Virus record (IMG/VR): IMGVR_UViG_3300025713_000650
Location: 64,001-128,000 of that record
From: a virus
Taxonomy: Duplodnaviria; Caudoviricetes
Length of the DNA: 64,000 nucleotides
Direction: 5' to 3' (one strand)
Below the pieces are notes generated by a model that made no database searches, had not been told where the DNA came from, and saw nothing but the letters and a program-made list of their open reading frames with translations. The translations under genes were made by a program, and so were the position numbers. This document shows, piece after piece, positions 1 through 64,000 of this stretch (within the stretch, counting starts at the first letter, position 1; every line of letters begins with the position of its first letter).

Positions 1-1685
1 CCAACATTTAATTTACCAATTCCTTTTATTAATCCGAATAATGGTTTTCTTAACATCATAGCTAACAAAAATGGAGATAATAAAATTTTAGCTGGTAATA
101 AATATAATTTACCTAATAAATATAATAATAAAAATTGAATTTTTCCAATACCTTTACCGAAAAATTTCTTTTTATTTTCTTTTTCTAAGTCTTTACCCAT
201 TCCTTTTTTAAAGAATTTATTAAGATGACCCATTACAGATGCGTGTGTTTTTTCTGTTTTTTCTTTAAATTTATTTTTTACAGTTGAATATTTTTCCTTA
301 ATATCATTTTTTAAATCTTTTTTATGATATTCTCTAAATTGTTTATCATTTTTTAAGAGTGAAAGAAATTCTATTGATTTTTTAACATTCTCTTTTACAC
401 TTTCTTTTGTTTTTTTAACATTCTCTTTTACACTTTCTTTTGTTTTTTTATATTTTTCAGAAATTACATTTTTTATTGAATTTTCTGAAGTTTCTGAGAT
501 ATTTTCATTTTCTGCCTCTTTTTTACCGATAAAAGCAACTGCAAGATTTCTTAAATATTTTGTTTGATCTCTTATTGAAGCATATATAAAATTTAATGAA
601 GTGACAACAAATTGAATAGGATTTTTCTTAGCTTTTTGTAAATCAGACATTGCAGTAGATTTGGTTATCTTTGATATTAAATTTCTTATTGGGAAATTAA
701 AAATTTTTGATGCTGTAAAAATATATAATATTTTTCTAAATAAAGGACTTTTTAATAATCTTGCTCTAAATGATACAGCCAATTCATTTGATAAAGATGT
801 TATACCTGTTCTCATTTTCATTACTTCGGTAATTAATTTATCAAAATAAACCGAAATAACGGAAGCTGGTGAAATAACTTCTCCAGCATGAACATTTACT
901 AAACCACTTTTTTTAACAAAACCACCTTTTTTAAGTGATGGAATATCATCTAGTTCATTTTTAATATTTTTATTACCAAAAATTGCATGTTTAATACCAC
1001 TTAAAAATTTGAATGGGGATTTTATTAAAAAAGCTAAAAATTTAAATGGTAGTGCTATTGCTTTAAAAGGTAATTTTAATAATAATTTTATTGTATCTGT
1101 AATAAATCCAAAAATACCTCTCTTTTTAAATTCATCATGTGCATAATCAGCTGCATCTCTAAAATTCTCTTTCATTCTGTCGGCAAAAGATGAAAAAACT
1201 CTTGTATCCATAAATTTTGATACAAAATAACCAAAAATTGGTGTTGATTGTGCTAACATTGTAGCCATGTAATTAGATTTATTAAATTGTATATCTTCAT
1301 TTATTGTTGATGATATTTTAGTAACCGCATGTTTTGATGATTTAGCAGTTCCTACTAAAATATTTTTTGCTGTTTTAGATACATCATCAACAACAAAACC
1401 TAATTTTCTAAGAATAACCACAATTGAATTATTTACTTCTTTAATTCCTTCAGCATATCCTATTTCTTTTGTTCTTAACATTTTTGCAGATTCTAACTGA
1501 GTTTTAGAAACAGAAGAAATTCTTTTTGTAATTTCATTCAATTGTTTAGTATTTTTTTCTTGATATTTTCTTATTAAATCAACAGTAGAATCGATTTTAT
1601 ATAAATTATTATTTTCATCTTCTAAATCTGATTCATTAGCTAAATCTTCAATATCATCAAAATCATCATAATCATCATAATCCAT
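1..1685 (-). CDS. Probable tape-measure-like virion protein (3' end runs off the window; not in the ORF track)
   Basis: Open minus-strand frame from ATG at 1685 (MDYDDYDDFDDIEDL...) to the window edge. Helical, with amphipathic repeats (LPFKAIALPFKFLAFLIKSPFKF) and a KKGGFVKKSGLVNVHAGEVISP motif typical of tape-measure proteins. Lies directly after the terminase. Confidence 0.6.
   Translation of the reverse strand, partial: MDYDDYDDFDDIEDLANESDLEDENNNLYKIDSTVDLIRKYQEKNTKQLNEITKRISSVSKTQLESAKMLRTKEIGYAEGIKEVNNSIVVILRKLGFVVDDVSKTAKNILVGTAKSSKHAVTKISSTINEDIQFNKSNYMATMLAQSTPIFGYFVSKFMDTRVFSSFADRMKENFRDAADYAHDEFKKRGIFGFITDTIKLLLKLPFKAIALPFKFLAFLIKSPFKFLSGIKHAIFGNKNIKNELDDIPSLKKGGFVKKSGLVNVHAGEVISPASVISVYFDKLITEVMKMRTGITSLSNELAVSFRARLLKSPLFRKILYIFTASKIFNFPIRNLISKITKSTAMSDLQKAKKNPIQFVVTSLNFIYASIRDQTKYLRNLAVAFIGKKEAENENISETSENSIKNVISEKYKKTKESVKENVKKTKESVKENVKKSIEFLSLLKNDKQFREYHKKDLKNDIKEKYSTVKNKFKEKTEKTHASVMGHLNKFFKKGMGKDLEKENKKKFFGKGIGKIQFLLLYLLGKLYLLPAKILLSPFLLAMMLRKPLFGLIKGIGKLNV
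378..450. repeat. 33-bp tandem repeat (about 2.2 copies) encoding KKTKESVKENV
   Basis: tttaacattctcttttacactttcttttgtttt at 381-413 and 414-446. Confidence 0.9.
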
Positions 1686-1691
1686 TTATTT

Positions 1692-3314
1692 TTAACTCCT
1701 TATAAATGTTATCATATCAACATATGAAGAATTTAAATTTTTATCTTTTATTTGTTTTAACAAATCTGAATTAATATTATTCATATTCTTAAATTCATTT
1801 TCTATTGATTCATCATTATTTAATACTATAATATCATTGAAGTTTTTCATAACTATACTATCTTTTTTCTCCAAAATTAAAGGTGGATCATATTCTCTAA
1901 CATAATAACACAATGAAATAGATAAAGCCAAGTCATCTTTACAACCTGTATCTGCTTCAACTTTTCCGTTTTTCTTTTCAACTAATCCTATCAATTGCAT
2001 TGCAGTTCTTGATGATTTAATACTATTGGTATATTGGGTAATATATTTATATAATGCATTAATCATTAAAGGTCTTGTTTTTAAATTTGTTGTTAAACCG
2101 GAAGATACTTTACCTTCACTCTTTTTCTCTTTATAAATTGGAATATTATTTTCCGTTTTATTATCGAAATATTCAACTACTTGATTTCCATAAGAATTTT
2201 TTTCAATAATTAATAGACCGTGGAACCTATGAGCTACATATTCAATTATCTTACAAAAATTTGTAACTGATATTTTTCCTTTATATTCTGCAACTTGTTC
2301 TGCTGTCTCATAATCAATTACATTAATTGCAGATTCATCTGATCCAAATTCAGGTGCAGTATCAACACCTATCAAATAGTAAGAATCATTGTTTGGCTCT
2401 TCAAATTCCCAAAATTCAGAATTAAAAAGTTTAACTTTCTTTCTGGGTTCTCCCTTATCTTCTTGTAATATAATACAAACTTTATCATCAAAGAATGATC
2501 CACCAGAAGGTAAGAATTTTAATTCCAATTCCTGTTCAATTTTCTTTGGATCATTATCAAATAATCTACATTGAGTATTATACCATTCAGGATCATTAGC
2601 TAATTCTGGAATCATTTTCCAATGAATTATAAATGGTTTGAAAATACTATCATAATCATCAGATATAGCTTGAGTATATTTTTTATAATACCAAGCTCCT
2701 GTACCCATTGTTTTATTAGGGGTACTTAATATAATAGTTCCATAAGGGATCCCAGAATTTCTTGCATGTTTTTGAGATGTCGATAAAGCCGGAACCATTG
2801 AAGTCCAAGCTTCATCAATATTTTTAATAAATGCAGCTTCATCAATTACTAAAAATGTAATTGGTTTACCTCTTAATGTTTTTTCAGGAGCTTGAGGATT
2901 AACAGTTGCCGCAAATACTTTAGAACCATTTTTTAAAATAAAACTCTGTTCTGTGTATTTATCAAATCCTGGATTCATCCATGATGGTAACTTCTCGACC
3001 ATTCCTCTAACAGCTCTAGCAAAATCTGTAGCTTCTTTTCCATCCTTTGATATAATTCCAACTACAACATTATCAAAAAATACAACTAACCATGAACATA
3101 ATGCCTGAATAATAGTTGAAATTCCAACCTGTCTACTTTTTAAAACTAAAAGATATCTTTCAATTAATAATTTTTCTATTAATTCTTTTTGTTTATCATA
3201 AGGTTTTAAAAGAATATCTCCACCTGGAATCTCAATTAAAACATGATTTTCACAATAATGTTCAAAAGACTCTTTACATTTTATAAATTCCTTTACTTGT
3301 TGAAGTTTTGTCAT
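1692..3314 (-). CDS. terL: Terminase large subunit (T4 gp17-like)
   Basis: LKSRQVGIST Walker A, LRGK...LVIDEAAF Walker B, ILSTP coupling motif, C-terminal RNase H-like nuclease (IGVDTA...IEKN...KDDLA). Confidence 0.95.
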   Translation of the reverse strand: MTKLQQVKEFIKCKESFEHYCENHVLIEIPGGDILLKPYDKQKELIEKLLIERYLLVLKSRQVGISTIIQALCSWLVVFFDNVVVGIISKDGKEATDFARAVRGMVEKLPSWMNPGFDKYTEQSFILKNGSKVFAATVNPQAPEKTLRGKPITFLVIDEAAFIKNIDEAWTSMVPALSTSQKHARNSGIPYGTIILSTPNKTMGTGAWYYKKYTQAISDDYDSIFKPFIIHWKMIPELANDPEWYNTQCRLFDNDPKKIEQELELKFLPSGGSFFDDKVCIILQEDKGEPRKKVKLFNSEFWEFEEPNNDSYYLIGVDTAPEFGSDESAINVIDYETAEQVAEYKGKISVTNFCKIIEYVAHRFHGLLIIEKNSYGNQVVEYFDNKTENNIPIYKEKKSEGKVSSGLTTNLKTRPLMINALYKYITQYTNSIKSSRTAMQLIGLVEKKNGKVEADTGCKDDLALSISLCYYVREYDPPLILEKKDSIVMKNFNDIIVLNNDESIENEFKNMNNINSDLLKQIKDKNLNSSYVDMITFIRS

Positions 3315-3335
3315 TTAAATTATCCAATTAAAATT

Positions 3336-4586
3336 TTATAGTGTTTTATTTGTTCTTATTAATATTAATTTAGCAAAACTCATCCAATTTCTTACAGATT
3401 CTCTTGAAAATGATAAATCTGATGACTTTAAAATATATTTACCACTTAAATCAATATATTCTAATGTCCCTGTTTTAAGCATTACAGGTTCACCAATTTT
3501 CATTAAATTTAAAATAGGTAAATTTTTCTCTAAATTTACAATCACATTTGATAATCCTATAATTGATCTGGCTATTCTGGAATTTGCAAAAACATCAGAA
3601 AGTTCATTACCCGTTTGTGTTGTTTTATATGTTTCTCTTTCATTTAAAATTGGATCAATAAATAATTCTTTATTTTTAACATTTGCTCCAAAATCAGAAC
3701 AAATTTTTTCTAAATCCTGTGAAATAATATGATATAATCTATCACTAGGTTTAACAATATGATTAATTTTTTTAGATAATGAAGCTAATTTTGTATTTCC
3801 AGAATATGTGTTAACTAATGAATCATAAGAATAAAAATTTTCACCGTCTATACATTTATTAATAATCTTTTTATTATCTTCACCATCTGTTGATAATTGA
3901 TAAATATTAAAAATTTGACTTTTTGTTATTCTTTTTGATAAATTAAAAACATTAAAAACATTATCATATTGACAAAAACCTGAATTTGAAGCGCCATTAT
4001 AAATACCAAAATTATTATCTAAATATCTAATAACTTTATTTAATGGCATAGGTGGTATAACTATTTGTTCAATTTTTTCATTATTAATATTATCATTGTC
4101 AATATTTAATTTAGCTTTTGTATTTTTTGAAACAAAATCGCTAATTATTTCTTTACAAGTTTTGTTAATATAAATCTCATTTATTAATGTACTTGTTGTT
4201 TTAAATGCATTTCTAGGTACAGTTACAAATGTTACTCTTTCTAAAAATTTATTATCTTCTTTAGATTGAGTATTTCTTATAGTCATTTTTGAATCTGAAC
4301 TTAAATGAATTAATTCCATTCTTATTTCTTCTGTAAATTGATTTTCAGTTCCTCTTCCCAAATATCTAATTATAAGATTAATGGGATCTTTACCATAAAT
4401 TCTTTCAAAAATAATATCAGTTTGATCTAAAATCATTTCTAGAATAACAATTTGATATGAACTAACTAAACTTGAAATTATCCTTAATGAAATAAGATCA
4501 TTTGAATAATCAAGATTATTAATTTTAACCTGAATATCATATCCAGTATCTGGTATATTTCTTCTTTTTATTTCTGGCATTGACAA
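3336..4586 (-). CDS. Putative baseplate hub / tail protein
   Basis: Size, beta-rich N- and C-termini (LSGKYILKS) and IVIPPM..KVIRYL resemble gp27/gpD-type hub proteins; structural context. Confidence 0.45.
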   Translation of the reverse strand: MSMPEIKRRNIPDTGYDIQVKINNLDYSNDLISLRIISSLVSSYQIVILEMILDQTDIIFERIYGKDPINLIIRYLGRGTENQFTEEIRMELIHLSSDSKMTIRNTQSKEDNKFLERVTFVTVPRNAFKTTSTLINEIYINKTCKEIISDFVSKNTKAKLNIDNDNINNEKIEQIVIPPMPLNKVIRYLDNNFGIYNGASNSGFCQYDNVFNVFNLSKRITKSQIFNIYQLSTDGEDNKKIINKCIDGENFYSYDSLVNTYSGNTKLASLSKKINHIVKPSDRLYHIISQDLEKICSDFGANVKNKELFIDPILNERETYKTTQTGNELSDVFANSRIARSIIGLSNVIVNLEKNLPILNLMKIGEPVMLKTGTLEYIDLSGKYILKSSDLSFSRESVRNWMSFAKLILIRTNKTL

Positions 4587-4604
4587 CCTTTTTTAATTCT
4601 TATT

Positions 4605-4617
4605 TATGTATTTGTTC
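4605..4617 (-). promoter_or_regulatory. Candidate late promoter GAACAAATACATA
   Basis: GAACAAA motif just after a terminator and upstream of the structural operon; recurs at 40184-40190 and 48308-48314. Confidence 0.4.
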
Positions 4618-4630
4618 TGGGTTCTAAAAC

Positions 4631-4673
4631 AAAAAAAAAGGATTTATCTATTATTAAAGATAAATCCTTTTTT
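4631..4673 (-). terminator. Intrinsic terminator (bidirectional-looking)
   Basis: aaaaaaggatttatct-N8-agataaatcctttttt hairpin with A/T tracts, downstream of 4693..5574. Confidence 0.8.
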
Positions 4674-4692
4674 AAATATTTTTTAAGAATTT

Positions 4693-5574
4693 TTAGGCGG
4701 CAATTCTTTGAGATTCGATAAATTCTAACATTCTATTTGGAATAACCATAAATCTTTCAACAATATTTTCAAGAAGAACTTTTGCATTAAGATTACCTTC
4801 ATTTGTTGTAAATTTTGATAATGCCATAAACAAATCCCAACTTGAAATTGAATTGTTATTTTGACGGATTTCATTTATTGAATTGGAAACTAATTCTCTT
4901 CTTTTCTTACCCAATGAATCAATAACATCAAGAATCTGTAATAATGTTTCTTCATTTATTTGTTTTTCCATATTAACTTCGATTAATGACGAAAGATTAC
5001 CTGACATAACTTGAATATAATTGTTAATATTATCGTAAAATGTATTTGAACTTCCTTTAATATGGATTTTATCTATTGTTCCAAAAGATTTTCTCATTGT
5101 TAAGGTATTTGAAATTACATTTTCTCTTAATATTGAAAATCCAAATGAAATTTTTACAAGATGAGTCCCATTATATGAATTGACAATCGTAACCATTGGG
5201 TGAATATCACCATCTCTTGATGGAAAACTGTTGTTTCTTATTATCATTTCATTTAACATCACTGTTAATTTTGGATTAAGATTACATTTTTCAATTATTT
5301 CTGCATTTCCATCATTTAATGATTCAATTACTTCATTAACTATGTTTTCATTACCTTCAAAATGATATAAATGAGATACTATTCCTTGATATTCATATGA
5401 TGGTTCTTCTTCGGGTTTTGCTGTATATAAAGCCAAAATTGGAATTTCTTCTTTAGAATTCTTTGTCTCAACTAATTCATAAAATAATTTTGAATATTTA
5501 TCTCCATATTTAAATGTATCGTTTTCAAAAATAAGACCACTATTTACAAGTCTTTCAATATTTTCAGGAACCAT
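4693..5574 (-). CDS. DUF932-like protein
   Basis: IVNSYNGT...SFG...IH..G and SWDLFMALSKFTT resemble the DUF932 NS.DG and W..YNA.T motifs. Confidence 0.5.
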   Translation of the reverse strand: MVPENIERLVNSGLIFENDTFKYGDKYSKLFYELVETKNSKEEIPILALYTAKPEEEPSYEYQGIVSHLYHFEGNENIVNEVIESLNDGNAEIIEKCNLNPKLTVMLNEMIIRNNSFPSRDGDIHPMVTIVNSYNGTHLVKISFGFSILRENVISNTLTMRKSFGTIDKIHIKGSSNTFYDNINNYIQVMSGNLSSLIEVNMEKQINEETLLQILDVIDSLGKKRRELVSNSINEIRQNNNSISSWDLFMALSKFTTNEGNLNAKVLLENIVERFMVIPNRMLEFIESQRIAA

Positions 5575-5587
5575 AAATTCTCCTTTT

Positions 5588-6187
5588 TTATCTTATTCTT
5601 CGAGCTTTTGCTCTTAAATAAATATCTCTTCCATCAAAGTTAAAATCTTTTTCAATTGAAATTATTTTAAAGTAATTTTCAGCTTCAATAAAATATTTTA
5701 ATCTATCTTCTGACCATAAACTAAGATGAGGAGATGGTTGATCTGCTAATAATTCATAAGTTAATAAAAGATCCAATGAATGCCAACTTGGATCATTAAT
5801 ATCTTCATCTATTAACATTTTTGCTAATTTATGTGAATCTGGAACAATAATATCTATTTCTCCATTTAATTTCAATGATGTTGCCAACAAATATAAGAAA
5901 TATTGAATATTAGATTTTGAAACATGTTCTAAAAATCTATAAACAGTAATTATATTAAATTTTAAAATAGTTTTTTCTAAAAATTCAAAAATATCAGAAT
6001 TTATAAATATATTATTGTTTTTATTTGATTTATCATTCACGATAAAATCTTCAACTTCATCAATTTTATATTTGCTATAATATCCTAAATCAACATTTAA
6101 TAAATTATATGTTAGATTATATTTATCAACATCAATTGATTTTATTTTTCCTCCGGCTGCATTTAAAACAAGAAATTTACTTTCCAT
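5588..6187 (-). CDS. SAM-dependent methyltransferase-like protein
   Basis: VLNAAGG motif I, NVD, FLEHV...LKLNGEIDIIVPD pattern of class I methyltransferases. Confidence 0.7.
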   Translation of the reverse strand: MESKFLVLNAAGGKIKSIDVDKYNLTYNLLNVDLGYYSKYKIDEVEDFIVNDKSNKNNNIFINSDIFEFLEKTILKFNIITVYRFLEHVSKSNIQYFLYLLATSLKLNGEIDIIVPDSHKLAKMLIDEDINDPSWHSLDLLLTYELLADQPSPHLSLWSEDRLKYFIEAENYFKIISIEKDFNFDGRDIYLRAKARRIR

Positions 6188-6197
6188 ATTTTTCCTC

Positions 6198-6920
6198 TCA
6201 TATGAAATCCATTACTAATCCTTTGACAAAATCGTATAAATAAATTTCTAAATATTTACTTTTTTGAATATCATTTGAATCTATTAAATTAATTGAATTT
6301 TTATTTATTTTTATTTCACCATATTCATAGAAAAATAATCTATAATGTAAATCATCATAAGGAATACAAAATAATTCAATATCATCACTTTGATAAATAT
6401 ATTCTTTAATATTTTCTATTCCTTTAAAAATTTCGATTTTACTAACATAATTAATTTCTAATAACTTTCTATAAATTTCATTTAATTTCTTATATAAATC
6501 TGCAATACCCTTAATTATTAATTCATTTTTATTTGTTAACGCAATAAACTTGGTTTTATCAACTGATATTATCATTTTAGTAAAAATATTTCTTAATTCT
6601 AATGGTAAATAAAGATCTCTATTCTTTAATAATTTATTACTTAAAAAACCATCATATTGTCTTAATATAATGTTATTATCTTTAAGTTCATTTCTTTTGA
6701 TATATTCAGAAATTATATTATTTGTTGTTTCTTTTAAGATATTAGATATTACTTTATTTTGACCCATTAACTTTCCAATTTGGATATTTCTTTTCGTTTT
6801 ATCATTTTTATCTATATTCGATAAATCATATCCTAATGATTTCAAAATATTAAAATGACATGCTGATATATCATATGAATAAATGTCGGTTAAGAAAAAT
6901 TTTTCTGAGTTAATTTTCAT
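6198..6920 (-). CDS. Minimal family-B DNA polymerase-like protein (no exonuclease domain)
   Basis: YDISACH (motif A), KTKRNIQIG (KxxxNxxxG, motif B), QYDG (motif C), KTKFIAL...IKGI (KKRY/KG), C-terminal I.KSKYLE thumb-like segment. Confidence 0.55.
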   Translation of the reverse strand: MKINSEKFFLTDIYSYDISACHFNILKSLGYDLSNIDKNDKTKRNIQIGKLMGQNKVISNILKETTNNIISEYIKRNELKDNNIILRQYDGFLSNKLLKNRDLYLPLELRNIFTKMIISVDKTKFIALTNKNELIIKGIADLYKKLNEIYRKLLEINYVSKIEIFKGIENIKEYIYQSDDIELFCIPYDDLHYRLFFYEYGEIKINKNSINLIDSNDIQKSKYLEIYLYDFVKGLVMDFI

Positions 6921-6930
6921 ATTATTTTTG

Positions 6931-6970
6931 AAAAAGGGATATATCCCTTTTTTCGAGGATATATCCCTTT
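6931..6970 (-). terminator. Terminator/palindrome with duplicated ggatatatcccttt
   Basis: aaaaagggatatatcccttttt palindrome, plus alternative pairing with a second ggatatatcccttt. Confidence 0.65.
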
Positions 6971-6981
6971 ATTTTTTGAAT

Positions 6982-7824
6982 TTAGTTTGAGAAAATCTTT
7001 AAAAGAATATTATCAATTAATAGATGATGGTTAATATCAATTGCATCACTATATTTTTCATTAAAATACTTAATTAAATCTAAATTTGAAGTAATATTTT
7101 CTTGTGTCTTTGAAAATGGCTTATAAAGAAGCATAACATTTTCTTTATTTACATCATTTTCGATAATCGAATCTATGTGATTTGAAATATCTTCAATATT
7201 TTGGGAAAAACCCTCAATATCTACATTTGATATATTTCTATTCTTAATTTTTGTATAAAAATAGGGAATAAAATATTCCCTTGTTTCTTCATTTTCAATA
7301 ATTGTCTTTTTATACATTGCAAAACAATGAATCCCCGAACTAACAATATAACATCTTGTATATATATTATCAGATAAACGAATATTTACTCTAATTGTAC
7401 CATTTCGATAACACATCATATCATCGCTTGCTAAATCTGGAATGATAAACTTTTTTGTATTCTTTAAAAGAAATAATTCTTTGAGATCTGGATTTGTAAG
7501 ATTTATTGACTTTAGAATAATTGTATCTGATTCAATATCAGGCATTTCAAGTCTAATACGCCTGATATTTATAGATTCCCTAGTGATAAACTTTTCAATC
7601 CATTCATATAAATTAATAATGGGGATTGAAATTGTAGATACCTGATCATCTAAAATTTCATTTGTTTCTTGAGTATTTAATTCTTGAGTACTTTCTTCAT
7701 TTTCAATTTCTTCTGATCTTACTTCAATTTCTTCATTAATTTCAGTTTCATCAGAATCTAAATTTTCAACATTGACGTTCTCAATTTCTTCTCTGTATTC
7801 ATTAATTTCCCTGACTAGATTCAT
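6982..7824 (-). CDS. Hypothetical protein with acidic N-terminus
   Basis: 280-aa ORF, GGAGGAG RBS. Confidence 0.75.
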   Translation of the reverse strand: MNLVREINEYREEIENVNVENLDSDETEINEEIEVRSEEIENEESTQELNTQETNEILDDQVSTISIPIINLYEWIEKFITRESINIRRIRLEMPDIESDTIILKSINLTNPDLKELFLLKNTKKFIIPDLASDDMMCYRNGTIRVNIRLSDNIYTRCYIVSSGIHCFAMYKKTIIENEETREYFIPYFYTKIKNRNISNVDIEGFSQNIEDISNHIDSIIENDVNKENVMLLYKPFSKTQENITSNLDLIKYFNEKYSDAIDINHHLLIDNILLKIFSN

Positions 7825-8044
7825 TATTCTCCTCCAATTTTTTTATTGTTATTCTTTTCTTACCTTCATTAATATAAAGTATTTTATAAATCTCATTATT
7901 AATTTTAATATTTTGTTTTAATTTTAAATTTATTTTTTCATTATCATTTAATAATCTAATAGAAAATGTTTTATTTTTTTCATTATAATAACAAACTTCA
8001 TATTCTAAAAGATTAATAATATAAATTTCTTCAATTTTCAACAT
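7802..8044 (-). CDS. Hypothetical protein
   Basis: 80-aa ORF, AGGAG RBS, operon packing. Confidence 0.6.
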   Translation of the reverse strand: MLKIEEIYIINLLEYEVCYYNEKNKTFSIRLLNDNEKINLKLKQNIKINNEIYKILYINEGKKRITIKKLEENNESSQGN

Positions 8045-8057
8045 AAAAAATACTCCT

Positions 8058-8921
8058 TTAGATGATATTTAATTCATTAAAACCATTTTCGATACCTTTC
8101 CAATTGATTGCAATTGCTTCATGAGTATGAATACTTTCAAAATGAGTGCATTTTACAATCCAATCTAAAATCCGTTTATCATTATCTAAATTATTTGAAA
8201 TATAACGAACTGCATCTTCAACAAACATTGTATTTTCATATGATACTCTTGCAAATTCCTGTTCATCAACTCTTCTAAGAATAGGAACAGGAGATGTTTT
8301 TACCGCATCTTCAACTAATTTTATAATATCTTCTAACCATAAAGTATCATCTAAAATATTTGGTAGAACTAAAACATTAGCATAACTTCTTTGTGCGTGG
8401 GGGTAACCATGTTTATCTGAAAATTCAAGATGATTACATAAAGAAGCACTACATGGACAATAACTTGCATAAGGAACTTTAACTCTTTGTAAAAATCTAA
8501 AAGAATTTTTAATAAGTCTTCCTTCAAAAGAACATTTATAAAACTGAGGGAATTTTAATTTAGTAATTGGAGCTTCCTTTATTATAGGAAAATCAAAATC
8601 AAACCGTATATAACTATCATCTGAATTGGTTTCTACTGCATTTTTAAATTCACTAAGAATATCAATTAATAATCTATGTTTTAATGGTAATTCTAGATAT
8701 TTAATTAAGGTTCTCATTAACATACTCATTGAGATACCTTTTTTATCTGAATCTAAATTTGTAGACATAGAAATATTTGATAGAATTTTTTGATAACCAC
8801 CATTTTTAATTTCTAAAACAATATTTGTCCTTACATTTTCAACACCCACTTGTCTTATTGGAATCTTAAATTCAGGTTCTGTTGTATGTTGAATATCAGG
8901 AAGGTCAGGAACATTTTTCAT
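8058..8921 (-). CDS. folE2: GTP cyclohydrolase IB (FolE2)
   Basis: PIRQVGV, KGISMS, YCPCS, PHAQRS, RRVDEQ, MFVEDAVR, ESIHTHEA. Confidence 0.95.
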   Translation of the reverse strand: MKNVPDLPDIQHTTEPEFKIPIRQVGVENVRTNIVLEIKNGGYQKILSNISMSTNLDSDKKGISMSMLMRTLIKYLELPLKHRLLIDILSEFKNAVETNSDDSYIRFDFDFPIIKEAPITKLKFPQFYKCSFEGRLIKNSFRFLQRVKVPYASYCPCSASLCNHLEFSDKHGYPHAQRSYANVLVLPNILDDTLWLEDIIKLVEDAVKTSPVPILRRVDEQEFARVSYENTMFVEDAVRYISNNLDNDKRILDWIVKCTHFESIHTHEAIAINWKGIENGFNELNII

Positions 8922-8944
8922 TTGCAGTTTTTCTCCTTATATTT

Positions 8945-11900
8945 TTAATCAATACTAATACCAATTGTTTTAAGATAGGCCTCTAATAATTTAACACTTT
9001 CTGGAGTTTGACATTCATCCTTTATTTCTCTTATAAATTCAGATCCAATCGAATCTCGAATATATTTATTTTTTAAATCAATTGAATCTGATTTCGTTGT
9101 TGTCATTTCTGTTAAATTAGTTAGACCCGCATGAGATATAAAACAAAATGTTTCCATTTCACCAGATCTTTGACCACCTTTATTTTTTCTACCACTGGGT
9201 GGTTGCATTGTTTTTCTCATATAAGGACCTATGCCTCTAGCTGCCAAACGTTCTTCAGCTATATGTACCATTCTAAAGAAATACATGTAACCTAATGCAA
9301 CTTTACTTATAATTTTTTGTTTTGATATCTCATCAAAAATATCATATCTAAATTCTGTATTTGTAAATTCACATGCCTTTTTAATTTGATCACAAGTAGA
9401 AGATTCAAAAGGTGGAGCTATAATATAGAAATTTTCTATAAATTTTTCATCTATAATAGAATTATTTAATTCTTCTTTAACTTGTAATGTGTACCAATTA
9501 TCTTTTGTATTATCTAAAATCTTAATATAATCTAAAATATACCCTTTTAACTCATCTTGACTTAATTCTTTATTATTTAACATTTCATTTAATTTAATTT
9601 TAAAATCATTTACAGACATACCCATATGTAATTCAAAAATCTGACCTACGTTCATTCTTGAATATGTTGATAATGGATTTATAATAATATCTACATGTTT
9701 TCCATCTTCTGTTTTGGGCATTAAATCATGGGGTAAAATTTTTGAAATAACACCTTTGTTTCCATGTCTATTTCCAATTTTATCACCTATTTGTATTTTT
9801 CTACTAAAAAATCCACCTATTTTTATATAAATACCATTAATTCTTTCACCTTTAAATTTAAATCTTCCTCGATTATTAAATCTATCTAATCCTTTTTCTC
9901 TAATAACTTCAATTGCTTTTTTCTTTGAAAATAATTTAAAAATTAATTCTTGAATTTTTTTATTATATGATATTTGACTCTCAAACTTTTTATCAACCCA
10001 ATGTCTAAATTGAGGTATTATATTATTATATTCATTTGGATAAATTTCAACATTTGTAATCAAAACATCTTTGTTATAAATTAAAGGAATATTTTCTTCA
10101 AAAATAGATAAATAATTCATTGGATCATTAGGAATATCTTTCATAATAGCATAAGGATTACCTTTTAAAATTAATTCTCTTTTATGTTTTCTATAATATG
10201 CTTTATCTTTTCCTGGCTCTGAAAATTCTATATCGGGATTTGGTTCAGGTAATGGTTTATACCTATTTTCATCTAAACTCAATAATAATTTATCTGGAGG
10301 TAAAACAAATGAAAGATTTGCATAATGAATTGATGTAAACGAATCATCATTTAATAATCTATCTGAAATTACAATTGCGTCTTCATAATTATATCCATAA
10401 AAAGGCATTATCGCAGTAAGAAGATTTTTTCCGATGTTAATGCTTCCATTTTTACAAAAATTACTCTCTGCGATTATATCTCCCTCTGAAACTTTATCAC
10501 CTAATTTAACATATACATGCATAATATCCATATTTTTTACATAAATATGTCTATTATCTATATCAAATATATCATAATCATTATCTTTATATGCAATAAT
10601 TACAAATTTTGAATCTAGATAAATTACTTCTCCATCTTTTTTTGCCCTTTTAATAAATTGGGTCTTATCAGTATATAAATTTTCACAACCAGATTGAATT
10701 AAAGGAACATCAAATTCAGAAAGATTAATAGCCTGTCTCATTTGTGACGCTGACATTTGTAATCTTGTTTGATCATCGTGTTCTAAAAATGGAATCATAG
10801 AAATAGCTACGGATGTTGGATTTTTTTCACATATTTCTTCATTAAAACGCATATTCTCATCATATTTTGTTGAAGGTAATAAACATTGCAATACACCACA
10901 ATTATCTCTATCAGATGTATCTACTGGACATATTCTTCCAAACATACTATCCGATAAATCTCTAAGATAATGTGGTACATTTGCTTTATTAAAACCACCA
11001 GGACCAACTAATGTAATTCTCGATAATTTTGTAAGCTCATCAATAGGATTAATTGAAAAATCAAACTGAACAATATCTGATAAATTACAATTAGCAAGAA
11101 TTTTCTTTGAATTAATATTAAATTTTATTTTTGATTTTCTACTTGATATACATAAATCATAAACATTCTTCATTATTGTTGACAGCACAACATATTCAAA
11201 ACATCTAATTCTTTTATTTGTATAATCTAAATCATCAATACTTTTATTATTTTTTAAAATATCTGTTAATTCATCTAAAACATTATCAAATCTCATAAAT
11301 TTGGAAGTGATAATATCAATTTTAGGGATCAATGATAAAGCATATGCAATAATTTCTCCTGTTTTCTTTTTATCATATTTAGTAAAATATTCACCCAGAT
11401 ATTCTTGATAATCAATATTATCTACATAATATGCATATAAATCAAATAATAATTTTTCATAATCTGTTTGAGGGTTATCATTAATAATATATTCATTTAA
11501 ATTAAATTTATTAACAATATAATCTGAATCAAAAGAAGCAAAATATACTAATGCAAATGGAATTTCTTTACCCATGAATGATAATTTAATATAAGGGTGT
11601 TTTTTTCCAGAAATAATTAAAATTGTTGATAAATTTGATCTAAATTTAATGTTTTTACCTCTTGTTACAATTGGAATATCATATAATTGAAATAATGGAA
11701 TTTTTCTTTTACCTGCAATTGAAAAATAATTACCATCAATTAATTTTGGAATATAAACACTCAAATCAATTTCTTGAGTATTTCTTTTGAATTTTATAAT
11801 GATATTTTTCTTTAAAGTTTTTTCAACTTCAGAAGAAGGTGATTCTTTAATATCAAATTCTGAAAGTATAAGACCAGCATCTTCTGCCGGTCTTAGTATT

Positions 11901-12001
11901 TCTCTAATATTCACCATTAAATTATTATATTCTTTTTCTCGTATATTAAATATATTTTCTTTGTTTTGAATTGAATAATTTGGATTCTTAATTCTCATCA
12001 A
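8945..12001 (-). CDS. rpoB: Multisubunit RNA polymerase beta-like subunit (set 1)
   Basis: GRICPVDT, PFLEHDD..R..M...QMRQA, GYNYEDAI, GDKIGNRHGNKGVI, SRMNVGQ, GGQRSGEME. Confidence 0.95.
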   Translation of the reverse strand: MMRIKNPNYSIQNKENIFNIREKEYNNLMVNIREILRPAEDAGLILSEFDIKESPSSEVEKTLKKNIIIKFKRNTQEIDLSVYIPKLIDGNYFSIAGKRKIPLFQLYDIPIVTRGKNIKFRSNLSTILIISGKKHPYIKLSFMGKEIPFALVYFASFDSDYIVNKFNLNEYIINDNPQTDYEKLLFDLYAYYVDNIDYQEYLGEYFTKYDKKKTGEIIAYALSLIPKIDIITSKFMRFDNVLDELTDILKNNKSIDDLDYTNKRIRCFEYVVLSTIMKNVYDLCISSRKSKIKFNINSKKILANCNLSDIVQFDFSINPIDELTKLSRITLVGPGGFNKANVPHYLRDLSDSMFGRICPVDTSDRDNCGVLQCLLPSTKYDENMRFNEEICEKNPTSVAISMIPFLEHDDQTRLQMSASQMRQAINLSEFDVPLIQSGCENLYTDKTQFIKRAKKDGEVIYLDSKFVIIAYKDNDYDIFDIDNRHIYVKNMDIMHVYVKLGDKVSEGDIIAESNFCKNGSINIGKNLLTAIMPFYGYNYEDAIVISDRLLNDDSFTSIHYANLSFVLPPDKLLLSLDENRYKPLPEPNPDIEFSEPGKDKAYYRKHKRELILKGNPYAIMKDIPNDPMNYLSIFEENIPLIYNKDVLITNVEIYPNEYNNIIPQFRHWVDKKFESQISYNKKIQELIFKLFSKKKAIEVIREKGLDRFNNRGRFKFKGERINGIYIKIGGFFSRKIQIGDKIGNRHGNKGVISKILPHDLMPKTEDGKHVDIIINPLSTYSRMNVGQIFELHMGMSVNDFKIKLNEMLNNKELSQDELKGYILDYIKILDNTKDNWYTLQVKEELNNSIIDEKFIENFYIIAPPFESSTCDQIKKACEFTNTEFRYDIFDEISKQKIISKVALGYMYFFRMVHIAEERLAARGIGPYMRKTMQPPSGRKNKGGQRSGEMETFCFISHAGLTNLTEMTTTKSDSIDLKNKYIRDSIGSEFIREIKDECQTPESVKLLEAYLKTIGISID

Positions 12002-12030
12002 ATATCCTCTTTTTTTATTTTTTTATAATT

Positions 12031-15000
12031 TTAAATATTTGTTTTCCTACCTAATAACATATTATCTAAGATACCAGAATATAAACCTTCATTAGATATA
12101 CCCCGTAAAAGATTCTTTTTCTGATTTGAAAATCCAAATCCCAATAACCATGATTCTTTACTTGGAATTGTTAAAATGCTAATAAATTCTGGAGAATAAT
12201 TGTTTCTATCTTTTAATAATCTCCATTTTTTATTACCATACCACATTAATTGAGAAACTACTGATTCAAAATGAACATAATGTATTTCTTTTGAATAATT
12301 ATAAATTTTAAATAATTTTTCAATCAATTCTTCACAATTTAAATCTTTATTTGAATGTAATAATTTAGATACAGATGATAAATCGCTAATAATATCTTCT
12401 TGTAACATATCCTCGCTACCCTTTTTAGTAATAGCTGCTCCCGAGTTATGTATAAATATTCCTGCCTTCAATGCAAAATTAGGATACTCTGAATCAACAG
12501 TTAAATCATAAAATTCTTCATATTCTGGTAAATCTATAAATTGTATATTTTTAACAAATCTATTATTTTTAATAAAATATCTGAATGACATTCGTTCAAT
12601 AAATTTTCCATTTTTGTTTTCTAATTTTGATTTATTTTTTCTATAGATTGGCATTAATTGATCATTAACTTGTAAATCTTTTGCTTCTTTGGAAGTTCCA
12701 TCTTGCATAATAAATTTATGATCTAATGTGCATTCAACTATTTCATCATTATCTAAAGTAACCTTAACCATTCTCTTTTCAAATCTATCTTTATAAGCAT
12801 TCACAATCTTGCTAATATATATGTCTCCTTCTGGAGAACAATTAAATGTATAAAAATCTTCACCATTTTTAACTTTGTCATAAACTTCTTGAATTTCAAA
12901 TGATTTATTATTAATATCTAAAATTCTTGTATTTTTTCTTAAACTCAAATGAAATGTGCGCAAAACTAACTGTGTAGATGCTTCACCTAAACTTTGAGCT
13001 GCAATCATTCCTATAAATGGTGAATGTAATATTTTATGTAAATCACCATAACACCTTTTACAAACCTTTTCACTTTTACAAAAAATAGGACTTCTAATTT
13101 TAATATTTTTACCAATTATATTCTTTAAATTATCATTTGTAATTAATTCTTCATTATCTCCATTTAAATAAAATTTATATAAAAGACATTTTGCCTTTTT
13201 CTCATCTTCAACGAATACATTTAGATAATCTTCAGTCCCACAATCATCAAGATTTGAATCTAATATTAAATTACAACATGCAAATGCAAGCTGTCTTGAT
13301 AAATAACCTGAATCTCCTGTATTTATTGCAACGTCTAAAAGACCTTTTCTGCAGCCATAACTTGAATTGAAAAATTCATATTGAGTTAAACCTTCAACTA
13401 AATTATTTTTAACTGGTGTTTCAATAATTTTTCCTGAAAAATTTGAGATAAATCCTCTTGATAATAATATCTGTCTTACCTGTTCCCATGTTCCTCTAGA
13501 ACCAGAATCTATGACATATGAATACATAAATTTATTTCTTAATTCATTTTCAATTTCTTTACTCGCTAATTCATTTAACTGTTCTCTAGAAGTATTTTTT
13601 GAATAGATTGTTTCTTTCAATTCATCAACATTATCAAGAATTAAACCATCTAAAGATAAAGTTGTTCCATATAATGTTGAATATTTATAACCTATCATTT
13701 TAATATCATCTAAAATCTTAGATGTAATTGTATAATCATATTTATCATTAATATCATTTAATAAATTAATAAGCTTCTTTTTATTAACAGGATCTTTTAT
13801 AATAGGATAATCTTCAGGTAAACATTCATTAAATATTTTTAAACTTTCTGTTATTTGTTCATTTTTATATTCAATCTGTTTATTTAATTCAGGAATCATA
13901 TTATTTGTTAAAATATAAACTCCTAAAATAATATCTTGAGAAGGAGTTGCTGATAGTGATATATTTGCAGGATTATATAAATTCTTAGTAAATAAGAATT
14001 TATCTAAAACTTCTTCTTTTGATTCTTTACTTATTGGTAAATATATTGCCATTTGATCTCCATCAAAATCTGCATTAAATCCCGCACATGCTAATGGATG
14101 AATTTTTATTACTTTATCAGTATTCATTTTAATCTTAAAACCTAATAAACTTAATCTGTGCAAAGAAGGTTGTCTATTTAATAAACAAACTTCATCCTTG
14201 ATTACTTCTTCACAAATAGAAATCAAATTTAATTTATCCATTTCAATACACTCATCTATATAATCAACAGCTTCATTTTGAAGTTTAAAGTGATTATAAT
14301 CTATTAATTTTTTTGAAATTTGTAATTTATATAATTCTAAAATCATTACATAAGGTAATGAACATTCGTCGATATCTATTACAGGATCAGGTGTAATTAT
14401 AGCTCTTCCTGAAAAATCTATCCTTTTACCTAATATATTTCCACGAATCAAACCCTCTTTTTTAGATAATTTATCCAAAATAAATTCATATAATGTATTA
14501 ACTAATTTTTGTAATTGTTTAAAATACATATAATATATTTCTTTTTTATTAAGAATATCTATATTTGTTTCTTCGATTGTTGCTTTATGATTTAAAAGGT
14601 GTGTATAATAACTATTTATTTCATCAGATTTCATTTGATCGTTTTTAGAACGAATTTTTGATGTTGGTCTTAAATCAGGAGGTAAAACTAAAACTTCATT
14701 GATCATTAAACTATCTATATGATCATTAATATATTTCCAATCAGGAATATCTATTAATTCTTCTGATAACCATGTTACTAATTTTATAATAGCCTCTGAT
14801 TTTTCATATTTTTTAAATTTTTCTGGAGGCCATTTTTCGTCATTTTCTTCAACTACAAAATGATTATTTTCTTCGTCAACATATAATGATGATTTTTCAT
14901 TTTTAATTAACAAATCTAATGGCTTTTTTATTTCACTTTTTCCTAATGAAACTAATAAATCATAAAAAATAGGATTTACAACAGGAATAGGTAAAATAAT

Positions 15001-15240
15001 TTTTGCAAATCTTTTTCTTCTTTCACGATTAGATGTAATATCAACATGACAAACAGGACATTTTTTATTTGAATTAGAAGGACCCCAATAAATTTCACAT
15101 TGACAAATATAATTTTTTAATGGACCAAAAATCTGTTCTGAAAAAAGACCATCTTTATGAAAATTTTTTTTATCTAAAATTTTTGATGTTTTAACTTCTT
15201 TAATTATCTTTATAAATTCCCTATTTATCAGTTTCGGCAT
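12031..15240 (-). CDS. rpoC: Multisubunit RNA polymerase beta'-like subunit (set 1), intein-containing
   Basis: GLFSEQIFGP, CQC...CPVC Zn site, PPDLRP, GKRIDFSGRA, NRQPSLH, catalytic NADFDGDQMA, RKGLLDVAINT..SGYL.R, TQLVLRTFH. Confidence 0.95.
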   Translation of the reverse strand: MPKLINREFIKIIKEVKTSKILDKKNFHKDGLFSEQIFGPLKNYICQCEIYWGPSNSNKKCPVCHVDITSNRERRKRFAKIILPIPVVNPIFYDLLVSLGKSEIKKPLDLLIKNEKSSLYVDEENNHFVVEENDEKWPPEKFKKYEKSEAIIKLVTWLSEELIDIPDWKYINDHIDSLMINEVLVLPPDLRPTSKIRSKNDQMKSDEINSYYTHLLNHKATIEETNIDILNKKEIYYMYFKQLQKLVNTLYEFILDKLSKKEGLIRGNILGKRIDFSGRAIITPDPVIDIDECSLPYVMILELYKLQISKKLIDYNHFKLQNEAVDYIDECIEMDKLNLISICEEVIKDEVCLLNRQPSLHRLSLLGFKIKMNTDKVIKIHPLACAGFNADFDGDQMAIYLPISKESKEEVLDKFLFTKNLYNPANISLSATPSQDIILGVYILTNNMIPELNKQIEYKNEQITESLKIFNECLPEDYPIIKDPVNKKKLINLLNDINDKYDYTITSKILDDIKMIGYKYSTLYGTTLSLDGLILDNVDELKETIYSKNTSREQLNELASKEIENELRNKFMYSYVIDSGSRGTWEQVRQILLSRGFISNFSGKIIETPVKNNLVEGLTQYEFFNSSYGCRKGLLDVAINTGDSGYLSRQLAFACCNLILDSNLDDCGTEDYLNVFVEDEKKAKCLLYKFYLNGDNEELITNDNLKNIIGKNIKIRSPIFCKSEKVCKRCYGDLHKILHSPFIGMIAAQSLGEASTQLVLRTFHLSLRKNTRILDINNKSFEIQEVYDKVKNGEDFYTFNCSPEGDIYISKIVNAYKDRFEKRMVKVTLDNDEIVECTLDHKFIMQDGTSKEAKDLQVNDQLMPIYRKNKSKLENKNGKFIERMSFRYFIKNNRFVKNIQFIDLPEYEEFYDLTVDSEYPNFALKAGIFIHNSGAAITKKGSEDMLQEDIISDLSSVSKLLHSNKDLNCEELIEKLFKIYNYSKEIHYVHFESVVSQLMWYGNKKWRLLKDRNNYSPEFISILTIPSKESWLLGFGFSNQKKNLLRGISNEGLYSGILDNMLLGRKTNI
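12445..12945 (-). mobile_element. Mini-intein (167 aa, Ser1, no endonuclease) in the beta' trigger loop
   Basis: RTFHL|SLRKNTRILD...VECTLDHKF (block B TxxH)...FYDLTV...NFAL..GIFIHN|SGAA. Confidence 0.9.
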
Positions 15241-15304
15241 TCATATCTCCTATGTAAGATTTTTCTTATTATATCCTTAATAAAAAATAAAAACAATATT
15301 TTAT

Positions 15305-15336
15305 AAGGAGGAGGTATTATATAATACCTCCCCCTT
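15305..15336. terminator. Perfect 22-bp palindrome / probable terminator
   Basis: ggaggtattatataatacctcc at 15310-15331, between 15346..15549 and the beta' gene. Confidence 0.65.
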
Positions 15337-15345
15337 TTCTTGACT

Positions 15346-15549
15346 TTAATATCTTAATGATTTTAATCTTTCAATTTCTTGATTCTTACCTTTTATTATA
15401 TTTTCTAGTCTTTTGATTTGTATATTTTTCAATCTTATTTTTTCTAATAAGACATTATCAATAATATAATTTTCATGTCTTAAACTTAGATCTTTTTTAT
15501 CTGAATTATCAATTAAACTTTCAATAATGATTTGCCTACATTTTATCAT
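15346..15549 (-). CDS. Hypothetical protein
   Basis: 67-aa ORF abutting the upstream ORF. Confidence 0.55.
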   Translation of the reverse strand: MIKCRQIIIESLIDNSDKKDLSLRHENYIIDNVLLEKIRLKNIQIKRLENIIKGKNQEIERLKSLRY

Positions 15550-15741
15550 TTAATCTTTAGGATTTATTTTTTCATGTTTCTCAATAATTTTAATTAATTC
15601 AGAATCTGTTAATTCACAAATATCTTTATTCAATCCTTTTACTAATTTAAGAAGATTAATAATAAAAACGGATAATATTCTTTGTGATAATGTGGTCCTA
15701 TACTTTTCTTCAAAAATGTTTTTGGATAAGAAATCACTCAA
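15550..15741 (-). CDS. Hypothetical protein
   Basis: 63-aa ORF, GAGG RBS. Confidence 0.55.
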   Translation of the reverse strand: MSDFLSKNIFEEKYRTTLSQRILSVFIINLLKLVKGLNKDICELTDSELIKIIEKHEKINPKD

Positions 15742-15835
15742 AATAAATTCCTCGTGTTTTTATCTTATTTTAATAATATCAGGATGTTAATTAATAGTTT
15801 TTGTAAAGAACTTTTTTTAAAAAAATTATTAAAAT

Positions 15836-16141
15836 CTATTTTATTTCAATTTTATATTCAATGTTATCAATAATTGCTTTATATGCATTATTTGTTAAAA
15901 TTAATCTCCAACCATTATTTTCAATATCATAAACTCTTATTCGATCATTCTTAATATCTTTTATAATTCCTCTAATATTTAATTTTTTAGGATGCATTTC
16001 TTTTGGAATTCTTTTAAAATCTAAAATACAGTCCATTACTCTTTTACTTCCATCTTTCTTAATAAAAAATATAATACATTTTTTAGATCTTCTAATCATT
16101 CTAAATAATTTAAATGTAGTTTTAATCTTTTTATCTAGCAA
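15836..16141 (-). CDS. WYL_2/DUF2693-like SH3-fold protein
   Basis: FIKKDGSKRVM...IP...VYDIENNGWR signature; strong GGGAGGTG RBS. Confidence 0.75.
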   Translation of the reverse strand: MLDKKIKTTFKLFRMIRRSKKCIIFFIKKDGSKRVMDCILDFKRIPKEMHPKKLNIRGIIKDIKNDRIRVYDIENNGWRLILTNNAYKAIIDNIEYKIEIK

Positions 16142-16173
16142 TACAAATCACCTCCCTTCTTTTTATTTTTCAA

Positions 16174-16190
16174 TAATTAATATATATAGA
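16174..16190 (-). promoter_or_regulatory. Conserved phage promoter-like motif TCTATATATATTAATTA (copy 1)
   Basis: Identical 17-mer at 27232-27248 and 31776-31792; each is intergenic and upstream of a strong RBS. Confidence 0.75.
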
Positions 16191-16195
16191 AAATA

Positions 16196-17212
16196 TCAAG
16201 AACGTTTTTCAGAATGTAATAAATCATCTAATTTTGAATCATCCCTAGATAAGAGATCCGAAAACAACATACAAGTCCAATTACATCCTTTACAATAATA
16301 TTTATAATCATTTTCAAAATTCATTTTATATAATTCAGATACATTATAATTTTCATCGAAAACATTTTCTATTGTATTATATGTCGGACAATATGAACCT
16401 TGTATTCTTAAACAACATCTAATCGAACCATCTGCATCAACTGTTAAATTATGAATATTTTTATTATCTTCATAACATTTTAAATTAGATGGTAATATAT
16501 CATAAATTTTATTATAAATCAAATCTTTCATATGAACATTTAAATTTTCATCTAAAATTCTTTTTAGAATTTCTTTTAATTCTTCTGTTGGATAAACTAA
16601 ATTTTCACTAGATTTAACATTTGAAAAATCATAATATTCTGATTTTGCAATATCAAGAAATGTAATACTACTTGATATATCATTATCTGTTAAAATTTTT
16701 ACTAAATTATATAAATTATTAATTGTATTTTTATCAACAGTTATTTCAGCAACTAAATCTTTTACATATTTTTTAAATTTTATTAAACCAAGTAAACCTT
16801 TATTACTTTTAATAGTAATATCATCTTTTTTATTAAGTAAAATATAAGGATCTACAGATGATGTTAAACCCTGAAGGTAACCAACATCATAAATAAGTTT
16901 TTCAATTCTTTTTTGAATTATATCTGTATTATTTGTAATTATAGTATAATTAATATCATTAAAATTACAATATCTAATAATTTCAGCTAAATCATTTCTT
17001 AACAAAGGTTCACCACCATACCATATTACAAAAGAATTTGGATTATGTTTTTTTAATTTTTCAAGAAATTTTATTACTCTTTCAGTATTTACTTCATTTT
17101 CATAAAAATGCTTCAAACGATTATTTGTATTTCTTGCAATTCCACAATAAGAACACCGAAGGTTACACCTTCTAGTTAAAAGAAAATTAACAATTTGAAT
17201 TGTATCTTTCAA
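16196..17212 (-). CDS. Radical SAM protein with C-terminal Cys cluster (SPASM/twitch-like)
   Basis: CNLRCSYC, YGGEPLLR, ITN, DADGSIRCC, CKGCNWTC. Confidence 0.9.
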   Translation of the reverse strand: MKDTIQIVNFLLTRRCNLRCSYCGIARNTNNRLKHFYENEVNTERVIKFLEKLKKHNPNSFVIWYGGEPLLRNDLAEIIRYCNFNDINYTIITNNTDIIQKRIEKLIYDVGYLQGLTSSVDPYILLNKKDDITIKSNKGLLGLIKFKKYVKDLVAEITVDKNTINNLYNLVKILTDNDISSSITFLDIAKSEYYDFSNVKSSENLVYPTEELKEILKRILDENLNVHMKDLIYNKIYDILPSNLKCYEDNKNIHNLTVDADGSIRCCLRIQGSYCPTYNTIENVFDENYNVSELYKMNFENDYKYYCKGCNWTCMLFSDLLSRDDSKLDDLLHSEKRS

Positions 17213-17228
17213 ATTATTTCTCCTTTAT

Positions 17229-17507
17229 TTACATTAATTGAATTGAACTTGTCATTTTAACATATTCTTTATAAAGATCATCTGGTGGTATAAAAGGAAA
17301 AATTAATATTTTATTTTTATTTATTTTTATAATATCATCTTTTGGAGTCATAATAGGTGTTGGTGCTAATTGAAAATTTCCACCTTGAGTCATAACAGGA
17401 GTCATCAAAATAGGTTTGGAAAATTCTATAAATTCTTCACATTCTTTGGTTACTTCTCCAATAATGTAAGAAAATGGTGCTATGACAATAACTTTAATTT
17501 CTCTCAT
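17229..17507 (-). CDS. Hypothetical small beta-rich protein
   Basis: 92-aa ORF with AAGGAG RBS. Confidence 0.7.
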   Translation of the reverse strand: MREIKVIVIAPFSYIIGEVTKECEEFIEFSKPILMTPVMTQGGNFQLAPTPIMTPKDDIIKINKNKILIFPFIPPDDLYKEYVKMTSSIQLM

Positions 17508-17520
17508 TATATTCTCCTTT

Positions 17521-19731
17521 TTAATTTGGATTAACTGTTGTTAAAGATCCATCAGTTAGATCTAAAATTCTATCCGGATTAATTTGATTAATATGGGTAT
17601 GACTTATTAAATTAATACTTTTACTTTCTGCTAATTTATTTAATAATCTAGCAACATTTTCTGTATTTTCTTCATCTAATGAATCAAATATTTCATCAAA
17701 TATAAAAAGATTAAACTCAACATTATGCATTAAAACTTGAAGATCAGTTAATGTTAAAATAGTGCTAATATCAACAATTCTTCTTTGACCCTTTGACATT
17801 GTAGAATTGTGATTATTTTTAGTAACTGTATCTAAAAATCTAATAGAAATTTTATCTCTTATTTCTCCAGATTTTGTCTCACTTAATGTATCAAAACTTA
17901 CAATATATCTTCCATTAGAAATTAAATCTAAATAATCTAAAATTCGACTATTCATAAATGGAATTGCTTCATCAATTAACATACTTGGTATTCCTGAAGT
18001 TGAAAAACCCTGTTTCCAGAATCTTATAGCGTTTAATCTTTTCATACAAAATTTCTTATCTTCAGAAATTGTTTCTAATTCTTCTAATATTTCTAATATT
18101 TCATTTTTAATTTTATCAAATAAAGAATTATCAAATGTTTGTTCATTTATCAATTTTATCTGAAATTCATATTCTTTAATTTTATCATCAAAAGTCTTTA
18201 TTTCGTCAAATAATTTTAATAATTCTTCTGCTAGATTCTTTTCTTTACTTAATTCTATTTTTTTATTTTGTAAATCTGATTTAATTTGGTTAAATTTTTC
18301 TAAAACTTTTGAAAATTCAATTTTAGATTTATCATTAACTTCAGATATTTCTTCATTACATTTTTCAACTAAAGATTGTGATATTATTTTATGTTCTCTT
18401 CTAATTTTGTCTATTTTTCCTTCATAATTAGTTATATAATTATTATTTGTTAATTGTAACTGTGTTTTTTCTTTTTCAATTTCATTTAATTGATTATCTA
18501 AATTGATTAATTTTCTTTTAATTTCACCAATTATATTTTTATAATTATTAATTTCTAATTTTAATTCATTTTTGACAGTATCATTTAATTCTCTATGACA
18601 AACTGGGCATAATGAAACATCTAAATTTAATGAATTATTAATTTTATTTATTTCTTTTTCATTAGATTCAATATCTTTAAATAAATATGTTTTTTCAGTA
18701 TTAATTTGCATAATTTTTATATCTAAAACATTTATTTTCTCATTAAATTCATTAAGTTCTTTATTTACCTTTTCTTTTTCATTAGATATTAATTCTTCTA
18801 ATTCACTATCACCTTTTGAAGTTAAATCTTTATAATTATTTTTAATCTTTTCAACTTTTAATTCTCTTTCTGATAATATTCTACTTTTTTCAGAATTTAT
18901 TTTTTCATCTATATTATTTAACTCATTTTGGCAAACATTAATATCTGAATTAATAATATCCAATTTTCTATTTTCTAAAAATGTAGATCTTGAAATTTTA
19001 TATTGTGTTTCATGTTTTTTAATTTCTAATTCTTTGATTTGAGATTTAATATTATTAATTCTATCATTCTTATTATTATTAAAATTTATTTTATCATTTT
19101 CTAATTTTTTCAGGTATTCTTCTTTATCTTTAATTAATGATTGTTTTAATATAATAAGATTATCAATCTTATTTATATTTTCTAATTCTATTTTCTCTTT
19201 TTCATTACAATTTTTTAAATAATCCGTAAATTCATCCAAAGATAAAACTTTTCTAAATATTTCTTTCTTCTGAGTGTCAGGTAATTTTGTAAAGAAATCA
19301 TTTATATCCTGAGCGAAGAAAATACTATTTGTAAATAATTTATAAGGTAACACAATTGATTCTATTTTATTTTTAACTTCTGTTAACCCGGTAGCTTTAA
19401 TGGGACCTTCTAAAATAGCAGTTGTACCTTTATTTTTATAATTTCTATATCTACTTATATTATATTCATCAATATTTTCATCTTCAATAATATCAAAATA
19501 TAACTGTGTGAAACAATTTTTACCTATTTCAGTATTAATTATATCATCACCACCAACACCTTTTGAATTAACTCCATATAAACAATAACATATACATTCA
19601 AAAATTGAAGTTTTTCCTTTCCCATTTGGACCCGTTATTAAAGTAAGACCATCCACAATATCATATTCAAATAAATCAGTATAACCCATAAAATTTTGCA
19701 TTATAACTTTTTTGAATTTAATTTTTTTCAA
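17521..19731 (-). CDS. sbcC: SbcC/Rad50/gp46-like recombination ATPase
   Basis: GPNGKGKT Walker A, coiled coils, CPVC zinc hook, MSKGQ signature, FDEIFDSLD, ISH. Confidence 0.95.
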   Translation of the reverse strand: MKKIKFKKVIMQNFMGYTDLFEYDIVDGLTLITGPNGKGKTSIFECICYCLYGVNSKGVGGDDIINTEIGKNCFTQLYFDIIEDENIDEYNISRYRNYKNKGTTAILEGPIKATGLTEVKNKIESIVLPYKLFTNSIFFAQDINDFFTKLPDTQKKEIFRKVLSLDEFTDYLKNCNEKEKIELENINKIDNLIILKQSLIKDKEEYLKKLENDKINFNNNKNDRINNIKSQIKELEIKKHETQYKISRSTFLENRKLDIINSDINVCQNELNNIDEKINSEKSRILSERELKVEKIKNNYKDLTSKGDSELEELISNEKEKVNKELNEFNEKINVLDIKIMQINTEKTYLFKDIESNEKEINKINNSLNLDVSLCPVCHRELNDTVKNELKLEINNYKNIIGEIKRKLINLDNQLNEIEKEKTQLQLTNNNYITNYEGKIDKIRREHKIISQSLVEKCNEEISEVNDKSKIEFSKVLEKFNQIKSDLQNKKIELSKEKNLAEELLKLFDEIKTFDDKIKEYEFQIKLINEQTFDNSLFDKIKNEILEILEELETISEDKKFCMKRLNAIRFWKQGFSTSGIPSMLIDEAIPFMNSRILDYLDLISNGRYIVSFDTLSETKSGEIRDKISIRFLDTVTKNNHNSTMSKGQRRIVDISTILTLTDLQVLMHNVEFNLFIFDEIFDSLDEENTENVARLLNKLAESKSINLISHTHINQINPDRILDLTDGSLTTVNPN

Positions 19732-19733
19732 AT

Positions 19734-20747
19734 CTATTCTCCTCTTACTAACTCCATTCCTATAGTTTTAATATATTCAAAATCTTCTTTTTGAACATTT
19801 TTAATTTCCAAATATTTAGTTAATTTGCTTTCAATATCCATTGAAGAATTAATTCCACGATTTGTTATATCTTTTTCAGATCTATCAACTATAGGTACAT
19901 CTAAATCTTCTGTTAAATTAATATCATCTTTTTTAATAACTTTAATATAATCACCAGATTCTTTTATTTTCTGAATTTCTTTGCTAATATCTTTATAATT
20001 ATCTTTATTTAACTCTAATTTAATATATTTTTTATAACCTTCAAATAAAATACTTTCAACATCTAAAGTTTCTGTATCTAAAATTAAAAATCTTTTTTCT
20101 TCTCCAGATTCACCCCAATTTAATTGAATAGGTGAACCTGTATAATAAAATTTTATATTATCATTTATTATTTCTTGTGGTTTATGATAATGACCTAAAA
20201 TAACAACTTTATATTTATTGGTTAAATCTCTTAGAGAAATATCAGCTATAATTGATGTTCCGTTATTTAATATACCTTCATTTAAGCCAAAATGTGAAAT
20301 TAAAATATTTGCAGAATTTTCTTTAATTGAATTTATCATATTTGAATTATATGGGGCATAAAAAATACTATTTTTCTCATCATAATAAGGTGATGAAAAA
20401 TATGTTAGATTTGGATGATATGATAATGCTAATAATGAGGATTCTCCATCTTCAGTTTTTGAGGAAAGATCATGATTTCCCGTTACTAATTTAACACAGA
20501 CTTTATCTTTATAATCATTTAAAATCTTAATAAACATATTTTGAGAAACTGTATAAATTAAACCTTTATTATGAAATAAATCACCTGCAATAATTATCTT
20601 ATTTATTTCATGAGAAATACAATAATCAAACATATATCTCAATGAATTATTTAGACTTGATAGTCTTTCTCTTAAACCACTTTCTTTATCAATTGGATCT
20701 TGATTAAAATTTGATAAATGTATATCCGCGGTTATCGCTATTTTCAA
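19734..20747 (-). CDS. sbcD: SbcD/Mre11/gp47-like nuclease
   Basis: ADIH, AGDLFH, GNHD, SH, LGHYH, YTGSP metallophosphoesterase motifs. Confidence 0.95.
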   Translation of the reverse strand: MKIAITADIHLSNFNQDPIDKESGLRERLSSLNNSLRYMFDYCISHEINKIIIAGDLFHNKGLIYTVSQNMFIKILNDYKDKVCVKLVTGNHDLSSKTEDGESSLLALSYHPNLTYFSSPYYDEKNSIFYAPYNSNMINSIKENSANILISHFGLNEGILNNGTSIIADISLRDLTNKYKVVILGHYHKPQEIINDNIKFYYTGSPIQLNWGESGEEKRFLILDTETLDVESILFEGYKKYIKLELNKDNYKDISKEIQKIKESGDYIKVIKKDDINLTEDLDVPIVDRSEKDITNRGINSSMDIESKLTKYLEIKNVQKEDFEYIKTIGMELVRGE

Positions 20748-20757
20748 ATTATTCTCC

Positions 20758-22152
20758 TTAAATAATTTTTCTCATCGCTTCTTCATATGTTAAAATATGT
20801 TTTTCTAAATTATCATCAATATATAAAAAATTAATATTCCATTTTTTATTTTTATAATAATCTAAACGAGAAAACAATGTTCTTGATATATGCCTAACAT
20901 CAATATCTACCATATCAACAACAATAGGGATCGCTTTACCTTCCTTGATCCTTAAAATTCTTCCAGTCATTTGCTCTATATTTGAAATAGGACTTGTTAA
21001 TATCAAACAATCTTTAGATGCCGCATCTACACCATCTCTTATTTTTCCAGGTGTGGCAAATGTTACTTGTTTTTCCAAGGCTTCGTTTCCTGTATTTGAA
21101 ATAAACTTAGACTTATCATCTGATAGAATAGAATCATATAACTGGTTTATAAAATTTATTCTTTCAGAAACAAAAATTATCTTGCGGTCATCTTTAATAA
21201 ATTTTTCAAGAAGGTTTTTAGATAATATTTCTAAAGGTTTAGATTTTCTTAACATATTAAGATATCTTGCTCTCTGAAAACTACCACCCCAAAATAAATA
21301 TCTTTTTCGATCTTTAAGAATTTTAAAACTAAACATTATAACTGTAACATTTGCTTTCATCACAGATGCTTCTTCATTTGGAACAAAAATATCTCCTAAA
21401 TGATAATTTATAATATCAGATGTTCCATCATTTCTATATGGTGTTGCACTCAACCCATATGTTTCTTTACAAGGAATATGTATTGAACATAAAGAAAATG
21501 TTGGAGCACCAACTGTTGTATGAATTTCATCTGCAATCAAAACTCCAAAATCAGATTCATTAATTAATTTTAATAGTCTTATTCTATCCTTATTCAAAAG
21601 GGATACAAAAGTTTGATTGGTTGTTACCACTATATCACTTTTAAAATTATCTTCAACTGTAGACGATTTCAGGCGACTTATTGATGATTTTTGAATATCT
21701 GTAAATTGTAAAAATCTTTCAATCCATTGTTCGACTAAAGAATCTCTATGAACAAGAATAAGAGTTTTCTTTTTCTTATCACATATTGCTTTAATTGACA
21801 TTACAGTTTTACCACTACCTGGAGGGGCTTGAATAATTCCTTTATTATTTGAATTAATAAAATCAACAACTGATTTTTGTAAATTATCTCTTAATTCAAT
21901 CTTCGTTGAAATATTTATATCTTTACCCGGTGGTAGTTTATCAGTTATTTTTAAATCACAATAATCTTCTAAGGGAAAATATCTAGGAATTAATAAATAA
22001 TTATCATCTTCAATATAAAATTTAAGTTCGACAACTGGAGAATTTTGATATGATTTTGTAAGTCTAGTAAGATTATTTTTTATGTTATCATAAAATTTTT
22101 CATTCTCATATTTTCTAGGAATAAAGATACCAGTATTTCTATAAATCATCAA
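20758..22152 (-). CDS. Superfamily 2 DNA helicase (UvsW/XPB-like)
   Basis: APPGSGKT, DEIH, GLSATPYR.DG, QMTGRILR. Confidence 0.9.
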   Translation of the reverse strand: MMIYRNTGIFIPRKYENEKFYDNIKNNLTRLTKSYQNSPVVELKFYIEDDNYLLIPRYFPLEDYCDLKITDKLPPGKDINISTKIELRDNLQKSVVDFINSNNKGIIQAPPGSGKTVMSIKAICDKKKKTLILVHRDSLVEQWIERFLQFTDIQKSSISRLKSSTVEDNFKSDIVVTTNQTFVSLLNKDRIRLLKLINESDFGVLIADEIHTTVGAPTFSLCSIHIPCKETYGLSATPYRNDGTSDIINYHLGDIFVPNEEASVMKANVTVIMFSFKILKDRKRYLFWGGSFQRARYLNMLRKSKPLEILSKNLLEKFIKDDRKIIFVSERINFINQLYDSILSDDKSKFISNTGNEALEKQVTFATPGKIRDGVDAASKDCLILTSPISNIEQMTGRILRIKEGKAIPIVVDMVDIDVRHISRTLFSRLDYYKNKKWNINFLYIDDNLEKHILTYEEAMRKII

Positions 22153-22511
22153 TAAATACTTACCCTTTCAAAATATGAATCTGATGTTTCCCATAATCTC
22201 AATCTATATATATTCAAACCTTTTTCTTCTAATTTATCCCAAATCCAATTACCTATATTTTCAGCTGTAGGTAAATCAAACATATCATTTAAAAAATTAT
22301 GATCTAATTTTTCAATTATTTCTTCATTCACAATTTTCTTTAAATCACTAAAATCCATTATCATTCCCGTATATCCATTAATAACACCTCTAACAGTAAT
22401 TTCTAATTTACCTGTATGACCATGAAGGTTAATACATTTTCCTGGATGATTTGGAATATAATGACCATATTCAAATTCAAATCTTTTGGTTATCGTATCA
22501 ATATAGTTCAT
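22149..22511 (-). CDS. queD: 6-carboxy-5,6,7,8-tetrahydropterin synthase (QueD/PTPS)
   Basis: GH...HPGKCINLHGH, GMIMDF, LDH.FLN, PTAENI, WET. Confidence 0.95.
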   Translation of the reverse strand: MNYIDTITKRFEFEYGHYIPNHPGKCINLHGHTGKLEITVRGVINGYTGMIMDFSDLKKIVNEEIIEKLDHNFLNDMFDLPTAENIGNWIWDKLEEKGLNIYRLRLWETSDSYFERVSIY

Positions 22512-22579
22512 GTTTTCTCCTTTCTTTACTTAATTTAATTTTCTAATAATTGACTCGATATCATTTTTATCCCTTTCTA

Positions 22580-23881
22580 TTAATTTTGATATTGTAAATT
22601 AACATATTCATCAATATTTTTCAGGTTATTTTTAAATTCATTTATTTTATCTTTTAATTTTTGATTATCTAATTTTACAGATAATAATTTATTGATTTTA
22701 TGTTTATTAAATAGCGAGTTTATAATATCTTTCTCAATCTTTAAATTTTTACTTATTTTTTCAATAATTTCAGATGGATCTTTATAATTTGTTTTTAAAT
22801 AATTTATTAATAATGGTTTTATTTTTTCAATGAGTATATTTTCATCAATATGTTTATTTAAAATATTGATTTCATGATTTAATCTAATTTCATTAACATT
22901 CTTAAACATTTTATATGTATTTAAAAGTAATTCATCCACTGAAATTGTTCTAATATTTCTCATTCTATCTGTAACAATAATATCAAAAGAAATAGAACCA
23001 GTTAATGCTTCTTCTAATTTTTTAACAACTCTATTTAAAATATCAGCTTTATTCCTTTGTTTAATAACCTCAATAACAATATTAGTTTCTGTTGTTGATA
23101 AATCTGTAAAACCAACATCTTGATTTTCTAATTCTTTTGTAATCTTCTTTAAAATGGATTCAAATTTCTTTATACCTGGCCATGATTTTATAATTACTCT
23201 TGAATGAATATTATCAACTTTCATTATTCCTTTAAATTCAATATTCGCCTTACCTGTTGTTAATAATTTCTTTAAATCTGAATCTTTAGAAATAATTTTA
23301 CAATCAGATATTGGTTTAATTATAGGTTCTTTTTTAATTTTTCCCAATAAAAACATTAATCTTTTAGTTAAATCTTCTAAAGTATAACACGGAATAATTG
23401 TTCTATATCCAAAACCTATTCCCTGTATATAATTATTCCCTAATAAACATAAAGGAAACATTGTTGGAAGATGAATAGGTTCTTTTTCTTGTAATTCATT
23501 TATTTCCCATAAAACAAAATCAAGATATTTAAATGCCATATCTTTTATATATTTAGATAATTTAACCTCTGTATATCTAGCTGCCGCGGCACCAACATCT
23601 TCAATACCAACATTAACTCCAAAATTTCCTTGTCCTTCTAAAAATCCTTGGTGAACTAATTGAACAATTGTACCGTATGCTGAAGAGTGAGGATGAAAAT
23701 TACCAAGACAAATGCCATCAACTTTAACACTTTTTACAAATTTATCTCTTGCAATTATATATGCAGATAATAAAATTTTTCTTTCAACTGGCTTTAAACC
23801 ATCAATATCTAATGGAAAAGCTCTTGAAGAATTTACATATTTTCCATATTCTTTATAAAGACTTGGAATATGTTCGTCCAT
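22580..23881 (-). CDS. gyrA: Type IIA topoisomerase subunit A (GyrA/ParC/gp52-like, lacks the C-terminal pinwheel)
   Basis: RAFP..IDGLKPVER, FHPH, GQGNFG, AAARYTE catalytic Tyr, GIGFG. Confidence 0.9.
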   Translation of the reverse strand: MDEHIPSLYKEYGKYVNSSRAFPLDIDGLKPVERKILLSAYIIARDKFVKSVKVDGICLGNFHPHSSAYGTIVQLVHQGFLEGQGNFGVNVGIEDVGAAAARYTEVKLSKYIKDMAFKYLDFVLWEINELQEKEPIHLPTMFPLCLLGNNYIQGIGFGYRTIIPCYTLEDLTKRLMFLLGKIKKEPIIKPISDCKIISKDSDLKKLLTTGKANIEFKGIMKVDNIHSRVIIKSWPGIKKFESILKKITKELENQDVGFTDLSTTETNIVIEVIKQRNKADILNRVVKKLEEALTGSISFDIIVTDRMRNIRTISVDELLLNTYKMFKNVNEIRLNHEINILNKHIDENILIEKIKPLLINYLKTNYKDPSEIIEKISKNLKIEKDIINSLFNKHKINKLLSVKLDNQKLKDKINEFKNNLKNIDEYVNLQYQN

Positions 23882-23883
23882 TT

Positions 23884-25668
23884 TTATCCTTTCCCTTTTA
23901 ATAAATCTCTTTTAGCTTCAACATCTGTAAATATCTTTATTAATTCATTTTGATTATTTGTATATTCCAATTTTATTAATCTTCTTGTTTTTTCATCCAT
24001 AAGACAAATTTTTAATTGTTGTGGTGACATTTCACCCAAACCTTTAAAATATGTAATATGCCTATTTTTATCCCTAGATTCTTTTAATTCTTCTTCTGTC
24101 CATAATGGTATAAATGTTTTTCCTTCATTTACTGCATATAGAGGTCCACTTGCTAGATAAAATTTTCCACTTTTAATAATTTCAGGAAATAAAATTAAAT
24201 AAACCATTGCTATTAAAGAAGAAATATGGTAGCCATCATAATCATTATCAGAACTTGCAATTACTTTACTATATTTTAATTTTGATAAATCAAAATTTGG
24301 TCCGATTCCACAACCCATTGCCTGAGTCAATTCTGCAATTTCTTTATTTTTTAAAATATCTTTTGCATTCAAAACATTGGGGATTTTACCTCTTAACGGA
24401 AAAATAGCATGTATCCTAGGATCTCTACATTGAATTAATGTTCCTGCCGCACTGTCACCCTCAACAATATATAATTCTCCATTCACACCAGTACAATCTC
24501 TAAGTTTTGTAAATTTTGTTGAAACTCTTTTATTGTGTGATGAACTTTTTAATTTTTTAGAATCAAGTTTCTTTCTGTATATATCAAATCCTTCTAATAA
24601 AACTTGTAAATCTTCTTTATTATCATTAAAATAAGATGAAATTTGTTTTGATATATCATCAAATAATTTCTTTAATGCATCTTTTCTATTGATCAATTTA
24701 TCTTTTGTCTGACCTGAAAGTTCAGGTCTTTCTAATTCTAAACTTATATATGCTCTTAACCCAACAAGAACATCATTTTGTTGAAATTTATATTCATTTT
24801 TATTAGATTTATTTAGAATATCTTTTAAAACATCAAAAAATAGATTAATATGTGTCCCACCACTTTCAACTGGTAATAAATTAACTGAAGATAATATTCT
24901 TGGTGTCATTATAGATTCAAATGAATAACAAAAAATAACTCTTAAAGATTCAATTTTATGTTTTATACCGAAACTTAATATCTTTGTAACATTTTCATCA
25001 TTAATACATTCTTTTTCAAAAAACTTTATTTTATCTGAATTATTAATAATTTCTTTTTTATCATCAATTTGTAAAATAAAATAAGAATTAGATAATTCAA
25101 CTGACGCAACGGCTAATCTTTTTCTTATTCTATCCATATTTACTATTGTTTTTTCAAAATATTTTTTTGAAGGTACAAAAGAAATTGCTGTTGAGAAAGG
25201 TTTTTCTTCTTTATTATAATCTTCTATTAATTCATTTTTAATTTTTGCATTTTCAAATGTAAATTTACCATGTTTTTTATTTTTAAAAATTTCAATTTCA
25301 TAAAAATTACTTAATGCATTTACTGCTGTTAATCCCACACCATGAATACCAACTGATATATTATATGCAGTTTTCATATTCTTAAATTTCCCACCACTAA
25401 ACATCTTTGTTGAAACGGTAATGGGGACACCGTCTTCAATAGGCATTCCTCTACCATTATCACATACCGTATATTTACTATTTTTTGTATCAATATAAAT
25501 TCCAACAATATTTGCATATCCAGCTAAACATTCATCAAGAGCATTATCTAATAATTCTTCTAATAAATGTGTCGGTGTTTCTGTTGATCCAATATACATT
25601 CCTGGCGCATTTCTAATATGTGATATTTCATCTAATACTTTTATATCTTTTGATGTGTAATCGCTCAT
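23884..25668 (-). CDS. gyrB: Type IIA topoisomerase subunit B (GyrB/ParE-like)
   Basis: PGMYIG, ELLDNALDE, DNGRGMP, GIHGVG, VEGDSA, PLRGK, DNDYDG, FKGLGEM. Confidence 0.95.
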   Translation of the reverse strand: MSDYTSKDIKVLDEISHIRNAPGMYIGSTETPTHLLEELLDNALDECLAGYANIVGIYIDTKNSKYTVCDNGRGMPIEDGVPITVSTKMFSGGKFKNMKTAYNISVGIHGVGLTAVNALSNFYEIEIFKNKKHGKFTFENAKIKNELIEDYNKEEKPFSTAISFVPSKKYFEKTIVNMDRIRKRLAVASVELSNSYFILQIDDKKEIINNSDKIKFFEKECINDENVTKILSFGIKHKIESLRVIFCYSFESIMTPRILSSVNLLPVESGGTHINLFFDVLKDILNKSNKNEYKFQQNDVLVGLRAYISLELERPELSGQTKDKLINRKDALKKLFDDISKQISSYFNDNKEDLQVLLEGFDIYRKKLDSKKLKSSSHNKRVSTKFTKLRDCTGVNGELYIVEGDSAAGTLIQCRDPRIHAIFPLRGKIPNVLNAKDILKNKEIAELTQAMGCGIGPNFDLSKLKYSKVIASSDNDYDGYHISSLIAMVYLILFPEIIKSGKFYLASGPLYAVNEGKTFIPLWTEEELKESRDKNRHITYFKGLGEMSPQQLKICLMDEKTRRLIKLEYTNNQNELIKIFTDVEAKRDLLKGKG

Positions 25669-25693
25669 TTATTCTCCTTAATTTTTTTAAATT

Positions 25694-26767
25694 TTAATCA
25701 GTATTTCTTAGTAAATATTTATTGTTTATTACCTTAAAAGAAATTCTTTCTTTACTTTCATTCACTGATTTACAAACAATTCCTTCTCTTCTATTGTTAG
25801 GATTTAAAGAAGGTCCATCCGCATATTCTAATAACTTATCTATTGTATCATATTTTTTAAAAATTCTTTCATTTTTAGATAAAATTGGAACATGTTTAAT
25901 TTTAACATTATACTTGGATGCTAAACAATTTAACATTTCTAAATAATCATATCTTTTACTTGGTTCCATATACATTCCTCTGTCAATATCATAAATATTA
26001 AAAATATATAATTCATTCTCTGCTAATCTTTCTCTATTTTTTTGAATTTTACGACCAATGATTTCACCTTGTAATGCAATATTATTTTTAAATTCTGATA
26101 ATATCTCTTTTAAATATAATTCTTTAGAAATTTTAATGTAAATATTGTATTCATTATCTTCACTTAAATCATCTAAATATAATTCACTACTACAACATCC
26201 AAATTCACCATCTCTATAAAAATATGTTGAACTCGTACCATCTAATTTTATTGTCACTTCAAAAAATTCATTTTTATATTTTTCAAAATAATGGGGTAAA
26301 TTTTGAATTCTTTCTTGATCTGTTTTACTTATAAACCCTGGAAAATAACCTTTTATTTTTCCACTCATAAAGATAGGAATGGGTTTTACATATTTTTCAA
26401 CACTTAATAAATCAGTTAAATCATCACCAACATTAAAATCATTTTCATTCAAATTTAATTTTGAAAATGATAAAGCTAAACCTTGAGAAATTCTATCTTT
26501 AAATTTCATTGTTCTTAATCTGAAACCTTCTTTATCTAATTCTTCAATTCTTTTAAACGATGATTTTCTTAGAAATTCAAATTCTGGTCGTATTGGTAGA
26601 AATGAATCAATTTCAAAATAAATTACTTTATCCCCTTTTTTTAACTCACCTTTTCTGACAACACATTGCCAACCATCAACTATAGCTAATTCAATAAAAT
26701 CAGCATCTTCAATAGGTAAAATATCTTTAATAATTCTCACCGAAGCTAATTTTCTTTTTATCTCCAT
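25694..26767 (-). CDS. RNA ligase, DRB0094 family
   Basis: RKLAS..., YFEIDS, SQGL, KTDQERIQN, KLDGTS (motif I), GEIIG, REGIV, SFKVI. Confidence 0.9.
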   Translation of the reverse strand: MEIKRKLASVRIIKDILPIEDADFIELAIVDGWQCVVRKGELKKGDKVIYFEIDSFLPIRPEFEFLRKSSFKRIEELDKEGFRLRTMKFKDRISQGLALSFSKLNLNENDFNVGDDLTDLLSVEKYVKPIPIFMSGKIKGYFPGFISKTDQERIQNLPHYFEKYKNEFFEVTIKLDGTSSTYFYRDGEFGCCSSELYLDDLSEDNEYNIYIKISKELYLKEILSEFKNNIALQGEIIGRKIQKNRERLAENELYIFNIYDIDRGMYMEPSKRYDYLEMLNCLASKYNVKIKHVPILSKNERIFKKYDTIDKLLEYADGPSLNPNNRREGIVCKSVNESKERISFKVINNKYLLRNTD

Positions 26768-26792
26768 TTTTTACCTCTTTTATTTTTTAAGG

Positions 26793-26828
26793 AAAAAAGA
26801 AGACCAAATTAATAGGTCTTCTTTTTTT
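26793..26828 (-). terminator. Intrinsic terminator
   Basis: aaaaaagaagacc-N9-ggtcttctttttt. Confidence 0.8.
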
Positions 26829-26833
26829 CTCAC

Positions 26834-27199
26834 CTAACAATTTTCACTAAATAAACCGTTAATAAAACGAATCGTTATGTCATTTAATTTAGGAATCAAC
26901 TCAATTGTTGACTCCCTAAATTTAGTTCCAATGGGGGATTTCATGAATAGAAGAATTTCTTCCAGATCATCCTGTGAATAATACTGCTGAAATGTTTGAG
27001 AAAATAATGCAACATAATCCATTTCGTCTATGCTGCCTATTTTTTCTTTTATTAATTCAGTTTCCTCTTTACTAATCTCCCCACTTGTAACTTGCCATTT
27101 AATTATAGAATCCAAACTTGAGTGTGTTGACTCCATTAATCCAATAACATCTAAAAACTCCAAAAGTGTTTCGTTAAATGTTCTTGATGTTTTTTCCAT
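26834..27199 (-). CDS. DUF2059-domain protein
   Basis: YYSQDDLEEILLFMKSPIGTKF matches the DUF2059 Y...ft..El..l..Fy.Sp.G.k pattern. Confidence 0.75.
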   Translation of the reverse strand: MEKTSRTFNETLLEFLDVIGLMESTHSSLDSIIKWQVTSGEISKEETELIKEKIGSIDEMDYVALFSQTFQQYYSQDDLEEILLFMKSPIGTKFRESTIELIPKLNDITIRFINGLFSENC

Positions 27200-27231
27200 A
27201 AAAGCTCCCCTTTCATTTTATTTTTATTCAC

Positions 27232-27248
27232 TAATTAATATATATAGA
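27232..27248 (-). promoter_or_regulatory. Conserved phage promoter-like motif TCTATATATATTAATTA (copy 2)
   Basis: Exact repeat; sits between a terminator and the GGGGAG RBS of 26834..27199. Confidence 0.75.
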
Positions 27249-27272
27249 AAAAAATTAATTCAAAAAAATTAA

Positions 27273-27309
27273 AAAAAATGTAAGAAAATTTAAAATTCTT
27301 ACATTTTTT
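27273..27309 (-). terminator. Intrinsic terminator
   Basis: aaaaaatgtaagaa-N9-ttcttacatttttt. Confidence 0.75.
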
Positions 27310-27319
27310 AAAAAAATTT

Positions 27320-28726
27320 TTAATAATCAGCTCTTACAATATAACCAGTTTTATTTATCAAATGATCTGAATTATTTTTAGGAATGACGTAAACTGTTTT
27401 TTTAGGTAATAAATTTCTATCAAATTCATTTAAATTTTCACATTCTGCATCCGTAAAAACTAAGGTTATATCTGATCTTAATTCTAGACTTCTTTTTAAT
27501 CCGGGTGATAAAAATGTTCCACCTCTTCCTTTAATATTGAATTGAATATCGCTTAATCTTTTTATTGTATATTCTTTCTGGATTTTAACATCTTCTTCAA
27601 TAACTGTAATCTTACAATATTTATCATTTTCAATAAAATTCTTAATACCAGATAATCCTTCTAAAACTCTATCCCTGTTCATACTAGCCGATGTATCAAG
27701 AATTATTACAATTGAAAATGATTTACTTGGTTGTCTTCCAGGAAAAGGAAGAAATAACATAGGTTTATAATAAAAGGCATAACTTCTTTTCTTATTAATT
27801 TTTGAATAAGCAAATGTTTCTTTTGCTTTAATGTTACCTTTTACTATTTTTCTAATAATATAATAATAAGGTATCTTGGGTGGTTTAAGAATATCATCTA
27901 TTAATTCTTTAACATCTGCAGATAAATTTCCTTTATCTCTAACCTGTTTATATGCGTTATAAACTATATTATTTATTTTTGTCTCAATAAATCTTGGACT
28001 AACTTTCATTTTATTATTAATCCATATATCACCAGCTTTAGTAATATCTGTTTCTTTTAAATCTATATATTGATGTTCATTATTTTCATTATCTGAATTA
28101 TTATCTTTTATGTTTTCATTATCTTTATTCTCATTATTATCGGATTTTACATTCTCTTCATTCTCAGAATTAATATCGCTATTACAAGAAACATTATCAG
28201 AAATTCCATTTTTTCCTCCCTTACCATTTAAATTATCTTTATCTGAATTATTTTTATTATATAATTCATAAAAATATTCTTCAGAAGATAATTTATCTGG
28301 AAGTTTATATAAATCTGCAAATAAAGGATAAAAATGTTTATTATTTATTTTTACAACTCTAGGCATTTTACATAAATAATTAGCACAAAAGTCAGAAGCT
28401 TTTTGCCAACAATCAATTACTTTTTCTCTTTCATTTTCAGAATATTCTTCTATTAAGGTTTTCAATCTTAATAGATGTTTATTTAAAATATGATAACCTT
28501 CATGTTGAAGAACTTTTTCAATTACTTTAATATCTGTATTTTCTAAATCATCTTCATCATAAAGAAGAAAAATTTCTCCATCTTCATCTAAATACACTGC
28601 AAATAATCCAGCGGGTATATTTTTTAAAGAAATTTTTCTTCTATCAATATTTGAAAATAAATATCCCCAATAACTATCTTTTAAAATAAGAGATGCTATT
28701 GCCTCATTTATTTTATTATCATGCAT
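27320..28726 (-). CDS. DUF2201-type metallopeptidase-like/vWA domain protein
   Basis: HEGYH (HExxH), low-complexity linker, DTSASM MIDAS, GRGGT, FTD. Confidence 0.85.
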   Translation of the reverse strand: MHDNKINEAIASLILKDSYWGYLFSNIDRRKISLKNIPAGLFAVYLDEDGEIFLLYDEDDLENTDIKVIEKVLQHEGYHILNKHLLRLKTLIEEYSENEREKVIDCWQKASDFCANYLCKMPRVVKINNKHFYPLFADLYKLPDKLSSEEYFYELYNKNNSDKDNLNGKGGKNGISDNVSCNSDINSENEENVKSDNNENKDNENIKDNNSDNENNEHQYIDLKETDITKAGDIWINNKMKVSPRFIETKINNIVYNAYKQVRDKGNLSADVKELIDDILKPPKIPYYYIIRKIVKGNIKAKETFAYSKINKKRSYAFYYKPMLFLPFPGRQPSKSFSIVIILDTSASMNRDRVLEGLSGIKNFIENDKYCKITVIEEDVKIQKEYTIKRLSDIQFNIKGRGGTFLSPGLKRSLELRSDITLVFTDAECENLNEFDRNLLPKKTVYVIPKNNSDHLINKTGYIVRADY

Positions 28727-28732
28727 TTTTAA

Positions 28733-29935
28733 TCACTCATTAAATGTTTTTTTACTTAAATTATGCATTTTTTCAAAGAATTTATTTTTATATTCACTAA
28801 CATCGTTAATAAATACACTTTGTAAACGAATCAAATATAAATATATATCTCTATCCTTTGTTGCCATTTGTGCTATAAATGTAAAAAACATTACACCTAT
28901 ATCTGAAGGAATATCACATAAAAATAAGGCAATATTTCTTTTTTGTTGATCATTTAATTCTGGTTTTTCTTCTAAATGATTCATTATAGATTCAAAAAGT
29001 CTATTTAAACTAAGATTATCTAATTTATTTATTATTGATTTATTGGATTCAAAATTATTTATGATTTCTTCATAATTTATTTTATTACTAGAATCCTTTA
29101 CAAAATCAATAAAAATTCTAGACAATGACATATTTAATAATCCTGGAAAAATTATATTAAGATTTTTTAAATTACTTTCAATACCACCATTCATTTCATA
29201 TCCCCATAAAATATCTGAACATTTCTCCCAAGATGCTGGATTTGAATATACTCTTCCTTTTCTTTGGGATTCAAAATCATATAAAAATTTGGGGTTATGT
29301 TTAATAAAATCAATTACAAACTTATGAAACTTTTGATTTTCAGCATATTTTAAAAATGTATCAACTGATAAATCACAATAAATATGAACACTTCTTCTTA
29401 AACCAGCGGCATCTTCCAATGTATTCATTGAATATTCTTGATCATCTGGATTATCTAATGTGATAATAAACCAACCTTTTGGAAAATCATGTGTATGTAA
29501 TCTATGTTCATTTTGAATTTGCCACATTAATTGCTGTAAATCATGATCACCTCTACCCATTTCATCAATAACAAATAAACCAAAGGAATTTTCATCTTTT
29601 GGAATAAAATCACTAAATAACATACTAAATTGTTTATTTTCTGGATCTGGAAAAGGACATAACATATCATCTCTTCTTAGGACAGAACTATTTAATTTAA
29701 CAATATCAAATTTAATATTTAATTCTTTTGATAATTCTTCAGCTATTTGAAAACATGATTGTGTTTTACCTATTCCGGCGGGACCGATAATGTGAAAATT
29801 ATTTTTACCTATATATTTTCCATTATTCCAACATTTTATTACATTTTTAATATTATTTTTTATAATTGTTTTAAGATGTTCAATATTTGAACTAGCTATA
29901 TTTAGTTTATCAACATATGCAATTTCTTTACTCAT
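28733..29935 (-). CDS. MoxR-like AAA+ ATPase (partner of the vWA protein)
   Basis: GPAGIGKT, IDEMGR, NP, RR, PASWE; adjacent to the vWA gene. Confidence 0.85.
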   Translation of the reverse strand: MSKEIAYVDKLNIASSNIEHLKTIIKNNIKNVIKCWNNGKYIGKNNFHIIGPAGIGKTQSCFQIAEELSKELNIKFDIVKLNSSVLRRDDMLCPFPDPENKQFSMLFSDFIPKDENSFGLFVIDEMGRGDHDLQQLMWQIQNEHRLHTHDFPKGWFIITLDNPDDQEYSMNTLEDAAGLRRSVHIYCDLSVDTFLKYAENQKFHKFVIDFIKHNPKFLYDFESQRKGRVYSNPASWEKCSDILWGYEMNGGIESNLKNLNIIFPGLLNMSLSRIFIDFVKDSSNKINYEEIINNFESNKSIINKLDNLSLNRLFESIMNHLEEKPELNDQQKRNIALFLCDIPSDIGVMFFTFIAQMATKDRDIYLYLIRLQSVFINDVSEYKNKFFEKMHNLSKKTFNE

Positions 29936-29969
29936 TCACTATTCTCCTATTCACACATTTTTCTCGAAA

Positions 29970-30014
29970 AAAATCCGGGTTGGATAAAAATATAATTCAT
30001 CCAACCCGGATTTT
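29970..30014 (-). terminator. Strong intrinsic terminator
   Basis: 16-bp perfect inverted repeat aaaatccgggttggat / atccaacccggatttt followed by a U-tract on the minus strand. Confidence 0.85.
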
Positions 30015-30125
30015 AACTTATTTCTTCTTGGTGAACTGTCTCCCGCTTTGAGAAGCGGGAGCTTCCTAGTCAATATCTCTACTGAGACAAGTTTACCTAG
30101 GCTTACAAGGCCGTTCCGGCCTCTT
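30015..30125 (-). ncRNA. Orphan IS200/IS605 right end / TnpB omega-RNA-like scaffold with 16-nt guide-position segment
   Basis: Minus strand: GGCCGGAACGGCC hairpin...GAAGCTCCCGCTTCTCAAAGCGGGAGACAGTTCAC. Same architecture as the tnpB right end at 61306-61415; no tnpB ORF adjacent. Confidence 0.65.
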
Positions 30126-30148
30126 TTAATCTTTTTACAGAGCTAAAC

Positions 30149-31024
30149 TTAAAAAACAATATCATCTAAAGAAAATGATTCACCTGTCACTTCTTCCATT
30201 GTTTTTTCTTCTTCTTTTGGTTTATTATCTTCGAATTTAATTTGATCTGTTGCTTCTTGTTCTTTTCCTAAAGTTTGAGACCAATCAAATTTTTCATTAA
30301 ATTGTGGTAAAATTTCTTTTGCCTTTTTGACAATTTGTTTCACATAATCATCTGGTATTTGTATTCCCATTGCAAGATCAAAGACTGATTTATCACCATA
30401 TCTTGAAGGTTTCCAACCGATTGTAATCTTTGTTACAAATCTCTTATGATTAATAATACTCTTTTCTAACTTCATTGTTTCTTCTGTTGATGGTAAAATA
30501 AGAGGTTCGAGATCCAATCTAAATAATGATGTTAAATATTCGGAAATATTAGAATACTTAATTCCCTTTCCTCTAATAAATCCAAATACAGCTTTATTAT
30601 TTTCATCTATTAATGGTTTACCATTTGGAGAACAAATCATACCCGAAACTATAAGATTGCTTTTACAATCTTTACAAAATGGAGATGCTGCTCTTTCTGC
30701 TGAATTTCTACCACAAATATTACCACTTGTACCTTTCCAAACCTTACCTGTTTTATAACTAAAACACCCTACTCTATCTTGACCATTTTCTTTAACTGTT
30801 TTAACTAGAACTTCTTTAATGTGAGTAATAATCATATTAACTTCATCAAGATTATATTTAAATCCTCTTATTTGAAGTTTATTTGCTTCTTCGGAAACTC
30901 CAATATGATTTGTTCTTGTCTTGCCTGCAATGTAAATTGAATGGAAAAACTCATCTTCAGGCTTTTTTGTTTCTTTTACGGAGAACCCAGTATTACTTAA
31001 ATCAGAAAAATCTTCATACTTCAT
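30149..31024 (-). CDS. Putative single-stranded DNA-binding protein
   Basis: Cys cluster (C..C...CKDC) and acidic tail ending SLDDIVF, like the SSB DDIPF tail; replication context. Confidence 0.55.
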   Translation of the reverse strand: MKYEDFSDLSNTGFSVKETKKPEDEFFHSIYIAGKTRTNHIGVSEEANKLQIRGFKYNLDEVNMIITHIKEVLVKTVKENGQDRVGCFSYKTGKVWKGTSGNICGRNSAERAASPFCKDCKSNLIVSGMICSPNGKPLIDENNKAVFGFIRGKGIKYSNISEYLTSLFRLDLEPLILPSTEETMKLEKSIINHKRFVTKITIGWKPSRYGDKSVFDLAMGIQIPDDYVKQIVKKAKEILPQFNEKFDWSQTLGKEQEATDQIKFEDNKPKEEEKTMEEVTGESFSLDDIVF

Positions 31025-31697
31025 TAATTGTCTCCTTCTTTGTCTTTTTTACAATATTGGGAATTAGGTACCACTCGGCCTTATATTTTTTATTATTTTC
31101 TGAATTTATAACATTATAAGGATTAATTACAATAGAAAATTCTTCATTAAACCAACAACAAAATCTTTTATTTATAAATGTATTTGAATCTATTTCTGTT
31201 TTCTTTAAAATTCTTGGAAAAATAACGGATGAATCGGGATTATAAACGGTTATTGGTAATAATCTCTTTACTTTTTCCTCGGTTATCTCATCTTTTATTA
31301 ATTTCGTATGAGAACAATAAATTATAATAAGCTTATCATTTAATGTTTTGAAAATTTCATTTTTATAAAGATAACAATCCATATCTGAAATATATAATAC
31401 TGAATTTGCATTCATTACACGTTTTATAGATCTATGTTGTCTACAAACATTATTTGTCTTTTTACATACATCACAATCATAATTATCAATTTTAAATTTT
31501 AATTTATTTTCTTTTGTGAAACAATTTTTAATCCATTCTTTACAAATTAATAATTTAACTAATGTAATAGGATAGACATCGACATTTAACTCGGTAATTA
31601 AATTTTCCAATGAAATAGAATTATTAATAATAGTTCTAAAATTCGATTCTACTATTCTTACCATGTTTCCTCCATTTTGTCTTAATAATTTAGACAT
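31014..31697 (-). CDS. Hypothetical protein with Cys/His cluster (start more likely ATG at 31664)
   Basis: CDVC...VCRQH; GGAGG precedes the MVRIV start. Confidence 0.7.
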   Translation of the reverse strand: MSKLLRQNGGNMVRIVESNFRTIINNSISLENLITELNVDVYPITLVKLLICKEWIKNCFTKENKLKFKIDNYDCDVCKKTNNVCRQHRSIKRVMNANSVLYISDMDCYLYKNEIFKTLNDKLIIIYCSHTKLIKDEITEEKVKRLLPITVYNPDSSVIFPRILKKTEIDSNTFINKRFCCWFNEEFSIVINPYNVINSENNKKYKAEWYLIPNIVKKTKKETINEV

Positions 31698-31775
31698 TTA
31701 AAAAAATAAAAATTTTTCCTATAGACAAAACTTCTTAATTTTCACAAAAACACCTCCCTTGTATTTATTTTTCAT

Positions 31776-31792
31776 TAATTAATATATATAGA
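31776..31792 (-). promoter_or_regulatory. Conserved phage promoter-like motif TCTATATATATTAATTA (copy 3)
   Basis: Exact repeat; downstream TGAAAAATAAA...AAGGGAGGTG is shared with copy 1. Confidence 0.75.
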
Positions 31793-32050
31793 CTATTCCA
31801 TGTTAATTCTAATGGGTGTTGTCCTACTTGAAAAATCGATATCTATATTTGCTTTTATTGGCTTTTTTAAAGTAGATGAAATTAATTCTTTAATTTCTAT
31901 AGGTAAATAATTATCTTGATAATTTAGAAAAAAACCTTCCTTAAAATTAAAAACAATACCATCGTGGGTAGGTAAAGCTTCAATTAATAATTCTCTGGGA
32001 ATTCTAAATAAAACAATCTTACCTTTTCTAATTGTTAATTCATTACTCAT
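31793..32050 (-). CDS. Hypothetical protein
   Basis: 85-aa ORF overlapping the upstream stop. Confidence 0.65.
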   Translation of the reverse strand: MSNELTIRKGKIVLFRIPRELLIEALPTHDGIVFNFKEGFFLNYQDNYLPIEIKELISSTLKKPIKANIDIDFSSRTTPIRINME

Positions 32051-32643
32051 AATTTCTCTCCCTTCTTAATAATTTCTTCAATAATTAATGTTTTATTTTT
32101 TTGCATGTTTTTAAAACAAAAATCAATAATATTTTCTTTATTGTTTTCTTGAAGAAATTTTCTCTGAAAATAATTATTATATTTATATTTTTCAAAAATA
32201 AATATTTCAATTTTATTCCATATATTTAAAAAAAATTCTTTAACAAATTTAGTTTTAAAATCAATATTTAAATTAATTAAAAGATCAGTAAAAAATTCTA
32301 CATTATCATATTCTAACCATTCTAAAAATTGTAAAAGTTTATCAAAATCTGATTCAGATGTACAATCAATCAAATTAACAAAATTAAAATTATAAACTTC
32401 TTGAACTTTTTGAATTATCTTTCTACTTAATTCTAATTTATCTTCTAATTTATATTGTTTTATAAATATAAAACAATTTGAATAAACTTCCTTAAAGTTC
32501 TCTTTGCCTATACTATCCAATAAATTATTATTATCATATTCATTACTAGACATTTCAACTAAATTTTTATCATCATCTTCTTCAATTTCTAATGTTGGAG
32601 ATGATTGTTTTATTAATGTTTTAATATTTTCTTCACCTATCAT
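32047..32643 (-). CDS. Hypothetical protein
   Basis: 198-aa ORF translationally coupled (ATGA) to the beta-like gene. Confidence 0.7.
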   Translation of the reverse strand: MIGEENIKTLIKQSSPTLEIEEDDDKNLVEMSSNEYDNNNLLDSIGKENFKEVYSNCFIFIKQYKLEDKLELSRKIIQKVQEVYNFNFVNLIDCTSESDFDKLLQFLEWLEYDNVEFFTDLLINLNIDFKTKFVKEFFLNIWNKIEIFIFEKYKYNNYFQRKFLQENNKENIIDFCFKNMQKNKTLIIEEIIKKGEKL

Positions 32644-35600
32644 AATAATTTCCTTTCATCTAACATTAGAGCATTAAAATATGCATCTAATTGTTCCCTA
32701 GCTAAAGATTGTTTTGTATATTTAAATGATGTATTCCCTTGTTGTATAATTTCAGATATCATTTCATTTTGAGATGATCTATCATCAGATAAAGGACCCA
32801 TCATTTCAGATAATAAATGTACTGCATTATAAGATAATGTTGCTATAGTATCGGCCTCTCCAAACCTTTGACCACCTTCTAATTTTTTACCACCAGTGGG
32901 TTGTTCTAATCTTGTTAATTTACCCGTTGATCTTGCATGAATTTTTAATTCAGCAATATGTTCCAACTTACTAATATAAGAATATCCCACCGGAACTTTA
33001 TGGTGTGTTTTTATATTGTATTCTGGAAGATATAAATTATATCCAGATTGTAAATTTAAAACTTTCATTACAGATTTTATCTGATTTAAATTTGGTGATT
33101 GAAAAGGAATAAAAACAAGAGGGAAAAATCCTCTTTCAACAATAGATTTAATAAATATTTTATATTGATTATCACTTAGATTTGAAATATTATTAATAAA
33201 TCTTGTAGAAAATTCTTTATTTTTACTATTGTCAAATAATGTCAATACTTTTTTCAATAAAGAAATAACATTAGTTCTAGAATTATTTTTAGTAATTCTT
33301 AAAGCTAAATCCTTAGATATTAATCCTGAATATAATTCAAATAACTGACCAATGTTCATTCTTCCAATAATACCAACGGGATTAAGTACAATATCTAATT
33401 TTTCTCCCCATGGTGTTCTTGGCATATTTTCGTCTTTTTCAACTAAAGAAATAATACCTTTATTTCCATATCTACCTGTTAATTTATCACCTAAACCTAT
33501 TTTAAATTCCTGTTGAACTTTAAATTTAATCAAGATACCTTTAATTAATTTACCTTTTACATAAAATTTATCTTTTGGTAATAATCCATATCTTTCTCTT
33601 GTTCGATCAATCAAATATTTAATTTTTGGAAATTTATTATCTCCAATATTAGTATATATTTCAATATCTACAACAACACCACCGGGACTCTTCTTTATTA
33701 TATCTTGTCCTATTCTACTTATAGTTTCATCTTCTTCATAACCTAATAATTCTTCAATTGTACCTACTGTTTTTTTTATTAAAGGTTCTCCTTTTTTTGT
33801 ACTTGAACCAATGTCAATTATTTCTAAAATTCTATCTTTTTCCTCAACTAAAACTTCTTCAATAATAGCATGTAAAGATGTTAATTTATCTTCCTTTATT
33901 AATTTTTCGTTTATAACAATACCATCTTCAAAATTATATCCTTTATATGGCATATATCCAATAAGAAAAGATCTACCTAAACAAAGACTTCCATCCTTAA
34001 TACCACTACCTTCTGCTAATATTTGACCTTTTTGTACAACCTGATTAGTTTTTACAACCGGTATAAATACGCTTAATGTGTCTCTTCCAAATCCAGATTT
34101 TAAATGAATTGGTTTAATATCTATATTGTGTTTTTTTCCTTTTTCATCAGAAACTAAAATAAAATCTCGATTAATCTCTAAAATTCTACATTTAAATGGA
34201 GCTTTTTTAATAAAACTATTAGATAAATATTCAGAAACAATAGATTCATAACCAGATAAAACAATAGGTGGTTCTGGATTTTTTAGTGGTAAAGCCTGTT
34301 TCATCTGTGCACAAGACATCATTATCCTAGCACCATCATTATTTTCAACAAATGGAATCATAGAAGAAGATACTGATAAAATTCCAGATCCCTCAGTATC
34401 ACTTATTTTTTTATCTTTAAATAATCCTCTTGCACTTGTTATAAGAGCATTTACAGCTAATTGTTGATTTACACCTATATTTTCACCTTCGGGTGTATCA
34501 ATTGGATCAATATTACCATAATAAGAAGGGTGAACATTTCTCATTTCAACTTGAATTGATTCTTTACTTGGTACACCACCTAAATTTTTACCTACGGGTG
34601 TAATTTTAGTTATAGCTGCTAATTCCTCAATTGGATTTGCAAATTCTAATGTTGAGACAATTTCTGAATTAATAAATGCTGATAATGTTGCAGTTGGATT
34701 AATTTCAAATTTTGCTTTTTTATTTCCAGATAAAACTTGTTCTTTATATTTTGTATATTCTGCTAGTATTTGTTTTTGAATTAAATGAATTAAAACCTCA
34801 GAACCTCTTATTCTTTGATTTTTTAAATCATTCCTATCATCAACCTTTCCTTCAATAACCTTCAAAGACATATATTTCATTATTTTATCTAATTCATATG
34901 GTAAATTTTGATTGATTAAAACTTGCTTAACTACAGGATCAACAATATTTTCAAGATTTAATGAGATCATATATGTTGAATGTCGTATCCCTGTTATAAA
35001 GATTATAAGATCATTAAAATATTCATTTTCTCCAAAATTTTTATCTGATTCAAATTCTTCAAATTTAACAGTAAGAAGAGAATTAAATAATTGTTTTTTT
35101 AATTCAGAATTAATATTTGTAAAATATAAATACTTATCTTTATTTATTTGAATTACTTTATCTTGATCTTTTGGATTTTCCTCCGATATATTATATTTAA
35201 GATCAAATAATGTCATTGTTTTATCAAATCCAAAAGTAAACCACATTAATATGATTAAAGGTATTTTGTAATTACCCATAAAAATTCTAAGATATCTTTC
35301 GTTTTTATACTTTAAACTTTCTATATGAAATGCTGAATATGAACTGGTAAATCTTGAATCATATGGTTTTGGAAAACTTATTGGACATAATATTATTTGA
35401 TTAACAAGATATTTTGTTTCACCATTTAATTTAAATGTTCCGGTTTCGGGATTTATTTTAGGAACCTCAATAGAAACAGTATGGTTATTATTAAACATAT
35501 CTTTTAATTCAACTTTAACAACATTTAAATCCGATCTATTTATTTCTCCAGGTCTTTCTTTTTTATCTTCAATTACAATGTCTTGAATTTTAAGCTTAAT

Positions 35601-36770
35601 ATCTTTTTTCTCTAAAGTTTTAAACGAATTTGTTAAATCTTTTTTAAAGTTATAGCTAAAATCAACAATTCTTTTTTGATATAATTGAGATGGATTTTTA
35701 TCGCCTATTTGTTTTTCAATATCCATTGTTTCTATCACTTTATCTGATGATAGTGATTTCGTTTTTTCTTTTACTAATAACTCGTCAACATATTCTTTTT
35801 CAACTTTTTTCAAAACTTTGTTTGTTTTGTTATCTGGTATTGTTTTAGTAACATTTTTTGAAATTTTTAAATTATTTGTATTTTTATATATAACAGACTG
35901 TATTGCTGTCTTTTTAATAATTGGATCATTTTTATCAGCTTTAATTATTTTCTTTGCTAATGTTTTTTCTTTATTTAATAAATCATTTACGCTAGTCTTT
36001 ACCTTTTCTACATTTTTAGATAATAAATCTTTTTTTGTATTATCTATAACTTTTTTTGTAGCATGTTTAATAATTTCTTCATCTTCTCGATCATCAACAT
36101 CAACTCCATCTTCTTCATCTTCTTCATAACTACCTTTATATTTTAAGCTTTTTAAAATTGGAAATATTCTTTCAAAATTTACTTGCTTATTTTTTACTAA
36201 TAATCTATACTTCACACCTTTTTCAGTTATTAATGTTAATAAAAGATGGTCAAAATCAAAATCTTGCTTTTTAAGATCTCTTATAAATAAATAAAATTTT
36301 CTATTTACCCAATTCTTATTAAATGGTTTTGTTAAATCAATACAATACATCAAAACTTTTTCATAATCTGCAAATTGATAAAAAGCATTTTCAACATTTC
36401 TTTTTATCAAAACACCAGATCTTGTTCTATAATTACTTGGTTTATATAATTCATCAATAGTAGAAGTATAGATAGATGTATCATAAAGAAGACTTCTTTT
36501 GGCTGGTGGTTTTTGATTATGTTGAAATGGATATATTTTTAATGATCTGTATGCTGTTTTTAATTTTGTCGTTAGGAATGTAACCGGTATTTTTGTTCTT
36601 GGAATAATAACATTTCTAACATCAATTTTTAAAATATTTAATTTTTCATAACACTCTAAAAGTGTAGTATTTTCAGAGAAAAATACTAAAATATAAGGAT
36701 TTTTCTTAAATAACCATCTAATTGCATTTACTACATGAGTATATTGTCTTAAATTTTTAAATTGTATCAT
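32640..36770 (-). CDS. rpoB: Multisubunit RNA polymerase beta-like subunit (set 2) with long N-terminal extension
   Basis: VHPSYYGNIDPIDTPEGENIG, PFVENNDGARIMM...QMKQA, GYNFEDGI, GDKLTGRYGNKGII, GRMNIGQ, GGQRFGE. Confidence 0.95.
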   Translation of the reverse strand: MIQFKNLRQYTHVVNAIRWLFKKNPYILVFFSENTTLLECYEKLNILKIDVRNVIIPRTKIPVTFLTTKLKTAYRSLKIYPFQHNQKPPAKRSLLYDTSIYTSTIDELYKPSNYRTRSGVLIKRNVENAFYQFADYEKVLMYCIDLTKPFNKNWVNRKFYLFIRDLKKQDFDFDHLLLTLITEKGVKYRLLVKNKQVNFERIFPILKSLKYKGSYEEDEEDGVDVDDREDEEIIKHATKKVIDNTKKDLLSKNVEKVKTSVNDLLNKEKTLAKKIIKADKNDPIIKKTAIQSVIYKNTNNLKISKNVTKTIPDNKTNKVLKKVEKEYVDELLVKEKTKSLSSDKVIETMDIEKQIGDKNPSQLYQKRIVDFSYNFKKDLTNSFKTLEKKDIKLKIQDIVIEDKKERPGEINRSDLNVVKVELKDMFNNNHTVSIEVPKINPETGTFKLNGETKYLVNQIILCPISFPKPYDSRFTSSYSAFHIESLKYKNERYLRIFMGNYKIPLIILMWFTFGFDKTMTLFDLKYNISEENPKDQDKVIQINKDKYLYFTNINSELKKQLFNSLLTVKFEEFESDKNFGENEYFNDLIIFITGIRHSTYMISLNLENIVDPVVKQVLINQNLPYELDKIMKYMSLKVIEGKVDDRNDLKNQRIRGSEVLIHLIQKQILAEYTKYKEQVLSGNKKAKFEINPTATLSAFINSEIVSTLEFANPIEELAAITKITPVGKNLGGVPSKESIQVEMRNVHPSYYGNIDPIDTPEGENIGVNQQLAVNALITSARGLFKDKKISDTEGSGILSVSSSMIPFVENNDGARIMMSCAQMKQALPLKNPEPPIVLSGYESIVSEYLSNSFIKKAPFKCRILEINRDFILVSDEKGKKHNIDIKPIHLKSGFGRDTLSVFIPVVKTNQVVQKGQILAEGSGIKDGSLCLGRSFLIGYMPYKGYNFEDGIVINEKLIKEDKLTSLHAIIEEVLVEEKDRILEIIDIGSSTKKGEPLIKKTVGTIEELLGYEEDETISRIGQDIIKKSPGGVVVDIEIYTNIGDNKFPKIKYLIDRTRERYGLLPKDKFYVKGKLIKGILIKFKVQQEFKIGLGDKLTGRYGNKGIISLVEKDENMPRTPWGEKLDIVLNPVGIIGRMNIGQLFELYSGLISKDLALRITKNNSRTNVISLLKKVLTLFDNSKNKEFSTRFINNISNLSDNQYKIFIKSIVERGFFPLVFIPFQSPNLNQIKSVMKVLNLQSGYNLYLPEYNIKTHHKVPVGYSYISKLEHIAELKIHARSTGKLTRLEQPTGGKKLEGGQRFGEADTIATLSYNAVHLLSEMMGPLSDDRSSQNEMISEIIQQGNTSFKYTKQSLAREQLDAYFNALMLDERKLL

Positions 36771-39700
36771 TATCGTCTCTCTACTATTTTTCCAGTTAGT
36801 ATTTTTTCTATCATAGAAGGTGGTAATTCTTGATCTGAAGTCAACCCAACCTTTATTGCTTCACCTATATTTTCAAATGCTAAACCTTGTAAGAAACTTG
36901 TAGAAAAAACATTCTTCTTGATGTTTAATAATGTTGGATCAAATGGATTAGAACCTAATCTTGCTGGTATCATTACATTTTTTTTATCTCTCATACATTG
37001 AGATAATAAAACTTCAAGATGAACAAGATCGAAGTTACTTAAATTTTCATAAACTTTATATAATTTTAAAAATAAATGATTATTATCTTTAAAAATTTCT
37101 TTACCAGATAATATTCTTTTAAGATAAAGAATACTTTCTTTTATTTCTTGATATTCAATAGGAACATCTAAAATTAAATCACCTTTTTTATATTCAATTA
37201 TTATCTTTTTATCTGTTTTGGTTAATTCATTATAAAATATTTTTACAGAATAATCCAAAATCACATCAAATTCAATATTATCTGCAGTAACAATACATAA
37301 CAAACCTTTAAGATATATATTTCTTTCATTTTCATTAATAAATAAATTTGAATTTTCAGTATAATCTGATAAATCTAATTTTAATTTAAATTCTATATTA
37401 CAATACAATTTCTGATCTGTTTGTTTAAAATATTTATTTACAATATTAGACTTTAAATTAACATTATTATTAATTATTTCTTTTAAAATATCTCGTTTAA
37501 TTAGACTAATTGCTCCACCTTTATGAAAGGTTCTCATAATATTCTGAGTTCCACTTTCACCAACTACTTGAGCTGCATACATTCCAACAAATGGTGTACC
37601 ATGTCTTTCTAACAATCTTCCATAACACGTATGACATATTTTAGGACTTTCACAATAAATTGGAGATCTTAATTGAATTATATCTCCAGGTTTAAATTTA
37701 GACTTATTAAATTCAACAACTTCATCATTTATCTTTATATATCTACCAGTTAAACGAGAAATTATATCTTTTGTTAATTTAACTTCTAAACAATTTTTAG
37801 TTCCACAATCTTTTAAAAATAAATCTAATTCCACAGAATTTAATAAATAAATTAATTGTCTTGTAGTATAACCTGTTTCAGCTGTATTTAAAACTCTATC
37901 AATAATTCCTTTTCTTGCACCATAAGAAACATTAAAATATTCAGTTGGTTTTAGACCCTCAGAAAGTGAACTTTTAATTGTTGGTAAAATATTTCCTTGT
38001 GTATCTGCAATAATACCTTTGGCTATTAATATTTGTGTTGGTTGATCCCATCCTTTTGTTGAACCAGATTCTACTAAATCATATAACCCCGTATCTTTTA
38101 AATGATCAATCATCATTAATTTCATTTCATTTAAAAGTTTTGATGCTTCTTCGGTTGATGCATTTTGTAGTTTCTTTTTTAATCTATAAATTTTTTCAGG
38201 AATTTCTAAATCATCAAGAGTTATTGAGGGTGAAAAAAGCGTAGCAAATTTAAAAGCATATTTCTGCAGGTTAAAAGATGTCTTTAAAATAGTTTCTCTA
38301 TCATATTTATTAGTTAATTTTAAAAATAATTCATTAATTTCTTTTTTAGTTATTAATTTATCAACAAAAGTAAAGTTTGAAGGGAAACAACTATTAAAAA
38401 TTGCTTTTCCTAATGTTGTTCTTTTATTTTTATAGATTGTAGGTATTGTTGGATCACTATATTTATCTCTTTCACTAAGATTAAATGTTATTGGTGATTT
38501 TCTTGATGAATAATCTTTTGTTAAAATATATAAACCGGCACAGGCTTCTTTTGATAATGCAAATCCTAAAGAATATGAAGATGTTGATGAAACTAATTTT
38601 GTCATCTTTTTAGCGTCTTCTTGTGCTTCATTTGATAAAGGATGAAAAATAGCCATTTGGTCTCCATCAAAATCGGCATTAAAACCACCAACATCTAAAT
38701 TTGAAATTCTTACTGTATTTCCTTCTATAAGAATTGGAGTAAAAGCTCTTACTGATTCTGGGTGTAATACGGGATCTCTCTTTGCTAAAACTAAACGATC
38801 TTTCATAGATGTTTCTGTTATGTCATAAAAAATTTTATATAATTTAGGTGGTATATAATCACCATTCTTAATTGATGTCATTATTTTTTTAATTGTATCA
38901 ATTGATACTTCTTGTTTTGTAAAATTTTCAATTTCTTTTCTAATTATTTCTTTTCTTTCAATAGGTGAATATAAAATTAAATGTAAAATAAATGGCTCAA
39001 AAAGTGAAATAGCCATTTTAAAAGGTATTCCTATTTCATCACCTCTTAATTCTGGTCCGCAAGAAATAACAGCTCTACCTGAATAATCAACACGCTTACC
39101 TAAAATACTAGATCTTATTAAACCATATTTATGAGAAATTTTTTCTCTAGTAAATTCATCTAAATCATTTACAGATTTTTGAATATTAAAATTTAAAATA
39201 TCAAAAAATGGTGATTTTACATCTATTGGTTTAATTGATATACTTCTAGTAATTAGAGAAGTATAAAAATTATTCATTTTATCCTGAATCCATCTTCCTT
39301 CATTATCTTTATATATTGGTCTAAAATCAGGAGGAACAACTGGAATTTTATCTACAAATAAGGTTCCTTGTTTAAATGCACCTTTAATCATATCTGATAG
39401 TTTTTTTCTTTCTGGTGTGTGTTCTCTAAAATTAATATTAGGAAAAATCTTTATAAAATTATTAATTCCGTTTATACCCTTTTCATCCTCTTGTAAAATA
39501 CCATTTGTATCTAAATTAAAAGTTTTTTCAACAGATATAAAATCAATTATTTTTCTATCCAATTGCTTCAAAATCTTAAATGCAGTAGGATGAATAATTT
39601 TACAATTTAATTCTATATATGAATAAGTATTTGTTCTTAAAGAGCTACCTAAAGGACCAAATATAATCTCTGAGAAAATTCCGCCTTCATGAAATTCATC

Positions 39701-39781
39701 AGATTTTGTAACTGTTGTTGACGTTTTAACTGGCTTTAAATTCTTACAAAAATTATTTACATCCATTAATTTAATTAACAT
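36770..39781 (-). CDS. rpoC: Multisubunit RNA polymerase beta'-like subunit (set 2)
   Basis: GIFSEIIFGP, PPDFRP, GKRVDYSGRAVI, RDPVLH, NADFDGDQMA, ARKGIIDR..NTAETGY, TQNIMRTFHKGG. Confidence 0.95.
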   Translation of the reverse strand: MLIKLMDVNNFCKNLKPVKTSTTVTKSDEFHEGGIFSEIIFGPLGSSLRTNTYSYIELNCKIIHPTAFKILKQLDRKIIDFISVEKTFNLDTNGILQEDEKGINGINNFIKIFPNINFREHTPERKKLSDMIKGAFKQGTLFVDKIPVVPPDFRPIYKDNEGRWIQDKMNNFYTSLITRSISIKPIDVKSPFFDILNFNIQKSVNDLDEFTREKISHKYGLIRSSILGKRVDYSGRAVISCGPELRGDEIGIPFKMAISLFEPFILHLILYSPIERKEIIRKEIENFTKQEVSIDTIKKIMTSIKNGDYIPPKLYKIFYDITETSMKDRLVLAKRDPVLHPESVRAFTPILIEGNTVRISNLDVGGFNADFDGDQMAIFHPLSNEAQEDAKKMTKLVSSTSSYSLGFALSKEACAGLYILTKDYSSRKSPITFNLSERDKYSDPTIPTIYKNKRTTLGKAIFNSCFPSNFTFVDKLITKKEINELFLKLTNKYDRETILKTSFNLQKYAFKFATLFSPSITLDDLEIPEKIYRLKKKLQNASTEEASKLLNEMKLMMIDHLKDTGLYDLVESGSTKGWDQPTQILIAKGIIADTQGNILPTIKSSLSEGLKPTEYFNVSYGARKGIIDRVLNTAETGYTTRQLIYLLNSVELDLFLKDCGTKNCLEVKLTKDIISRLTGRYIKINDEVVEFNKSKFKPGDIIQLRSPIYCESPKICHTCYGRLLERHGTPFVGMYAAQVVGESGTQNIMRTFHKGGAISLIKRDILKEIINNNVNLKSNIVNKYFKQTDQKLYCNIEFKLKLDLSDYTENSNLFINENERNIYLKGLLCIVTADNIEFDVILDYSVKIFYNELTKTDKKIIIEYKKGDLILDVPIEYQEIKESILYLKRILSGKEIFKDNNHLFLKLYKVYENLSNFDLVHLEVLLSQCMRDKKNVMIPARLGSNPFDPTLLNIKKNVFSTSFLQGLAFENIGEAIKVGLTSDQELPPSMIEKILTGKIVERR

Positions 39782-39804
39782 TCAATAGCCTCTTTTAAGA
39801 AATT

Positions 39805-40152
39805 TTATGGAAGAGCTTTTTTTCCTAATACACTTGAGAGTTTAGAAATAGCATCATAAACACTTTGTTTATTAATATCATTTCTCCTTAATAACATTTT
39901 AGCAGCAGTTAATCCCATTCTAACAAATTTTCTATCTTGAAGTGCTGTTCTATTACAAATGGGAAAAAAAGGAACATTATTATCACCAATTCGTACCGTA
40001 ATAAAACATTCTGGATTCTTTTCAAAATGTTGAGTTCTAAAATCTTTATCTAATAACCACCTTAATCTATAATCAATATCATAATTTAATTCAATATCAA
40101 TATGTTCTAAAATTTTTTCTAATTTTTTAAATATATTTTTACTTTTTTTCAT
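39805..40152 (-). CDS. Hypothetical protein
   Basis: 115-aa ORF, GGAG RBS, first gene of the set-2 RNAP operon. Confidence 0.7.
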   Translation of the reverse strand: MKKSKNIFKKLEKILEHIDIELNYDIDYRLRWLLDKDFRTQHFEKNPECFITVRIGDNNVPFFPICNRTALQDRKFVRMGLTAAKMLLRRNDINKQSVYDAISKLSSVLGKKALP

Positions 40153-40183
40153 GAGATATCTCCATTATTTTACTTATTTTAAT

Positions 40184-40190
40184 TTTGTTC
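40184..40190 (-). promoter_or_regulatory. Candidate late promoter GAACAAA
   Basis: GAACAAAATTAAAATAAG, similar to GAACAAATACATAAATAAG at 4599-4617. Confidence 0.35.
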
Positions 40191-41639
40191 TTAAAATTCA
40201 TTTTCAATCAACTTTTTCATTTTTTCAAAATAATGATCTAATTTACCTGAAAAGAATAAAACAAAAAATTCAATTATATCTACTTCAATTTTACTTAAAG
40301 GTATACCATCTAATTTTTTTCCATTTAATATATCTGTAAATTTTATTCTTGTGGTCTTACCTATAAAATTAGCTAACATATTTGCTAACAGAATTTTAGA
40401 ATTAAACCCAAGAAAATTTTTATATTGATCTGATAAATTAATAAAAAATTCTAAATTTTTTAATTTATAAGAAGTGGATACTTGGTGTACTTTTTCTCTA
40501 GGATAATATGATAAAATATTAAAAATAGAATGATACTTATCACCAAATATTTTAAATAATAATTTTTGAATATATAATGATAAAATAATAGCATGATCCG
40601 GTGGTAATGTCTTCATGTGATTATAAGGAATACCTGTTACCTTTGATAAAATAGGATATACTAAAAAATTACAAAATGGTGAAATGTGTTTTACTTTTTC
40701 AAGTCTTTGTTGTAATTGAACTACAAATTTTTCAGAATCATTTTTATTTTCATCTTCTTCAAATGTAATAGGAATGGGTTCTAGTTGTGTATGAATTTTA
40801 TCATATGCTATACCTTTTAATCTTCCTAATGTATCATTATAACAATAAGTTCTTAGATTATCAACATTTACACTTTGAATATCTTCTGTTGAAACAGAAT
40901 CATCATATATAACAGAACTTTTATAAATTGATCTAAGAAACCATCTAACAGATTCATCAATAACTGTAACAAAATAAATAATAGGATTTCTATCTTCATT
41001 ACATAAAACTATTATATTATTCATTATAAAATTAAAAATATGAATTACATGTAGATCAATAGTTTTACATTGAACCATTTTAATATAATCCCACATATAT
41101 TTATCAGTCTGATTATATCTATATGTTTTAGTTTTAACAATATTAAATATTTTATATGTTAAATCTTTTGTGATATCTGATGCAATTAGATTATATATTA
41201 TTTTATTACTTCTTTTATCTAACATAAAATCTTCACAATTTGAAATAAACGAATAAATTTTTAGATAAGAAGAAAATCTAATAATTTTTTCAATTTCATC
41301 TTCTAAAAATAAAATACTATTCTTTTTAGCTTTAGTTTCATCAACAAATTTAGAAAGATCAATATTAATAAAATCAATATATTTATCTGCAAATTTTTTA
41401 ATATTTTCTATATTATCTTCTAATATTTTAAATCTATTATCTGATCTTGAATATTCACTTAAAAATGAAATAAACCATTCATCAAAGCCTTCAATATTTT
41501 TAGATATATTTTCAATAAATTCAGTAATAATATTAAATTTATTTGTAACTGTTGATGTTATCAAATTAATATTCATAAACAATTCATTATTATTATATAT
41601 CCCAACATTCTTTTTGTTCTCTATTGTAAATGTAATCAA
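40191..41639 (-). CDS. Hypothetical helical protein (candidate RNAP specificity subunit)
   Basis: 482-aa ORF with GGAGG RBS next to the RNAP operon; function is inference only. Confidence 0.7.
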   Translation of the reverse strand: MITFTIENKKNVGIYNNNELFMNINLITSTVTNKFNIITEFIENISKNIEGFDEWFISFLSEYSRSDNRFKILEDNIENIKKFADKYIDFINIDLSKFVDETKAKKNSILFLEDEIEKIIRFSSYLKIYSFISNCEDFMLDKRSNKIIYNLIASDITKDLTYKIFNIVKTKTYRYNQTDKYMWDYIKMVQCKTIDLHVIHIFNFIMNNIIVLCNEDRNPIIYFVTVIDESVRWFLRSIYKSSVIYDDSVSTEDIQSVNVDNLRTYCYNDTLGRLKGIAYDKIHTQLEPIPITFEEDENKNDSEKFVVQLQQRLEKVKHISPFCNFLVYPILSKVTGIPYNHMKTLPPDHAIILSLYIQKLLFKIFGDKYHSIFNILSYYPREKVHQVSTSYKLKNLEFFINLSDQYKNFLGFNSKILLANMLANFIGKTTRIKFTDILNGKKLDGIPLSKIEVDIIEFFVLFFSGKLDHYFEKMKKLIENEF

Positions 41640-41716
41640 AGTAAACCTCCATGTGTCTTTTTAATTACATATATATAATAATAAGGCTGATATAATGGAA
41701 TTTTTCTAAATGATTT

Positions 41717-42427
41717 TTAAAATTGAAGATTAGATTTGAATGAATCAACAACAGAAGAAAGATTAGAATCTATATTATCAAATACATTATTAGTTTCAAG
41801 AATTAAATTTGTAAAATTATCAATTTTTGATTGATCTGAAATACCAACATCACCCAATATATTTGATATTGAAAGATTTCCTTCACTATCCATTTTACAT
41901 TCTGTTAAAATAGATTGAAATATATTTATTTTTTCTTGAATATTTTGATCACAAAGTGTATTTATACAAGTAATTATTTTACTTGTACCATCTATTAATT
42001 CTTTAAAACCTTGTGTCTTTATTTTTGACACAATTTCGTTATACATTTTAACACCGTCAAATTCAGGAAGGTTATCACAAATATTAGACATAAAATCAAC
42101 AGCTTTTTGTTTTATAGGATCTGATAAATTTTTGACTAAAGCTATAGGTGATTGATATATAGTCTCTGATAAAAAATTACATTCATTTATCATATCTATG
42201 ATTTCATCAGTTTCATCGGATTCAGGAATCATTTCCGAATAATTATTATTTATAGATGATATTGCATTATTAACATCATTATCTGCTGACCATTGTATAT
42301 TTGCTAATTTATCAACTAATTTATCGTTTAAATTTATAATAGAAGATTTAGCTCTATTTAAACTTGAAATATTTGAATCTAATAAAGTGCCCAATTTTGA
42401 ACATATTCCTATTTTATATAATCCCAT
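41717..42427 (-). CDS. Hypothetical, probably structural protein
   Basis: 236-aa ORF directly after the gp5-like gene. Confidence 0.65.
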   Translation of the reverse strand: MGLYKIGICSKLGTLLDSNISSLNRAKSSIINLNDKLVDKLANIQWSADNDVNNAISSINNNYSEMIPESDETDEIIDMINECNFLSETIYQSPIALVKNLSDPIKQKAVDFMSNICDNLPEFDGVKMYNEIVSKIKTQGFKELIDGTSKIITCINTLCDQNIQEKINIFQSILTECKMDSEGNLSISNILGDVGISDQSKIDNFTNLILETNNVFDNIDSNLSSVVDSFKSNLQF

Positions 42428-42429
42428 AA

Positions 42430-43380
42430 TTAATCTCTTTCACCAATTGGATTTACTGAATCTGCATCAGTTGCTTCATTAGCATCATTTGCTTGACCCA
42501 TCATATCGTTTATTATAGAACCATCTGAATTTAGAGGACCACCCGCTTTATAATTACTCATCCCATCCGATTTACAATTTAAATTTGAAGAAGATTTGAT
42601 ATTTATATCATTAGCCGATTGAATATTAACATTACTCATAGATTTAACATTTATATCATCTGATGATTGAATATTAATACTTTCTTTACTTTTTAATGAA
42701 ATTCCATTTTCAGATTCAAATAAAATTTTTCCTTTAGAAGAGATTTCAATATCGCTTTCCATTTTGATGAATAGTTTTTGATTTTCTATATCAAAATTTA
42801 TATAATCTCCCTTATGTGTACGTATTAAAATCTTTTCTTTTCCTTGTCTTTCATCTAATAAAATAGTTGTTTGGTTCCCATCAATTTCATATACAGATTC
42901 TAAATCTCCACTTGGGGGTTCTTTTAATTTTCTTTTTTTACCAGTTATTTCAACTCTACAATCAAAAGGATCATCTGATACTACAATACAGCGTCCTTCA
43001 GATGATTTAAACAAAACCCATTTATCTTCATAATTTTCTCCAATTTGACATTCTGGTAAAACTTTCTCTTTTTGAAGATTTAATGCTGCAAAATAATATG
43101 GTTTATTAGGATTGCCATTTTCAAAAAAAATTAAAACAAATGAATTTTTCCTTGGGATTAAACAAGAACCATAATAAGATGATTCATTATTTCCACTTTC
43201 TTTATTTAATCCACCTATAGCATTATTTGCAGGAGCTGCCCATAAACCCTCTTGTCTACTTATTTTTGGCATTATATCTGGAATCCATACTTTAATTCTT
43301 CCAAATTTTTTAGGATCTTTATTATCAACAACCTCTGCTCTAAAAAATCCATATAAATTCAAAGATTTATCTTCAAACAT
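42430..43380 (-). CDS. Baseplate central spike (gp5/VgrG-like OB fold plus beta-helix)
   Basis: GFFRAEVVDNKDPKKFGRIKVWIP, WA.P, P...S.V.IFFENGNPNKPYY, 8-residue INIQS/INVKS repeats. Confidence 0.85.
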   Translation of the reverse strand: MFEDKSLNLYGFFRAEVVDNKDPKKFGRIKVWIPDIMPKISRQEGLWAAPANNAIGGLNKESGNNESSYYGSCLIPRKNSFVLIFFENGNPNKPYYFAALNLQKEKVLPECQIGENYEDKWVLFKSSEGRCIVVSDDPFDCRVEITGKKRKLKEPPSGDLESVYEIDGNQTTILLDERQGKEKILIRTHKGDYINFDIENQKLFIKMESDIEISSKGKILFESENGISLKSKESINIQSSDDINVKSMSNVNIQSANDINIKSSSNLNCKSDGMSNYKAGGPLNSDGSIINDMMGQANDANEATDADSVNPIGERD

Positions 43381-43383
43381 TCT

Positions 43384-44334
43384 TTATTTAGCCTTTAATA
43401 TTATTTTTGAGATTTCTAATATTATATTATATTCTTCTTCATTATATTCTGAAATTCTTTTAGTAATCATGTTTGAACCCGGAATATTTGAGGCTAAAAA
43501 AATAGAAACAAATCTTGCTAGATCTTCAAACATTGGAAAAATATTTACATTTGGAAAATATTTATATATACTTCTTAAAAATAAATATTTATTCATTCCA
43601 GGCATTACTTGTATTTCTGATAAACAATCTAATAAATCATCAAATTTTTTAAAATTATATCTTTGAATTATATCTTTATCTTCATTATAATCAAATGGAG
43701 CAAATGATAAAGATAATCTTTTAGCAGTATTAAAACTTAAACCAAAAAATGAAATATAAATATATACTCCTATTAAAAATTTCATCTTGATAATTTGATG
43801 GGAATACCTTCCGATCAACCCATATTGTCTACCAAATAATCTAAGAAACATACTTGTTAAAAAATTTATAATTGGCGATGCAAATGAAGATTTAACATTA
43901 ATTCTTTTAGTTACAGCATTTTTTAAAATAAGAGAACCAGCTAAACACGCATATATATTTAAAGGATTTGGTTTAGTTGGGCTTACAGTTTCAACACCAA
44001 AAGGAAATAAATTAATTAAAAGTTGATTAGTTTTTTTATTAAATGAATAATTTAATGGATAACTTGGTAAATAGACAACACAAAATAAATTTATATTTTT
44101 TAAAATTTTTGAAATATAATTATATGAAAAATGGTTAATAGAATGTTCAAGCATTAAAATAGTATTCTTTACAATAACATTACCATTTTTAACTTTTCTT
44201 TTTTCAATTTCTGATTTATTCAAATATAAAATATTATCAACATCTTTAATTAAAACAAATTTATCATTAATCTGCATATTACCATTCAACCTCATCTGTT
44301 GTTGAATTTGAATATTTATCTCTACATATTTCAA
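43384..44334 (-). CDS. Hypothetical protein (start more likely ATG at 44277)
   Basis: Long ORF in the baseplate cluster. Confidence 0.7.
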   Translation of the reverse strand: MKYVEINIQIQQQMRLNGNMQINDKFVLIKDVDNILYLNKSEIEKRKVKNGNVIVKNTILMLEHSINHFSYNYISKILKNINLFCVVYLPSYPLNYSFNKKTNQLLINLFPFGVETVSPTKPNPLNIYACLAGSLILKNAVTKRINVKSSFASPIINFLTSMFLRLFGRQYGLIGRYSHQIIKMKFLIGVYIYISFFGLSFNTAKRLSLSFAPFDYNEDKDIIQRYNFKKFDDLLDCLSEIQVMPGMNKYLFLRSIYKYFPNVNIFPMFEDLARFVSIFLASNIPGSNMITKRISEYNEEEYNIILEISKIILKAK

Positions 44335-44659
44335 TTATTGCACTCATTGATGGAATTATAATTGTATTTAAATCAAAATCTTCTGCACAAGCTATATTAT
44401 TAACTCTCATTAAAAGAAAATCTAAATTTGTTACTTTATATTTATCATATGATAAGTATGATGGTTTATATCTATATTTTATATCAAAATTTTCAATTTT
44501 TGAATTTTTAAGTAAGAAAAATAGATTTTTTTCGATTACCCACAAAGATGGAGATGTAAATTTAAATAAATTATTTTTTGTTTTAAATCTCTCGCTAAAA
44601 TTATCAATATCAAATGGATATCTTGATTGAATTCTAGCTTCATCTTCAATTGTTATCAT
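44279..44659 (-). CDS. Baseplate wedge protein (T4 gp53/LysM-like)
   Basis: YRYKPSYLSYDKY...LLMRVNNI...IIIP pattern. Confidence 0.65.
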   Translation of the reverse strand: MITIEDEARIQSRYPFDIDNFSERFKTKNNLFKFTSPSLWVIEKNLFFLLKNSKIENFDIKYRYKPSYLSYDKYKVTNLDFLLMRVNNIACAEDFDLNTIIIPSMSAIIEICRDKYSNSTTDEVEW

Positions 44660-44672
44660 ATTATTATATCCC

Positions 44673-45287
44673 CTAACCTACAGCTAAACCTGGATAATTG
44701 TCTTTATTCCAAGAATAATTGGGATTATCTTCTAATTTTATAGATATCTTTTGCATAATATTATTAATATCATCTTCATCTAAATATTTCATATAATGTT
44801 GCATAAAATAGTTATAATCACCCCTAATATATTCAATAGGAATATTTAAAAAACCATTATGAAATTTTTCATGTAATGAATCTATAAGAGGTGTATAACC
44901 AATTTTATCCATATAATGAAGTTCAATTACTTCTTGACAAATTTCAAATGTTGTAAATTTTTCTTCGGTATCCATTCTTTTATTAATTATAGATTTAACA
45001 AGTGTAAATAAATCAGGTATGTGATGATGGATAGATACTGAAGTTTCACCTATTATTTCTTCTGTTAAAACACATTTAGTAACACCAAGAACATCTCTAA
45101 GATATTCTCTCCAATGTTTATATTCAATAGAACCTCTTACCAATTTTTCACAATTTCTAATAAAAGATACGTAATCTTTCTCATTTTCAAATGAATTACA
45201 CTTTAAAGATAAAGAAAAAGGATATTCATCAGAATGTAATATTTTTTCTTCTGTATTACTTTTTATAATATTTAGATCAATATCCAT
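44673..45287 (-). CDS. Hypothetical protein, possible HNH-like fold
   Basis: C...SIHHH...SLHEKFH. Confidence 0.65.
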   Translation of the reverse strand: MDIDLNIIKSNTEEKILHSDEYPFSLSLKCNSFENEKDYVSFIRNCEKLVRGSIEYKHWREYLRDVLGVTKCVLTEEIIGETSVSIHHHIPDLFTLVKSIINKRMDTEEKFTTFEICQEVIELHYMDKIGYTPLIDSLHEKFHNGFLNIPIEYIRGDYNYFMQHYMKYLDEDDINNIMQKISIKLEDNPNYSWNKDNYPGLAVG

Positions 45288-45289
45288 TT

Positions 45290-46537
45290 TTAGTCACATT
45301 CTCCTTTAAGACAAGGAAAATTTAAAGATCCATATTTTTCAACTAACTCTTTTATATAGGATTCAGAAAAGAACTTTTTAGAACTTTGTTTTGAAGAAAA
45401 ATACGGTGCTGTTGATTTTCTTAATTCTTCTAAATCTTTATAAACATTCATTGCATCTCTACCAAGTCCCGAATAAATAAAAGAATAAGGTATTACATTA
45501 CATAAACCATTAAATTCTCTCATACAGAATATAGCTCTTTTTCCAACATCATCAGCAGCAACAATAGATTTCCACCCCATAGCAAATAACTGGTCTATTC
45601 CTCCAGCATCAGCAAAAAATGAATCATCTTTAATTTCATTATAATTTAATAATAAAAATGGTGTTTCATTAAAAACAGATTTTCCTTTTAAAATATCATG
45701 TACAGGATCACCTTTTAAAGAAGACATTGTAATACCAAAGAATCTTAAAAGTGGAGATATTCTTGATATAACATTATAAAAAAGTGATCTCTGAAAATTT
45801 CTACTTGTTGCTTTAATAACTTTTTTAACGCCTTTCATATCTTTATCTTTTAACATTTGATGGACAAATATTTTAGCATTTGTTACAGGATATGCGGCTA
45901 CTTTAATACCAATAACATGAGTTCCATGTTCCCCAGAGATTGTTGTCCATGTTGGTTCTAACGATGTTGATACGTTTAAAGTTGGTGATTTAATTTCTGG
46001 AGGTTTCACATATTTCTTTTTATCATTATCATCCTTTGTCAATTCATTTATTGTTATTCTTTCGTATTCTTTTTCTGATTTTTCTGATTTTCCTGTAATT
46101 CCTGTAATACTATCAATTAAGTCTTGATCAACATTTCCACTCGAAAACTCTTTTTTAAAATGTTCCAAATCTTTAAAACCTTTTTGTAATATTTCATCTT
46201 CAAATTTTTCTGAAAACTCATCCAAAGTCACGACATGTTTATTGTCTGCCTCAGATAATAATATTTTAGATTTATCATAATTATTTTTATTCGCTCTGAC
46301 TAGAGCTTTTACAATTTTTTTATTGCCAAATTTTGAAGACAGATAATTTGTAATCATAATCTCTGTAGCGCCAGCAACCATTCTAACTACTTTTCCAGAT
46401 GGTGCATATCCTCCAATTTTCGTTAATTTATCAAGTCTATATATCATTAAATATTTTTCAATTGTTTTACACACACCTGAAATAATTGTAGGTGATAATG
46501 AATTATCTGCAATTAAAGGAAATATCAATATACTCAT
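45290..46537 (-). CDS. Hypothetical, probably virion protein
   Basis: 415-aa ORF with GGAG RBS in the structural cluster. Confidence 0.65.
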   Translation of the reverse strand: MSILIFPLIADNSLSPTIISGVCKTIEKYLMIYRLDKLTKIGGYAPSGKVVRMVAGATEIMITNYLSSKFGNKKIVKALVRANKNNYDKSKILLSEADNKHVVTLDEFSEKFEDEILQKGFKDLEHFKKEFSSGNVDQDLIDSITGITGKSEKSEKEYERITINELTKDDNDKKKYVKPPEIKSPTLNVSTSLEPTWTTISGEHGTHVIGIKVAAYPVTNAKIFVHQMLKDKDMKGVKKVIKATSRNFQRSLFYNVISRISPLLRFFGITMSSLKGDPVHDILKGKSVFNETPFLLLNYNEIKDDSFFADAGGIDQLFAMGWKSIVAADDVGKRAIFCMREFNGLCNVIPYSFIYSGLGRDAMNVYKDLEELRKSTAPYFSSKQSSKKFFSESYIKELVEKYGSLNFPCLKGECD

Positions 46538-46567
46538 TTTAAATGTTTCTCCATTATATTTAATTTT

Positions 46568-47422
46568 TTATAACAAAAATATCACTTCTTCTTTATTCTC
46601 TAATTTATTTATACTTTTCTTTTCATCACTTAAACAATAATTTTTATATAAACAATATTCACAATCATTTTTATTATTTGATTTTTCAGGTAATTTGTTA
46701 TTTTCAAGACATTTATGTAAATCTAATGCCTTTTCTAAAAATGATATACCTATTTTTTCATCATATTTATAATCAAATGAAATAGGATCTTTTCTAAAAT
46801 TATCTCTTATATAATAAATAATAGTTATTGTATCAATCCTATAATTGTATTCATTATTTAAAATATATGCTCCAATACTACATTGTTGTAAATGTTTTAT
46901 ATTAAATGCATTTTTAATATTTTTTTGATCTACTGGTTTAATTTCATATAAAAAATTATTTTTTATTGCATCAACACGTCCTTTTGTTTTATAATTTTCG
47001 CTTATAATAGTCTTTTCAATTTCAGTAAAATCATAATTATCTTGAATAAATTTATGATTTGTATTACCTATTTCTGCCGCTAATCCTAAATAAACAAAAT
47101 TAAAAGAATTCCTTAAATCTATATCATATTTTTTTCGTTCATAATAAATTCTTCTTGGACATTCTAATAATTCTGTTATAGATATATTAGGTCTATCATA
47201 ATTTTGTTTTCTAATATGTTCATTTATCAATTCTTGTTTTAATCTACTTTTGAATTGTTTTACATCAAAACCATTGGTAGTATTTAATTCTTTATATTTA
47301 GTAGAATATTCTTCTAATTGATTAATGTCATTTAATAAATCATTAGTATCTTTTTTATTATCATCAATAAATTTAATTAATTGATCAAACTCATTTGATT
47401 TTTGAGTCAAATTATTCTCCAA
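46568..47422 (-). CDS. Cas4-like PD-(D/E)XK exonuclease
   Basis: ECPRR, GRVD...EIK, Q...Y, C-terminal CEYCLYKNYC (4Fe-4S cysteines). Confidence 0.85.
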   Translation of the reverse strand: MENNLTQKSNEFDQLIKFIDDNKKDTNDLLNDINQLEEYSTKYKELNTTNGFDVKQFKSRLKQELINEHIRKQNYDRPNISITELLECPRRIYYERKKYDIDLRNSFNFVYLGLAAEIGNTNHKFIQDNYDFTEIEKTIISENYKTKGRVDAIKNNFLYEIKPVDQKNIKNAFNIKHLQQCSIGAYILNNEYNYRIDTITIIYYIRDNFRKDPISFDYKYDEKIGISFLEKALDLHKCLENNKLPEKSNNKNDCEYCLYKNYCLSDEKKSINKLENKEEVIFLL

Positions 47423-47969
47423 TAATTATACTTGTTTCTATAAGATTATCTCTTATAGTTTTATATGCCTCTTCTAATACTCCACCTTTCCATGAATTAA
47501 GATTTTTATAATCTTTAGTTTCACGAATAGCTTTTGCAATAATAATATTATCAATAGCTACTGAAAATGCCTTCCTTTTAATTTCTTCTTGAATAACATC
47601 ATTTAAATCTTGCTTTTCATCATTTTTTAATGATCTACTTACTTCTTCTGTTAATGATTTCTTACCATTTTTTGTATTTAAAATCTTTTTAGTATTTTCA
47701 ATTGCTATTTTTGCAGATATTTTTGAAGATTCAACTAAATCAGAAATTTCATTAATGTCTACATCTTCTGGATTATGGTTTATAAAATCATACATCTCAA
47801 TTACTATTGAAAAAAGCATACCTTTTGTACTTAAATAATCTTCCTTTAAAAATGGACAACATGTTTCAACTTCATCAATTGGTTTACCAAAGAAAATATA
47901 ATCTAAAGCCTTGAAGTTTTCAAGAATTCTTTTCTTAGAACTATTTTTTAACATCGGAATAATCTCCAT
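47412..47969 (-). CDS. Hypothetical protein
   Basis: 185-aa ORF in operon. Confidence 0.7.
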   Translation of the reverse strand: MEIIPMLKNSSKKRILENFKALDYIFFGKPIDEVETCCPFLKEDYLSTKGMLFSIVIEMYDFINHNPEDVDINEISDLVESSKISAKIAIENTKKILNTKNGKKSLTEEVSRSLKNDEKQDLNDVIQEEIKRKAFSVAIDNIIIAKAIRETKDYKNLNSWKGGVLEEAYKTIRDNLIETSIIIGE

Positions 47970-48258
47970 GTATTTTTTTATTGATTATTACATTATCACT
48001 CTCTATAATTTCTACAGAAATATTTTTAGAATCCTGTGGAAACTGAGTATTTTTAAATGCTAAAGTTAAAACTTTAATTGATTCGATTGTTCTTCCCTTT
48101 CTTCCAATGACCTTACCACAATCTTCTTTTGCAGTTTTAATTTGAACTAGAATAGTCTTTGTAGAAATTGAAACTTCAATATTAACATCATTCTTTTTAT
48201 CAACAAGATTTTCAACTAGGTCTCCCACAAATGTTTTTACTTTTTCCTGTATGCTCAT
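47941..48258 (-). CDS. khpA: KH-domain RNA-binding protein KhpA-like
   Basis: LV..LVD...EDCGKVIGRKGRTIESIKVL (GxxG KH loop); size typical of KhpA/YlqC. Confidence 0.85.
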   Translation of the reverse strand: MSIQEKVKTFVGDLVENLVDKKNDVNIEVSISTKTILVQIKTAKEDCGKVIGRKGRTIESIKVLTLAFKNTQFPQDSKNISVEIIESDNVIINKKIHGDYSDVKK

Positions 48259-48307
48259 TAAAATTCTCCTGTTTTATACTATTTTATAATAGAAATTTAA
48301 TTTTAAA

Positions 48308-48314
48308 TTTGTTC
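48308..48314 (-). promoter_or_regulatory. Candidate late promoter GAACAAA
   Basis: Intergenic GAACAAATTTAAAATT upstream of the operon that leads into the baseplate genes. Confidence 0.3.
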
Positions 48315-48324
48315 CAAATAAAAA

Positions 48325-49695
48325 CTAAAATCCAAGATCAGGATTATATTTTTCTTTTATTTCTACTTTAATACAATCTTCAATCTCTCTATCAAAAGCT
48401 TCTTTAAATGATTCATCTGTATTATATAAATTTTCAGCTTCAACAGTTCTAAATTTTTTACTAGTATATGATGCTAAACTATTCCACGCACCTGTATTTA
48501 TTCTTTTGTTCTCAGCTAAGAAAACATAATTTGTCCAAAAATTACTAAAACCAGTAACAAAATTTCCTACGATAATTGTTTTAATATTTGGTGTAAATAA
48601 CTTATTCTTTACTAATTTTATTTCACACATAATTCCATCAAAACCATATTTTGTTTTATCTAAAGTTGATTTAACTTTCATATCAACTAATTGAAATGTA
48701 TTAAATCTTGCTGTATTTCCACCAGGAATTGTCTTTCCTTGTCTCATAAAATTCAATTCTTTTGCTTCTTGAAAAGGACCAATTTTAATCGAATCTCTTA
48801 ACTGATTAACAACAAGAAATAAAATATTATAATGACTTAATTTACTAATATATTTAGGTATCAAAATTGATAACAAACGACTTTTATATCCAATAACTGA
48901 ATTAATGTCTGTTGCTTCTCTTTCTTTTTCACTTAATGTATTTGCAAGAGAATCAAGAACAACAATAGAAGGTTGATCAATAATTTCCTTTAATTCTTTA
49001 AATGAACATAAACCTTCTATAAATTTAAATGTTTTTTCAATCGTTATATTTGTATATGGCCTTATTTTCGGATACCTTACACCAAGATTTGATAATCTTA
49101 TTGTCGTTGTTGCCTCTTCTGAATCCAAATATGCTGCTATAAGATTTCCTTTGTATTTCAATTGACCTGATCCGACTGTTTGCATTGATAACATTGATTT
49201 ACCGCATCCAGGAAAACCAACAACCATACCCATTGTTCCAATTGCAAAACCACCCCCAAGAACTGCATCTAATAAATCAATGCCTGTTGAGATTGTATTT
49301 TTTATACCCGCATCTTCAATTATACCTGTCTTATTTTGTACAAATGATGAAAATTCAGAATAAAGTTCTTTTATTTCAGAAGAAGACTTCTCAATTATTT
49401 CTTTATCACTCATCTCATTAACTTCATCTGGTGTCGGTAAATCTTTTTTAGGTTTACTTTTTTTATATTTCTTAATATCATCTTCTGTAATATTAACTTT
49501 TAAATCAGATAAAGTTTTATTTACTTCTTCCTTAATTACATCTGAATCAATAATTGATTCAAATTCTTCTTCTAAACTCTCATCAATAACATCTTCTTCT
49601 AAACTCTCATCAATAACATCTTCTTCTAAACTCTCATCAATAACATCTTCTTCATTCTTAATAATAATTTCTTCATTCATTAATTCATCCGACAT
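48325..49695 (-). CDS. recA: RecA/UvsX-like recombinase with acidic N-terminal extension
   Basis: STGIDLLDAVLGGG, GFPGCGKS, YLDSE, VVLDSLA, VNQLR, PGG, VKNKL. Confidence 0.9.
   Translation of the reverse strand: MSDELMNEEIIIKNEEDVIDESLEEDVIDESLEEDVIDESLEEEFESIIDSDVIKEEVNKTLSDLKVNITEDDIKKYKKSKPKKDLPTPDEVNEMSDKEIIEKSSSEIKELYSEFSSFVQNKTGIIEDAGIKNTISTGIDLLDAVLGGGFAIGTMGMVVGFPGCGKSMLSMQTVGSGQLKYKGNLIAAYLDSEEATTTIRLSNLGVRYPKIRPYTNITIEKTFKFIEGLCSFKELKEIIDQPSIVVLDSLANTLSEKEREATDINSVIGYKSRLLSILIPKYISKLSHYNILFLVVNQLRDSIKIGPFQEAKELNFMRQGKTIPGGNTARFNTFQLVDMKVKSTLDKTKYGFDGIMCEIKLVKNKLFTPNIKTIIVGNFVTGFSNFWTNYVFLAENKRINTGAWNSLASYTSKKFRTVEAENLYNTDESFKEAFDREIEDCIKVEIKEKYNPDLGF
49564..49653. repeat. 27-bp tandem repeat x3 encoding EEDVIDESL
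   Basis: ttcttctaaactctcatcaataacatc at 49567, 49594 and 49621. Confidence 0.95.
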
Positions 49696-50065
49696 TATTA
49701 ATTATCTCCTGTGATTTTATTTTTTTATATTGTTCTACTACTTGTACCATTTTTCTAATGTCATTCATATCATCATCTTCACTATTTTTTGGAGATATCT
49801 TTCTTCTAAATTCCATTTCATCTTTAATGTTCTTACTTATTTCTTTTCTAATATCTAAAATTGCTTTATATAATTCAGTTACTGCTTTAACTTTTTCTTC
49901 AAAATATCTCACATATCTATTATCTAAACTATCTGGAAATATTTTACCTATTTTATCTTGAAACTTTTTTAATTCTATAATCATTGTTTTAAGCTCTTCA
50001 CGTTGTTCTTTATATTCTATTAATAAATTTTCAAAATATTCTTCATTATATTTTTCATTTTCCAT
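49685..50065 (-). CDS. Hypothetical coiled-coil protein
   Basis: 126-aa ORF in operon. Confidence 0.7.
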   Translation of the reverse strand: MENEKYNEEYFENLLIEYKEQREELKTMIIELKKFQDKIGKIFPDSLDNRYVRYFEEKVKAVTELYKAILDIRKEISKNIKDEMEFRRKISPKNSEDDDMNDIRKMVQVVEQYKKIKSQEIINNVG

Positions 50066-50765
50066 CTTTTTTTCCCTTAATCATTTCCGTAAATTTTTTT
50101 GTTTCAATCATATTTCTCCAACCTTTAACTAACCATTTAACAAAAGAATATTTATCTTCATGTTCCCCATAAAATCCACAAGCAAATGGATGTTGTGCCT
50201 CAATAAGTGTAAAATCACCTTTATCAGTCATTCCGTAATCAATTGCTCCACAATAATTTTTAGGTATTTTAATTTTTAAATCTGGTGCTTTTGGTTCTTC
50301 TTCATATTCTTTTATTCCATCATACCACCCAGAAAACAAAACCTCACCATTAGCAATATAATATCTCCACTCATCAATAAAATTAACAATATCTGAACAC
50401 CAGAAAGGACCATTCTTCTTTTTTCTTTCTGTTCCATCTGTAGTAAAACCCGTAAACCTTTTATATCTATCAGCGGGTTTAATAAATACTTTTTGATTAA
50501 TAGGCCATTCTTCAGTGTACCAAATTTTTCTATTTAAATTACAAAATAAAGGATAATAATTAGGAGTAATTATTTTACCGTATATTTTTTGACAAAACTC
50601 TAGAGAACCACAAGGAATATAATCTTTATATTTTTCTGCATTTTCTAAACCAGATCTAAGGTATGGAATCTTTTCTAAAATACATACTAGAATTACTGAT
50701 AAAACTTCTCTAGAATTATCATTTACTTCAAAAACAAAACCTTTAAATTCACCTAAATCAATCAT
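50055..50765 (-). CDS. ATP-grasp domain protein (DUF4343/R2K-like)
   Basis: FIKP...KRFTG, EWRYYI..GEV, IDYG......LIE...FACGFYG. Confidence 0.8.
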   Translation of the reverse strand: MIDLGEFKGFVFEVNDNSREVLSVILVCILEKIPYLRSGLENAEKYKDYIPCGSLEFCQKIYGKIITPNYYPLFCNLNRKIWYTEEWPINQKVFIKPADRYKRFTGFTTDGTERKKKNGPFWCSDIVNFIDEWRYYIANGEVLFSGWYDGIKEYEEEPKAPDLKIKIPKNYCGAIDYGMTDKGDFTLIEAQHPFACGFYGEHEDKYSFVKWLVKGWRNMIETKKFTEMIKGKKDGK

Positions 50766-50980
50766 CTATTTTCTTCCTCTAAAATTATTTCCATTTTACC
50801 TGTAGTATCGTGTTTACTTCTAAATCTATCTTCTCTAAATGATCCATTTTCATTTACAAAATCACATACAAATTCATTAGTTCGATTTGGGTTTGCACCT
50901 TGACATATAAAAGTACCTTTATTATGAGGACATATATTACTATAAGGACATACTTCATTCTTTTTTAAAATCAATGACAT
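50762..50980 (-). CDS. Small Cys-rich hypothetical protein
   Basis: CPY...CPH...CQG...C; AAGGAG RBS. Confidence 0.7.
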   Translation of the reverse strand: MSLILKKNEVCPYSNICPHNKGTFICQGANPNRTNEFVCDFVNENGSFREDRFRSKHDTTGKMEIILEEENR

Positions 50981-51008
50981 ATTTTTTCTCCTTATTTAAA
51001 AAATTATT

Positions 51009-51407
51009 CTATTTTCTTTCTTTCAATTTTTTAGCTGGATTACCTGCCCATATTTCATATTCACCCATCGGATTCTTTGTCAAGACAGCACCAGCGGCAA
51101 TTACACAACCTTTTGGTATGTTGGTCACACTTTCTAAAACAATACTATTTGCTCCAAAATAGACATCATCACCTATAACTAATGAAGATATTTTTACACC
51201 TCTTTCTTTTGTTTGATGTAAAATAGTTTTACTTTTATCAATATAATGTGAATGAGTGTAAATTCTACAACCAGAACTAAAGATAACAAAATCACCAATT
51301 ATTATATCACCACTATTATCAATAATAACACTTTTATCCTCAATTCCAGAACAATCTTTACCTATAGATATTTTCTGTTTTCTTTTTCCATGAGGGTATC
51401 TAATCAT
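51009..51407 (-). CDS. Hexapeptide-repeat (LbH) acyltransferase
   Basis: IIIGDFVIFS, IYTHSH, VIGDDVYFG, VIAAGAVLTK, AGNPAK. Confidence 0.9.
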   Translation of the reverse strand: MIRYPHGKRKQKISIGKDCSGIEDKSVIIDNSGDIIIGDFVIFSSGCRIYTHSHYIDKSKTILHQTKERGVKISSLVIGDDVYFGANSIVLESVTNIPKGCVIAAGAVLTKNPMGEYEIWAGNPAKKLKERK

Positions 51408-51414
51408 TTAAATT

Positions 51415-53241
51415 TTAACCTTCTTTAGTCATTAAAAATTTTAAATTTCCACAATCAAAAATTCTTGTGTAACCTTCTTTTAATCTCAAAATATGTTCAG
51501 GTATTTCTTTTGGATCATCTTTAGTTTTTCTAAGATTAAATCGGTGAATTCTTTCAAAATTTTTAATATACCAATAATTAACTTTTGTTTTATGTGATAA
51601 TTTAAAATTTAATTTAAAGTAAACATCTCCATTACTCCATCGTCTATCAGCATAAGAAAATATTTCTTTCCATTCAAAATTCTTTTTAAAATATGATAAT
51701 AATTTACTAGTTATACCAGTAATTATACAATTTGTTTTAGTACAAAAACGATTTAATTCCCATATATCATCTATTTTACTTGATCCTTTTGAAATATTTC
51801 CATGAGAAAATGTCATAACTGCAATTAACTCATTATCGTAAAAAGCTCCTAATTTAACTTTACAAATATCTCTTCCCTGAATGTGATATTTTTCTAAAAA
51901 ATCATTTTTCTCTTTTGTTGAGATTTCTTTAATTATACATTTTCTAGCATGTATTCTTGCACTATTTTTTTGTAAGATATGGCATAATCTATTTTTAACA
52001 ATTTCTTTTTTAAAAATCCATTCGTCTTCAAAAATAGTAATCAATCTAATATTTTTTTCTAAACATTTTTCTAATTTATCTAAATGGTAATTCTTTTCTA
52101 AAAATTGTTCACTATGCCAATATATACCACAATATTCAATAGCAATATTTTTTTCTGGAATATAAATATCTAATTCTTTTGGGGAAATAATTTCTCTAGT
52201 ATTACGAATTGTTGCAAAACCTAATTGATTAATGAAATTATTTATTTCTTCTTCTGCTTTAGATTTTCCATTATTTCTAGGATAACAATCGGGACATGTA
52301 TAACCTTGTTGAATAGCATTCCAATTTGTTATAAATTTTTTACCACATTTTTTACATTGCCATTGATGATTATAATGAGCATTAATATATTCGCTATCTA
52401 ATAATATTAAATTTAATTCATTTAAAATAATATTTATTTTATTGATAAATTCATCGTAAAATTTTTTCATTCCTTTTCTTTTAATTTCAATATTTTGATA
52501 AGGACACTCTACACCATATTTTAATAATAAAGTATTTTTTTGTTTCTTCTTAATTTCTTTATTTTTAGAAATATTTTCAACACCATATTTTTCTAAATTT
52601 GTTTTTCTAATTTTTTCTTTAATAGATTCACTTGCAAATGGATTTATAACTCCAAATTTATCTATACATGTTTGTTTGAATTTATCTTTAATAATATCAG
52701 ATTGTAAAGGATTAATAACTCCATATTTTTTTATCATCGTTTCATTTTTCTTTTTTAAAATTTCAGGATTTTGCATACAATACGAAACATTATTATTTCT
52801 AAGAGATGTCTCAATTTTCTTTTTCTTAATTTCTTCAGACTGACTTACATTATCTACATTATACTTTTTTCTAATAGAATCTTTAATTTTTTCTTTAACA
52901 TCTTCAGATTGAAATACATACTCTGTTCCATATTTTTTTAAATTAGTTTTCTTTGTTTTTTGTTTAGCAATTTCACTTTTTGATGGACAATCCACTCCAT
53001 ATCTTTTTAATAATGTTTGTTTCTTTTTTTCTTGAACTGATTTTAATGAATTTGTACTTTCAACCCCATAACGATTAAGACAAGTTTGTTTTCTTTTATT
53101 AACAACATAATCGCTACATAATTTAGCATCTGGAAAATCTTTTTTTAAATCTTCAAAATTTTTTCCGTGTTTTTTTAAATGAATCAAAGTTATCTGTTTA
53201 AATTTTTGATTACAATATGGACATATAACAAAATTATCCAT
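51415..53241 (-). CDS. Free-standing putative homing endonuclease (Zn finger, KYGV repeats, PD-(D/E)XK-like domain)
   Basis: CPYC...HLKKH, about 9 K(K/R)YGV repeats, CKKC...CPDC, ELDIYIP...AIEYCGIYWH, IFEDEW, ELNRFC...SYADRRWS.G. Confidence 0.8.
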   Translation of the reverse strand: MDNFVICPYCNQKFKQITLIHLKKHGKNFEDLKKDFPDAKLCSDYVVNKRKQTCLNRYGVESTNSLKSVQEKKKQTLLKRYGVDCPSKSEIAKQKTKKTNLKKYGTEYVFQSEDVKEKIKDSIRKKYNVDNVSQSEEIKKKKIETSLRNNNVSYCMQNPEILKKKNETMIKKYGVINPLQSDIIKDKFKQTCIDKFGVINPFASESIKEKIRKTNLEKYGVENISKNKEIKKKQKNTLLLKYGVECPYQNIEIKRKGMKKFYDEFINKINIILNELNLILLDSEYINAHYNHQWQCKKCGKKFITNWNAIQQGYTCPDCYPRNNGKSKAEEEINNFINQLGFATIRNTREIISPKELDIYIPEKNIAIEYCGIYWHSEQFLEKNYHLDKLEKCLEKNIRLITIFEDEWIFKKEIVKNRLCHILQKNSARIHARKCIIKEISTKEKNDFLEKYHIQGRDICKVKLGAFYDNELIAVMTFSHGNISKGSSKIDDIWELNRFCTKTNCIITGITSKLLSYFKKNFEWKEIFSYADRRWSNGDVYFKLNFKLSHKTKVNYWYIKNFERIHRFNLRKTKDDPKEIPEHILRLKEGYTRIFDCGNLKFLMTKEG

Positions 53242-53243
53242 TT

Positions 53244-56200
53244 TTAACCTTCTTTTTTTATTTGACAGCTCATTGTTCCATCTAAATTTCTTTCACAAAC
53301 TGTACATTTTACATCATCTTCTGACATATCATCTGTCGTTTCTTTTTCATTTTCTAATAAATAATTTCTAACTTCTTCATCCGTTAATGAATTATAGACT
53401 TGTCCTTCTCTTGATTCGTCAACATATACAGTTGCACCTTTTAAATCTCGTAAAAACTCTACTAATAATTTACTTAATTCTTTAGCTTTTATACCTTTCG
53501 GTAAATTAATTGTTTTTGAAACAGCACCATCAATATATTTTTGAATAATAGATTGTGTTTCAAAATGATCTCTTGGAGATAAATCTCTCATATCAACAAA
53601 CCAATCAGGTATAGAATTTCCTGTCAATAATAATTCCTTATATTTTGGATGAACATAAATCCTTTCACCAACACGATCATTTCTTTTATATGCTTTAAAA
53701 ATCAATGGTTCAATACCACTTGTTACACCGGGTAACAATGACGTTGTTCCAGTTGGAGCGGCAGTTAAAATTGTGCAATTTCTGATTCCTTTTTCTTTTA
53801 TTTCTAAACGCAATGAAGCTGGTAGCTTTCGTACAAAAGAAGAATTACCATAAGGAACAGATTCAAATTTAGGAAATGTTCCTTTTTCAACAGCAAGTTC
53901 AACAGATGCTTGATATGCCGTATCTCTAATAAATCTCATGAGTTTTTCAATTTCAGATAATGCTTCTTTTGAACCATATCTTATTTGCTTTGCAAATAGA
54001 TAATCTGCAAGACCCATAATACCTAAGCCAATTCTTCTTGAATTATGAGATTTAATATCATTTTCTTGCAATGCATATCTATTTACATCAAGAACATTAT
54101 CTAAAAATCTAACTGCTAATTTAATAGTTTTTTCTAATTTTTGCCAATTTGTATTTGTTGTTCCTGTGATAAAATTAGGAAGGACTAATGAACCCAAACA
54201 ACACGATTCACCATTTGCAAGAGGGATTTCACCGCAATTACAAGAAAGAATATAATTTCCTTGTCTCTTATTTTCATTAATTGTTTTAGAAGATGTGAAA
54301 ATATAGAAATTATGATTATCTTCTACTGTTCCATTATAAACATCTTCAAATCCATCATCTTGGATAGAAATAATCTTATAATTTAAATATTCATTTTCAA
54401 CATATTGTTGAATTTCTCCAAAAGAAGAAAAATGATTCTCATCAGGATCTTTCATGATATTGAAAGATACATTATTTTCTCTGCATTCTCTAGTTAATTC
54501 AGATAAAAATGGATCTCTATTTAATTTATCTTTCAACTCAATATAAACTCTAGCTATCCTTTCTTTATTACCATTTAAAATATTCTTATAATAATTTTTA
54601 TGAACAGTTTTCGCTTTATTTGATTTGTTATAACATGTTACACCACAGAATGATTTTTCTCGATTATTCCATTTTGTTTTAAAATCTTTACCACAATGTT
54701 CACAAATTTTTATAACATAAATTGAATTATTCTCAAAAATTACATTAAGATCCGTTGATTTTTTGATTTCTAAAAATTTCTTATAAACATTAACTTGATA
54801 ATAATTTTCAAATTTTATAATATTGTTTAATCTTGAAATTATTTCGCTAAGAAATTCTTTAATTGTTTTATTTCCATAACAAAAACTAGATGAAGTTGGA
54901 TACCCTTTTTCTTTACAATAATCAATCCATTCTTTAACAGTAATTTCTCTCTTTTTGCTAATAATAAAATCAGTAGCTATTTGTTTAAGTTCTTCCTCAT
55001 CATAACCTGACCAATTACCATTTTTATTACCGGATATGGATTTACTCATATTTTCAGAATATATTCTTTTACGTTCTTCACTAATTTTATTCCACCATTT
55101 ATTTCTCATTACATTATTATCACCTTTTTGGTGATGAGATGTATGGTCTCCATGCCCCATTACTTTTAAATTATCTAATGAATTATTCTGATTATTTCCA
55201 TCAATATGATGAACACTCTCGTTATTTTCTAACTTTCTACCTAGTAAAAATTCTGAAATAATTCTATGTTCAAAACAATAACCTTTCTTATTTGGATAAC
55301 CATTATATATTGAAATTGGTAATGTTAATCCATTTTTACTAACAAAATTTTTAACCATATGATGAATTCTGTCACCTACTTTAATTTTTCTTGCTTCAAT
55401 TTCAAAACCATCTTTCATAATAATTTTATGATTCTCTGTACATCTAAATATTGAACCATCATTTAATTCAATTTTTAAAATTTTGGCATTTCTTTTTGTT
55501 AATCTTGGATTTCTCATCATTTTAACATCAACTTCTTTTGTAACTGAATTAAATGAGAAAACAGGAACATCTTTTCCTTCTTCAGCTAATTGTTTAATCG
55601 GAATGTTTCCTCTTCCATCAGCCACAGCAATTAAAGTATCACCTGTAACACAAGGATTGGTTGATACAACAGGATCAAAATAATATGAATTATTCTTAAA
55701 TAGATTTGTTGAATTTAAAAGACCCGGTTCTGCTTTCTTAATCATATTCTCTATAATAAGATTCCATATTTCTCTTGCTTGAATTTTTCCATATTCTTTA
55801 TTTTTAAATTTAAAAGTCCATTGAGAATCTAATTCAACTGCTTTTAGAAAATCTTCATTTATCAAAACACTAATATTAAAATGTGATAGTCTTCCATCTT
55901 TTAATTTTGCATTAATAAAATCAATAATTTCAGGATGAGAAACATCAACACAACCTAAAGCAGCGGCTCTTCTTTGTCCACCAGATTCAATTGTTTTTGA
56001 TACAGAATCGGCTGCTTCTATAAAAGAAACAAGTCCTGAACTCTGTCCACCCTTTCCTAAAATTTCATCACCTTTTGGTCTTAATGGTGAAAAATTACAA
56101 CCAACACCACCACCTTCGGACCATAGAATAAGAGCATCTTTTAGAAATTGTCCTATTTCTTCAATACTATCACCTATTTTTAAAACAAAACAATTTAACA

Positions 56201-56426
56201 TACTTCCTTTAGGTCTTCCTGCATTTCTTATAATTCTTCCACCAGGTATAAAATCCATATTATAAATAATTTCAAAAAATTTATCTCTAAATGTCTTATC
56301 TTTTTCAATAGATGCAACAGATAAAGCTACTCTTCTAGCACATGCTTCCCAATCTTCTCCATTGTGAAAATATCTTGCCTTTGCTACTTTAAAGGCATTT
56401 TCAGAAAGTTGTATTTTTTTGCTCAT
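53244..56426 (-). CDS. nrdJ: Class II (adenosylcobalamin-dependent) ribonucleotide reductase, intein-containing
   Basis: PGGR, NCFV, GGGVG, RRAA, FNISV, EPG, TNP[C]GE, CCLGS, RRIGLG, APTGT, SGIEP, AVSKTIN; no ATP cone. Confidence 0.92.
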   Translation of the reverse strand: MSKKIQLSENAFKVAKARYFHNGEDWEACARRVALSVASIEKDKTFRDKFFEIIYNMDFIPGGRIIRNAGRPKGSMLNCFVLKIGDSIEEIGQFLKDALILWSEGGGVGCNFSPLRPKGDEILGKGGQSSGLVSFIEAADSVSKTIESGGQRRAAALGCVDVSHPEIIDFINAKLKDGRLSHFNISVLINEDFLKAVELDSQWTFKFKNKEYGKIQAREIWNLIIENMIKKAEPGLLNSTNLFKNNSYYFDPVVSTNPCVTGDTLIAVADGRGNIPIKQLAEEGKDVPVFSFNSVTKEVDVKMMRNPRLTKRNAKILKIELNDGSIFRCTENHKIIMKDGFEIEARKIKVGDRIHHMVKNFVSKNGLTLPISIYNGYPNKKGYCFEHRIISEFLLGRKLENNESVHHIDGNNQNNSLDNLKVMGHGDHTSHHQKGDNNVMRNKWWNKISEERKRIYSENMSKSISGNKNGNWSGYDEEELKQIATDFIISKKREITVKEWIDYCKEKGYPTSSSFCYGNKTIKEFLSEIISRLNNIIKFENYYQVNVYKKFLEIKKSTDLNVIFENNSIYVIKICEHCGKDFKTKWNNREKSFCGVTCYNKSNKAKTVHKNYYKNILNGNKERIARVYIELKDKLNRDPFLSELTRECRENNVSFNIMKDPDENHFSSFGEIQQYVENEYLNYKIISIQDDGFEDVYNGTVEDNHNFYIFTSSKTINENKRQGNYILSCNCGEIPLANGESCCLGSLVLPNFITGTTNTNWQKLEKTIKLAVRFLDNVLDVNRYALQENDIKSHNSRRIGLGIMGLADYLFAKQIRYGSKEALSEIEKLMRFIRDTAYQASVELAVEKGTFPKFESVPYGNSSFVRKLPASLRLEIKEKGIRNCTILTAAPTGTTSLLPGVTSGIEPLIFKAYKRNDRVGERIYVHPKYKELLLTGNSIPDWFVDMRDLSPRDHFETQSIIQKYIDGAVSKTINLPKGIKAKELSKLLVEFLRDLKGATVYVDESREGQVYNSLTDEEVRNYLLENEKETTDDMSEDDVKCTVCERNLDGTMSCQIKKEG
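54237..55652 (-). mobile_element. Intein (472 aa) with HNH endonuclease at the RNR active-site NP|CGE
   Basis: STNP|CVTGDT...CTENH...EHR...VHHIDGNNQNNSLDNL...DVYNGTVEDNHNF...ILSCN|CGEIPL. Confidence 0.92.
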
Positions 56427-56549
56427 AATATTTTAAAAATTCTCCTTTTATATTCTTTTATGTTTAATTTATTAAAATAAATTTAAAAAAATCTATCCAA
56501 ACACACGTAGTTACCCCCCTTACATTAAAAATTTTTTAAGTTTTAAAAA

Positions 56550-56870
56550 TTAAGATTTTTTAATTTTTTGTAGGTAAATTATTTTTTTTAATTTATCAAT
56601 ATTCCCACTTTTCAATAAAGAAAATACTATTTTGAAAAAAGAAATTAAATTTTTTGAAGCTGTATCAATTCTATCTTTTATAGGTTGAGAGGAAGTCCAT
56701 TTAGTCCATTCTTTCATTTTTTCATCACATTCTGATTCTGAAAGACCTTTACATAATTGTTGATAAATATATTTTTTATTTTTCTTAAAGCTGATAAAAA
56801 TTCTTTTTTATAACCATATTTAATAGGATATTTATCAGCTTCAATTTCCATCCATTTTACACTATTATTA
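56550..56870 (-). pseudogene. Truncated, frameshifted third M48-peptidase paralog (3' part only)
   Basis: KWMEIEADKYPIKYGYKKEFLSAL, then a frameshift to IKKYIYQQLCKGLSESECDEKM...IKDRID...KSGNIDKLK; matches the C-termini of the two upstream paralogs. Confidence 0.85.
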
Positions 56871-56888
56871 AAAATTATCCTTTTTAAA

Positions 56889-57791
56889 TTAAAATTTAAA
56901 ATAACCTTTATAGTTCCTTTGCATTTTCTTCTGCATTTTCTTCAACTTTATAATCTTTTTAATCATATTTTTTAGTTTGTTAATATTACCAGATTTAATA
57001 AGACTTAGCGAAACATTAAAAAACATAGATAATGATTTCCCAACATCTCTAATTCTTTCTTTAATTGGTGGGTGTTCATCAAAATAAAAAGTTTCTTCTA
57101 CGTATCTATCACATTGTCTTTCGGTCATAGTTTCATCACATAATTCTTCATACATAATTTTTTTAATTTTTGTAAGAGCTGATAAAAATTCCTTTTTATA
57201 ACCATATTTAACAGGATATTGATCAGCTTCTCTTTCAGTAAATCGTAATGATCTACTAGTCAAATCAGAACCCAAACCCGCTAATGTCATCAGATAATAA
57301 AAAAGTGAAAGAATAGTTTCACCCATTTTTAAATTACCATGACATATTTTCATGTTTATAAGAATTGACCATATTACAGATGTAATCGTTGAAGAAGCAC
57401 AATATCTTTTCATACTTATGGAACCATGATTTTCTTTACAATGTCCATATTCATGAAGTAAAATTGCAATAATTTCACCTTCATTAAATTTATTTAGTTC
57501 CAACCCAGAAAAATAATAAACTTCTAAATTATTTTCTTTTGCCATTGTAAATGCATTAACTTCCTCATTCTTTACCCTCCAAACTATAATATCTTCACCA
57601 ACTATTGAACTAAGTTTTTTTTCAAGATATTTATCTCGTTTTTTATTTAAGTTTTTTAAATAAATTTTATTCATAAATGGAGACATAACCATTAAAAACA
57701 ATTCAAAAAAAACTGGTGAAAAAATTTTAACAATTTGTAAAGTTTGTAAACTTTCAGTTATAACAGTATTTTTTTTATTTGACTTTTCCAT
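56889..57791 (-). CDS. M48-family zinc metallopeptidase with hydrophobic segments
   Basis: VNAF, AILLHEYGH, E.EAD, HPPIKERI. Confidence 0.85.
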   Translation of the reverse strand: MEKSNKKNTVITESLQTLQIVKIFSPVFFELFLMVMSPFMNKIYLKNLNKKRDKYLEKKLSSIVGEDIIVWRVKNEEVNAFTMAKENNLEVYYFSGLELNKFNEGEIIAILLHEYGHCKENHGSISMKRYCASSTITSVIWSILINMKICHGNLKMGETILSLFYYLMTLAGLGSDLTSRSLRFTEREADQYPVKYGYKKEFLSALTKIKKIMYEELCDETMTERQCDRYVEETFYFDEHPPIKERIRDVGKSLSMFFNVSLSLIKSGNINKLKNMIKKIIKLKKMQKKMQRNYKGYFKF

Positions 57792-57819
57792 TTTATTAAA
57801 ACTTCCCCCAAATAATTTT

Positions 57820-59085
57820 TTATTTTTTTAAATTTTTTTGTAATTTAACAATACCTTTTAAGAAATTAATACCACCAAGAATATTTCCTGTTTTAACAAA
57901 AGATAAAGTTAAATTAAAAATCTTTGTTAAAGATTTAGAAATAGTATCAATTCTATCTTTTAAGGAAGGATGAATATCCCAGTAAAACATTTCTTCCATT
58001 TTCTTATCACATTCACTTTCACTAATACCCTTACAAACCTCTTTATAAACATATTTTTTCATTTTTATAAGAGCTGATAAAAACTCTTTTTTATAACCAT
58101 ATTTAACAGGATATTGATCAGCATCTGATTCGGTCCATCTTAATGATCTATTAGTTTTACCCTTTGCATATCCTCCAAAAAATAAAAAATTTGCAAGAAG
58201 TGAATATATCATTAATAATGGATTTTCAGTAAAATGAGCTATTGGTGCATTATAAATAATACCAGAAACTATTGCCATTAACATAGAATTTATAAATAAT
58301 TTTCTATTTGTTATAAGACCATGATTTTCTTTACAATGTCCAAATTCATGTAATAGAATTGCAATAATCTCTTTATCTGTAAGATTAATCATCTTTTTCA
58401 AACCGGTATAATAATAAAAAGTATAATCATCTTTTTTTGCAAGAGTAAATGCATTAACATCATTTTTATATACTTTATAAATAATAACTTCCTCACCTGT
58501 AATTTCTGAAAGTTTATTTGAAAATTTCTTATCATATTCTTTATCAAGGTTATCTATAAATTTTTTTGTAAACATATGCCTTAATGTAAAAATCAATAAT
58601 TCTAATAAAATTGGACTAATAGCACCAACAGCTGTTAAAATTTTACCTTCATTTAAATTTTCTTGTTTTTCATTTAATTGTTTAATATCTTTTGCCTTAA
58701 AAAATCCATATACTTTCTTTTTATAATTTCTTTTCTTATCATAAGTTCCAACATTTATAAAATGATATTTACCTTTTAAAATTTTTCCTTTAAAATCAAC
58801 AATAATATGAGAATTTCTATATTTTACAATTTCACAATCACCACCATCAATTTTCTTTATTATACCTGCACCATATTCACCTTCTGGTATTTTACCTGTA
58901 TATAATGCAGTTTCTCTAGAATGATCATTTGTTCTCGGAATATAAATTCTTTTATTCGGTTGTGTTGGAGGCATTTCATTTAAACTGAAGCTTGCCCATA
59001 ATTTGGAATTAGGAATCTCAAATCTTAAATCATAATGAACTCCTCTTTTTTTAGCTTCGTGTCGAACTAATATAAATTCTGACAT
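57820..59085 (-). CDS. LigD-type 3'-phosphoesterase domain fused to an M48 metallopeptidase
   Basis: N-terminus RHEA...HYDLRFE...ASF...DH......G.IPEGEYGAG; C-terminus VNAF, AILLHEFGH, ESDAD, HPSLKDRI. Confidence 0.85.
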   Translation of the reverse strand: MSEFILVRHEAKKRGVHYDLRFEIPNSKLWASFSLNEMPPTQPNKRIYIPRTNDHSRETALYTGKIPEGEYGAGIIKKIDGGDCEIVKYRNSHIIVDFKGKILKGKYHFINVGTYDKKRNYKKKVYGFFKAKDIKQLNEKQENLNEGKILTAVGAISPILLELLIFTLRHMFTKKFIDNLDKEYDKKFSNKLSEITGEEVIIYKVYKNDVNAFTLAKKDDYTFYYYTGLKKMINLTDKEIIAILLHEFGHCKENHGLITNRKLFINSMLMAIVSGIIYNAPIAHFTENPLLMIYSLLANFLFFGGYAKGKTNRSLRWTESDADQYPVKYGYKKEFLSALIKMKKYVYKEVCKGISESECDKKMEEMFYWDIHPSLKDRIDTISKSLTKIFNLTLSFVKTGNILGGINFLKGIVKLQKNLKK

Positions 59086-59112
59086 AATCTTTTTTTAACT
59101 CCCTAAAAATTT

Positions 59113-60429
59113 TTAATCATATGCAACAATCAAACGAACCATTTCTTTCCAAAAATCAGGATTTGCAACCCTAGCATCAATTGAATTTTTAAATGATCTA
59201 AAATCTAATTCAATTTCTTTTTTCTTAGATAAATCAATAATATAATTATAAACTTCCATTTTTAAATTTAATGGAACATCTGGTTGAATAAATTTTAACA
59301 TTTTTTGAATAGATTCTGACATTTCTTTTTGAGAAAATTTTACTTCAATTGCTGGTGCTCTACTTAATAAAGCTCTATTTATTTTTTCTTTTGGAATATT
59401 TGTAATAATAATTATTTTTCCAGTATGTTCAAACTTTTCAGGTGTTGAAGAAGCTACTTGTGCATCTGAACTCATTAATTTTTCTCTTGAAATTGATAAG
59501 ATTCTACGATCATATGAATCAGTTATTGCTTTTAACATATTGATTGTATCTTCATTGTTCAGTGGTGTATCAAAATCATCTAAAATTAAAATTTTGTCTT
59601 TATTTTTATATAACAAATCATAAATTGCAGCTATGCTTAATCCACCACCTTTTATAATATTATAATCTCTTATGGGTTTTAAATTTTTGAAGTGTAAAAC
59701 TCTTCTTAAGATATATGTTTTAGATGTTCCTGGAGGACCACAAATAATTGCAGCTGGTGTCTTACCTTCGATAACTCTTATAATAAAATGTTGTAGTTTT
59801 GAATAAATATTAAAAGCTGGTTCATCTTGTTTTTGACCTTTAAATAAATTTTGATTTATTTCTTCTTCTAATTTAGAGGCTTTATATGCTTCGATTTGAT
59901 TCCTAATTACTTTTATATAAAAAGATATTAAAATAAATAATGCCATAATAGTGGCTATTCCTGAAGAAATTGTTACAAACTTCAAGAAAAACATTTCCCA
60001 TTTTAAACTTTTTGTTTTAGATGAATCATATGAATCATTTTCATTCAAATATGATAAATATTTTTCTATTGTAGAGTTATTCTCTTTTATTTTTTTGAAT
60101 TTTTGATTAGTGAATTTTATAGCAATTGCTGATCTAGAAATAAATTGTAATAATTTATCTTCAGGTAATCCTGGTTTTAATTCTATAACAGCACATCTTG
60201 ATTGATCTTTATTAAAAATATCAATACTGTTTAAATCTTTAAAAGATTTACTTTTTGAAGTAAAACGAATACATAAAGGAATTTTTGAAAATCTTTTATT
60301 AAAAATATAATATCTAATACCATAAACTTTATCACCAGATTTTGTTTGTAATTGTTCAATTCCTGGAACTTTATTTATTTTATCTATATTTTTTATTGAA
60401 TGTTTATTCAAATTTTTTAAAACATTCAT
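59113..60429 (-). CDS. P-loop (AAA-like) ATPase with a predicted transmembrane helix
   Basis: FVTISSGIATIMALFILISFYI hydrophobic run, ICGPPGTSKT, ILDDFD, IITN, ALLSR. Confidence 0.8.
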   Translation of the reverse strand: MNVLKNLNKHSIKNIDKINKVPGIEQLQTKSGDKVYGIRYYIFNKRFSKIPLCIRFTSKSKSFKDLNSIDIFNKDQSRCAVIELKPGLPEDKLLQFISRSAIAIKFTNQKFKKIKENNSTIEKYLSYLNENDSYDSSKTKSLKWEMFFLKFVTISSGIATIMALFILISFYIKVIRNQIEAYKASKLEEEINQNLFKGQKQDEPAFNIYSKLQHFIIRVIEGKTPAAIICGPPGTSKTYILRRVLHFKNLKPIRDYNIIKGGGLSIAAIYDLLYKNKDKILILDDFDTPLNNEDTINMLKAITDSYDRRILSISREKLMSSDAQVASSTPEKFEHTGKIIIITNIPKEKINRALLSRAPAIEVKFSQKEMSESIQKMLKFIQPDVPLNLKMEVYNYIIDLSKKKEIELDFRSFKNSIDARVANPDFWKEMVRLIVAYD

Positions 60430-60442
60430 TTATTAAAAACTC

Positions 60443-60778
60443 CTATAAAAATTTTTTAAGTAATTTTTGTTTCATTTCTTTTTCTAGTTTTATTATTAAT
60501 TCTTTCATTAACATTTTTGTCATTTCAATACATTTTTTATTATTTTTACACTGTTTAGAACTATTTCTTAAAAATCTTATTCCTTCCTTTAAACCTTGTA
60601 TTTTAGCTCTAGTTATACAATTTGAATATCTAATTTTGGATTTTGACGTTTTATCAATGATCATTTTTTGATAACACTTGTTTATTCTTACTTCAGTTTC
60701 TTTTTGAATTTTGGATATAGTGTTATTAAATATCTTTTTATATTTATCTTGAAAATTATCTAATTGTTTTTGATTCAT
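60443..60778 (-). CDS. Basic four-Cys hypothetical protein
   Basis: 111-aa ORF with C...C...C.....C pattern. Confidence 0.65.
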   Translation of the reverse strand: MNQKQLDNFQDKYKKIFNNTISKIQKETEVRINKCYQKMIIDKTSKSKIRYSNCITRAKIQGLKEGIRFLRNSSKQCKNNKKCIEMTKMLMKELIIKLEKEMKQKLLKKFL

Positions 60779-61274
60779 TATCGAACCTATTTTTAAAATT
60801 TTTTTCTAATTCAAAACACATTCTTGCTAATCCATATGCATCAGCAATATTATCATTATCAAATTCAATGCCAAATTTTTTATATATCTTTAATAACATT
60901 AAATTCTTTTTACATTTACCTGTACCTGTTATGAACTTTTTAAGTGATGTTGGAGAAATTGATTTATATTCAATATTATTATCCATTAACCACATTTTAA
61001 TTGAATAATTTAAAACAGCTTGTTGAACAATACTTTGACCTTTAGAATTAAATGAAACACCTTCAATATAAATAAATAATTTATTTTGACTATATTTACC
61101 CAATATAGAATTTAATTCATTAATAATATTTTTAACTCTAAATTCTATATCATATTCACTACCTGTTGGTTTAGTTGAAATTAATTGATTTTCAACAATA
61201 TTTATATTTTCATCTAAGATAATTAAACCTAATCCTATAAATGAGGCATCAATTCCACAAAAAAAATTGGGCAT
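60756..61274 (-). CDS. ruvC: RuvC-like Holliday junction resolvase
   Basis: CGIDAS, IYIEG, SPTSLKKFITGTG...K, DNIADAYGLA. Confidence 0.9.
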   Translation of the reverse strand: MPNFFCGIDASFIGLGLIILDENINIVENQLISTKPTGSEYDIEFRVKNIINELNSILGKYSQNKLFIYIEGVSFNSKGQSIVQQAVLNYSIKMWLMDNNIEYKSISPTSLKKFITGTGKCKKNLMLLKIYKKFGIEFDNDNIADAYGLARMCFELEKNFKNRFDNESKTIR

Positions 61275-61305
61275 ATTTAAATCCTTAAATACTTAAATTT
61301 AATTT

Positions 61306-61415
61306 TTGAACCTCTCCACCTTACGTTTCACTTAGAAGGTGGAGATTCTCGTTTCATCAACCTCGTAACCTACTATCTCCACGAGCCTCTTATATTCGGG
61401 TCGTTCCAACCCTAT
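61306..61415 (-). ncRNA. TnpB omega-RNA-like scaffold / element right end
   Basis: GGGTTGGAACGACCC hairpin immediately after the tnpB stop; terminal hairpin ending GTTCAA. Confidence 0.6.
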
Positions 61416-61421
61416 TTTATT

Positions 61422-61646
61422 TTAAGCTGTTAAGCCTAATTCTTTTAATCCTTGATTAAGTATATTTACTGCGGCATTTACATCTCTCTGGTGATTGGCA
61501 TTACACTTTGGACATATCCATTGCCTAACATTTAAGTCTTTAGTATCTGTATTTTTATATCCACATACATTACATGTTTGACTTGATGCATAGAACCTAT
61601 CTATTTTATGATATATCTTATCATGCCATACTGATTTATACTCAAT
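61422..61646 (-). pseudogene. tnpB: tnpB 3' fragment (Zn ribbon plus last RuvC motif); not in the ORF track
   Basis: IEYKSVWHDKIYHKIDRFYASSQTCNVCG...WICPKCNANHQRDVNAAVNILNQGL. Confidence 0.9.
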
Positions 61647-62412
61647 CTATAATAATATATTTTCTATTATCATTTTGAATTTCTCCATTATGTAATTTCT
61701 TTTTAAAAGTATTAAAACAACAATTAAGAGAATTTTTATTAGACTGATAAGCTTCTTTTATAGATTTAAATATTATACTTGTATCAACACATAAAACTTT
61801 TTTACTTAACCTTTCTGCATTTATTTCTTTGTTTTTATTTGATATTTTATTACCTTTCATAGATTGAGAAATTTTATTTTTTATTTCTTGTGTATGTTTA
61901 TGACCTTTATGCGATTCACTTAAATTAGTGATATGTTTTTCAGATAATGTTTTATCCTTATTAAAAGGAGTGTGACCATTTTTAAAACCAAAATTACTAT
62001 TTTTATTTGCTAACATTTTAACAGCTCTTGTTCTTGATAATTCTCTAAAATAATCGTCATTTTTATACTTGTTTTTCAAACCATCACTAATTTTTTGATT
62101 ATATGTGTTATTTTCTTCCTCAGTATACCCCTTTCTAACATTGCCACCATTTCCGCCTTCTGCGATATTATATCCATTTGGCCTAATAGAATTGAAAAAT
62201 TGTATATAATACTTTTCTTTCTCAACCAATTCTTCTTCTGAGTCGCATTTGTATATTGTTTCTTTAGTAAAATTTTCTCTTCCGTATTTTTTATATGCGT
62301 TTTTTAATATTTTACCAGAACCCTAATAATTATTAAAATTATTACCCTGATATTTGCCTATATATATTTTACCATTAATAGTATTTGTTATTTTATATAT
62401 TATCACAATCAT
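61642..62412 (-). pseudogene. GIY-YIG homing endonuclease with NUMOD3-like repeats, interrupted by an in-frame TAG at 62323-62325
   Basis: MIVIIYKITNTINGKIYIGK...NY*GSG...KYGRENF...EKYYI...NGYN; in frame with ORF 61642..62229. Confidence 0.88.
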
Positions 62413-62696
62413 ACACTCCTTAGTGAAATACTGTCAACCTCACGCAACCATTCGTATTGCTTTTTTAAATTGGTTAAATCATTTGCACAAACATTGTAAG
62501 TCATTGACTTTTGTTTTGTTTTATACAATTCAATTCTTTGTGCTAAATAATGATTATGTACAAATCTACAACAGCCGATAGTCTTATTGATTAACTCTGT
62601 TTGTTGTTTGTTTGGGTATATACGATACTTATATGCTTTTAATATAGTTTTCAAGTATTTCACCGCCTCTCTATTATTAATGCACTGTTTTGTCAA
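62409..62696 (-). pseudogene. tnpB: tnpB 5' fragment (HTH_OrfB_IS605); real start probably TTG near 62654
   Basis: LKAYKYRIYPNKQQ...IGCCRFVHNHYL...LKKQYEWLREVDSISL, then truncation. Confidence 0.9.
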
Positions 62697-62769
62697 CAGT
62701 CACCAATTCATCTCCCACTTTCGCTACGCTTAGAAGTGGGAGTGTTCTTGGCGATTAGGATAAATATTT

Positions 62770-62856
62770 GGCAAGAAAACCGCGATCCCTTTAGGGTAGC
62801 GGATGAATTGCCTACCCTTGTGTGCGAATGTATTGCTCAATGACACTCTTGCTTAC
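62770..62856 (-). mobile_element. tnpA: Remnant of a second IS200/IS605 element: tnpA C-terminal 14 codons plus end hairpin
   Basis: 62856-62812 reads VSKSVIEQYIRTQG* (Y1 transposase catalytic helix YIxxQ); adjacent gcaagaaaaccgc...gcggatgaattgc end motif. Confidence 0.7.
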
Positions 62857-63570
62857 CTATCCAACATCAATAACAATATTAACCATATTATTTTTTTCTA
62901 ATTTTTGAATAACTTCATCTCGTTTAGTTTTTCCTTCATCAAAAATATCACTATTAATTGGAATATCACCATATGGTGTTTTCAAAGTATCACCATATTT
63001 CTTTCTAATTCGACCAATTAAAATCATAATATCACCTAAAGCTAATTCTAAAAAAAGTCTCTGAAATTCATTTTTAATACCGCTAAAATCTGTCGGTTGT
63101 ATTGTTTCATATTCAATTGCAATATATTGATCTGTCGGATCAGGAGAAATTCTCACAATGTTTGGATGGAAAAATCTAAAAGTATAATTCCAATTTGAAT
63201 ATTGTTTTACCATCATAGAAACTTCTACACTAAGTGCCCATTGTGAGAGTTCTCCCATTGACATAACACCTATTGGCGGGTGACCATGAAAAAATAAATT
63301 TGATTGACCAAAATAAATATTTACAATATTTAAAATTTCTAGACCTTCATCATCAACTAAATAAAATTCATTTCTTTTGTTAGGAACTTTATTTGTTTCT
63401 AATTGAGTATTATATCCTATTGTTTTTATATGAGGACTATAATAACTAAACTCCTTTATTGTAAATTCTTTAATATATTCTAAAATTTCAGGATCTGAAA
63501 TTTCAATTTTATTATATGGAAATGCAAGATTCTTTTTTATATATGATAAAACAAGACTATCATTTAACAT
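62857..63570 (-). CDS. Neck / head-completion protein (T4 gp13-like)
   Basis: YIKKNLAFP...IEI....I, ELALG......IGRIRKKY.....P.G.I.IN...FDEGK pattern. Confidence 0.7.
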   Translation of the reverse strand: MLNDSLVLSYIKKNLAFPYNKIEISDPEILEYIKEFTIKEFSYYSPHIKTIGYNTQLETNKVPNKRNEFYLVDDEGLEILNIVNIYFGQSNLFFHGHPPIGVMSMGELSQWALSVEVSMMVKQYSNWNYTFRFFHPNIVRISPDPTDQYIAIEYETIQPTDFSGIKNEFQRLFLELALGDIMILIGRIRKKYGDTLKTPYGDIPINSDIFDEGKTKRDEVIQKLEKNNMVNIVIDVG

Positions 63571-63578
63571 TAAATTTT

Positions 63579-64000
63579 TTATCTCCTAAAATATATAACT
63601 TCTAATTCCTCTTGCAAATATATCCCTAATTTATTTAGAGCTGTTTTTAATGGTTGAATAGGTGATATTTTTTTATCATTTAAAATATTTCTAATATATT
63701 TTCTTCTTTCTAACATTTCAGTATTTAAACCATTATCTAAAAACTCAGAAATAATATTAAAATCAACCAATTTAAGATTGTTAGAAATTATTTTATTATT
63801 TCTTTCTTCATCAACGATTGTTTTTATATTTTTGTTCTTTATCAAATTAACATCTTGATTAAAAATATTACTTTCATTAATTACATTACTTCTTAAATTT
63901 TCAATTCCTCCAACCATTTTTACCATTTCTTCAATTATATCACATACTCGTTTTGGACCTATACCTTTAATACCATAAACATTATCTCCCATATCTCCAA
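63579..64000 (-). CDS. 5'-3' exonuclease / T4 RNase H-like protein (C-terminal part; start outside the window)
   Basis: GDMGDNVYGIKGIGPK H3TH motif, N.KLVDF. Confidence 0.85.
   Translation of the reverse strand, partial: GDMGDNVYGIKGIGPKRVCDIIEEMVKMVGGIENLRSNVINESNIFNQDVNLIKNKNIKTIVDEERNNKIISNNLKLVDFNIISEFLDNGLNTEMLERRKYIRNILNDKKISPIQPLKTALNKLGIYLQEELEVIYFRR

Follow-up and report, generated by a model that had tools for sequence, protein, structure and literature searches.

Jumbo phages of the phiKZ and AR9/PBS1 types carry two paralogous beta/beta' RNA polymerases (RNAPs) per genome, a virion and a non-virion enzyme, and neither alpha nor sigma has been found in them. In the virion type, beta' is devoid of the N-terminal Zn ribbon and beta bears a long N-terminal extension. 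The beta and beta' chains of these phages are divided into four or five polypeptides, the genes of which are scattered over the genome. Reviews of 2020 and 2026 regarded the choice between one duplication and two acquisitions as the source of the virion and non-virion RNAPs as undecidable, and a comparative study of 2021 argued that the split architecture of jumbo-phage RNAPs is primordial. According to the 2020 review, purification of the virion RNAP had not yet been achieved.

Undivided subunits have been described in other tailed phages. Weinheimer and Aylward (2020; PMC7481178) introduced the multimeric-RNAP-encoding Caudovirales (mReC), in which beta and beta' are unsplit and at least 800 aa long. 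In that work "the" mReC RNAP was treated as a single marker and jumbo-phage RNAPs were excluded from the trees. For one other contig, two sets are listed as "_a_" and "_b_" rows, but in the supplement only; the text is silent on a second polymerase, on a virion enzyme and on any kinship with phiKZ. Single-RNAP phages (Rhizobium phage RHph_Y65 of the Kleczkowskaviridae, Vibrio phage Va2 and Cobetia phage Carin-5) possess a beta' that is unsplit and retains the Zn ribbon; Carin-5 also has the beta'-then-beta gene order, with an annotated sigma factor adjoining its RNAP. The cultured Fusobacterium phage JD-Fnp1 (180 kb) encodes a 935-aa virion-type beta' in one piece and a virion-type beta of 1488 aa with an N-terminal extension, but its non-virion-type beta' is split (490-aa N-terminal part) and its genes are dispersed. 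The annotation of the unsplit JD-Fnp1 beta' reads "subunit alpha". We found no paper describing an unsplit two-RNAP pair.

The window, that is, the whole 64,000-nt stretch of DNA analysed here, contains two beta'-beta operons, designated set 1 and set 2 (Table 1). The first-pass annotation had proposed four RNAP genes in two pairs, and its coordinates proved correct: all four ORFs are on the minus strand, and Pfam Rpb1 and Rpb2 domains confirm them as beta' and beta. As it had also stated, beta' precedes beta in both pairs. In set 1 the genes are separated by a 29-nt gap containing an AGAGGA ribosome-binding site before the TTG start of beta; in set 2 the beta start and the beta' stop codon share 1 nt. 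The mReC signature NADxDGD occurs as an intact NADFDGD in both beta' proteins, all subunit lengths are in the mReC range (Table 1), and the GDK...GNKG and ED motifs are found in both beta proteins alike. The description "complete, unsplit" was right in that each subunit is a single ORF with intact motifs, although the beta' gene of set 1 is interrupted in frame by an intein. Two differences between the sets that had been read from the letters were likewise recovered. The N-terminal Zn ribbon of set 1 beta' (CQC...CPVC) is absent as a block from set 2 beta', and at its N-terminus set 2 beta is longer by about 350 residues (P0003 residue 432 aligns with P0001 residue 80). In contrast to phiKZ and AR9, the window has one ORF per subunit in beta'-then-beta operons, and its enzymes are far closer to bacterial RNAP. 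The matches of the window beta' proteins to bacterial beta' in the PDB reach 220-310 bits, far above their scores to phiKZ proteins, with the top match of the bacterial beta'-like set 1 protein at 310 bits.

Table 1. Positions of the RNAP genes and associated features in the window
Feature	Position	Strand	Remarks
Set 1 beta (P0001)	8945..12001	-	1018 aa, TTG start; Pfam Rpb2 domains 3, 6, 7
Set 1 beta' (P0002)	12031..15240	-	1069 aa; Pfam Rpb1 domains 1-5; N-terminal Zn ribbon, NADFDGD, intein
Mini-intein	12445..12945	-	167 aa (aa 766-932 of set 1 beta'); Pfam PF14890, E 8e-14
Terminator-like hairpin	15310..15331		Palindromic, GC-rich; between small upstream ORFs and set 1 beta'
Motif TCTATATATATTAATTA, exact 17-mer	16174..16190	-	Upstream of small ORFs preceding set 1 operon
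Motif, second exact copy	27232..27248	-	Within RNA ligase cassette; cassette absent from sister contig
Motif, third exact copy	31776..31792	-	Downstream of set 2 operon, upstream of ORF 31014-31697
Set 2 beta (P0003)	32640..36770	-	1376 aa; Pfam Rpb2 domains 3, 6, 7
Set 2 beta N-terminal extension	35691..36770	-	~aa 1-360; alpha/beta domain (aa 1-215), then helical domain
Set 2 beta' (P0004)	36770..39781	-	1003 aa; Pfam Rpb1 domains 1-5; NADFDGD and second Zn site intact

The source of the window is a jumbo phage, uncultured and belonging to the mReC clade already published. Its hallmark genes (terminase, baseplate hub and one virion protein) are those of a tailed phage, and the genomes of the clade measure 250-312 kb, with T4-like replication and tail genes. 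A 277-kb genome, identical to mReC contig WOR52_10000459 in the tables of PMC7481178, is collinear with the window at about 50% amino acid identity; a 136-kb sister contig, 88% identical, is collinear with it as well. Like other mReC, the phage is an uncultured tailed phage with an RNAP outside the cellular RNAPs (represented by three bacterial sequences in our tree). A nucleotide search of GenBank phages with the window gave zero matches; in the protein search the best identity was at most 28%, and the phage therefore has no cultured close relative.

Could the two sets be an artefact, either of a chimeric assembly or of host rpoBC taken for a phage gene? Both sets are found together on at least 12 other, independent contigs, including two complete genomes (277 kb and 312 kb). 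Exactly two beta' genes are present in each of five large records, two of the five being complete with terminal repeats. At about 50% identity, 80 IMG/VR loci sort into two families, one for each set, invariably in the order beta' then beta, and eight contigs are common to the two locus lists. GC content and strand are uniform throughout the window. In the tree, a branch with 100% support separates both sets from bacteria. The one observation on the other side is that a close relative was once binned inside a bacterial MAG, but the rpoC of that MAG, 1452 aa long, is a distinct gene located on a different contig. An artefact can hence hardly be entertained; because synteny is conserved, we consider it refuted.

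Direct BLAST against phiKZ was dropped for assigning the sets, since the matches were too weak. Profiles were therefore built from the set 1 clade and the set 2 clade and scored against phage RNAP subunits. The set 2 profile scored higher than the set 1 profile with phiKZ gp180 (122 against 26 bits) and gp80 (26 against 15 bits), with the N-terminal subunit of AR9 virion beta' (175 against 28 bits) and with the 935-aa beta' of JD-Fnp1 (230 against 57 bits). It alone matched phiKZ gp178 (106 bits), the AR9 virion beta N-terminal subunit (94 bits) and the 1488-aa beta of JD-Fnp1 (141 bits). Conversely, the AR9 non-virion beta N-terminal subunit was matched by the set 1 profile (74 bits) and not by that of set 2. 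In the reverse search, set 2 was favoured by the PHROG families of gp180, gp80 and gp178, whereas the gp55 and gp74 families scored better on set 1; the phiKZ counterparts are gp178, gp180 and gp80 for set 2 and the families of gp55, gp74 and gp71-73 for set 1, the beta' of which has the phiKZ non-virion families 2987 and 3015 as its closest PHROGs. The phiKZ annotation lists gp178, gp180 and gp80 among the head proteins. Judged from these comparisons, set 2 is specifically related to the virion-type subunits of phiKZ, AR9 and the Fusobacterium phage, and the AR9 profile scores fit a pairing of set 1 with the non-virion RNAPs. Slower evolution of set 1 may contribute to its better non-virion profile scores. 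When all phiKZ ORFs were compared with the 277-kb relative by phmmer, little was matched except the terminase and the RNAP.

The two structural peculiarities of set 2 point in the same direction. Set 2 beta' and the virion subunits of phiKZ, AR9 and the Fusobacterium phage lack the Zn ribbon at identical boundaries and have a flanking signature in common, while the ribbon is retained in set 1, phiKZ gp55, bacteria and single-RNAP phages. Loss of the ribbon is recurrent, because the AR9 non-virion beta' is without it too. The N-terminal extension of set 2 beta gave zero Pfam matches and scored below the useful level for ESM Atlas features. Its AlphaFold2 model (pLDDT 83) had zero fold matches in the PDB by Foldseek. 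Among the predicted viral structures of BFVD, the best matches of a model of residues 1-450 were virion-type beta subunits, led by the 921-aa virion beta N-terminal subunit of PBS1 (E 1.9e-9 over 500 columns) and followed by proteins of virion-beta length (1393, 964, 1292 and 1463 aa). The AR9 non-virion beta N-terminal subunit reached only E 0.076 over 108 columns. By hhalign, homology was supported for residues 359-457 only. The earlier assignment, non-virion-like for set 1 and virion-like for set 2, thus fits the profile scores, the Zn-ribbon deletion and the fold match of the extension.

Trees were calculated with quick PMSF (a site-heterogeneous approximation) and as LG+F+G4 fast trees. 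Set 1, set 2, the virion and the non-virion enzymes formed one clade (SH-aLRT 99%), outside of which the single-RNAP phages branched. Set 2 joined the virion enzymes (96%), and the grouping of set 1 with the non-virion enzymes received weak support (at most 53). The bacteria-versus-phage split was supported at 100% with three bacterial sequences, the outgroup being small because the genome-contig scan gave one locus only. Given the great length of the branches leading to phiKZ and AR9, the tree could be influenced by long-branch attraction. Between the sets, identity is only 30% for beta' and 28% for beta; the duplication is therefore not recent, and on their sequences the two polymerases are ancient paralogues. 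The first-pass annotation had proposed an independent two-polymerase program, probably made by duplicating one operon. As a recent event this is contradicted by the 28-30% identity, each set being about 50% conserved over a large clade. The word "independent" is likewise not supported, with all four classes in one clade and the deletion and extension of set 2 common to virion RNAPs.

An independent duplication of one unsplit operon inside the mReC lineage, the view of the first-pass annotation, deserves separate consideration; one copy would have lost the Zn ribbon and acquired the extension by convergence with the phiKZ/AR9 virion RNAPs. AU tests did not reject a set 1 plus set 2 clade excluding the virion and non-virion enzymes, either for beta' alone (p 0.297) or for beta' plus beta (p 0.138). 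The recurrent loss of the Zn ribbon, and the fact that both sets score far higher with bacterial beta' than with phiKZ proteins, are also compatible with such an event. It is nevertheless unlikely in our opinion, given that the maximum-likelihood trees place the virion enzymes with set 2, that the deletion agrees exactly in its boundaries and flanking motif, that the structural match of the extension is confined to virion beta subunits, and that the reciprocal profile scores divide the sets, down to an AR9 non-virion subunit seen by set 1 only. Because set 2 matches the virion enzymes and set 1 pairs with the non-virion ones, the sequence evidence makes a duplication shared with the phiKZ/AR9 phages the most likely course of events.

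The insert in the trigger loop of set 1 beta' lies between RTFHL and SGAA and displays Ser1 (S766), a block B TLDH, a C-terminal HN (HN932) and a Ser at +1 (S933). In the PDB it gave weak matches to DnaE mini-inteins. The sister contig provides the empty site: its 902-aa beta' reads RTFHYSGAA, with the insert precisely missing. With this site in a close homologue, the insert is by sequence an intein of the HINT superfamily. It resembles known mini-inteins, such as those of DnaE, and the inteins of archaeal RNAP subunits in its Ser1, TxxH and HN followed by Ser +1, in its size (about 150-170 aa, without endonuclease domain) and in its placement within a catalytic motif. It differs from them in its host protein, a phage beta', and in its site, the trigger loop (RTFHx^SG). 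Larger inteins occur in relatives in the other paralogue, one turn upstream (R^T/SFH). In some relatives, set 2 beta' is secondarily split by endonuclease genes and cut in the trigger loop.

These data allow us to suggest, tentatively and at slightly less than an even chance, that in the mReC clade the two jumbo-phage polymerases are kept in their ancestral, undivided form. A single duplication of a bacterial-like beta'-beta operon in a phage ancestor would then have given rise to the virion and the non-virion enzyme, and the fragmentation in phiKZ and AR9 would reflect later invasion by homing endonucleases and inteins instead of a pre-LUCA relic. The relatives with a set 2 beta' cut in the trigger loop would show this process under way. 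In any case, a widespread clade in which both enzymes are undivided and much less diverged bears on the origin of the fragmented enzymes. Together with the intermediates (the L023 lineage, the Fusobacterium phages and the endonuclease-split relatives), it provides the sequence sampling for testing ideas on that origin.

As to function, the window encodes two complete RNAPs, set 2 probably being the undivided counterpart of the phiKZ/AR9 virion RNAP and set 1 that of the non-virion RNAP. By analogy with those phages, set 2 would be synthesized late, packaged into virions and injected with the DNA, and would then transcribe the early genes. The set 1 operon would be among these early genes, and its enzyme would transcribe the middle and late genes after splicing out the trigger-loop intein. 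The whole program could run independently of the host RNAP. Possible set 2 promoters are the CTATATATATTAATTA sites. This is the only strongly conserved motif, it sits before small ORFs and it resembles the annotated AR9 early promoter, with which it has TATATATTA in common. The sister contig has 12 copies of its 16-mer core and the 277-kb relative has 13; most of them lie 15-110 nt before ORFs with ribosome-binding sites, and the core is kept between relatives of only about 50% protein identity. The first-pass annotation had placed set 2 behind a candidate late motif; no exact CTATATATATTAATTA copy directly precedes set 2, and the motif is early-promoter-like. A comparison of the three genomes revealed no motif conserved immediately ahead of set 1 or of set 2.

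Alternatively, both polymerases may act within the cell, with set 2 of virion-RNAP ancestry but unpackaged and specialised in timing or promoter choice, and early transcription left to the host RNAP. Packaging is argued by analogy, and the replication and structural genes of the phage are T4-like, T4-like phages being users of host RNAP. The markers of the nucleus-forming Chimalliviridae also failed to appear: tubulin (PF00091; PhuZ) was found in neither the two complete relatives nor the sister contig, and two weak tests for chimallin, with phiKZ gp54 as a single query and by phmmer, did not find it. Homologues of gp68 or gp226, the fifth, promoter-specificity subunit of the non-virion enzyme, were not found either, the phrog_3209 search having been run without positive control. 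Sigma-70-like sites are possible in this AT-rich DNA, and a scan for such promoters returned counts equal to chance. We rate this alternative as quite unlikely. The features that distinguish virion enzymes are conserved in set 2 across the clade. In agreement with the earlier remark that alpha and sigma are missing, no sigma-70 or alpha was seen among the 40 of 59 window ORFs scanned, nor were sigma-70 region 2 (PF04542) and alpha (PF01000) in the two complete relatives or the 136-kb sister contig; a host-takeover factor was not detectable in the relatives either. Moreover, the 16-mer is conserved over very divergent hosts and GC contents, which argues for a phage-borne enzyme that reads it from the start.

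For enzymes that are difficult to reconstitute, the two operons provide versions made of only two polypeptides, suited to expression, structure and promoter studies, and the conserved 16-nt motif is a concrete candidate promoter for them. Upstream of set 1 beta', the sister contig has a hairpin comparable to the terminator-like one of the window in the same place.

Two beta and two beta' RNA polymerase genes lie in the window exactly where the first-pass annotation had placed them, and Pfam agrees. In translation, NADFDGD and the second Zn site are intact in both beta' proteins, while both beta proteins carry the GDK...GNKG and ED motifs. As had been described, each pair is transcribed beta' first. 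The two genes of set 2 overlap by one base, and those of set 1 are separated by 29 nt, with a ribosome-binding site followed by a TTG start of beta. The N-terminal CxC...CxxC ribbon is found in set 1 beta' and missing from set 2 beta', and set 2 beta exceeds set 1 beta by ~350 N-terminal residues, again as first read. That both pairs are unsplit was also borne out, except that set 1 beta' holds an in-frame mini-intein in its trigger loop, with the junctions RTFHL / S...TLDH...HN / SGAA. It must be spliced out to give a working enzyme. Because the 88%-identical sister contig CAYYIP010000005.1 lacks it (beta' of 902 aa, RTFHYSGAA at the site), the intein is regarded as a recent mobile insertion. 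The sets share 30% identity in beta' and 28% in beta, and the duplication behind them is not a recent one.

Coordinates of the features in the window and in related phages
Feature	Location	Coordinates	Strand	Remark
Large terminase	window	1692-3314		PHROG
FolE2, type I GTP cyclohydrolase	window	8058-8921	-	Pfam E 8e-64
Set 1 beta	window	8945-12001	-	1018 aa
Set 1 beta'	window	12031-15240	-	1069 aa
Mini-intein, set 1 beta'	window	12445-12945	-	167 aa, aa 766-932; Pfam PF14890 E 8e-14
Promoter-like motif TCTATATATATTAATTA, three exact copies	window	16174-16190, 27232-27248, 31776-31792	-
Radical SAM protein	window	16196-17212	-
SbcCD nuclease	window	17521-20747		PHROG
T4-type topoisomerase II	window	22580-25668		PHROG
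Cassette	window	25690-27313
RNA ligase of the cassette	window	25694-26767
Set 2 beta	window	32640-36770	-	1376 aa
Set 2 beta'	window	36770-39781	-	1003 aa
Baseplate hub	window	42430-43380		PHROG
CRISPR/Cas-labelled ORF	window	46568-47422	-	PHROG E 2e-24
Homing endonuclease	window	51415-53241
Ribonucleotide reductase large subunit	window	53244-56426	-	1060 aa
Virion protein	window	62857-63570		PHROG
Helicase, UvsX-like recombinase	window			PHROG
Both sets	sister contig (L131, G006 contig C5)
Motif core, 12 copies	sister contig (L152-L158)
Motif core, 13 copies	277-kb relative (L114-L127)
Set 2 beta' with insert	L015	781-4914
Set 2 beta' with insert	L020	9986-14170
Split set 2 beta'	L016	10001-14023
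Split set 2 beta'	L018	9992-13925
Both sets	L023	551-18136
Virion-type beta'	JD-Fnp1 (L082)	7902-10694		annotated as alpha
Sigma factor	Carin-5 (L171)	4799-5389

The window encodes genes of a tailed phage identified by PHROG scans, its GC content is uniform (20-27%), and every ORF of at least 150 aa between 7 and 42 kb lies on the minus strand. A scan of IMG/VR gave 80 loci that divided cleanly between two families, one for each set; the loci of each family are ~50% identical to the window copy and keep the order beta' then beta. Eight contigs are common to both lists, and each of five large records has exactly two beta' genes. Two of the five, of 312,420 and 277,131 bp, are rated complete with terminal repeats, and the 277-kb genome runs collinear with the window from 57 to 151 kb of its length. 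The sister contig (136,291 bp, 22.9% GC, ~88% DNA identity) is also collinear and carries both sets. It was deposited under an 'uncultured Hyphomicrobiales' MAG, which has a separate rpoC of its own on another contig, and it looks like a mis-binned phage contig. A chimeric assembly, raised in the first-pass annotation, and host contamination are thus ruled out by the joint occurrence of the sets across collinear contigs and complete genomes and by the separate rpoC of the MAG.

The phage is a new member of an already published clade. The 277-kb relative is WOR52_10000459, a listed contig of the mReC clade (multimeric-RNAP-encoding Caudovirales; Weinheimer & Aylward 2020, PMC7481178). The supplementary table of that paper enters SMTZ23_10000109 twice, as '_a_' (beta 1362 aa, beta' 1005 aa) and '_b_' (beta 1007 aa, beta' 904 aa), and these sizes correspond to set 2 and set 1, respectively. 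In its main text, the mReC RNAP serves as a single marker, and neither a second enzyme nor a virion enzyme nor phiKZ is mentioned. A 2020 review of jumbo-phage RNAPs set mReC apart as 'a distinct group' and held that one cannot trace where the virion and non-virion enzymes came from, a view repeated in a 2026 review. A study from 2021 made the case for a primordial split architecture. No paper on an unsplit virion/non-virion pair was found in our literature search. The apparent novelty lies in reading the two polymerases as unsplit equivalents of the virion and non-virion enzymes known from jumbo phages.

In PDB searches, bacterial beta' was matched at 310 bits by set 1 and 220 bits by set 2, and both sets lie far nearer to bacterial beta' than to the phiKZ proteins. 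Because BLAST against phiKZ was marginal, we built one profile for each of the four polymerase genes from the IMG/VR relatives and ran them against phiKZ, AR9 and Fusobacterium phage JD-Fnp1.

Scores of the clade profiles against polymerase subunits of three phages
Target	Set 2 profile (bits)	Set 1 profile (bits)
phiKZ gp180	122	26
phiKZ gp178	106	none
phiKZ gp80	26	15
AR9 virion-type beta' N-terminal subunit	175	28
AR9 932-aa virion beta N-terminal subunit	94	none
AR9 non-virion beta N-terminal subunit	none	74
JD-Fnp1 935-aa beta'	230	57
JD-Fnp1 1488-aa beta	141	none

The gp178, gp180 and gp80 proteins are annotated as head proteins in the phiKZ record. In the reverse test, in which PHROG families were mapped onto phiKZ genes, virion families 2986, 2962 and 3148/14872 favoured set 2, and non-virion families 2987 and 3015 favoured set 1. 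Structural characters agree with set 2 as the virion-like enzyme. According to the alignment, the N-terminal Zn ribbon is deleted with identical boundaries in set 2, the L023_B lineage and the virion subunits of phiKZ, AR9 and the Fusobacterium phage, the flanks sharing the signature ...G-S-x-x-R...Y-I-x-L...H-P, whereas it is kept in set 1, phiKZ gp55, bacteria and single-RNAP phages. The beta extension agrees as well. Residues 1-450 of set 2 beta, modelled with AlphaFold2 (pLDDT 83), found no match in the PDB; among the predicted viral structures of BFVD, the top match of the model was a 921-aa PBS1 protein (E 1.9e-9, 500 columns), followed by proteins of 1393, 964, 1292 and 1463 aa. Given its size and the kinship of PBS1 with AR9, we equate this PBS1 protein with the N-terminal subunit of the virion beta of AR9. 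The N-terminal subunit of the non-virion beta of AR9 reached just E 0.076 over 108 columns. The profile scores in both directions, the Zn-ribbon deletion and the beta extension are in line with the original proposal of set 1 as non-virion and set 2 as virion enzyme, a purely homology-based assignment that is probably right. The cultured phage JD-Fnp1 has an unsplit virion-type beta' (~930 aa), although annotated 'RNA polymerase subunit alpha', and a 1488-aa virion-type beta, while its non-virion-type beta' is split, with a separate N-terminal part. The phiKZ kinship of the clade is essentially limited to the polymerases.

The first-pass annotation had regarded the two-polymerase program as independent in origin. 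A beta' tree (32 rows, 875 columns, LG+C20+F+G4 PMSF as a site-heterogeneous approximation, quick search, SH-aLRT support) separated bacteria from phages at 100%, so neither set falls within bacteria. A clade at 99% united both sets with the virion and non-virion enzymes and left the single-RNAP phages Rhizobium Y65, Vibrio Va2 and Cobetia Carin-5 outside. Set 2 grouped with the virion enzymes at 96%; set 1 and the non-virion enzymes reached just 53%. The concatenated beta'+beta tree gave the same picture with weak support. With the 96% grouping and the shared deletion and extension, an independent origin is probably wrong, even though a clade of set 1 plus set 2 was not rejected by the AU test (p 0.297 with beta' only and p 0.138 with both subunits concatenated). 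A virion/non-virion duplication of shared ancestry with the phiKZ/AR9 phages is rated as likely but not proven, because, besides the AU results, the trimmed alignments drop the most diagnostic regions (Zn-ribbon deletion and beta extension), and the branches leading to phiKZ and AR9 have great length.

Several relatives show invaded or divided genes. In L015 and L020, set 2 beta' ORFs of 1378-1395 aa contain large in-frame inserts with a terminal HN just before (T/S)FH, which are read as inteins; no such junction was found in the L022 set 2 beta' (1420 aa), which has a comparably large insert. In L016 and L018, set 2 beta' is split ~25 residues past the TFH motif into ORFs of 779/783 and 230 aa, with a third ORF between the pieces. 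An HNH-like motif was read by eye in the L016 inserted ORF, which had no match in a Pfam scan. The L018 inserted ORF is homologous to the window homing endonuclease and to three AR9 ORFs adjoining the AR9 virion-RNAP genes. The distant L023 lineage has an intermediate architecture, both sets lying within 18 kb with each beta' unsplit and each beta in two ORFs. It is plausible that these relatives are snapshots of unsplit genes turning into the fragmented phiKZ/AR9 form.

No sigma-70 region 2, alpha or tubulin was found in the two complete relatives or the sister contig, and weak tests found no gp68 family member and no chimallin. As tubulin and, in the weak test, chimallin were not found, the clade is not Chimalliviridae. 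The single-RNAP phage Carin-5 differs: a sigma factor is annotated directly upstream of the operon in which its beta' precedes beta. Sigma-70-like sites occur at chance level. A promoter-like motif of 16-17 nt, (T)CTATATATATTAATTA, is exactly conserved across phages of ~50% protein identity and different GC; with one mismatch allowed, its 16-mer core also recurs in the sister contig and in the 277-kb relative (37% GC, ~50% protein identity to the window). After most copies, a small ORF with a ribosome-binding site follows at a distance of 15-110 nt. One precedes the small ORFs before set 1, with a hairpin between copy and beta'. The 'late' motif once proposed in front of set 2 did not hold up: there is no exact copy there, and the motif instead has TATATATTA in common with AATTATATATTAT, which is annotated as an early promoter in AR9. 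An early promoter that would be read by an injected enzyme fits better.

Some further observations were made in the window. The set 1 operon is flanked by genes for FolE2 and a radical SAM protein, perhaps members of a 7-deazaguanine pathway that modifies DNA or tRNA. A cassette of RNA ligase, a DUF2059 ORF and a motif copy is missing from the sister contig, which also differs in the ribonucleotide reductase region. In the large subunit of this enzyme, matches to HNH endonucleases cover roughly aa 345-455 and probably mark an intein that carries a homing endonuclease. Another ORF hits a PHROG with the label 'CRISPR/Cas system associated'.

Follow-up and report, generated by a model that had tools for sequence, protein, structure and literature searches.

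The window, i.e., the whole 64,000-nt stretch of phage DNA that was analysed, carries in its ORF list a 291-aa phage gene on the minus strand (30149..31024), which ends in ...DDIVF and a TAA stop codon. This stop codon forms the last 3 nt of a TTTAA target motif (30149-30153), directly behind which lies a 118-nt insertion (30031..30148, minus strand), defined by the comparison of empty and filled alleles, by a covariance model and by identity to a parent element, and referred to below as the relic. The relic begins with the last 14 nt of a parental tnpB frame (S L A L stop; 30135..30148, minus strand), recognised by comparison with the parent and in the covariance-model alignment, and continues with three hairpins on the same strand. 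Hairpin 1 (30107..30123, minus strand; GAGGCCGG-AAC-GGCCTT, with a GGAAC loop) was predicted by folding and shows compensatory pair changes across the family. Hairpin 2 (30065..30100, minus strand) folds into an outer stem, CTAGG/CTAGG, and an inner stem, TCTC/GAGA, with the conserved internal loops TAAACTTG and TATTGA. Hairpin 3 (30040..30061, minus strand; CTCCCGC...GCGGGAG), found both in the fold and in the family alignment, is similar to the left-end hairpin of the parent IS and is presumed to be the right-end hairpin bound by TnpA. The relic closes with the tail ACAGTTCAC (30031..30039, minus strand), which was identified by homologue comparison and pairing as both the 3′ strand of a pseudoknot and the right-end boundary.

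Behind the tail follow 16 nt at the guide position, CAAGAAGAAATAAGTT (30015..30030, minus strand), which belong to the ancestral 3′UTR and are the first 16 nt of the empty-site target, and then the ancestral intrinsic terminator of the 291-aa gene (29967..30014, minus strand), for which folding predicts a perfect 16-bp stem (30014-29999 paired with 29985-29970), a 13-nt loop and a T-run. The terminator scan missed this large terminator because of its loop-size rule. Next comes a 400-aa ATPase gene (phrog_1297; 28733..29935, minus strand), whose start is preceded by an RBS. The relic has the same orientation as the surrounding operon (sense). The 191-nt region folds with -69.9 kcal/mol (z = -7.2 vs. 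shuffles), and GC content climbs to 0.43-0.44 there vs. a background of ~0.27. No Rfam match reached the gathering score in the window, with permissive E-values giving chance-level hits only; ARAGORN returned nothing relevant in the region, and a sigma-70 promoter scan found promoter-like sites no more numerous than in shuffles.

This layout agrees in most respects with an earlier note on the same DNA, which had described a structured GC-rich segment of about 95 nt behind an SSB-like gene, exactly 16 nt (30030-30015) and the perfect 16-bp terminator stem, with no tnpB or left end adjacent. The hairpins, the tail and the 16-nt spacing are present as described, but the IS-derived part measures 118 nt rather than ~95. 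The insert starts at the last 14 nt of tnpB and the left-end hairpin is absent, as the note had said of the flanks. The SSB-like identity of the upstream gene was not confirmed, i.e., searches of the 291-aa gene against Pfam and PHROG gave no family, and the Atlas offered only Pam3_Gp34/DUF5895 leads. In relatives, homologues of the 291-aa gene are followed by the same ATPase gene, a synteny that is kept in distant relatives; a relative of the ATPase was sought in IMG/VR and none was found there.

A blastn search against 50,697 phage records matched a single place, in Clostridium phage c-st, located 15 nt downstream of the OrfB/TnpB gene CST045, with 78% identity and compensatory changes in all three hairpins. 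A 22-nt pattern taken from hairpin 2 and used to search Clostridium genomes and viral contigs retrieved ~15 further copies, each directly after a tnpB 3′ end. These right ends all stop at AGTTCAC and their sequences diverge beyond it, which defines the right-end boundary. In this unbiased pattern search, all 12 of the bacterial right ends with enough upstream sequence keep tnpB sequence, and 80 more loci in Clostridia and Bacilli with this architecture came from a TnpB-based search. The covariance model CM R1 was built from 31 aligned tnpB-linked right ends, with the orphan left out. Its consensus structure contains 27 predicted pairs, 12 of which show double-sided compensatory changes, five of these 12 falling in hairpin 2. 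The window element scored 103.5 bits with CM R1 (E ~1e-21), a result that bears out the earlier identification of a TnpB omegaRNA-type right end. Judged by these sequence comparisons, the likeness to a tnpB right end is true homology, more than a shared layout. It is near certain that the segment is the solo right-end relic of an ISDra2-like, tnpB-only IS605-family element, located at a TTTAA that overlaps the stop codon.

Of tnpB, only 14 nt are contained in the insert, and the left end and the tnpB or tnpA gene of a complete IS605-family element are missing from it. No copy of the left-end hairpin TCTCCCACC..GGTGGGAGA was found in the insert, the right-end hairpin being its sole TnpA-type hairpin. 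The first nucleotides of the insert were also considered as a left-end tip, which was ruled out since they match the last tnpB codons and neither CCTTAATG nor CTTTCTTG. An IStron or group I intron origin was ruled out as well, the family element being only ~1.3-1.35 kb long with a left end of ~120-150 nt.

The only other CM R1 match in the window, at 61306-61451 (27.1 bits, E 0.0016), is the right end to which the earlier note had compared the segment, and the two scores (103.5 vs. 27 bits) agree with its statement that the layout is alike and the sequence different, as for a distant relative. This right end (61306..61451, minus strand), supported by CM R1 and by its fold, belongs to another, broken and distantly related tnpB element (61306-62762, minus strand), in which ~70 codons of a tnpB 3′ end, followed by the right end, come after an ORF with a NUMOD3 motif. 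This 195-aa ORF (61642-62229, minus strand; GIY-YIG-type homing-endonuclease-like) sits where the TnpB core would be expected, and a 95-aa N-terminal tnpB fragment (62409-62696, minus strand) was recognised from the ORF list and its HTH_OrfB_IS605 domain match. An intact cognate tnpB was looked for in the 64-kb window and none was found, the second CM match belonging to this broken, distant tnpB.

Public assemblies contain this phage in abundance, and metagenome contigs encoding a 100%-identical ATPase were compared and fell into two allele classes. The empty alleles (L108, L110, L111 and L113, also L028) read ...GTTTTTTAA/CAAGAAGAAATAAGTTAAAATCCGGG..., with the slash at the insertion point, i.e., TTTAA/CAAGAAGAAATAAGTT and then the terminator. 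In the filled alleles (the window, L109/L114, L112/L115 and L116-119), TTTAA and CAAG are separated by a 118-nt insert that is the same in all of them, with the junctions TTTAA/insert...GTTCAC/CAAG and no target-site duplication. At the level of sequence, the insertion site and its boundaries are shown by this comparison. In addition, TTTAA was found directly 5′ of the left end in 4 independent bacterial copies of the family and in all phage copies (L007, L008, L016, L017, L127, L152, L156).

The terminator is present without the insert in L108, L110 and L113, and also in L111, where a single base is substituted in the 3′ half of its stem. In L027, whose 291-aa protein is 82% identical, the stop codon is followed by GAAGAAATAA... 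and by the terminator hairpin in diverged form. Relatives at ~45% identity have short plain spacers, and distant relatives have spacers of ~20-75 nt without comparable structure. Since the 16-mer and the terminator occur both in the empty alleles and in L027, both are ancestral 3′UTR. The arrangement of 16 nt and then a terminator predates the insertion, its spacing being, on the evidence of these alleles, a coincidence of the ancestral UTR. The notion of a purpose-built guide cassette is not supported, given the ancestral 16-mer and terminator and the loss of the 5′ pseudoknot strand described below. The earlier note had itself named a 16-mer that is ancestral 3′UTR in insert-free relatives as the finding that would speak against it, and this is what the locus comparison found; its fallback reading, an inert IS scar, is better supported than the cassette.

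Over ~±2.6 kb, no difference was seen among the filled alleles that reach across the flanks (the window, L109 and L112), and filled and empty alleles are separated by 5 linked SNPs within 500 nt left of the insert, with the filled ones forming one haplotype. A single filled haplotype fits one event passed on by descent, and co-conversion during homing would look alike. The assembly of four Logan contigs, which come from different samples, breaks off after 49 nt of the window-type insert, probably through a k = 31 graph effect of another copy that shares the right end from ~position 20.

An exact search with 28 nt and subsequent protein look-ups led to the full element, which measures 1,295 nt and consists, in this order, of TTTAA/CTTTCTTGCTGAGAAT, the left-end hairpin TCTCCCACC..GGTGGGAGA, a 356-aa tnpB and a 104-nt right end. 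It is preceded by an SLT-ligase-67-95 gene block and followed by a tRNA array in L133, L135-137, L147 and L149; in a related phage, it comes after an SLT gene (L152-155). The copies of L152-155 are identical to the window insert at 118 of 118 positions (the last 14 nt of tnpB plus the 104-nt right end), and the other full copies (L133, L135, L136 and L137) are 1 nt different from it. At the 3′ end of tnpB the parent reads ...AAC CTG TTA A/GT TTA GCT CTG TAA..., or ...aacctgTTAA/GTTTAGCTCTGTAA... in L127, L133 and L152, so that the relic starts directly after an internal GTTAA. The parental TnpB matches ISDra2 TnpB (8EXA/8H1J) with an E-value of 1.7e-95 and keeps the catalytic D/E/D residues. 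In similar samples, an autonomous IS605 (L156-L162) was found that encodes a 131-aa Y1 TnpA together with a 356-aa TnpB of the same 90% cluster. It shares a near-identical left end with the phage IS, has a different right end and adjoins a PIN/PhoH gene; it is a candidate source of the transposase moving the phage copies.

A cognate TnpB, which had been proposed to be encoded elsewhere, is encoded intact in sibling phage genomes, and relic and TnpB circulate in the same phage population; the window has none, and for the 127-kb JGI contig with the same filled allele (L109/L114) the ligase locus, i.e., the locus of the parent, is IS-free (L142). A search for the TAM followed by the 16-mer gave no match in viral_contigs and a single chance match, in Aquimarina, while the window itself has no more near matches than chance would give, leaving no host or other target of the kind the earlier note had suggested looking for. 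The sole sensible target of this guide with its TAM would be the empty allele.

Several further observations concern the full copies. The IS at the ligase/tRNA locus is polymorphic, with L133/L135/L147/L149 bearing it and L142-L146 being IS-free, and the IS-free genomes have an intact 79-aa ORF there. In the IS-bearing form, ~205 nt are gone between two TTTAA motifs beside the left end, as well as a 23-nt stretch further on, and L150 carries a truncated 324-aa tnpB. A full-length IS at the portal site, as it appears in one contig (L127 = L134 = L148, ERZ27247346 k141_1939889), was discounted, the right flank of the IS being different in four other contigs. The left flank of L127 matches the ligase locus and its right side is the portal-gene flank, so this contig arose either by recombination between the IS right end and the portal-site relic or as a chimera, joined during assembly at the right end that both have in common.

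The completeness of the scaffold was judged against ISDra2, whose omegaRNA has a pseudoknot at -6..-2 in which the tail positions -5..-3 (UUC of GUUCAC) pair with -103..-105 (PMC10097598) and for which a 116-nt scaffold is sufficient (PMC13639567). The pseudoknot element was described by Nakagawa et al. as conserved across all Cas12-type guide RNAs. In the present family, the tail positions -9..-3 pair with the N-L-L codons of tnpB, 17-24 nt upstream of the stop codon. The best pairing register is the same in all 43 distinct sequences, 36 of which form 6/6 pairs, and on alignment A4 the helix has standard pairs in 88.6% of cells vs. 8-45% for slid partners. Double-sided compensatory changes were observed in L032 (C-G to U-A) and in the phage subfamily (A-U to G-C and C-G to U-A). 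Supported by this covariation, the predicted pseudoknot of the family is homologous to that of ISDra2.

The 5′ pseudoknot strand of the parent, GAACCTGT, lies 3 nt upstream of the relic breakpoint and is gone from the relic. The equivalent position is filled by TTGTTTTT from the 291-aa gene, which disrupts the three core pairs, the counterparts of -5..-3 with -103..-105 in ISDra2. The scaffold stems 3′ of this strand, i.e., all three hairpins, are retained and base-paired, and RNAalifold, applied to the final 130 nt of tnpB, gave no additional conserved helix within the coding sequence. A GAAU located ~34 nt upstream in the 291-aa gene could in principle provide a weak substitute pairing. The relic is not a complete omegaRNA; as to function, we infer from the missing 5′ pseudoknot strand, together with the absence of an intact cognate TnpB from the window, that a working guide RNA is most likely not made.

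The window relic is not the only right end in this phage population that stands without tnpB. A 94-nt relic lies upstream of a T4-type portal gene, TTTAA/AGAGGCC...GTTCAC/CCTTC (L122, L129 and L132), and is identical to the matching 94 nt of the window relic. Its insertion point, TTTAA/CCTTCAAT, has a Gly-rich gene on one side and a terminator on the other, and this relic is polymorphic too, with empty alleles in L125, L126, L128, L130 and L131. A third tnpB-less copy with a different flank is found in L123. A relic of a diverged subfamily (~80% identity; L120 586-708, L139 1-67) retains ~13 nt of the tnpB 3′ end and is positioned after a terminator and before a 236-aa gene; an empty site for it was sought and none was found. 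In the tRNA/DUF5675 region of the same phage, a degraded remnant scoring 26 bits (L142 8667-8759, minus strand, also in L143, L145 and L146) is recognisable by its last hairpin and GTAGTTCAC. In the two relics whose breakpoints were mapped, the left breakpoint lies exactly at the TAM and the internal breakpoint just after GTTAA or ATTAAA. This pattern, together with the ~205-nt loss at the ligase locus, suggests either TnpA action on TAM-like pseudo-sites or deletion at TTAA microhomology.

We consider it probable, on the evidence as a whole, that the segment is an inert solo right-end relic of an ISDra2-like, tnpB-only element of the IS200/IS605 family. Most likely, a copy of the IS, intact elsewhere in sibling phages, would have inserted 3′ of TTTAA by TnpA peel-and-paste, and the left end with nearly all of tnpB would then have been deleted, from the junction of TTTAA with the left end to the internal GTTAA, either by TnpA acting on a TAM-like pseudo-site or through TTAA microhomology; this order of events and this mechanism are what we infer from the junctions. 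The remaining 118 nt would be passively transcribed in the 3′UTR, upstream of the ancestral terminator. With no left-end hairpin, the relic would not be movable by TnpA, and the insert would in effect serve as a neutral marker of lineages, polymorphic among these phages. Several findings count against inertness: all three hairpins and the tail are intact in the relic and match those of an apparently active parent base for base; a complete scaffold would need only a few nt more; a cognate TnpB is encoded in co-circulating siblings, among which the natural target, the empty allele, is common; and right ends without tnpB recur at several loci (L122/L129/L132, L120/L139, L123), more than random decay predicts. 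The relic is too young for sequence conservation to speak for or against selection. Some of these findings would suit a trans-acting, non-autonomous homing guide, which would be released from the 3′UTR and loaded by the TnpB of a sibling phage with the full IS or of the host, and would cut the empty allele TTTAA-CAAGAAGAAATAAGTT of co-infecting siblings, with the outcome that the insert is copied by recombinational repair or a competitor is excluded. This alternative, which we regard as unlikely, draws on scaffold hairpins that are the same as in the parent, on the sense orientation within the operon, on a TnpB in the same population that is predicted to be catalytically intact (D/E/D) and on the frequency of empty alleles. 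It also draws on accepted concepts, i.e., PATE omegaRNAs used in trans (10.1101/2023.03.14.532601) and transposon homing between co-infecting phages (PMC13565253), and on the processing of omegaRNA by TnpB from longer transcripts (PMC10278001). However, the 5′ pseudoknot strand has been deleted with no replacement at the equivalent position, the window has no intact cognate tnpB and the sibling filled contig no parent IS, all filled alleles lie on one haplotype, the guide runs at its 3′ end straight into the terminator hairpin, and it was not chosen but is just the ancestral flank. In its broader form, this idea would make right-end-only omegaRNA modules working guide-only homing elements, loaded by sibling TnpB despite the missing pseudoknot strand and cutting empty alleles of co-infecting genomes, by which they would drive their own spread or shut out competitors; such a generalisation would explain why right ends without tnpB recur at several loci, and we hold it to be quite unlikely.

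A full IS may also never have been present at this locus. In that case, a mobile mini-element, i.e., a module of ~94-118 nt, would have been excised by TnpA, from an internal TTAA pseudo-site as far as the cleavage site of the right end, and pasted 3′ of a new TTTAA. tnpB-less modules indeed exist at at least two further loci, the portal-site copy has a left boundary flush with TTTAA and a known empty site, and in the parent the two mapped internal starts come after GTTAA and ATTAAA. The ~23 contigs read at the window locus include no full-length copy, and the ~24 at the portal locus no trustworthy one, L127 being a suspected chimera, and an autonomous tnpA+tnpB relative with the same left end occurs in the same kind of samples. 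However, in the mechanism of IS608/ISDra2, excision and target recognition need the left-end hairpin and the left-end DNA guide. The module has neither, the copy lengths differ (118 vs. 94 nt), and the 12 bacterial right ends considered above (12/12) keep their tnpB sequence, and the mini-element thus seems improbable to us. Co-option of the insert as a cis-acting 3′UTR RNA, e.g., one that stabilises the mRNA, directs RNase processing or acts as an attenuator ahead of the ATPase gene that follows the 291-aa gene, would account for a very stable fold (z = -7.2) between a stop codon and a terminator inside an operon. It is highly improbable, given that insert-free siblings are common and otherwise near-identical, that the terminator is already there in the empty allele, that the ~20-75-nt spacers of distant relatives have no such structure and that the insert does not differ from a transposon end and shows no trace of adaptation.

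The inert relic can be placed among known systems by what it shares with them. With the ISDra2-type TnpB/omegaRNA elements (IS1341-like, tnpB-only) it has in common a homologous right end, the GTTCAC tail, an insertion 3′ of a 5-nt TAM (TTTAA) without target duplication and a guide position that is the flank of the right end; unlike these elements, it has no tnpB, left end or 5′ pseudoknot strand, and is a fragment rather than an element. PATEs are gene-less IS200/IS605 derivatives that keep the left and right ends and often an omegaRNA (Meers et al., 10.1101/2023.03.14.532601). The relic resembles them in being tnpB-less, in carrying omegaRNA scaffold sequence and in that it would need a TnpB in trans, but it has the right end only, whereas PATEs have both palindromic ends and can be mobilised by TnpA. 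It is also similar to solo IS ends and solo LTRs, being one terminal piece at the original site, polymorphic and probably neutral. In contrast to remnants of the solo-LTR type, it did not arise from terminal-repeat recombination, and its left breakpoint is flush with the TAM and its internal one after a TAM-like TTAA. Filled and empty alleles coexist as they do in the homing of free-standing endonuclease genes between co-infecting T4-like phages or in 'non-restorative transposon homing' (PMC13565253), a setting where an endonuclease would cut the empty allele and where the relic could be of consequence. Unlike in these cases, no endonuclease is encoded at or near the relic locus, and no evidence for biased inheritance of the insert was found among the filled and empty alleles compared.

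The relic itself is ordinary, i.e., an ISDra2-like TnpB transposon invading a large phage and decaying there. The data are nevertheless unusually clean, in that public metagenomes of one phage population show a single element in its empty, filled, full-length and truncated states. For work on TnpB biology in phages, it is useful that this IS subfamily now has a defined TAM (TTTAA) and a right end with an exact boundary, and that the ISDra2-type pseudoknot strand is placed inside the last tnpB codons. The losses of left end and tnpB, flush with the TAM and at an internal TTAA, hint at TnpA-linked partial excision. Should such relics prove active in trans, they would represent selfish elements made of a guide alone, a new lifestyle; since trans-acting omegaRNAs of PATEs and transposon homing in phages have already been described, even this would be a variant of known biology.

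Two observations outside the relic concern the phage that carries it. The window (31737-31792) and L122 (728-780) have in common a ~55-nt intergenic stretch with 82% identity, which supports the view that the window and the portal-locus contigs come from the same or closely related phages. A 1,376-aa ORF of the window (32640-36770, minus strand) has a match in the sibling contigs that carries RNA polymerase Rpb2-type domains, and genes for an RNA ligase and a DUF2201 metallopeptidase/VWA protein lie nearby. These findings, along with the T4-type portal, the sheath and the tRNA array of the siblings, point to a large phage (~130-150 kb) with its own RNA polymerase.

Follow-up and report, generated by a model that had tools for sequence, protein, structure and literature searches.

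A GIY-YIG homing endonuclease gene occupies the place of the tnpB core in an IS200/IS605-family element of a jumbo phage

The window analyzed here (the whole 64-kb stretch of viral DNA) has a G+C content of 24%, and its long open reading frames (ORFs) all lie on the minus strand, closely packed under the standard code (table 11). At positions 61306–62764 it contains a tnpB-only insertion sequence (IS) of the IS200/IS605 family, with TTTAT as its target, in which a GIY-YIG homing endonuclease gene (HEG) has taken the place of the tnpB core. The neighbors of the element are phage genes, encoding a RuvC-like resolvase, a virion protein, an AAA protein and a 5′–3′ exonuclease. Distant relatives of the neighboring virion protein are found in AR9/PBS1-like and staphylococcal jumbo phages, and the host of the element is an AR9/PBS1-like jumbo phage. 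Comparison of the window DNA with named phages gave no close relative, as only separate pieces match, at 66–72%. A tblastn search of the window for tnpA found none.

The features of the element, all on the minus strand, are collected in Table 1. An earlier note on this DNA had read the locus as an IS605 shell made up of a left end, an N-terminal part of tnpB, a GIY-YIG/NUMOD3 gene with its own AGGAG, a C-terminal part of tnpB and a right end; every one of these parts was found, and the coordinates agree. The tight junctions that it described are present as well, in the form of a GTATGA overlap at the 5′ junction and a GATTGAG overlap at the 3′ junction.

Table 1. Coordinates of the chimeric element and its parts in the window.
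Feature	Position	Strand	Evidence or remark
TTTAT target/TAM pentanucleotide	62760..62764	-	directly 5′ of left end
Left end (LE) with subterminal hairpin 62711-62742	62697..62759	-	98% identical to LE of intact element L002
tnpB N-terminal fragment, 95 aa	62409..62696	-	Pfam HTH_OrfB_IS605, E=1.7e-20; phrog_506 profile positions 4-79 of 403
Homing endonuclease cassette, 773 nt (AGGAG ribosome-binding site + ORF)	61648..62420	-	replaces tnpB codons 93-316
GIY-YIG/NUMOD3 homing endonuclease ORF, 256 codons, a pseudogene here	61642..62412	-	PHROG 314 'homing endonuclease', E=5.6e-37
In-frame TAG, endonuclease codon 30	62323..62325	-	TGG (Trp) in all 38 other complete copies
tnpB C-terminal fragment, 74 aa (zinc ribbon and last RuvC motif, ...HQRDVNAA...)	61422..61646	-	Cas12f1-like_TNB, E=4e-20; phrog_506 positions 301-369
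Right end (RE) and presumed omega-RNA scaffold, subterminal hairpin 61313-61345, terminal GGTTCAA	61306..61421	-	99-100% identical to L002 and other chimeras

The hairpins of the LE and RE are 75% identical and have the same orientation. Terminal inverted repeats are absent, and the element instead has the hairpin ends and the fixed 5′ target without duplication that characterize the IS200/IS605 family. The structured part of the RE overlaps the 3′ end of tnpB; an RNAalifold consensus of seven diverged right ends contains 36 pairs, 12 of which show compensatory changes. No Rfam family matches the RE/omega-RNA region; the RE is presumably transcribed as an omega-RNA. A scan for sigma-70 promoters called none in the left end. 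Its best match (62437–62408) runs across the 5′ junction and was treated as chance, because its −10 element overlaps a start codon.

These ends place the element beside known tnpB-only members of the family, ISGst2 of Geobacillus stearothermophilus (Meers et al., PMC10055086) and ISDra2. Shared with them are TTTAT 5′ of the LE, subterminal hairpins in the same orientation, a structured RE that overlaps the 3′ end of tnpB, the terminal TTCAA and the lack of tnpA; TTTAT is the TAM of ISGst2 TnpB2 (PMC10055086). Unlike these omega-RNA-bearing elements, the element in the window lacks the RuvC core and has the gene of a protein-guided nuclease instead.

The replacement was mapped against L002, a viral contig with an intact 390-aa TnpB that represents the closest intact element. 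The two are 98–99% identical at the DNA level in both arms, from LE through RE. Homology ends at TTTCACTA (codon 92) and restarts at GATTGAGTATAAA (codon 316/317), so that the alignment to the closest intact tnpB, which the earlier note had called for, puts one breakpoint after codon 92 and the other before codon 317. What is lost from tnpB amounts to 672 bp, or 224 codons (~93–316), encoding the OrfB_IS605/RuvC core, and what is gained is a 773-nt cassette that begins with AGGAGTGTATG. The N-terminal fragment consists of 92 tnpB codons followed by RSV and a stop codon supplied by the cassette, and has 94% amino acid identity to residues 1–93 of L002 TnpB; the C-terminal fragment is 98.6% identical to residues 317–390. 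While the parental L002 protein has all three TnpB domains (HTH, OrfB_IS605 (RuvC) and zinc ribbon), the set in the window is incomplete, with only HTH in the N-terminal and Cas12f1-like_TNB in the C-terminal fragment and profile positions ~80–300 missing. The loss of central TnpB that had been claimed from the sequence is thereby borne out. Since the RuvC core is gone, the element cannot make an RNA-guided nuclease of its own.

The endonuclease ORF spans the insert from 8 nt past the 5′ junction to beyond the 3′ junction, where tnpB bases, read in a different frame, supply its last codon (GAT) and its stop (TGA). A search of the insert for a group I intron or other ribozyme found none in Rfam at E values up to 1. 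Because the ORF occupies the whole insert and Rfam is empty, a group I intron or IStron was ruled out.

The relationship of the encoded protein to known nucleases was assessed with a profile of the endonuclease family (alignment A3), which matches the I-TevI catalytic domain in the PDB (1LN0, E=9e-12). The two Pfam models fall under their cut-offs on the window ORF: GIY-YIG (PF01541) scores 17.6 bits against a cut-off of 22.6, and NUMOD3 matches residues 170–198 at E=0.004. The whole of the DNA-binding tail can be aligned with free-standing relatives bearing PF07460/PF22083. In I-TevI numbering, the catalytic residues of GIY-YIG enzymes are the tyrosine of GIY, the tyrosine of YIG, Arg27, Glu75 and Asn90. 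Invariant in A3 are IIY, YIG, Glu66 and Asn82 (in GYNIAEGG), opposite Y6, Y17, E75 and N90 of I-TevI. The region of Arg27 falls in an alignment gap opposite the Y-x-GSG motif of this subfamily, and its equivalent could not be placed.

The window protein is 96% identical to cluster P0003, which at 90% identity has 71 members and whose next-best relatives are just ~40% identical. The nearest relatives outside the clade (38–41% identity) are ordinary free-standing phage HEGs adjoining ribonucleotide reductase genes, which suggests that the clade originated from a free-standing HEG that changed its target. Across 185,579 species genomes the cassette clade is absent, the only relative being a 43% identical one in a Methanobrevibacter assembly.

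The reading frame of the copy in the window is interrupted. At codon 30 of the endonuclease ORF, TGG is changed to TAG. This TAG is shared by L150 and L151, which come from two other assemblies (114-kb and 127-kb contigs) and are 100% identical to the window over 6.1 kb. Among the 39 complete copies described below, 38 have an uninterrupted endonuclease ORF and the sole internal stop is that of the window. The TAG removes everything after residue 29, and the next possible start would give a 195-aa product without the GIY and YIG motifs. Reassignment of the stop codon was ruled out, as TAG serves as a terminator in the window and TGG stands at this codon in the other copies. The endonuclease gene of the window is therefore a pseudogene. 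Combined with the missing tnpB core, the TAG leaves the element encoding no nuclease at all, as a fossil fixed in its phage lineage. The earlier note had proposed a shell that carries a protein-guided nuclease in place of an RNA-guided one; it described the anatomy correctly and overlooked the nonsense codon, by which the window's copy is not a working one.

The chimera is not confined to the window. Members of the cluster were looked up and contigs from viruses and metagenomes were scanned, which together yielded 42 cassette loci from biogas, wastewater and further samples. Both junctions are present in 39 of these, always exactly 773 nt apart and at the same tnpB positions; these complete copies come from many samples and occupy ten or more insertion sites, which answers the earlier call for a search for other copies with the same junctions. 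Taken alone, the window would permit a one-off recombination scar, a misassembly, or an intron- or intein-like insertion compatible with production of a whole TnpB, and nothing else speaks for any of these. The unique scar or misassembly that was named at the outset as fatal to the chimera is eliminated by the recurrence of the junctions in 39 complete copies and by the base-for-base reproduction of the window over 6.1 kb in L150 and L151. An intron-like insertion is at odds with the 224 missing tnpB codons and with an insert that is filled by an ORF and lacks a group I intron in Rfam. We regard this whole group of explanations as scarcely credible.

Comparison of the copies separates the history of the cassette from that of its surroundings. 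Cassette DNA falls into four groups that are 96–100% identical. The tnpB arms, on the other hand, form 12 N-terminal and 9 C-terminal clusters at 95% identity (setting aside truncated N0/C0 variants leaves ~10 N-types and 8 C-types) and are 63–93% identical among themselves, with identity falling within a few bases of each junction. Between arm types dS ranges from 0.6 to above 2, dN/dS is 0.06–0.2 and the frames are open; for the cassette, dS is at most 0.13 and dN/dS is 0.12–0.14. On metagenome contigs, the pairing of an N-terminal with a C-terminal arm could result from assembly across the 773-nt repeat; the individual arm-cassette junctions were each seen in several samples.

The low dN/dS of the arms and their open frames indicate that they diverged as working genes under purifying selection, long before the cassette arrived. 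Most arm types match different intact TnpBs of 375–379 aa at 96–100% amino acid identity, and the cassette therefore entered extant alleles. A young gene under selection that occupies one position in many old but living alleles is what classically marks an HEG, as judged from these substitution patterns. One pair of copies captures an exchange of the cassette itself. L087 occupies the same site as the window in the same phage lineage, and the two differ by 0.3% in the phage flank and by 3.35% in the cassette, whereas both arms are identical (0%). Every one of the 26 mismatches counted in the element falls in the cassette, from which it follows that the HEG allele was exchanged by recombination.

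The insertion sites bear on the mobility of the shell. TTTAT lies 5′ of the LE at all ten or more sites compared, and the upstream flanks differ. IS-less alleles were found for the site beside the terminase (site B) only: the IS-less allele L167 has TTTAT immediately followed by AAAAACATG, and in the IS-bearing allele it is the right end that is immediately followed by AAAAACATG. A 1.2-kb methyltransferase gene at this site is absent from the IS-bearing allele and complicates its comparison with the IS-less alleles. Near-identical chimeras (arms 98–100%, cassette 99–100%) sit at five or more TTTAT sites in unrelated phages, including beside the terminase, in an SPbeta-like Yon gene block and in the jumbo phage of the window, with homology that stops exactly where the IS does. 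L099 and L100, which have a second arm type, lie at two sites. Searches of the window, terminase and SPbeta-like sites for intact and HEG-bearing tnpB at one and the same site found chimeras only. No sister genome was found in which the site of the window is empty or holds an intact tnpB; every contig carrying its neighbor gene for a 237-aa protein also carries the chimera, and a pattern scan of IMG/VR found no relative of that protein. The closest intact TnpB (P0137) sits at a different site.

Such a distribution could arise if the chimera was made by a single illegitimate recombination and owed its later spread solely to TnpA acting in trans on a non-autonomous IS605 shell, with the endonuclease as a passenger. 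The near-identical copies in unrelated phages, the two sites of the L099/L100 arm type, the intact end hairpins and the TTTAT at every site, including the exact insertion point in the IS-less allele, are all as this account would have them. Transposition alone, however, cannot set a 96–100% identical cassette between arms that have dS above 1 and match different intact TnpBs, nor can it swap the cassette allele inside identical arms at one site, as seen in L087. The copies at multiple sites may equally be intact ISs that were invaded after insertion. There is also no tnpA in the window, and the only linked tnpA elsewhere (L131/L141) is a 70-aa remnant. Overall we consider this account unlikely; as the sole mechanism it is contradicted, and it may hold as an additional route. 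Because near-identical chimeras occur at five or more TTTAT sites, mobilization by TnpA in trans may be a second route beside homing as the main one, and repeated invasion of intact copies that had already transposed fits these data equally. The TnpA-mobilizable shell of the earlier note accordingly stands as regards its intact ends and hairpins, its TTTAT target and its presence at many sites; the idea of one chimera carried around fails, given arms with dS >1 against a cassette with dS ≤0.13.

We propose that a GIY-YIG HEG of the free-standing type invaded tnpB and spreads between tnpB alleles by homing, which these comparisons make the probable explanation. The process would begin once a cell contains both an HEG-bearing element and an intact relative, as may happen when phages co-infect. 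The endonuclease would cut the intact tnpB in or beside the ~670-bp core. The HEG-bearing allele would be immune, presumably because it lacks the core that holds or adjoins the cut. Repair of the break from the HEG-bearing copy, with the conserved N- and C-terminal parts of tnpB serving as homology arms, would then swap the RuvC core for the 773-nt cassette. As the break would lie in sequence without a counterpart in the donor, the arms of the recipient could survive right up to the junctions, and this fits the near absence of co-conversion. The cassette carries its own AGGAG, is probably transcribed from the tnpB promoter in the LE and takes its last codon and stop from tnpB. It has no need of an intron or intein, because tnpB is dispensable to the phage. 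With the LE, RE and guide-RNA region kept, TnpA in trans may still be able to move the invaded element. The TGG-to-TAG nonsense mutation was gained by the HEG of the window later.

Several observations count against homing. Arms that are only 63–80% identical are poor substrates for homologous repair, and the sharp drop in identity at the junctions means that co-conversion is almost nil, which is unusual for GIY-YIG homing. The searches described above yielded no donor and recipient pair at a single site, and the possible assembly joins between arms and the unplaced equivalent of Arg27 weigh on the same side. As for a recognition site, a DNA-conservation profile of 48 intact tnpB genes showed no peak at either junction and singled out no candidate. 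If the enzyme did not cut, an inert cassette might instead be passed among IS copies by general homologous recombination during co-infection. Recombination rates in co-infecting phages are high, and the exchange within identical arms in L087 needs ordinary recombination only, the HEG-bearing allele being presumably immune to its own product. This passive spread is nonetheless very improbable in our view. A dN/dS of 0.12–0.14 and an ORF intact in 38 of the 39 copies are unexpected for an inert passenger, and the catalytic GIY, YIG, Glu and Asn are conserved. Recombination between arms of 63–80% identity should moreover be rare and would not favor the cassette-bearing form.

A broader version of the homing model, which we hold only tentatively and think rather doubtful, would make the chimera a three-way parasite. 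It would home by itself into related tnpB genes, transpose through TnpA in trans, and retain a working omega-RNA, so that the intact TnpB of a sister element re-installs the shell at donor sites that have been emptied. The breakpoints, with a cassette that stops just upstream of the zinc ribbon and omega-RNA and leaves the ends untouched, would then be selected and not accidental, and in phage populations the endonuclease would naturally inactivate TnpB genes.

The individual ingredients (HEGs, intronless homing, IS605 elements and IStrons) have been described before. The closest parallel to the proposed homing is that of the free-standing phage GIY-YIG HEGs, whose intronless homing was described by Belle et al. 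(2002), as reviewed in PMC13565253 and PMC2988022. Those HEGs, such as the T4 Seg proteins, have the same domain make-up as the tnpB cassette (an I-TevI-type domain with a NUMOD3/helix-turn-helix tail) and the same population signature of a conserved HEG in diverged flanks. They spread by double-strand-break repair in co-infection, as we infer for the tnpB cassette. The differences lie in the site and its consequences. Classical free-standing HEGs lie between conserved phage genes, which stay intact, whereas the tnpB cassette sits within a gene and deletes ~670 bp of it. The target is moreover the nuclease gene of another mobile element and not a host or phage gene, the stop codon comes from the target gene, and co-conversion tracts are almost absent.

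IStrons, in which a group I intron is joined to an IS605/IS607 tnpB module (PMC4227781; bioRxiv 10.1101/2023.11.20.567912), are likewise nested chimeras of homing-type and IS605-type elements, and both kinds are frequent in Firmicutes and their phages. The element in the window differs from them in having no ribozyme and in that tnpB is destroyed, not kept; its partner is a protein HEG, and the HEG is the guest instead of the host. In the papers searched, among them a review from 2026 that deals with homing endonucleases and the OMEGA system, we found no description of a protein HEG at home in tnpB that overwrites the RNA-guided core.

HEGs normally hide in introns or inteins or between genes, as the host would suffer if the target were destroyed. 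In the present case the target is a selfish gene too, and for that reason the HEG can simply overwrite it. The result is a parasite of a parasite, in which, within a single mobile shell, an RNA-guided nuclease gives way to a protein-guided one. Should the enzyme cut as proposed, it would be a natural sequence-specific inactivator of a TnpB subfamily and would allow conflict between the mobile elements of phages to be studied experimentally, and its activity may account for some of the many 'gutted' tnpB remnants in genomes.

The IS chimera, an IS605 shell in which a GIY-YIG/NUMOD3 homing endonuclease cassette replaces the tnpB core, has a near-identical counterpart at a terminase-side site, and there we compared an IS-less allele (L167:5850-7047) with the IS-bearing allele (L093:131-1592). 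The sister phages are 98-99% identical across terminase and portal. In two of the sister contigs (L166 and L167) the slot is occupied by a C5 DNA methyltransferase gene in place of the IS chimera, and in L168 by another gene, again without the chimera. The IS-bearing allele has no methyltransferase, its element lacks 6 nt at the start of the left end, and the joint carries a TAAT microhomology. At the terminase-side site the element seems to have come together with a deletion or swap.

One invaded element, present in contigs L131 and L141, belongs to the tnpA+tnpB type. What is left of tnpA comprises the HUH region and the C-terminus; the middle has been lost. With tnpA shortened and tnpB invaded, both transposon genes are therefore gutted. 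At two further loci (L101 and L102) the cassette reaches only ~nt 585, beyond which the sequence diverges; both copies have probably decayed or been rearranged.

Features near the element, elsewhere in the window and in related contigs
Feature	Location	Strand	Remark
RRXRR/HNH nuclease gene	L150:89-1402		437 aa; beyond the window's 3' edge, same phage
Very long ORFs, two pairs	window 8945-15240 and 32640-39781		1003-1376 aa
G+C-rich motif	window 62765-62817	minus	~55 nt; just upstream of the element's TTTAT
tnpA remnant in cassette-bearing element	L131:3539-3751; L141:355-567		70 codons
Orphan IS605-type right end or omega-RNA-like scaffold	window 29970-30139	minus	hairpins and terminal sequence

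The orphan scaffold resembles the element's right end (61306-61421) in architecture but differs from it in sequence. It contains a GGCC-GGAAC-GGCC hairpin and a second hairpin, CTCCCGCTT...AAGCGGGAG, and terminates in ...CAGTTCAC, followed by a strong terminator hairpin. No tnpB is attached to it.

The G+C-rich motif consists of a GGGTAGGCAATTCATCCGCTACCC hairpin followed by AAAGGGATCGCGGTTTTCTTGCC. Two viral contigs that are unrelated in other respects (L169 and L170) also carry it, at 91-92% identity, and different sequence follows it there. An Rfam search with the motif matched nothing; a mobile or structured element of small size is one possible reading, a shared terminator another.

From the sequence alone, the long ORF pairs were read as two multisubunit RNA polymerase beta/beta' gene sets, which agrees with the distant AR9/PBS1-like relationship of the window's phage. 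In L150, another assembly of this phage lineage, a few genes separate the element from the RRXRR/HNH nuclease gene upstream of it, and the product of this gene is a candidate for a further selfish nuclease of the region.
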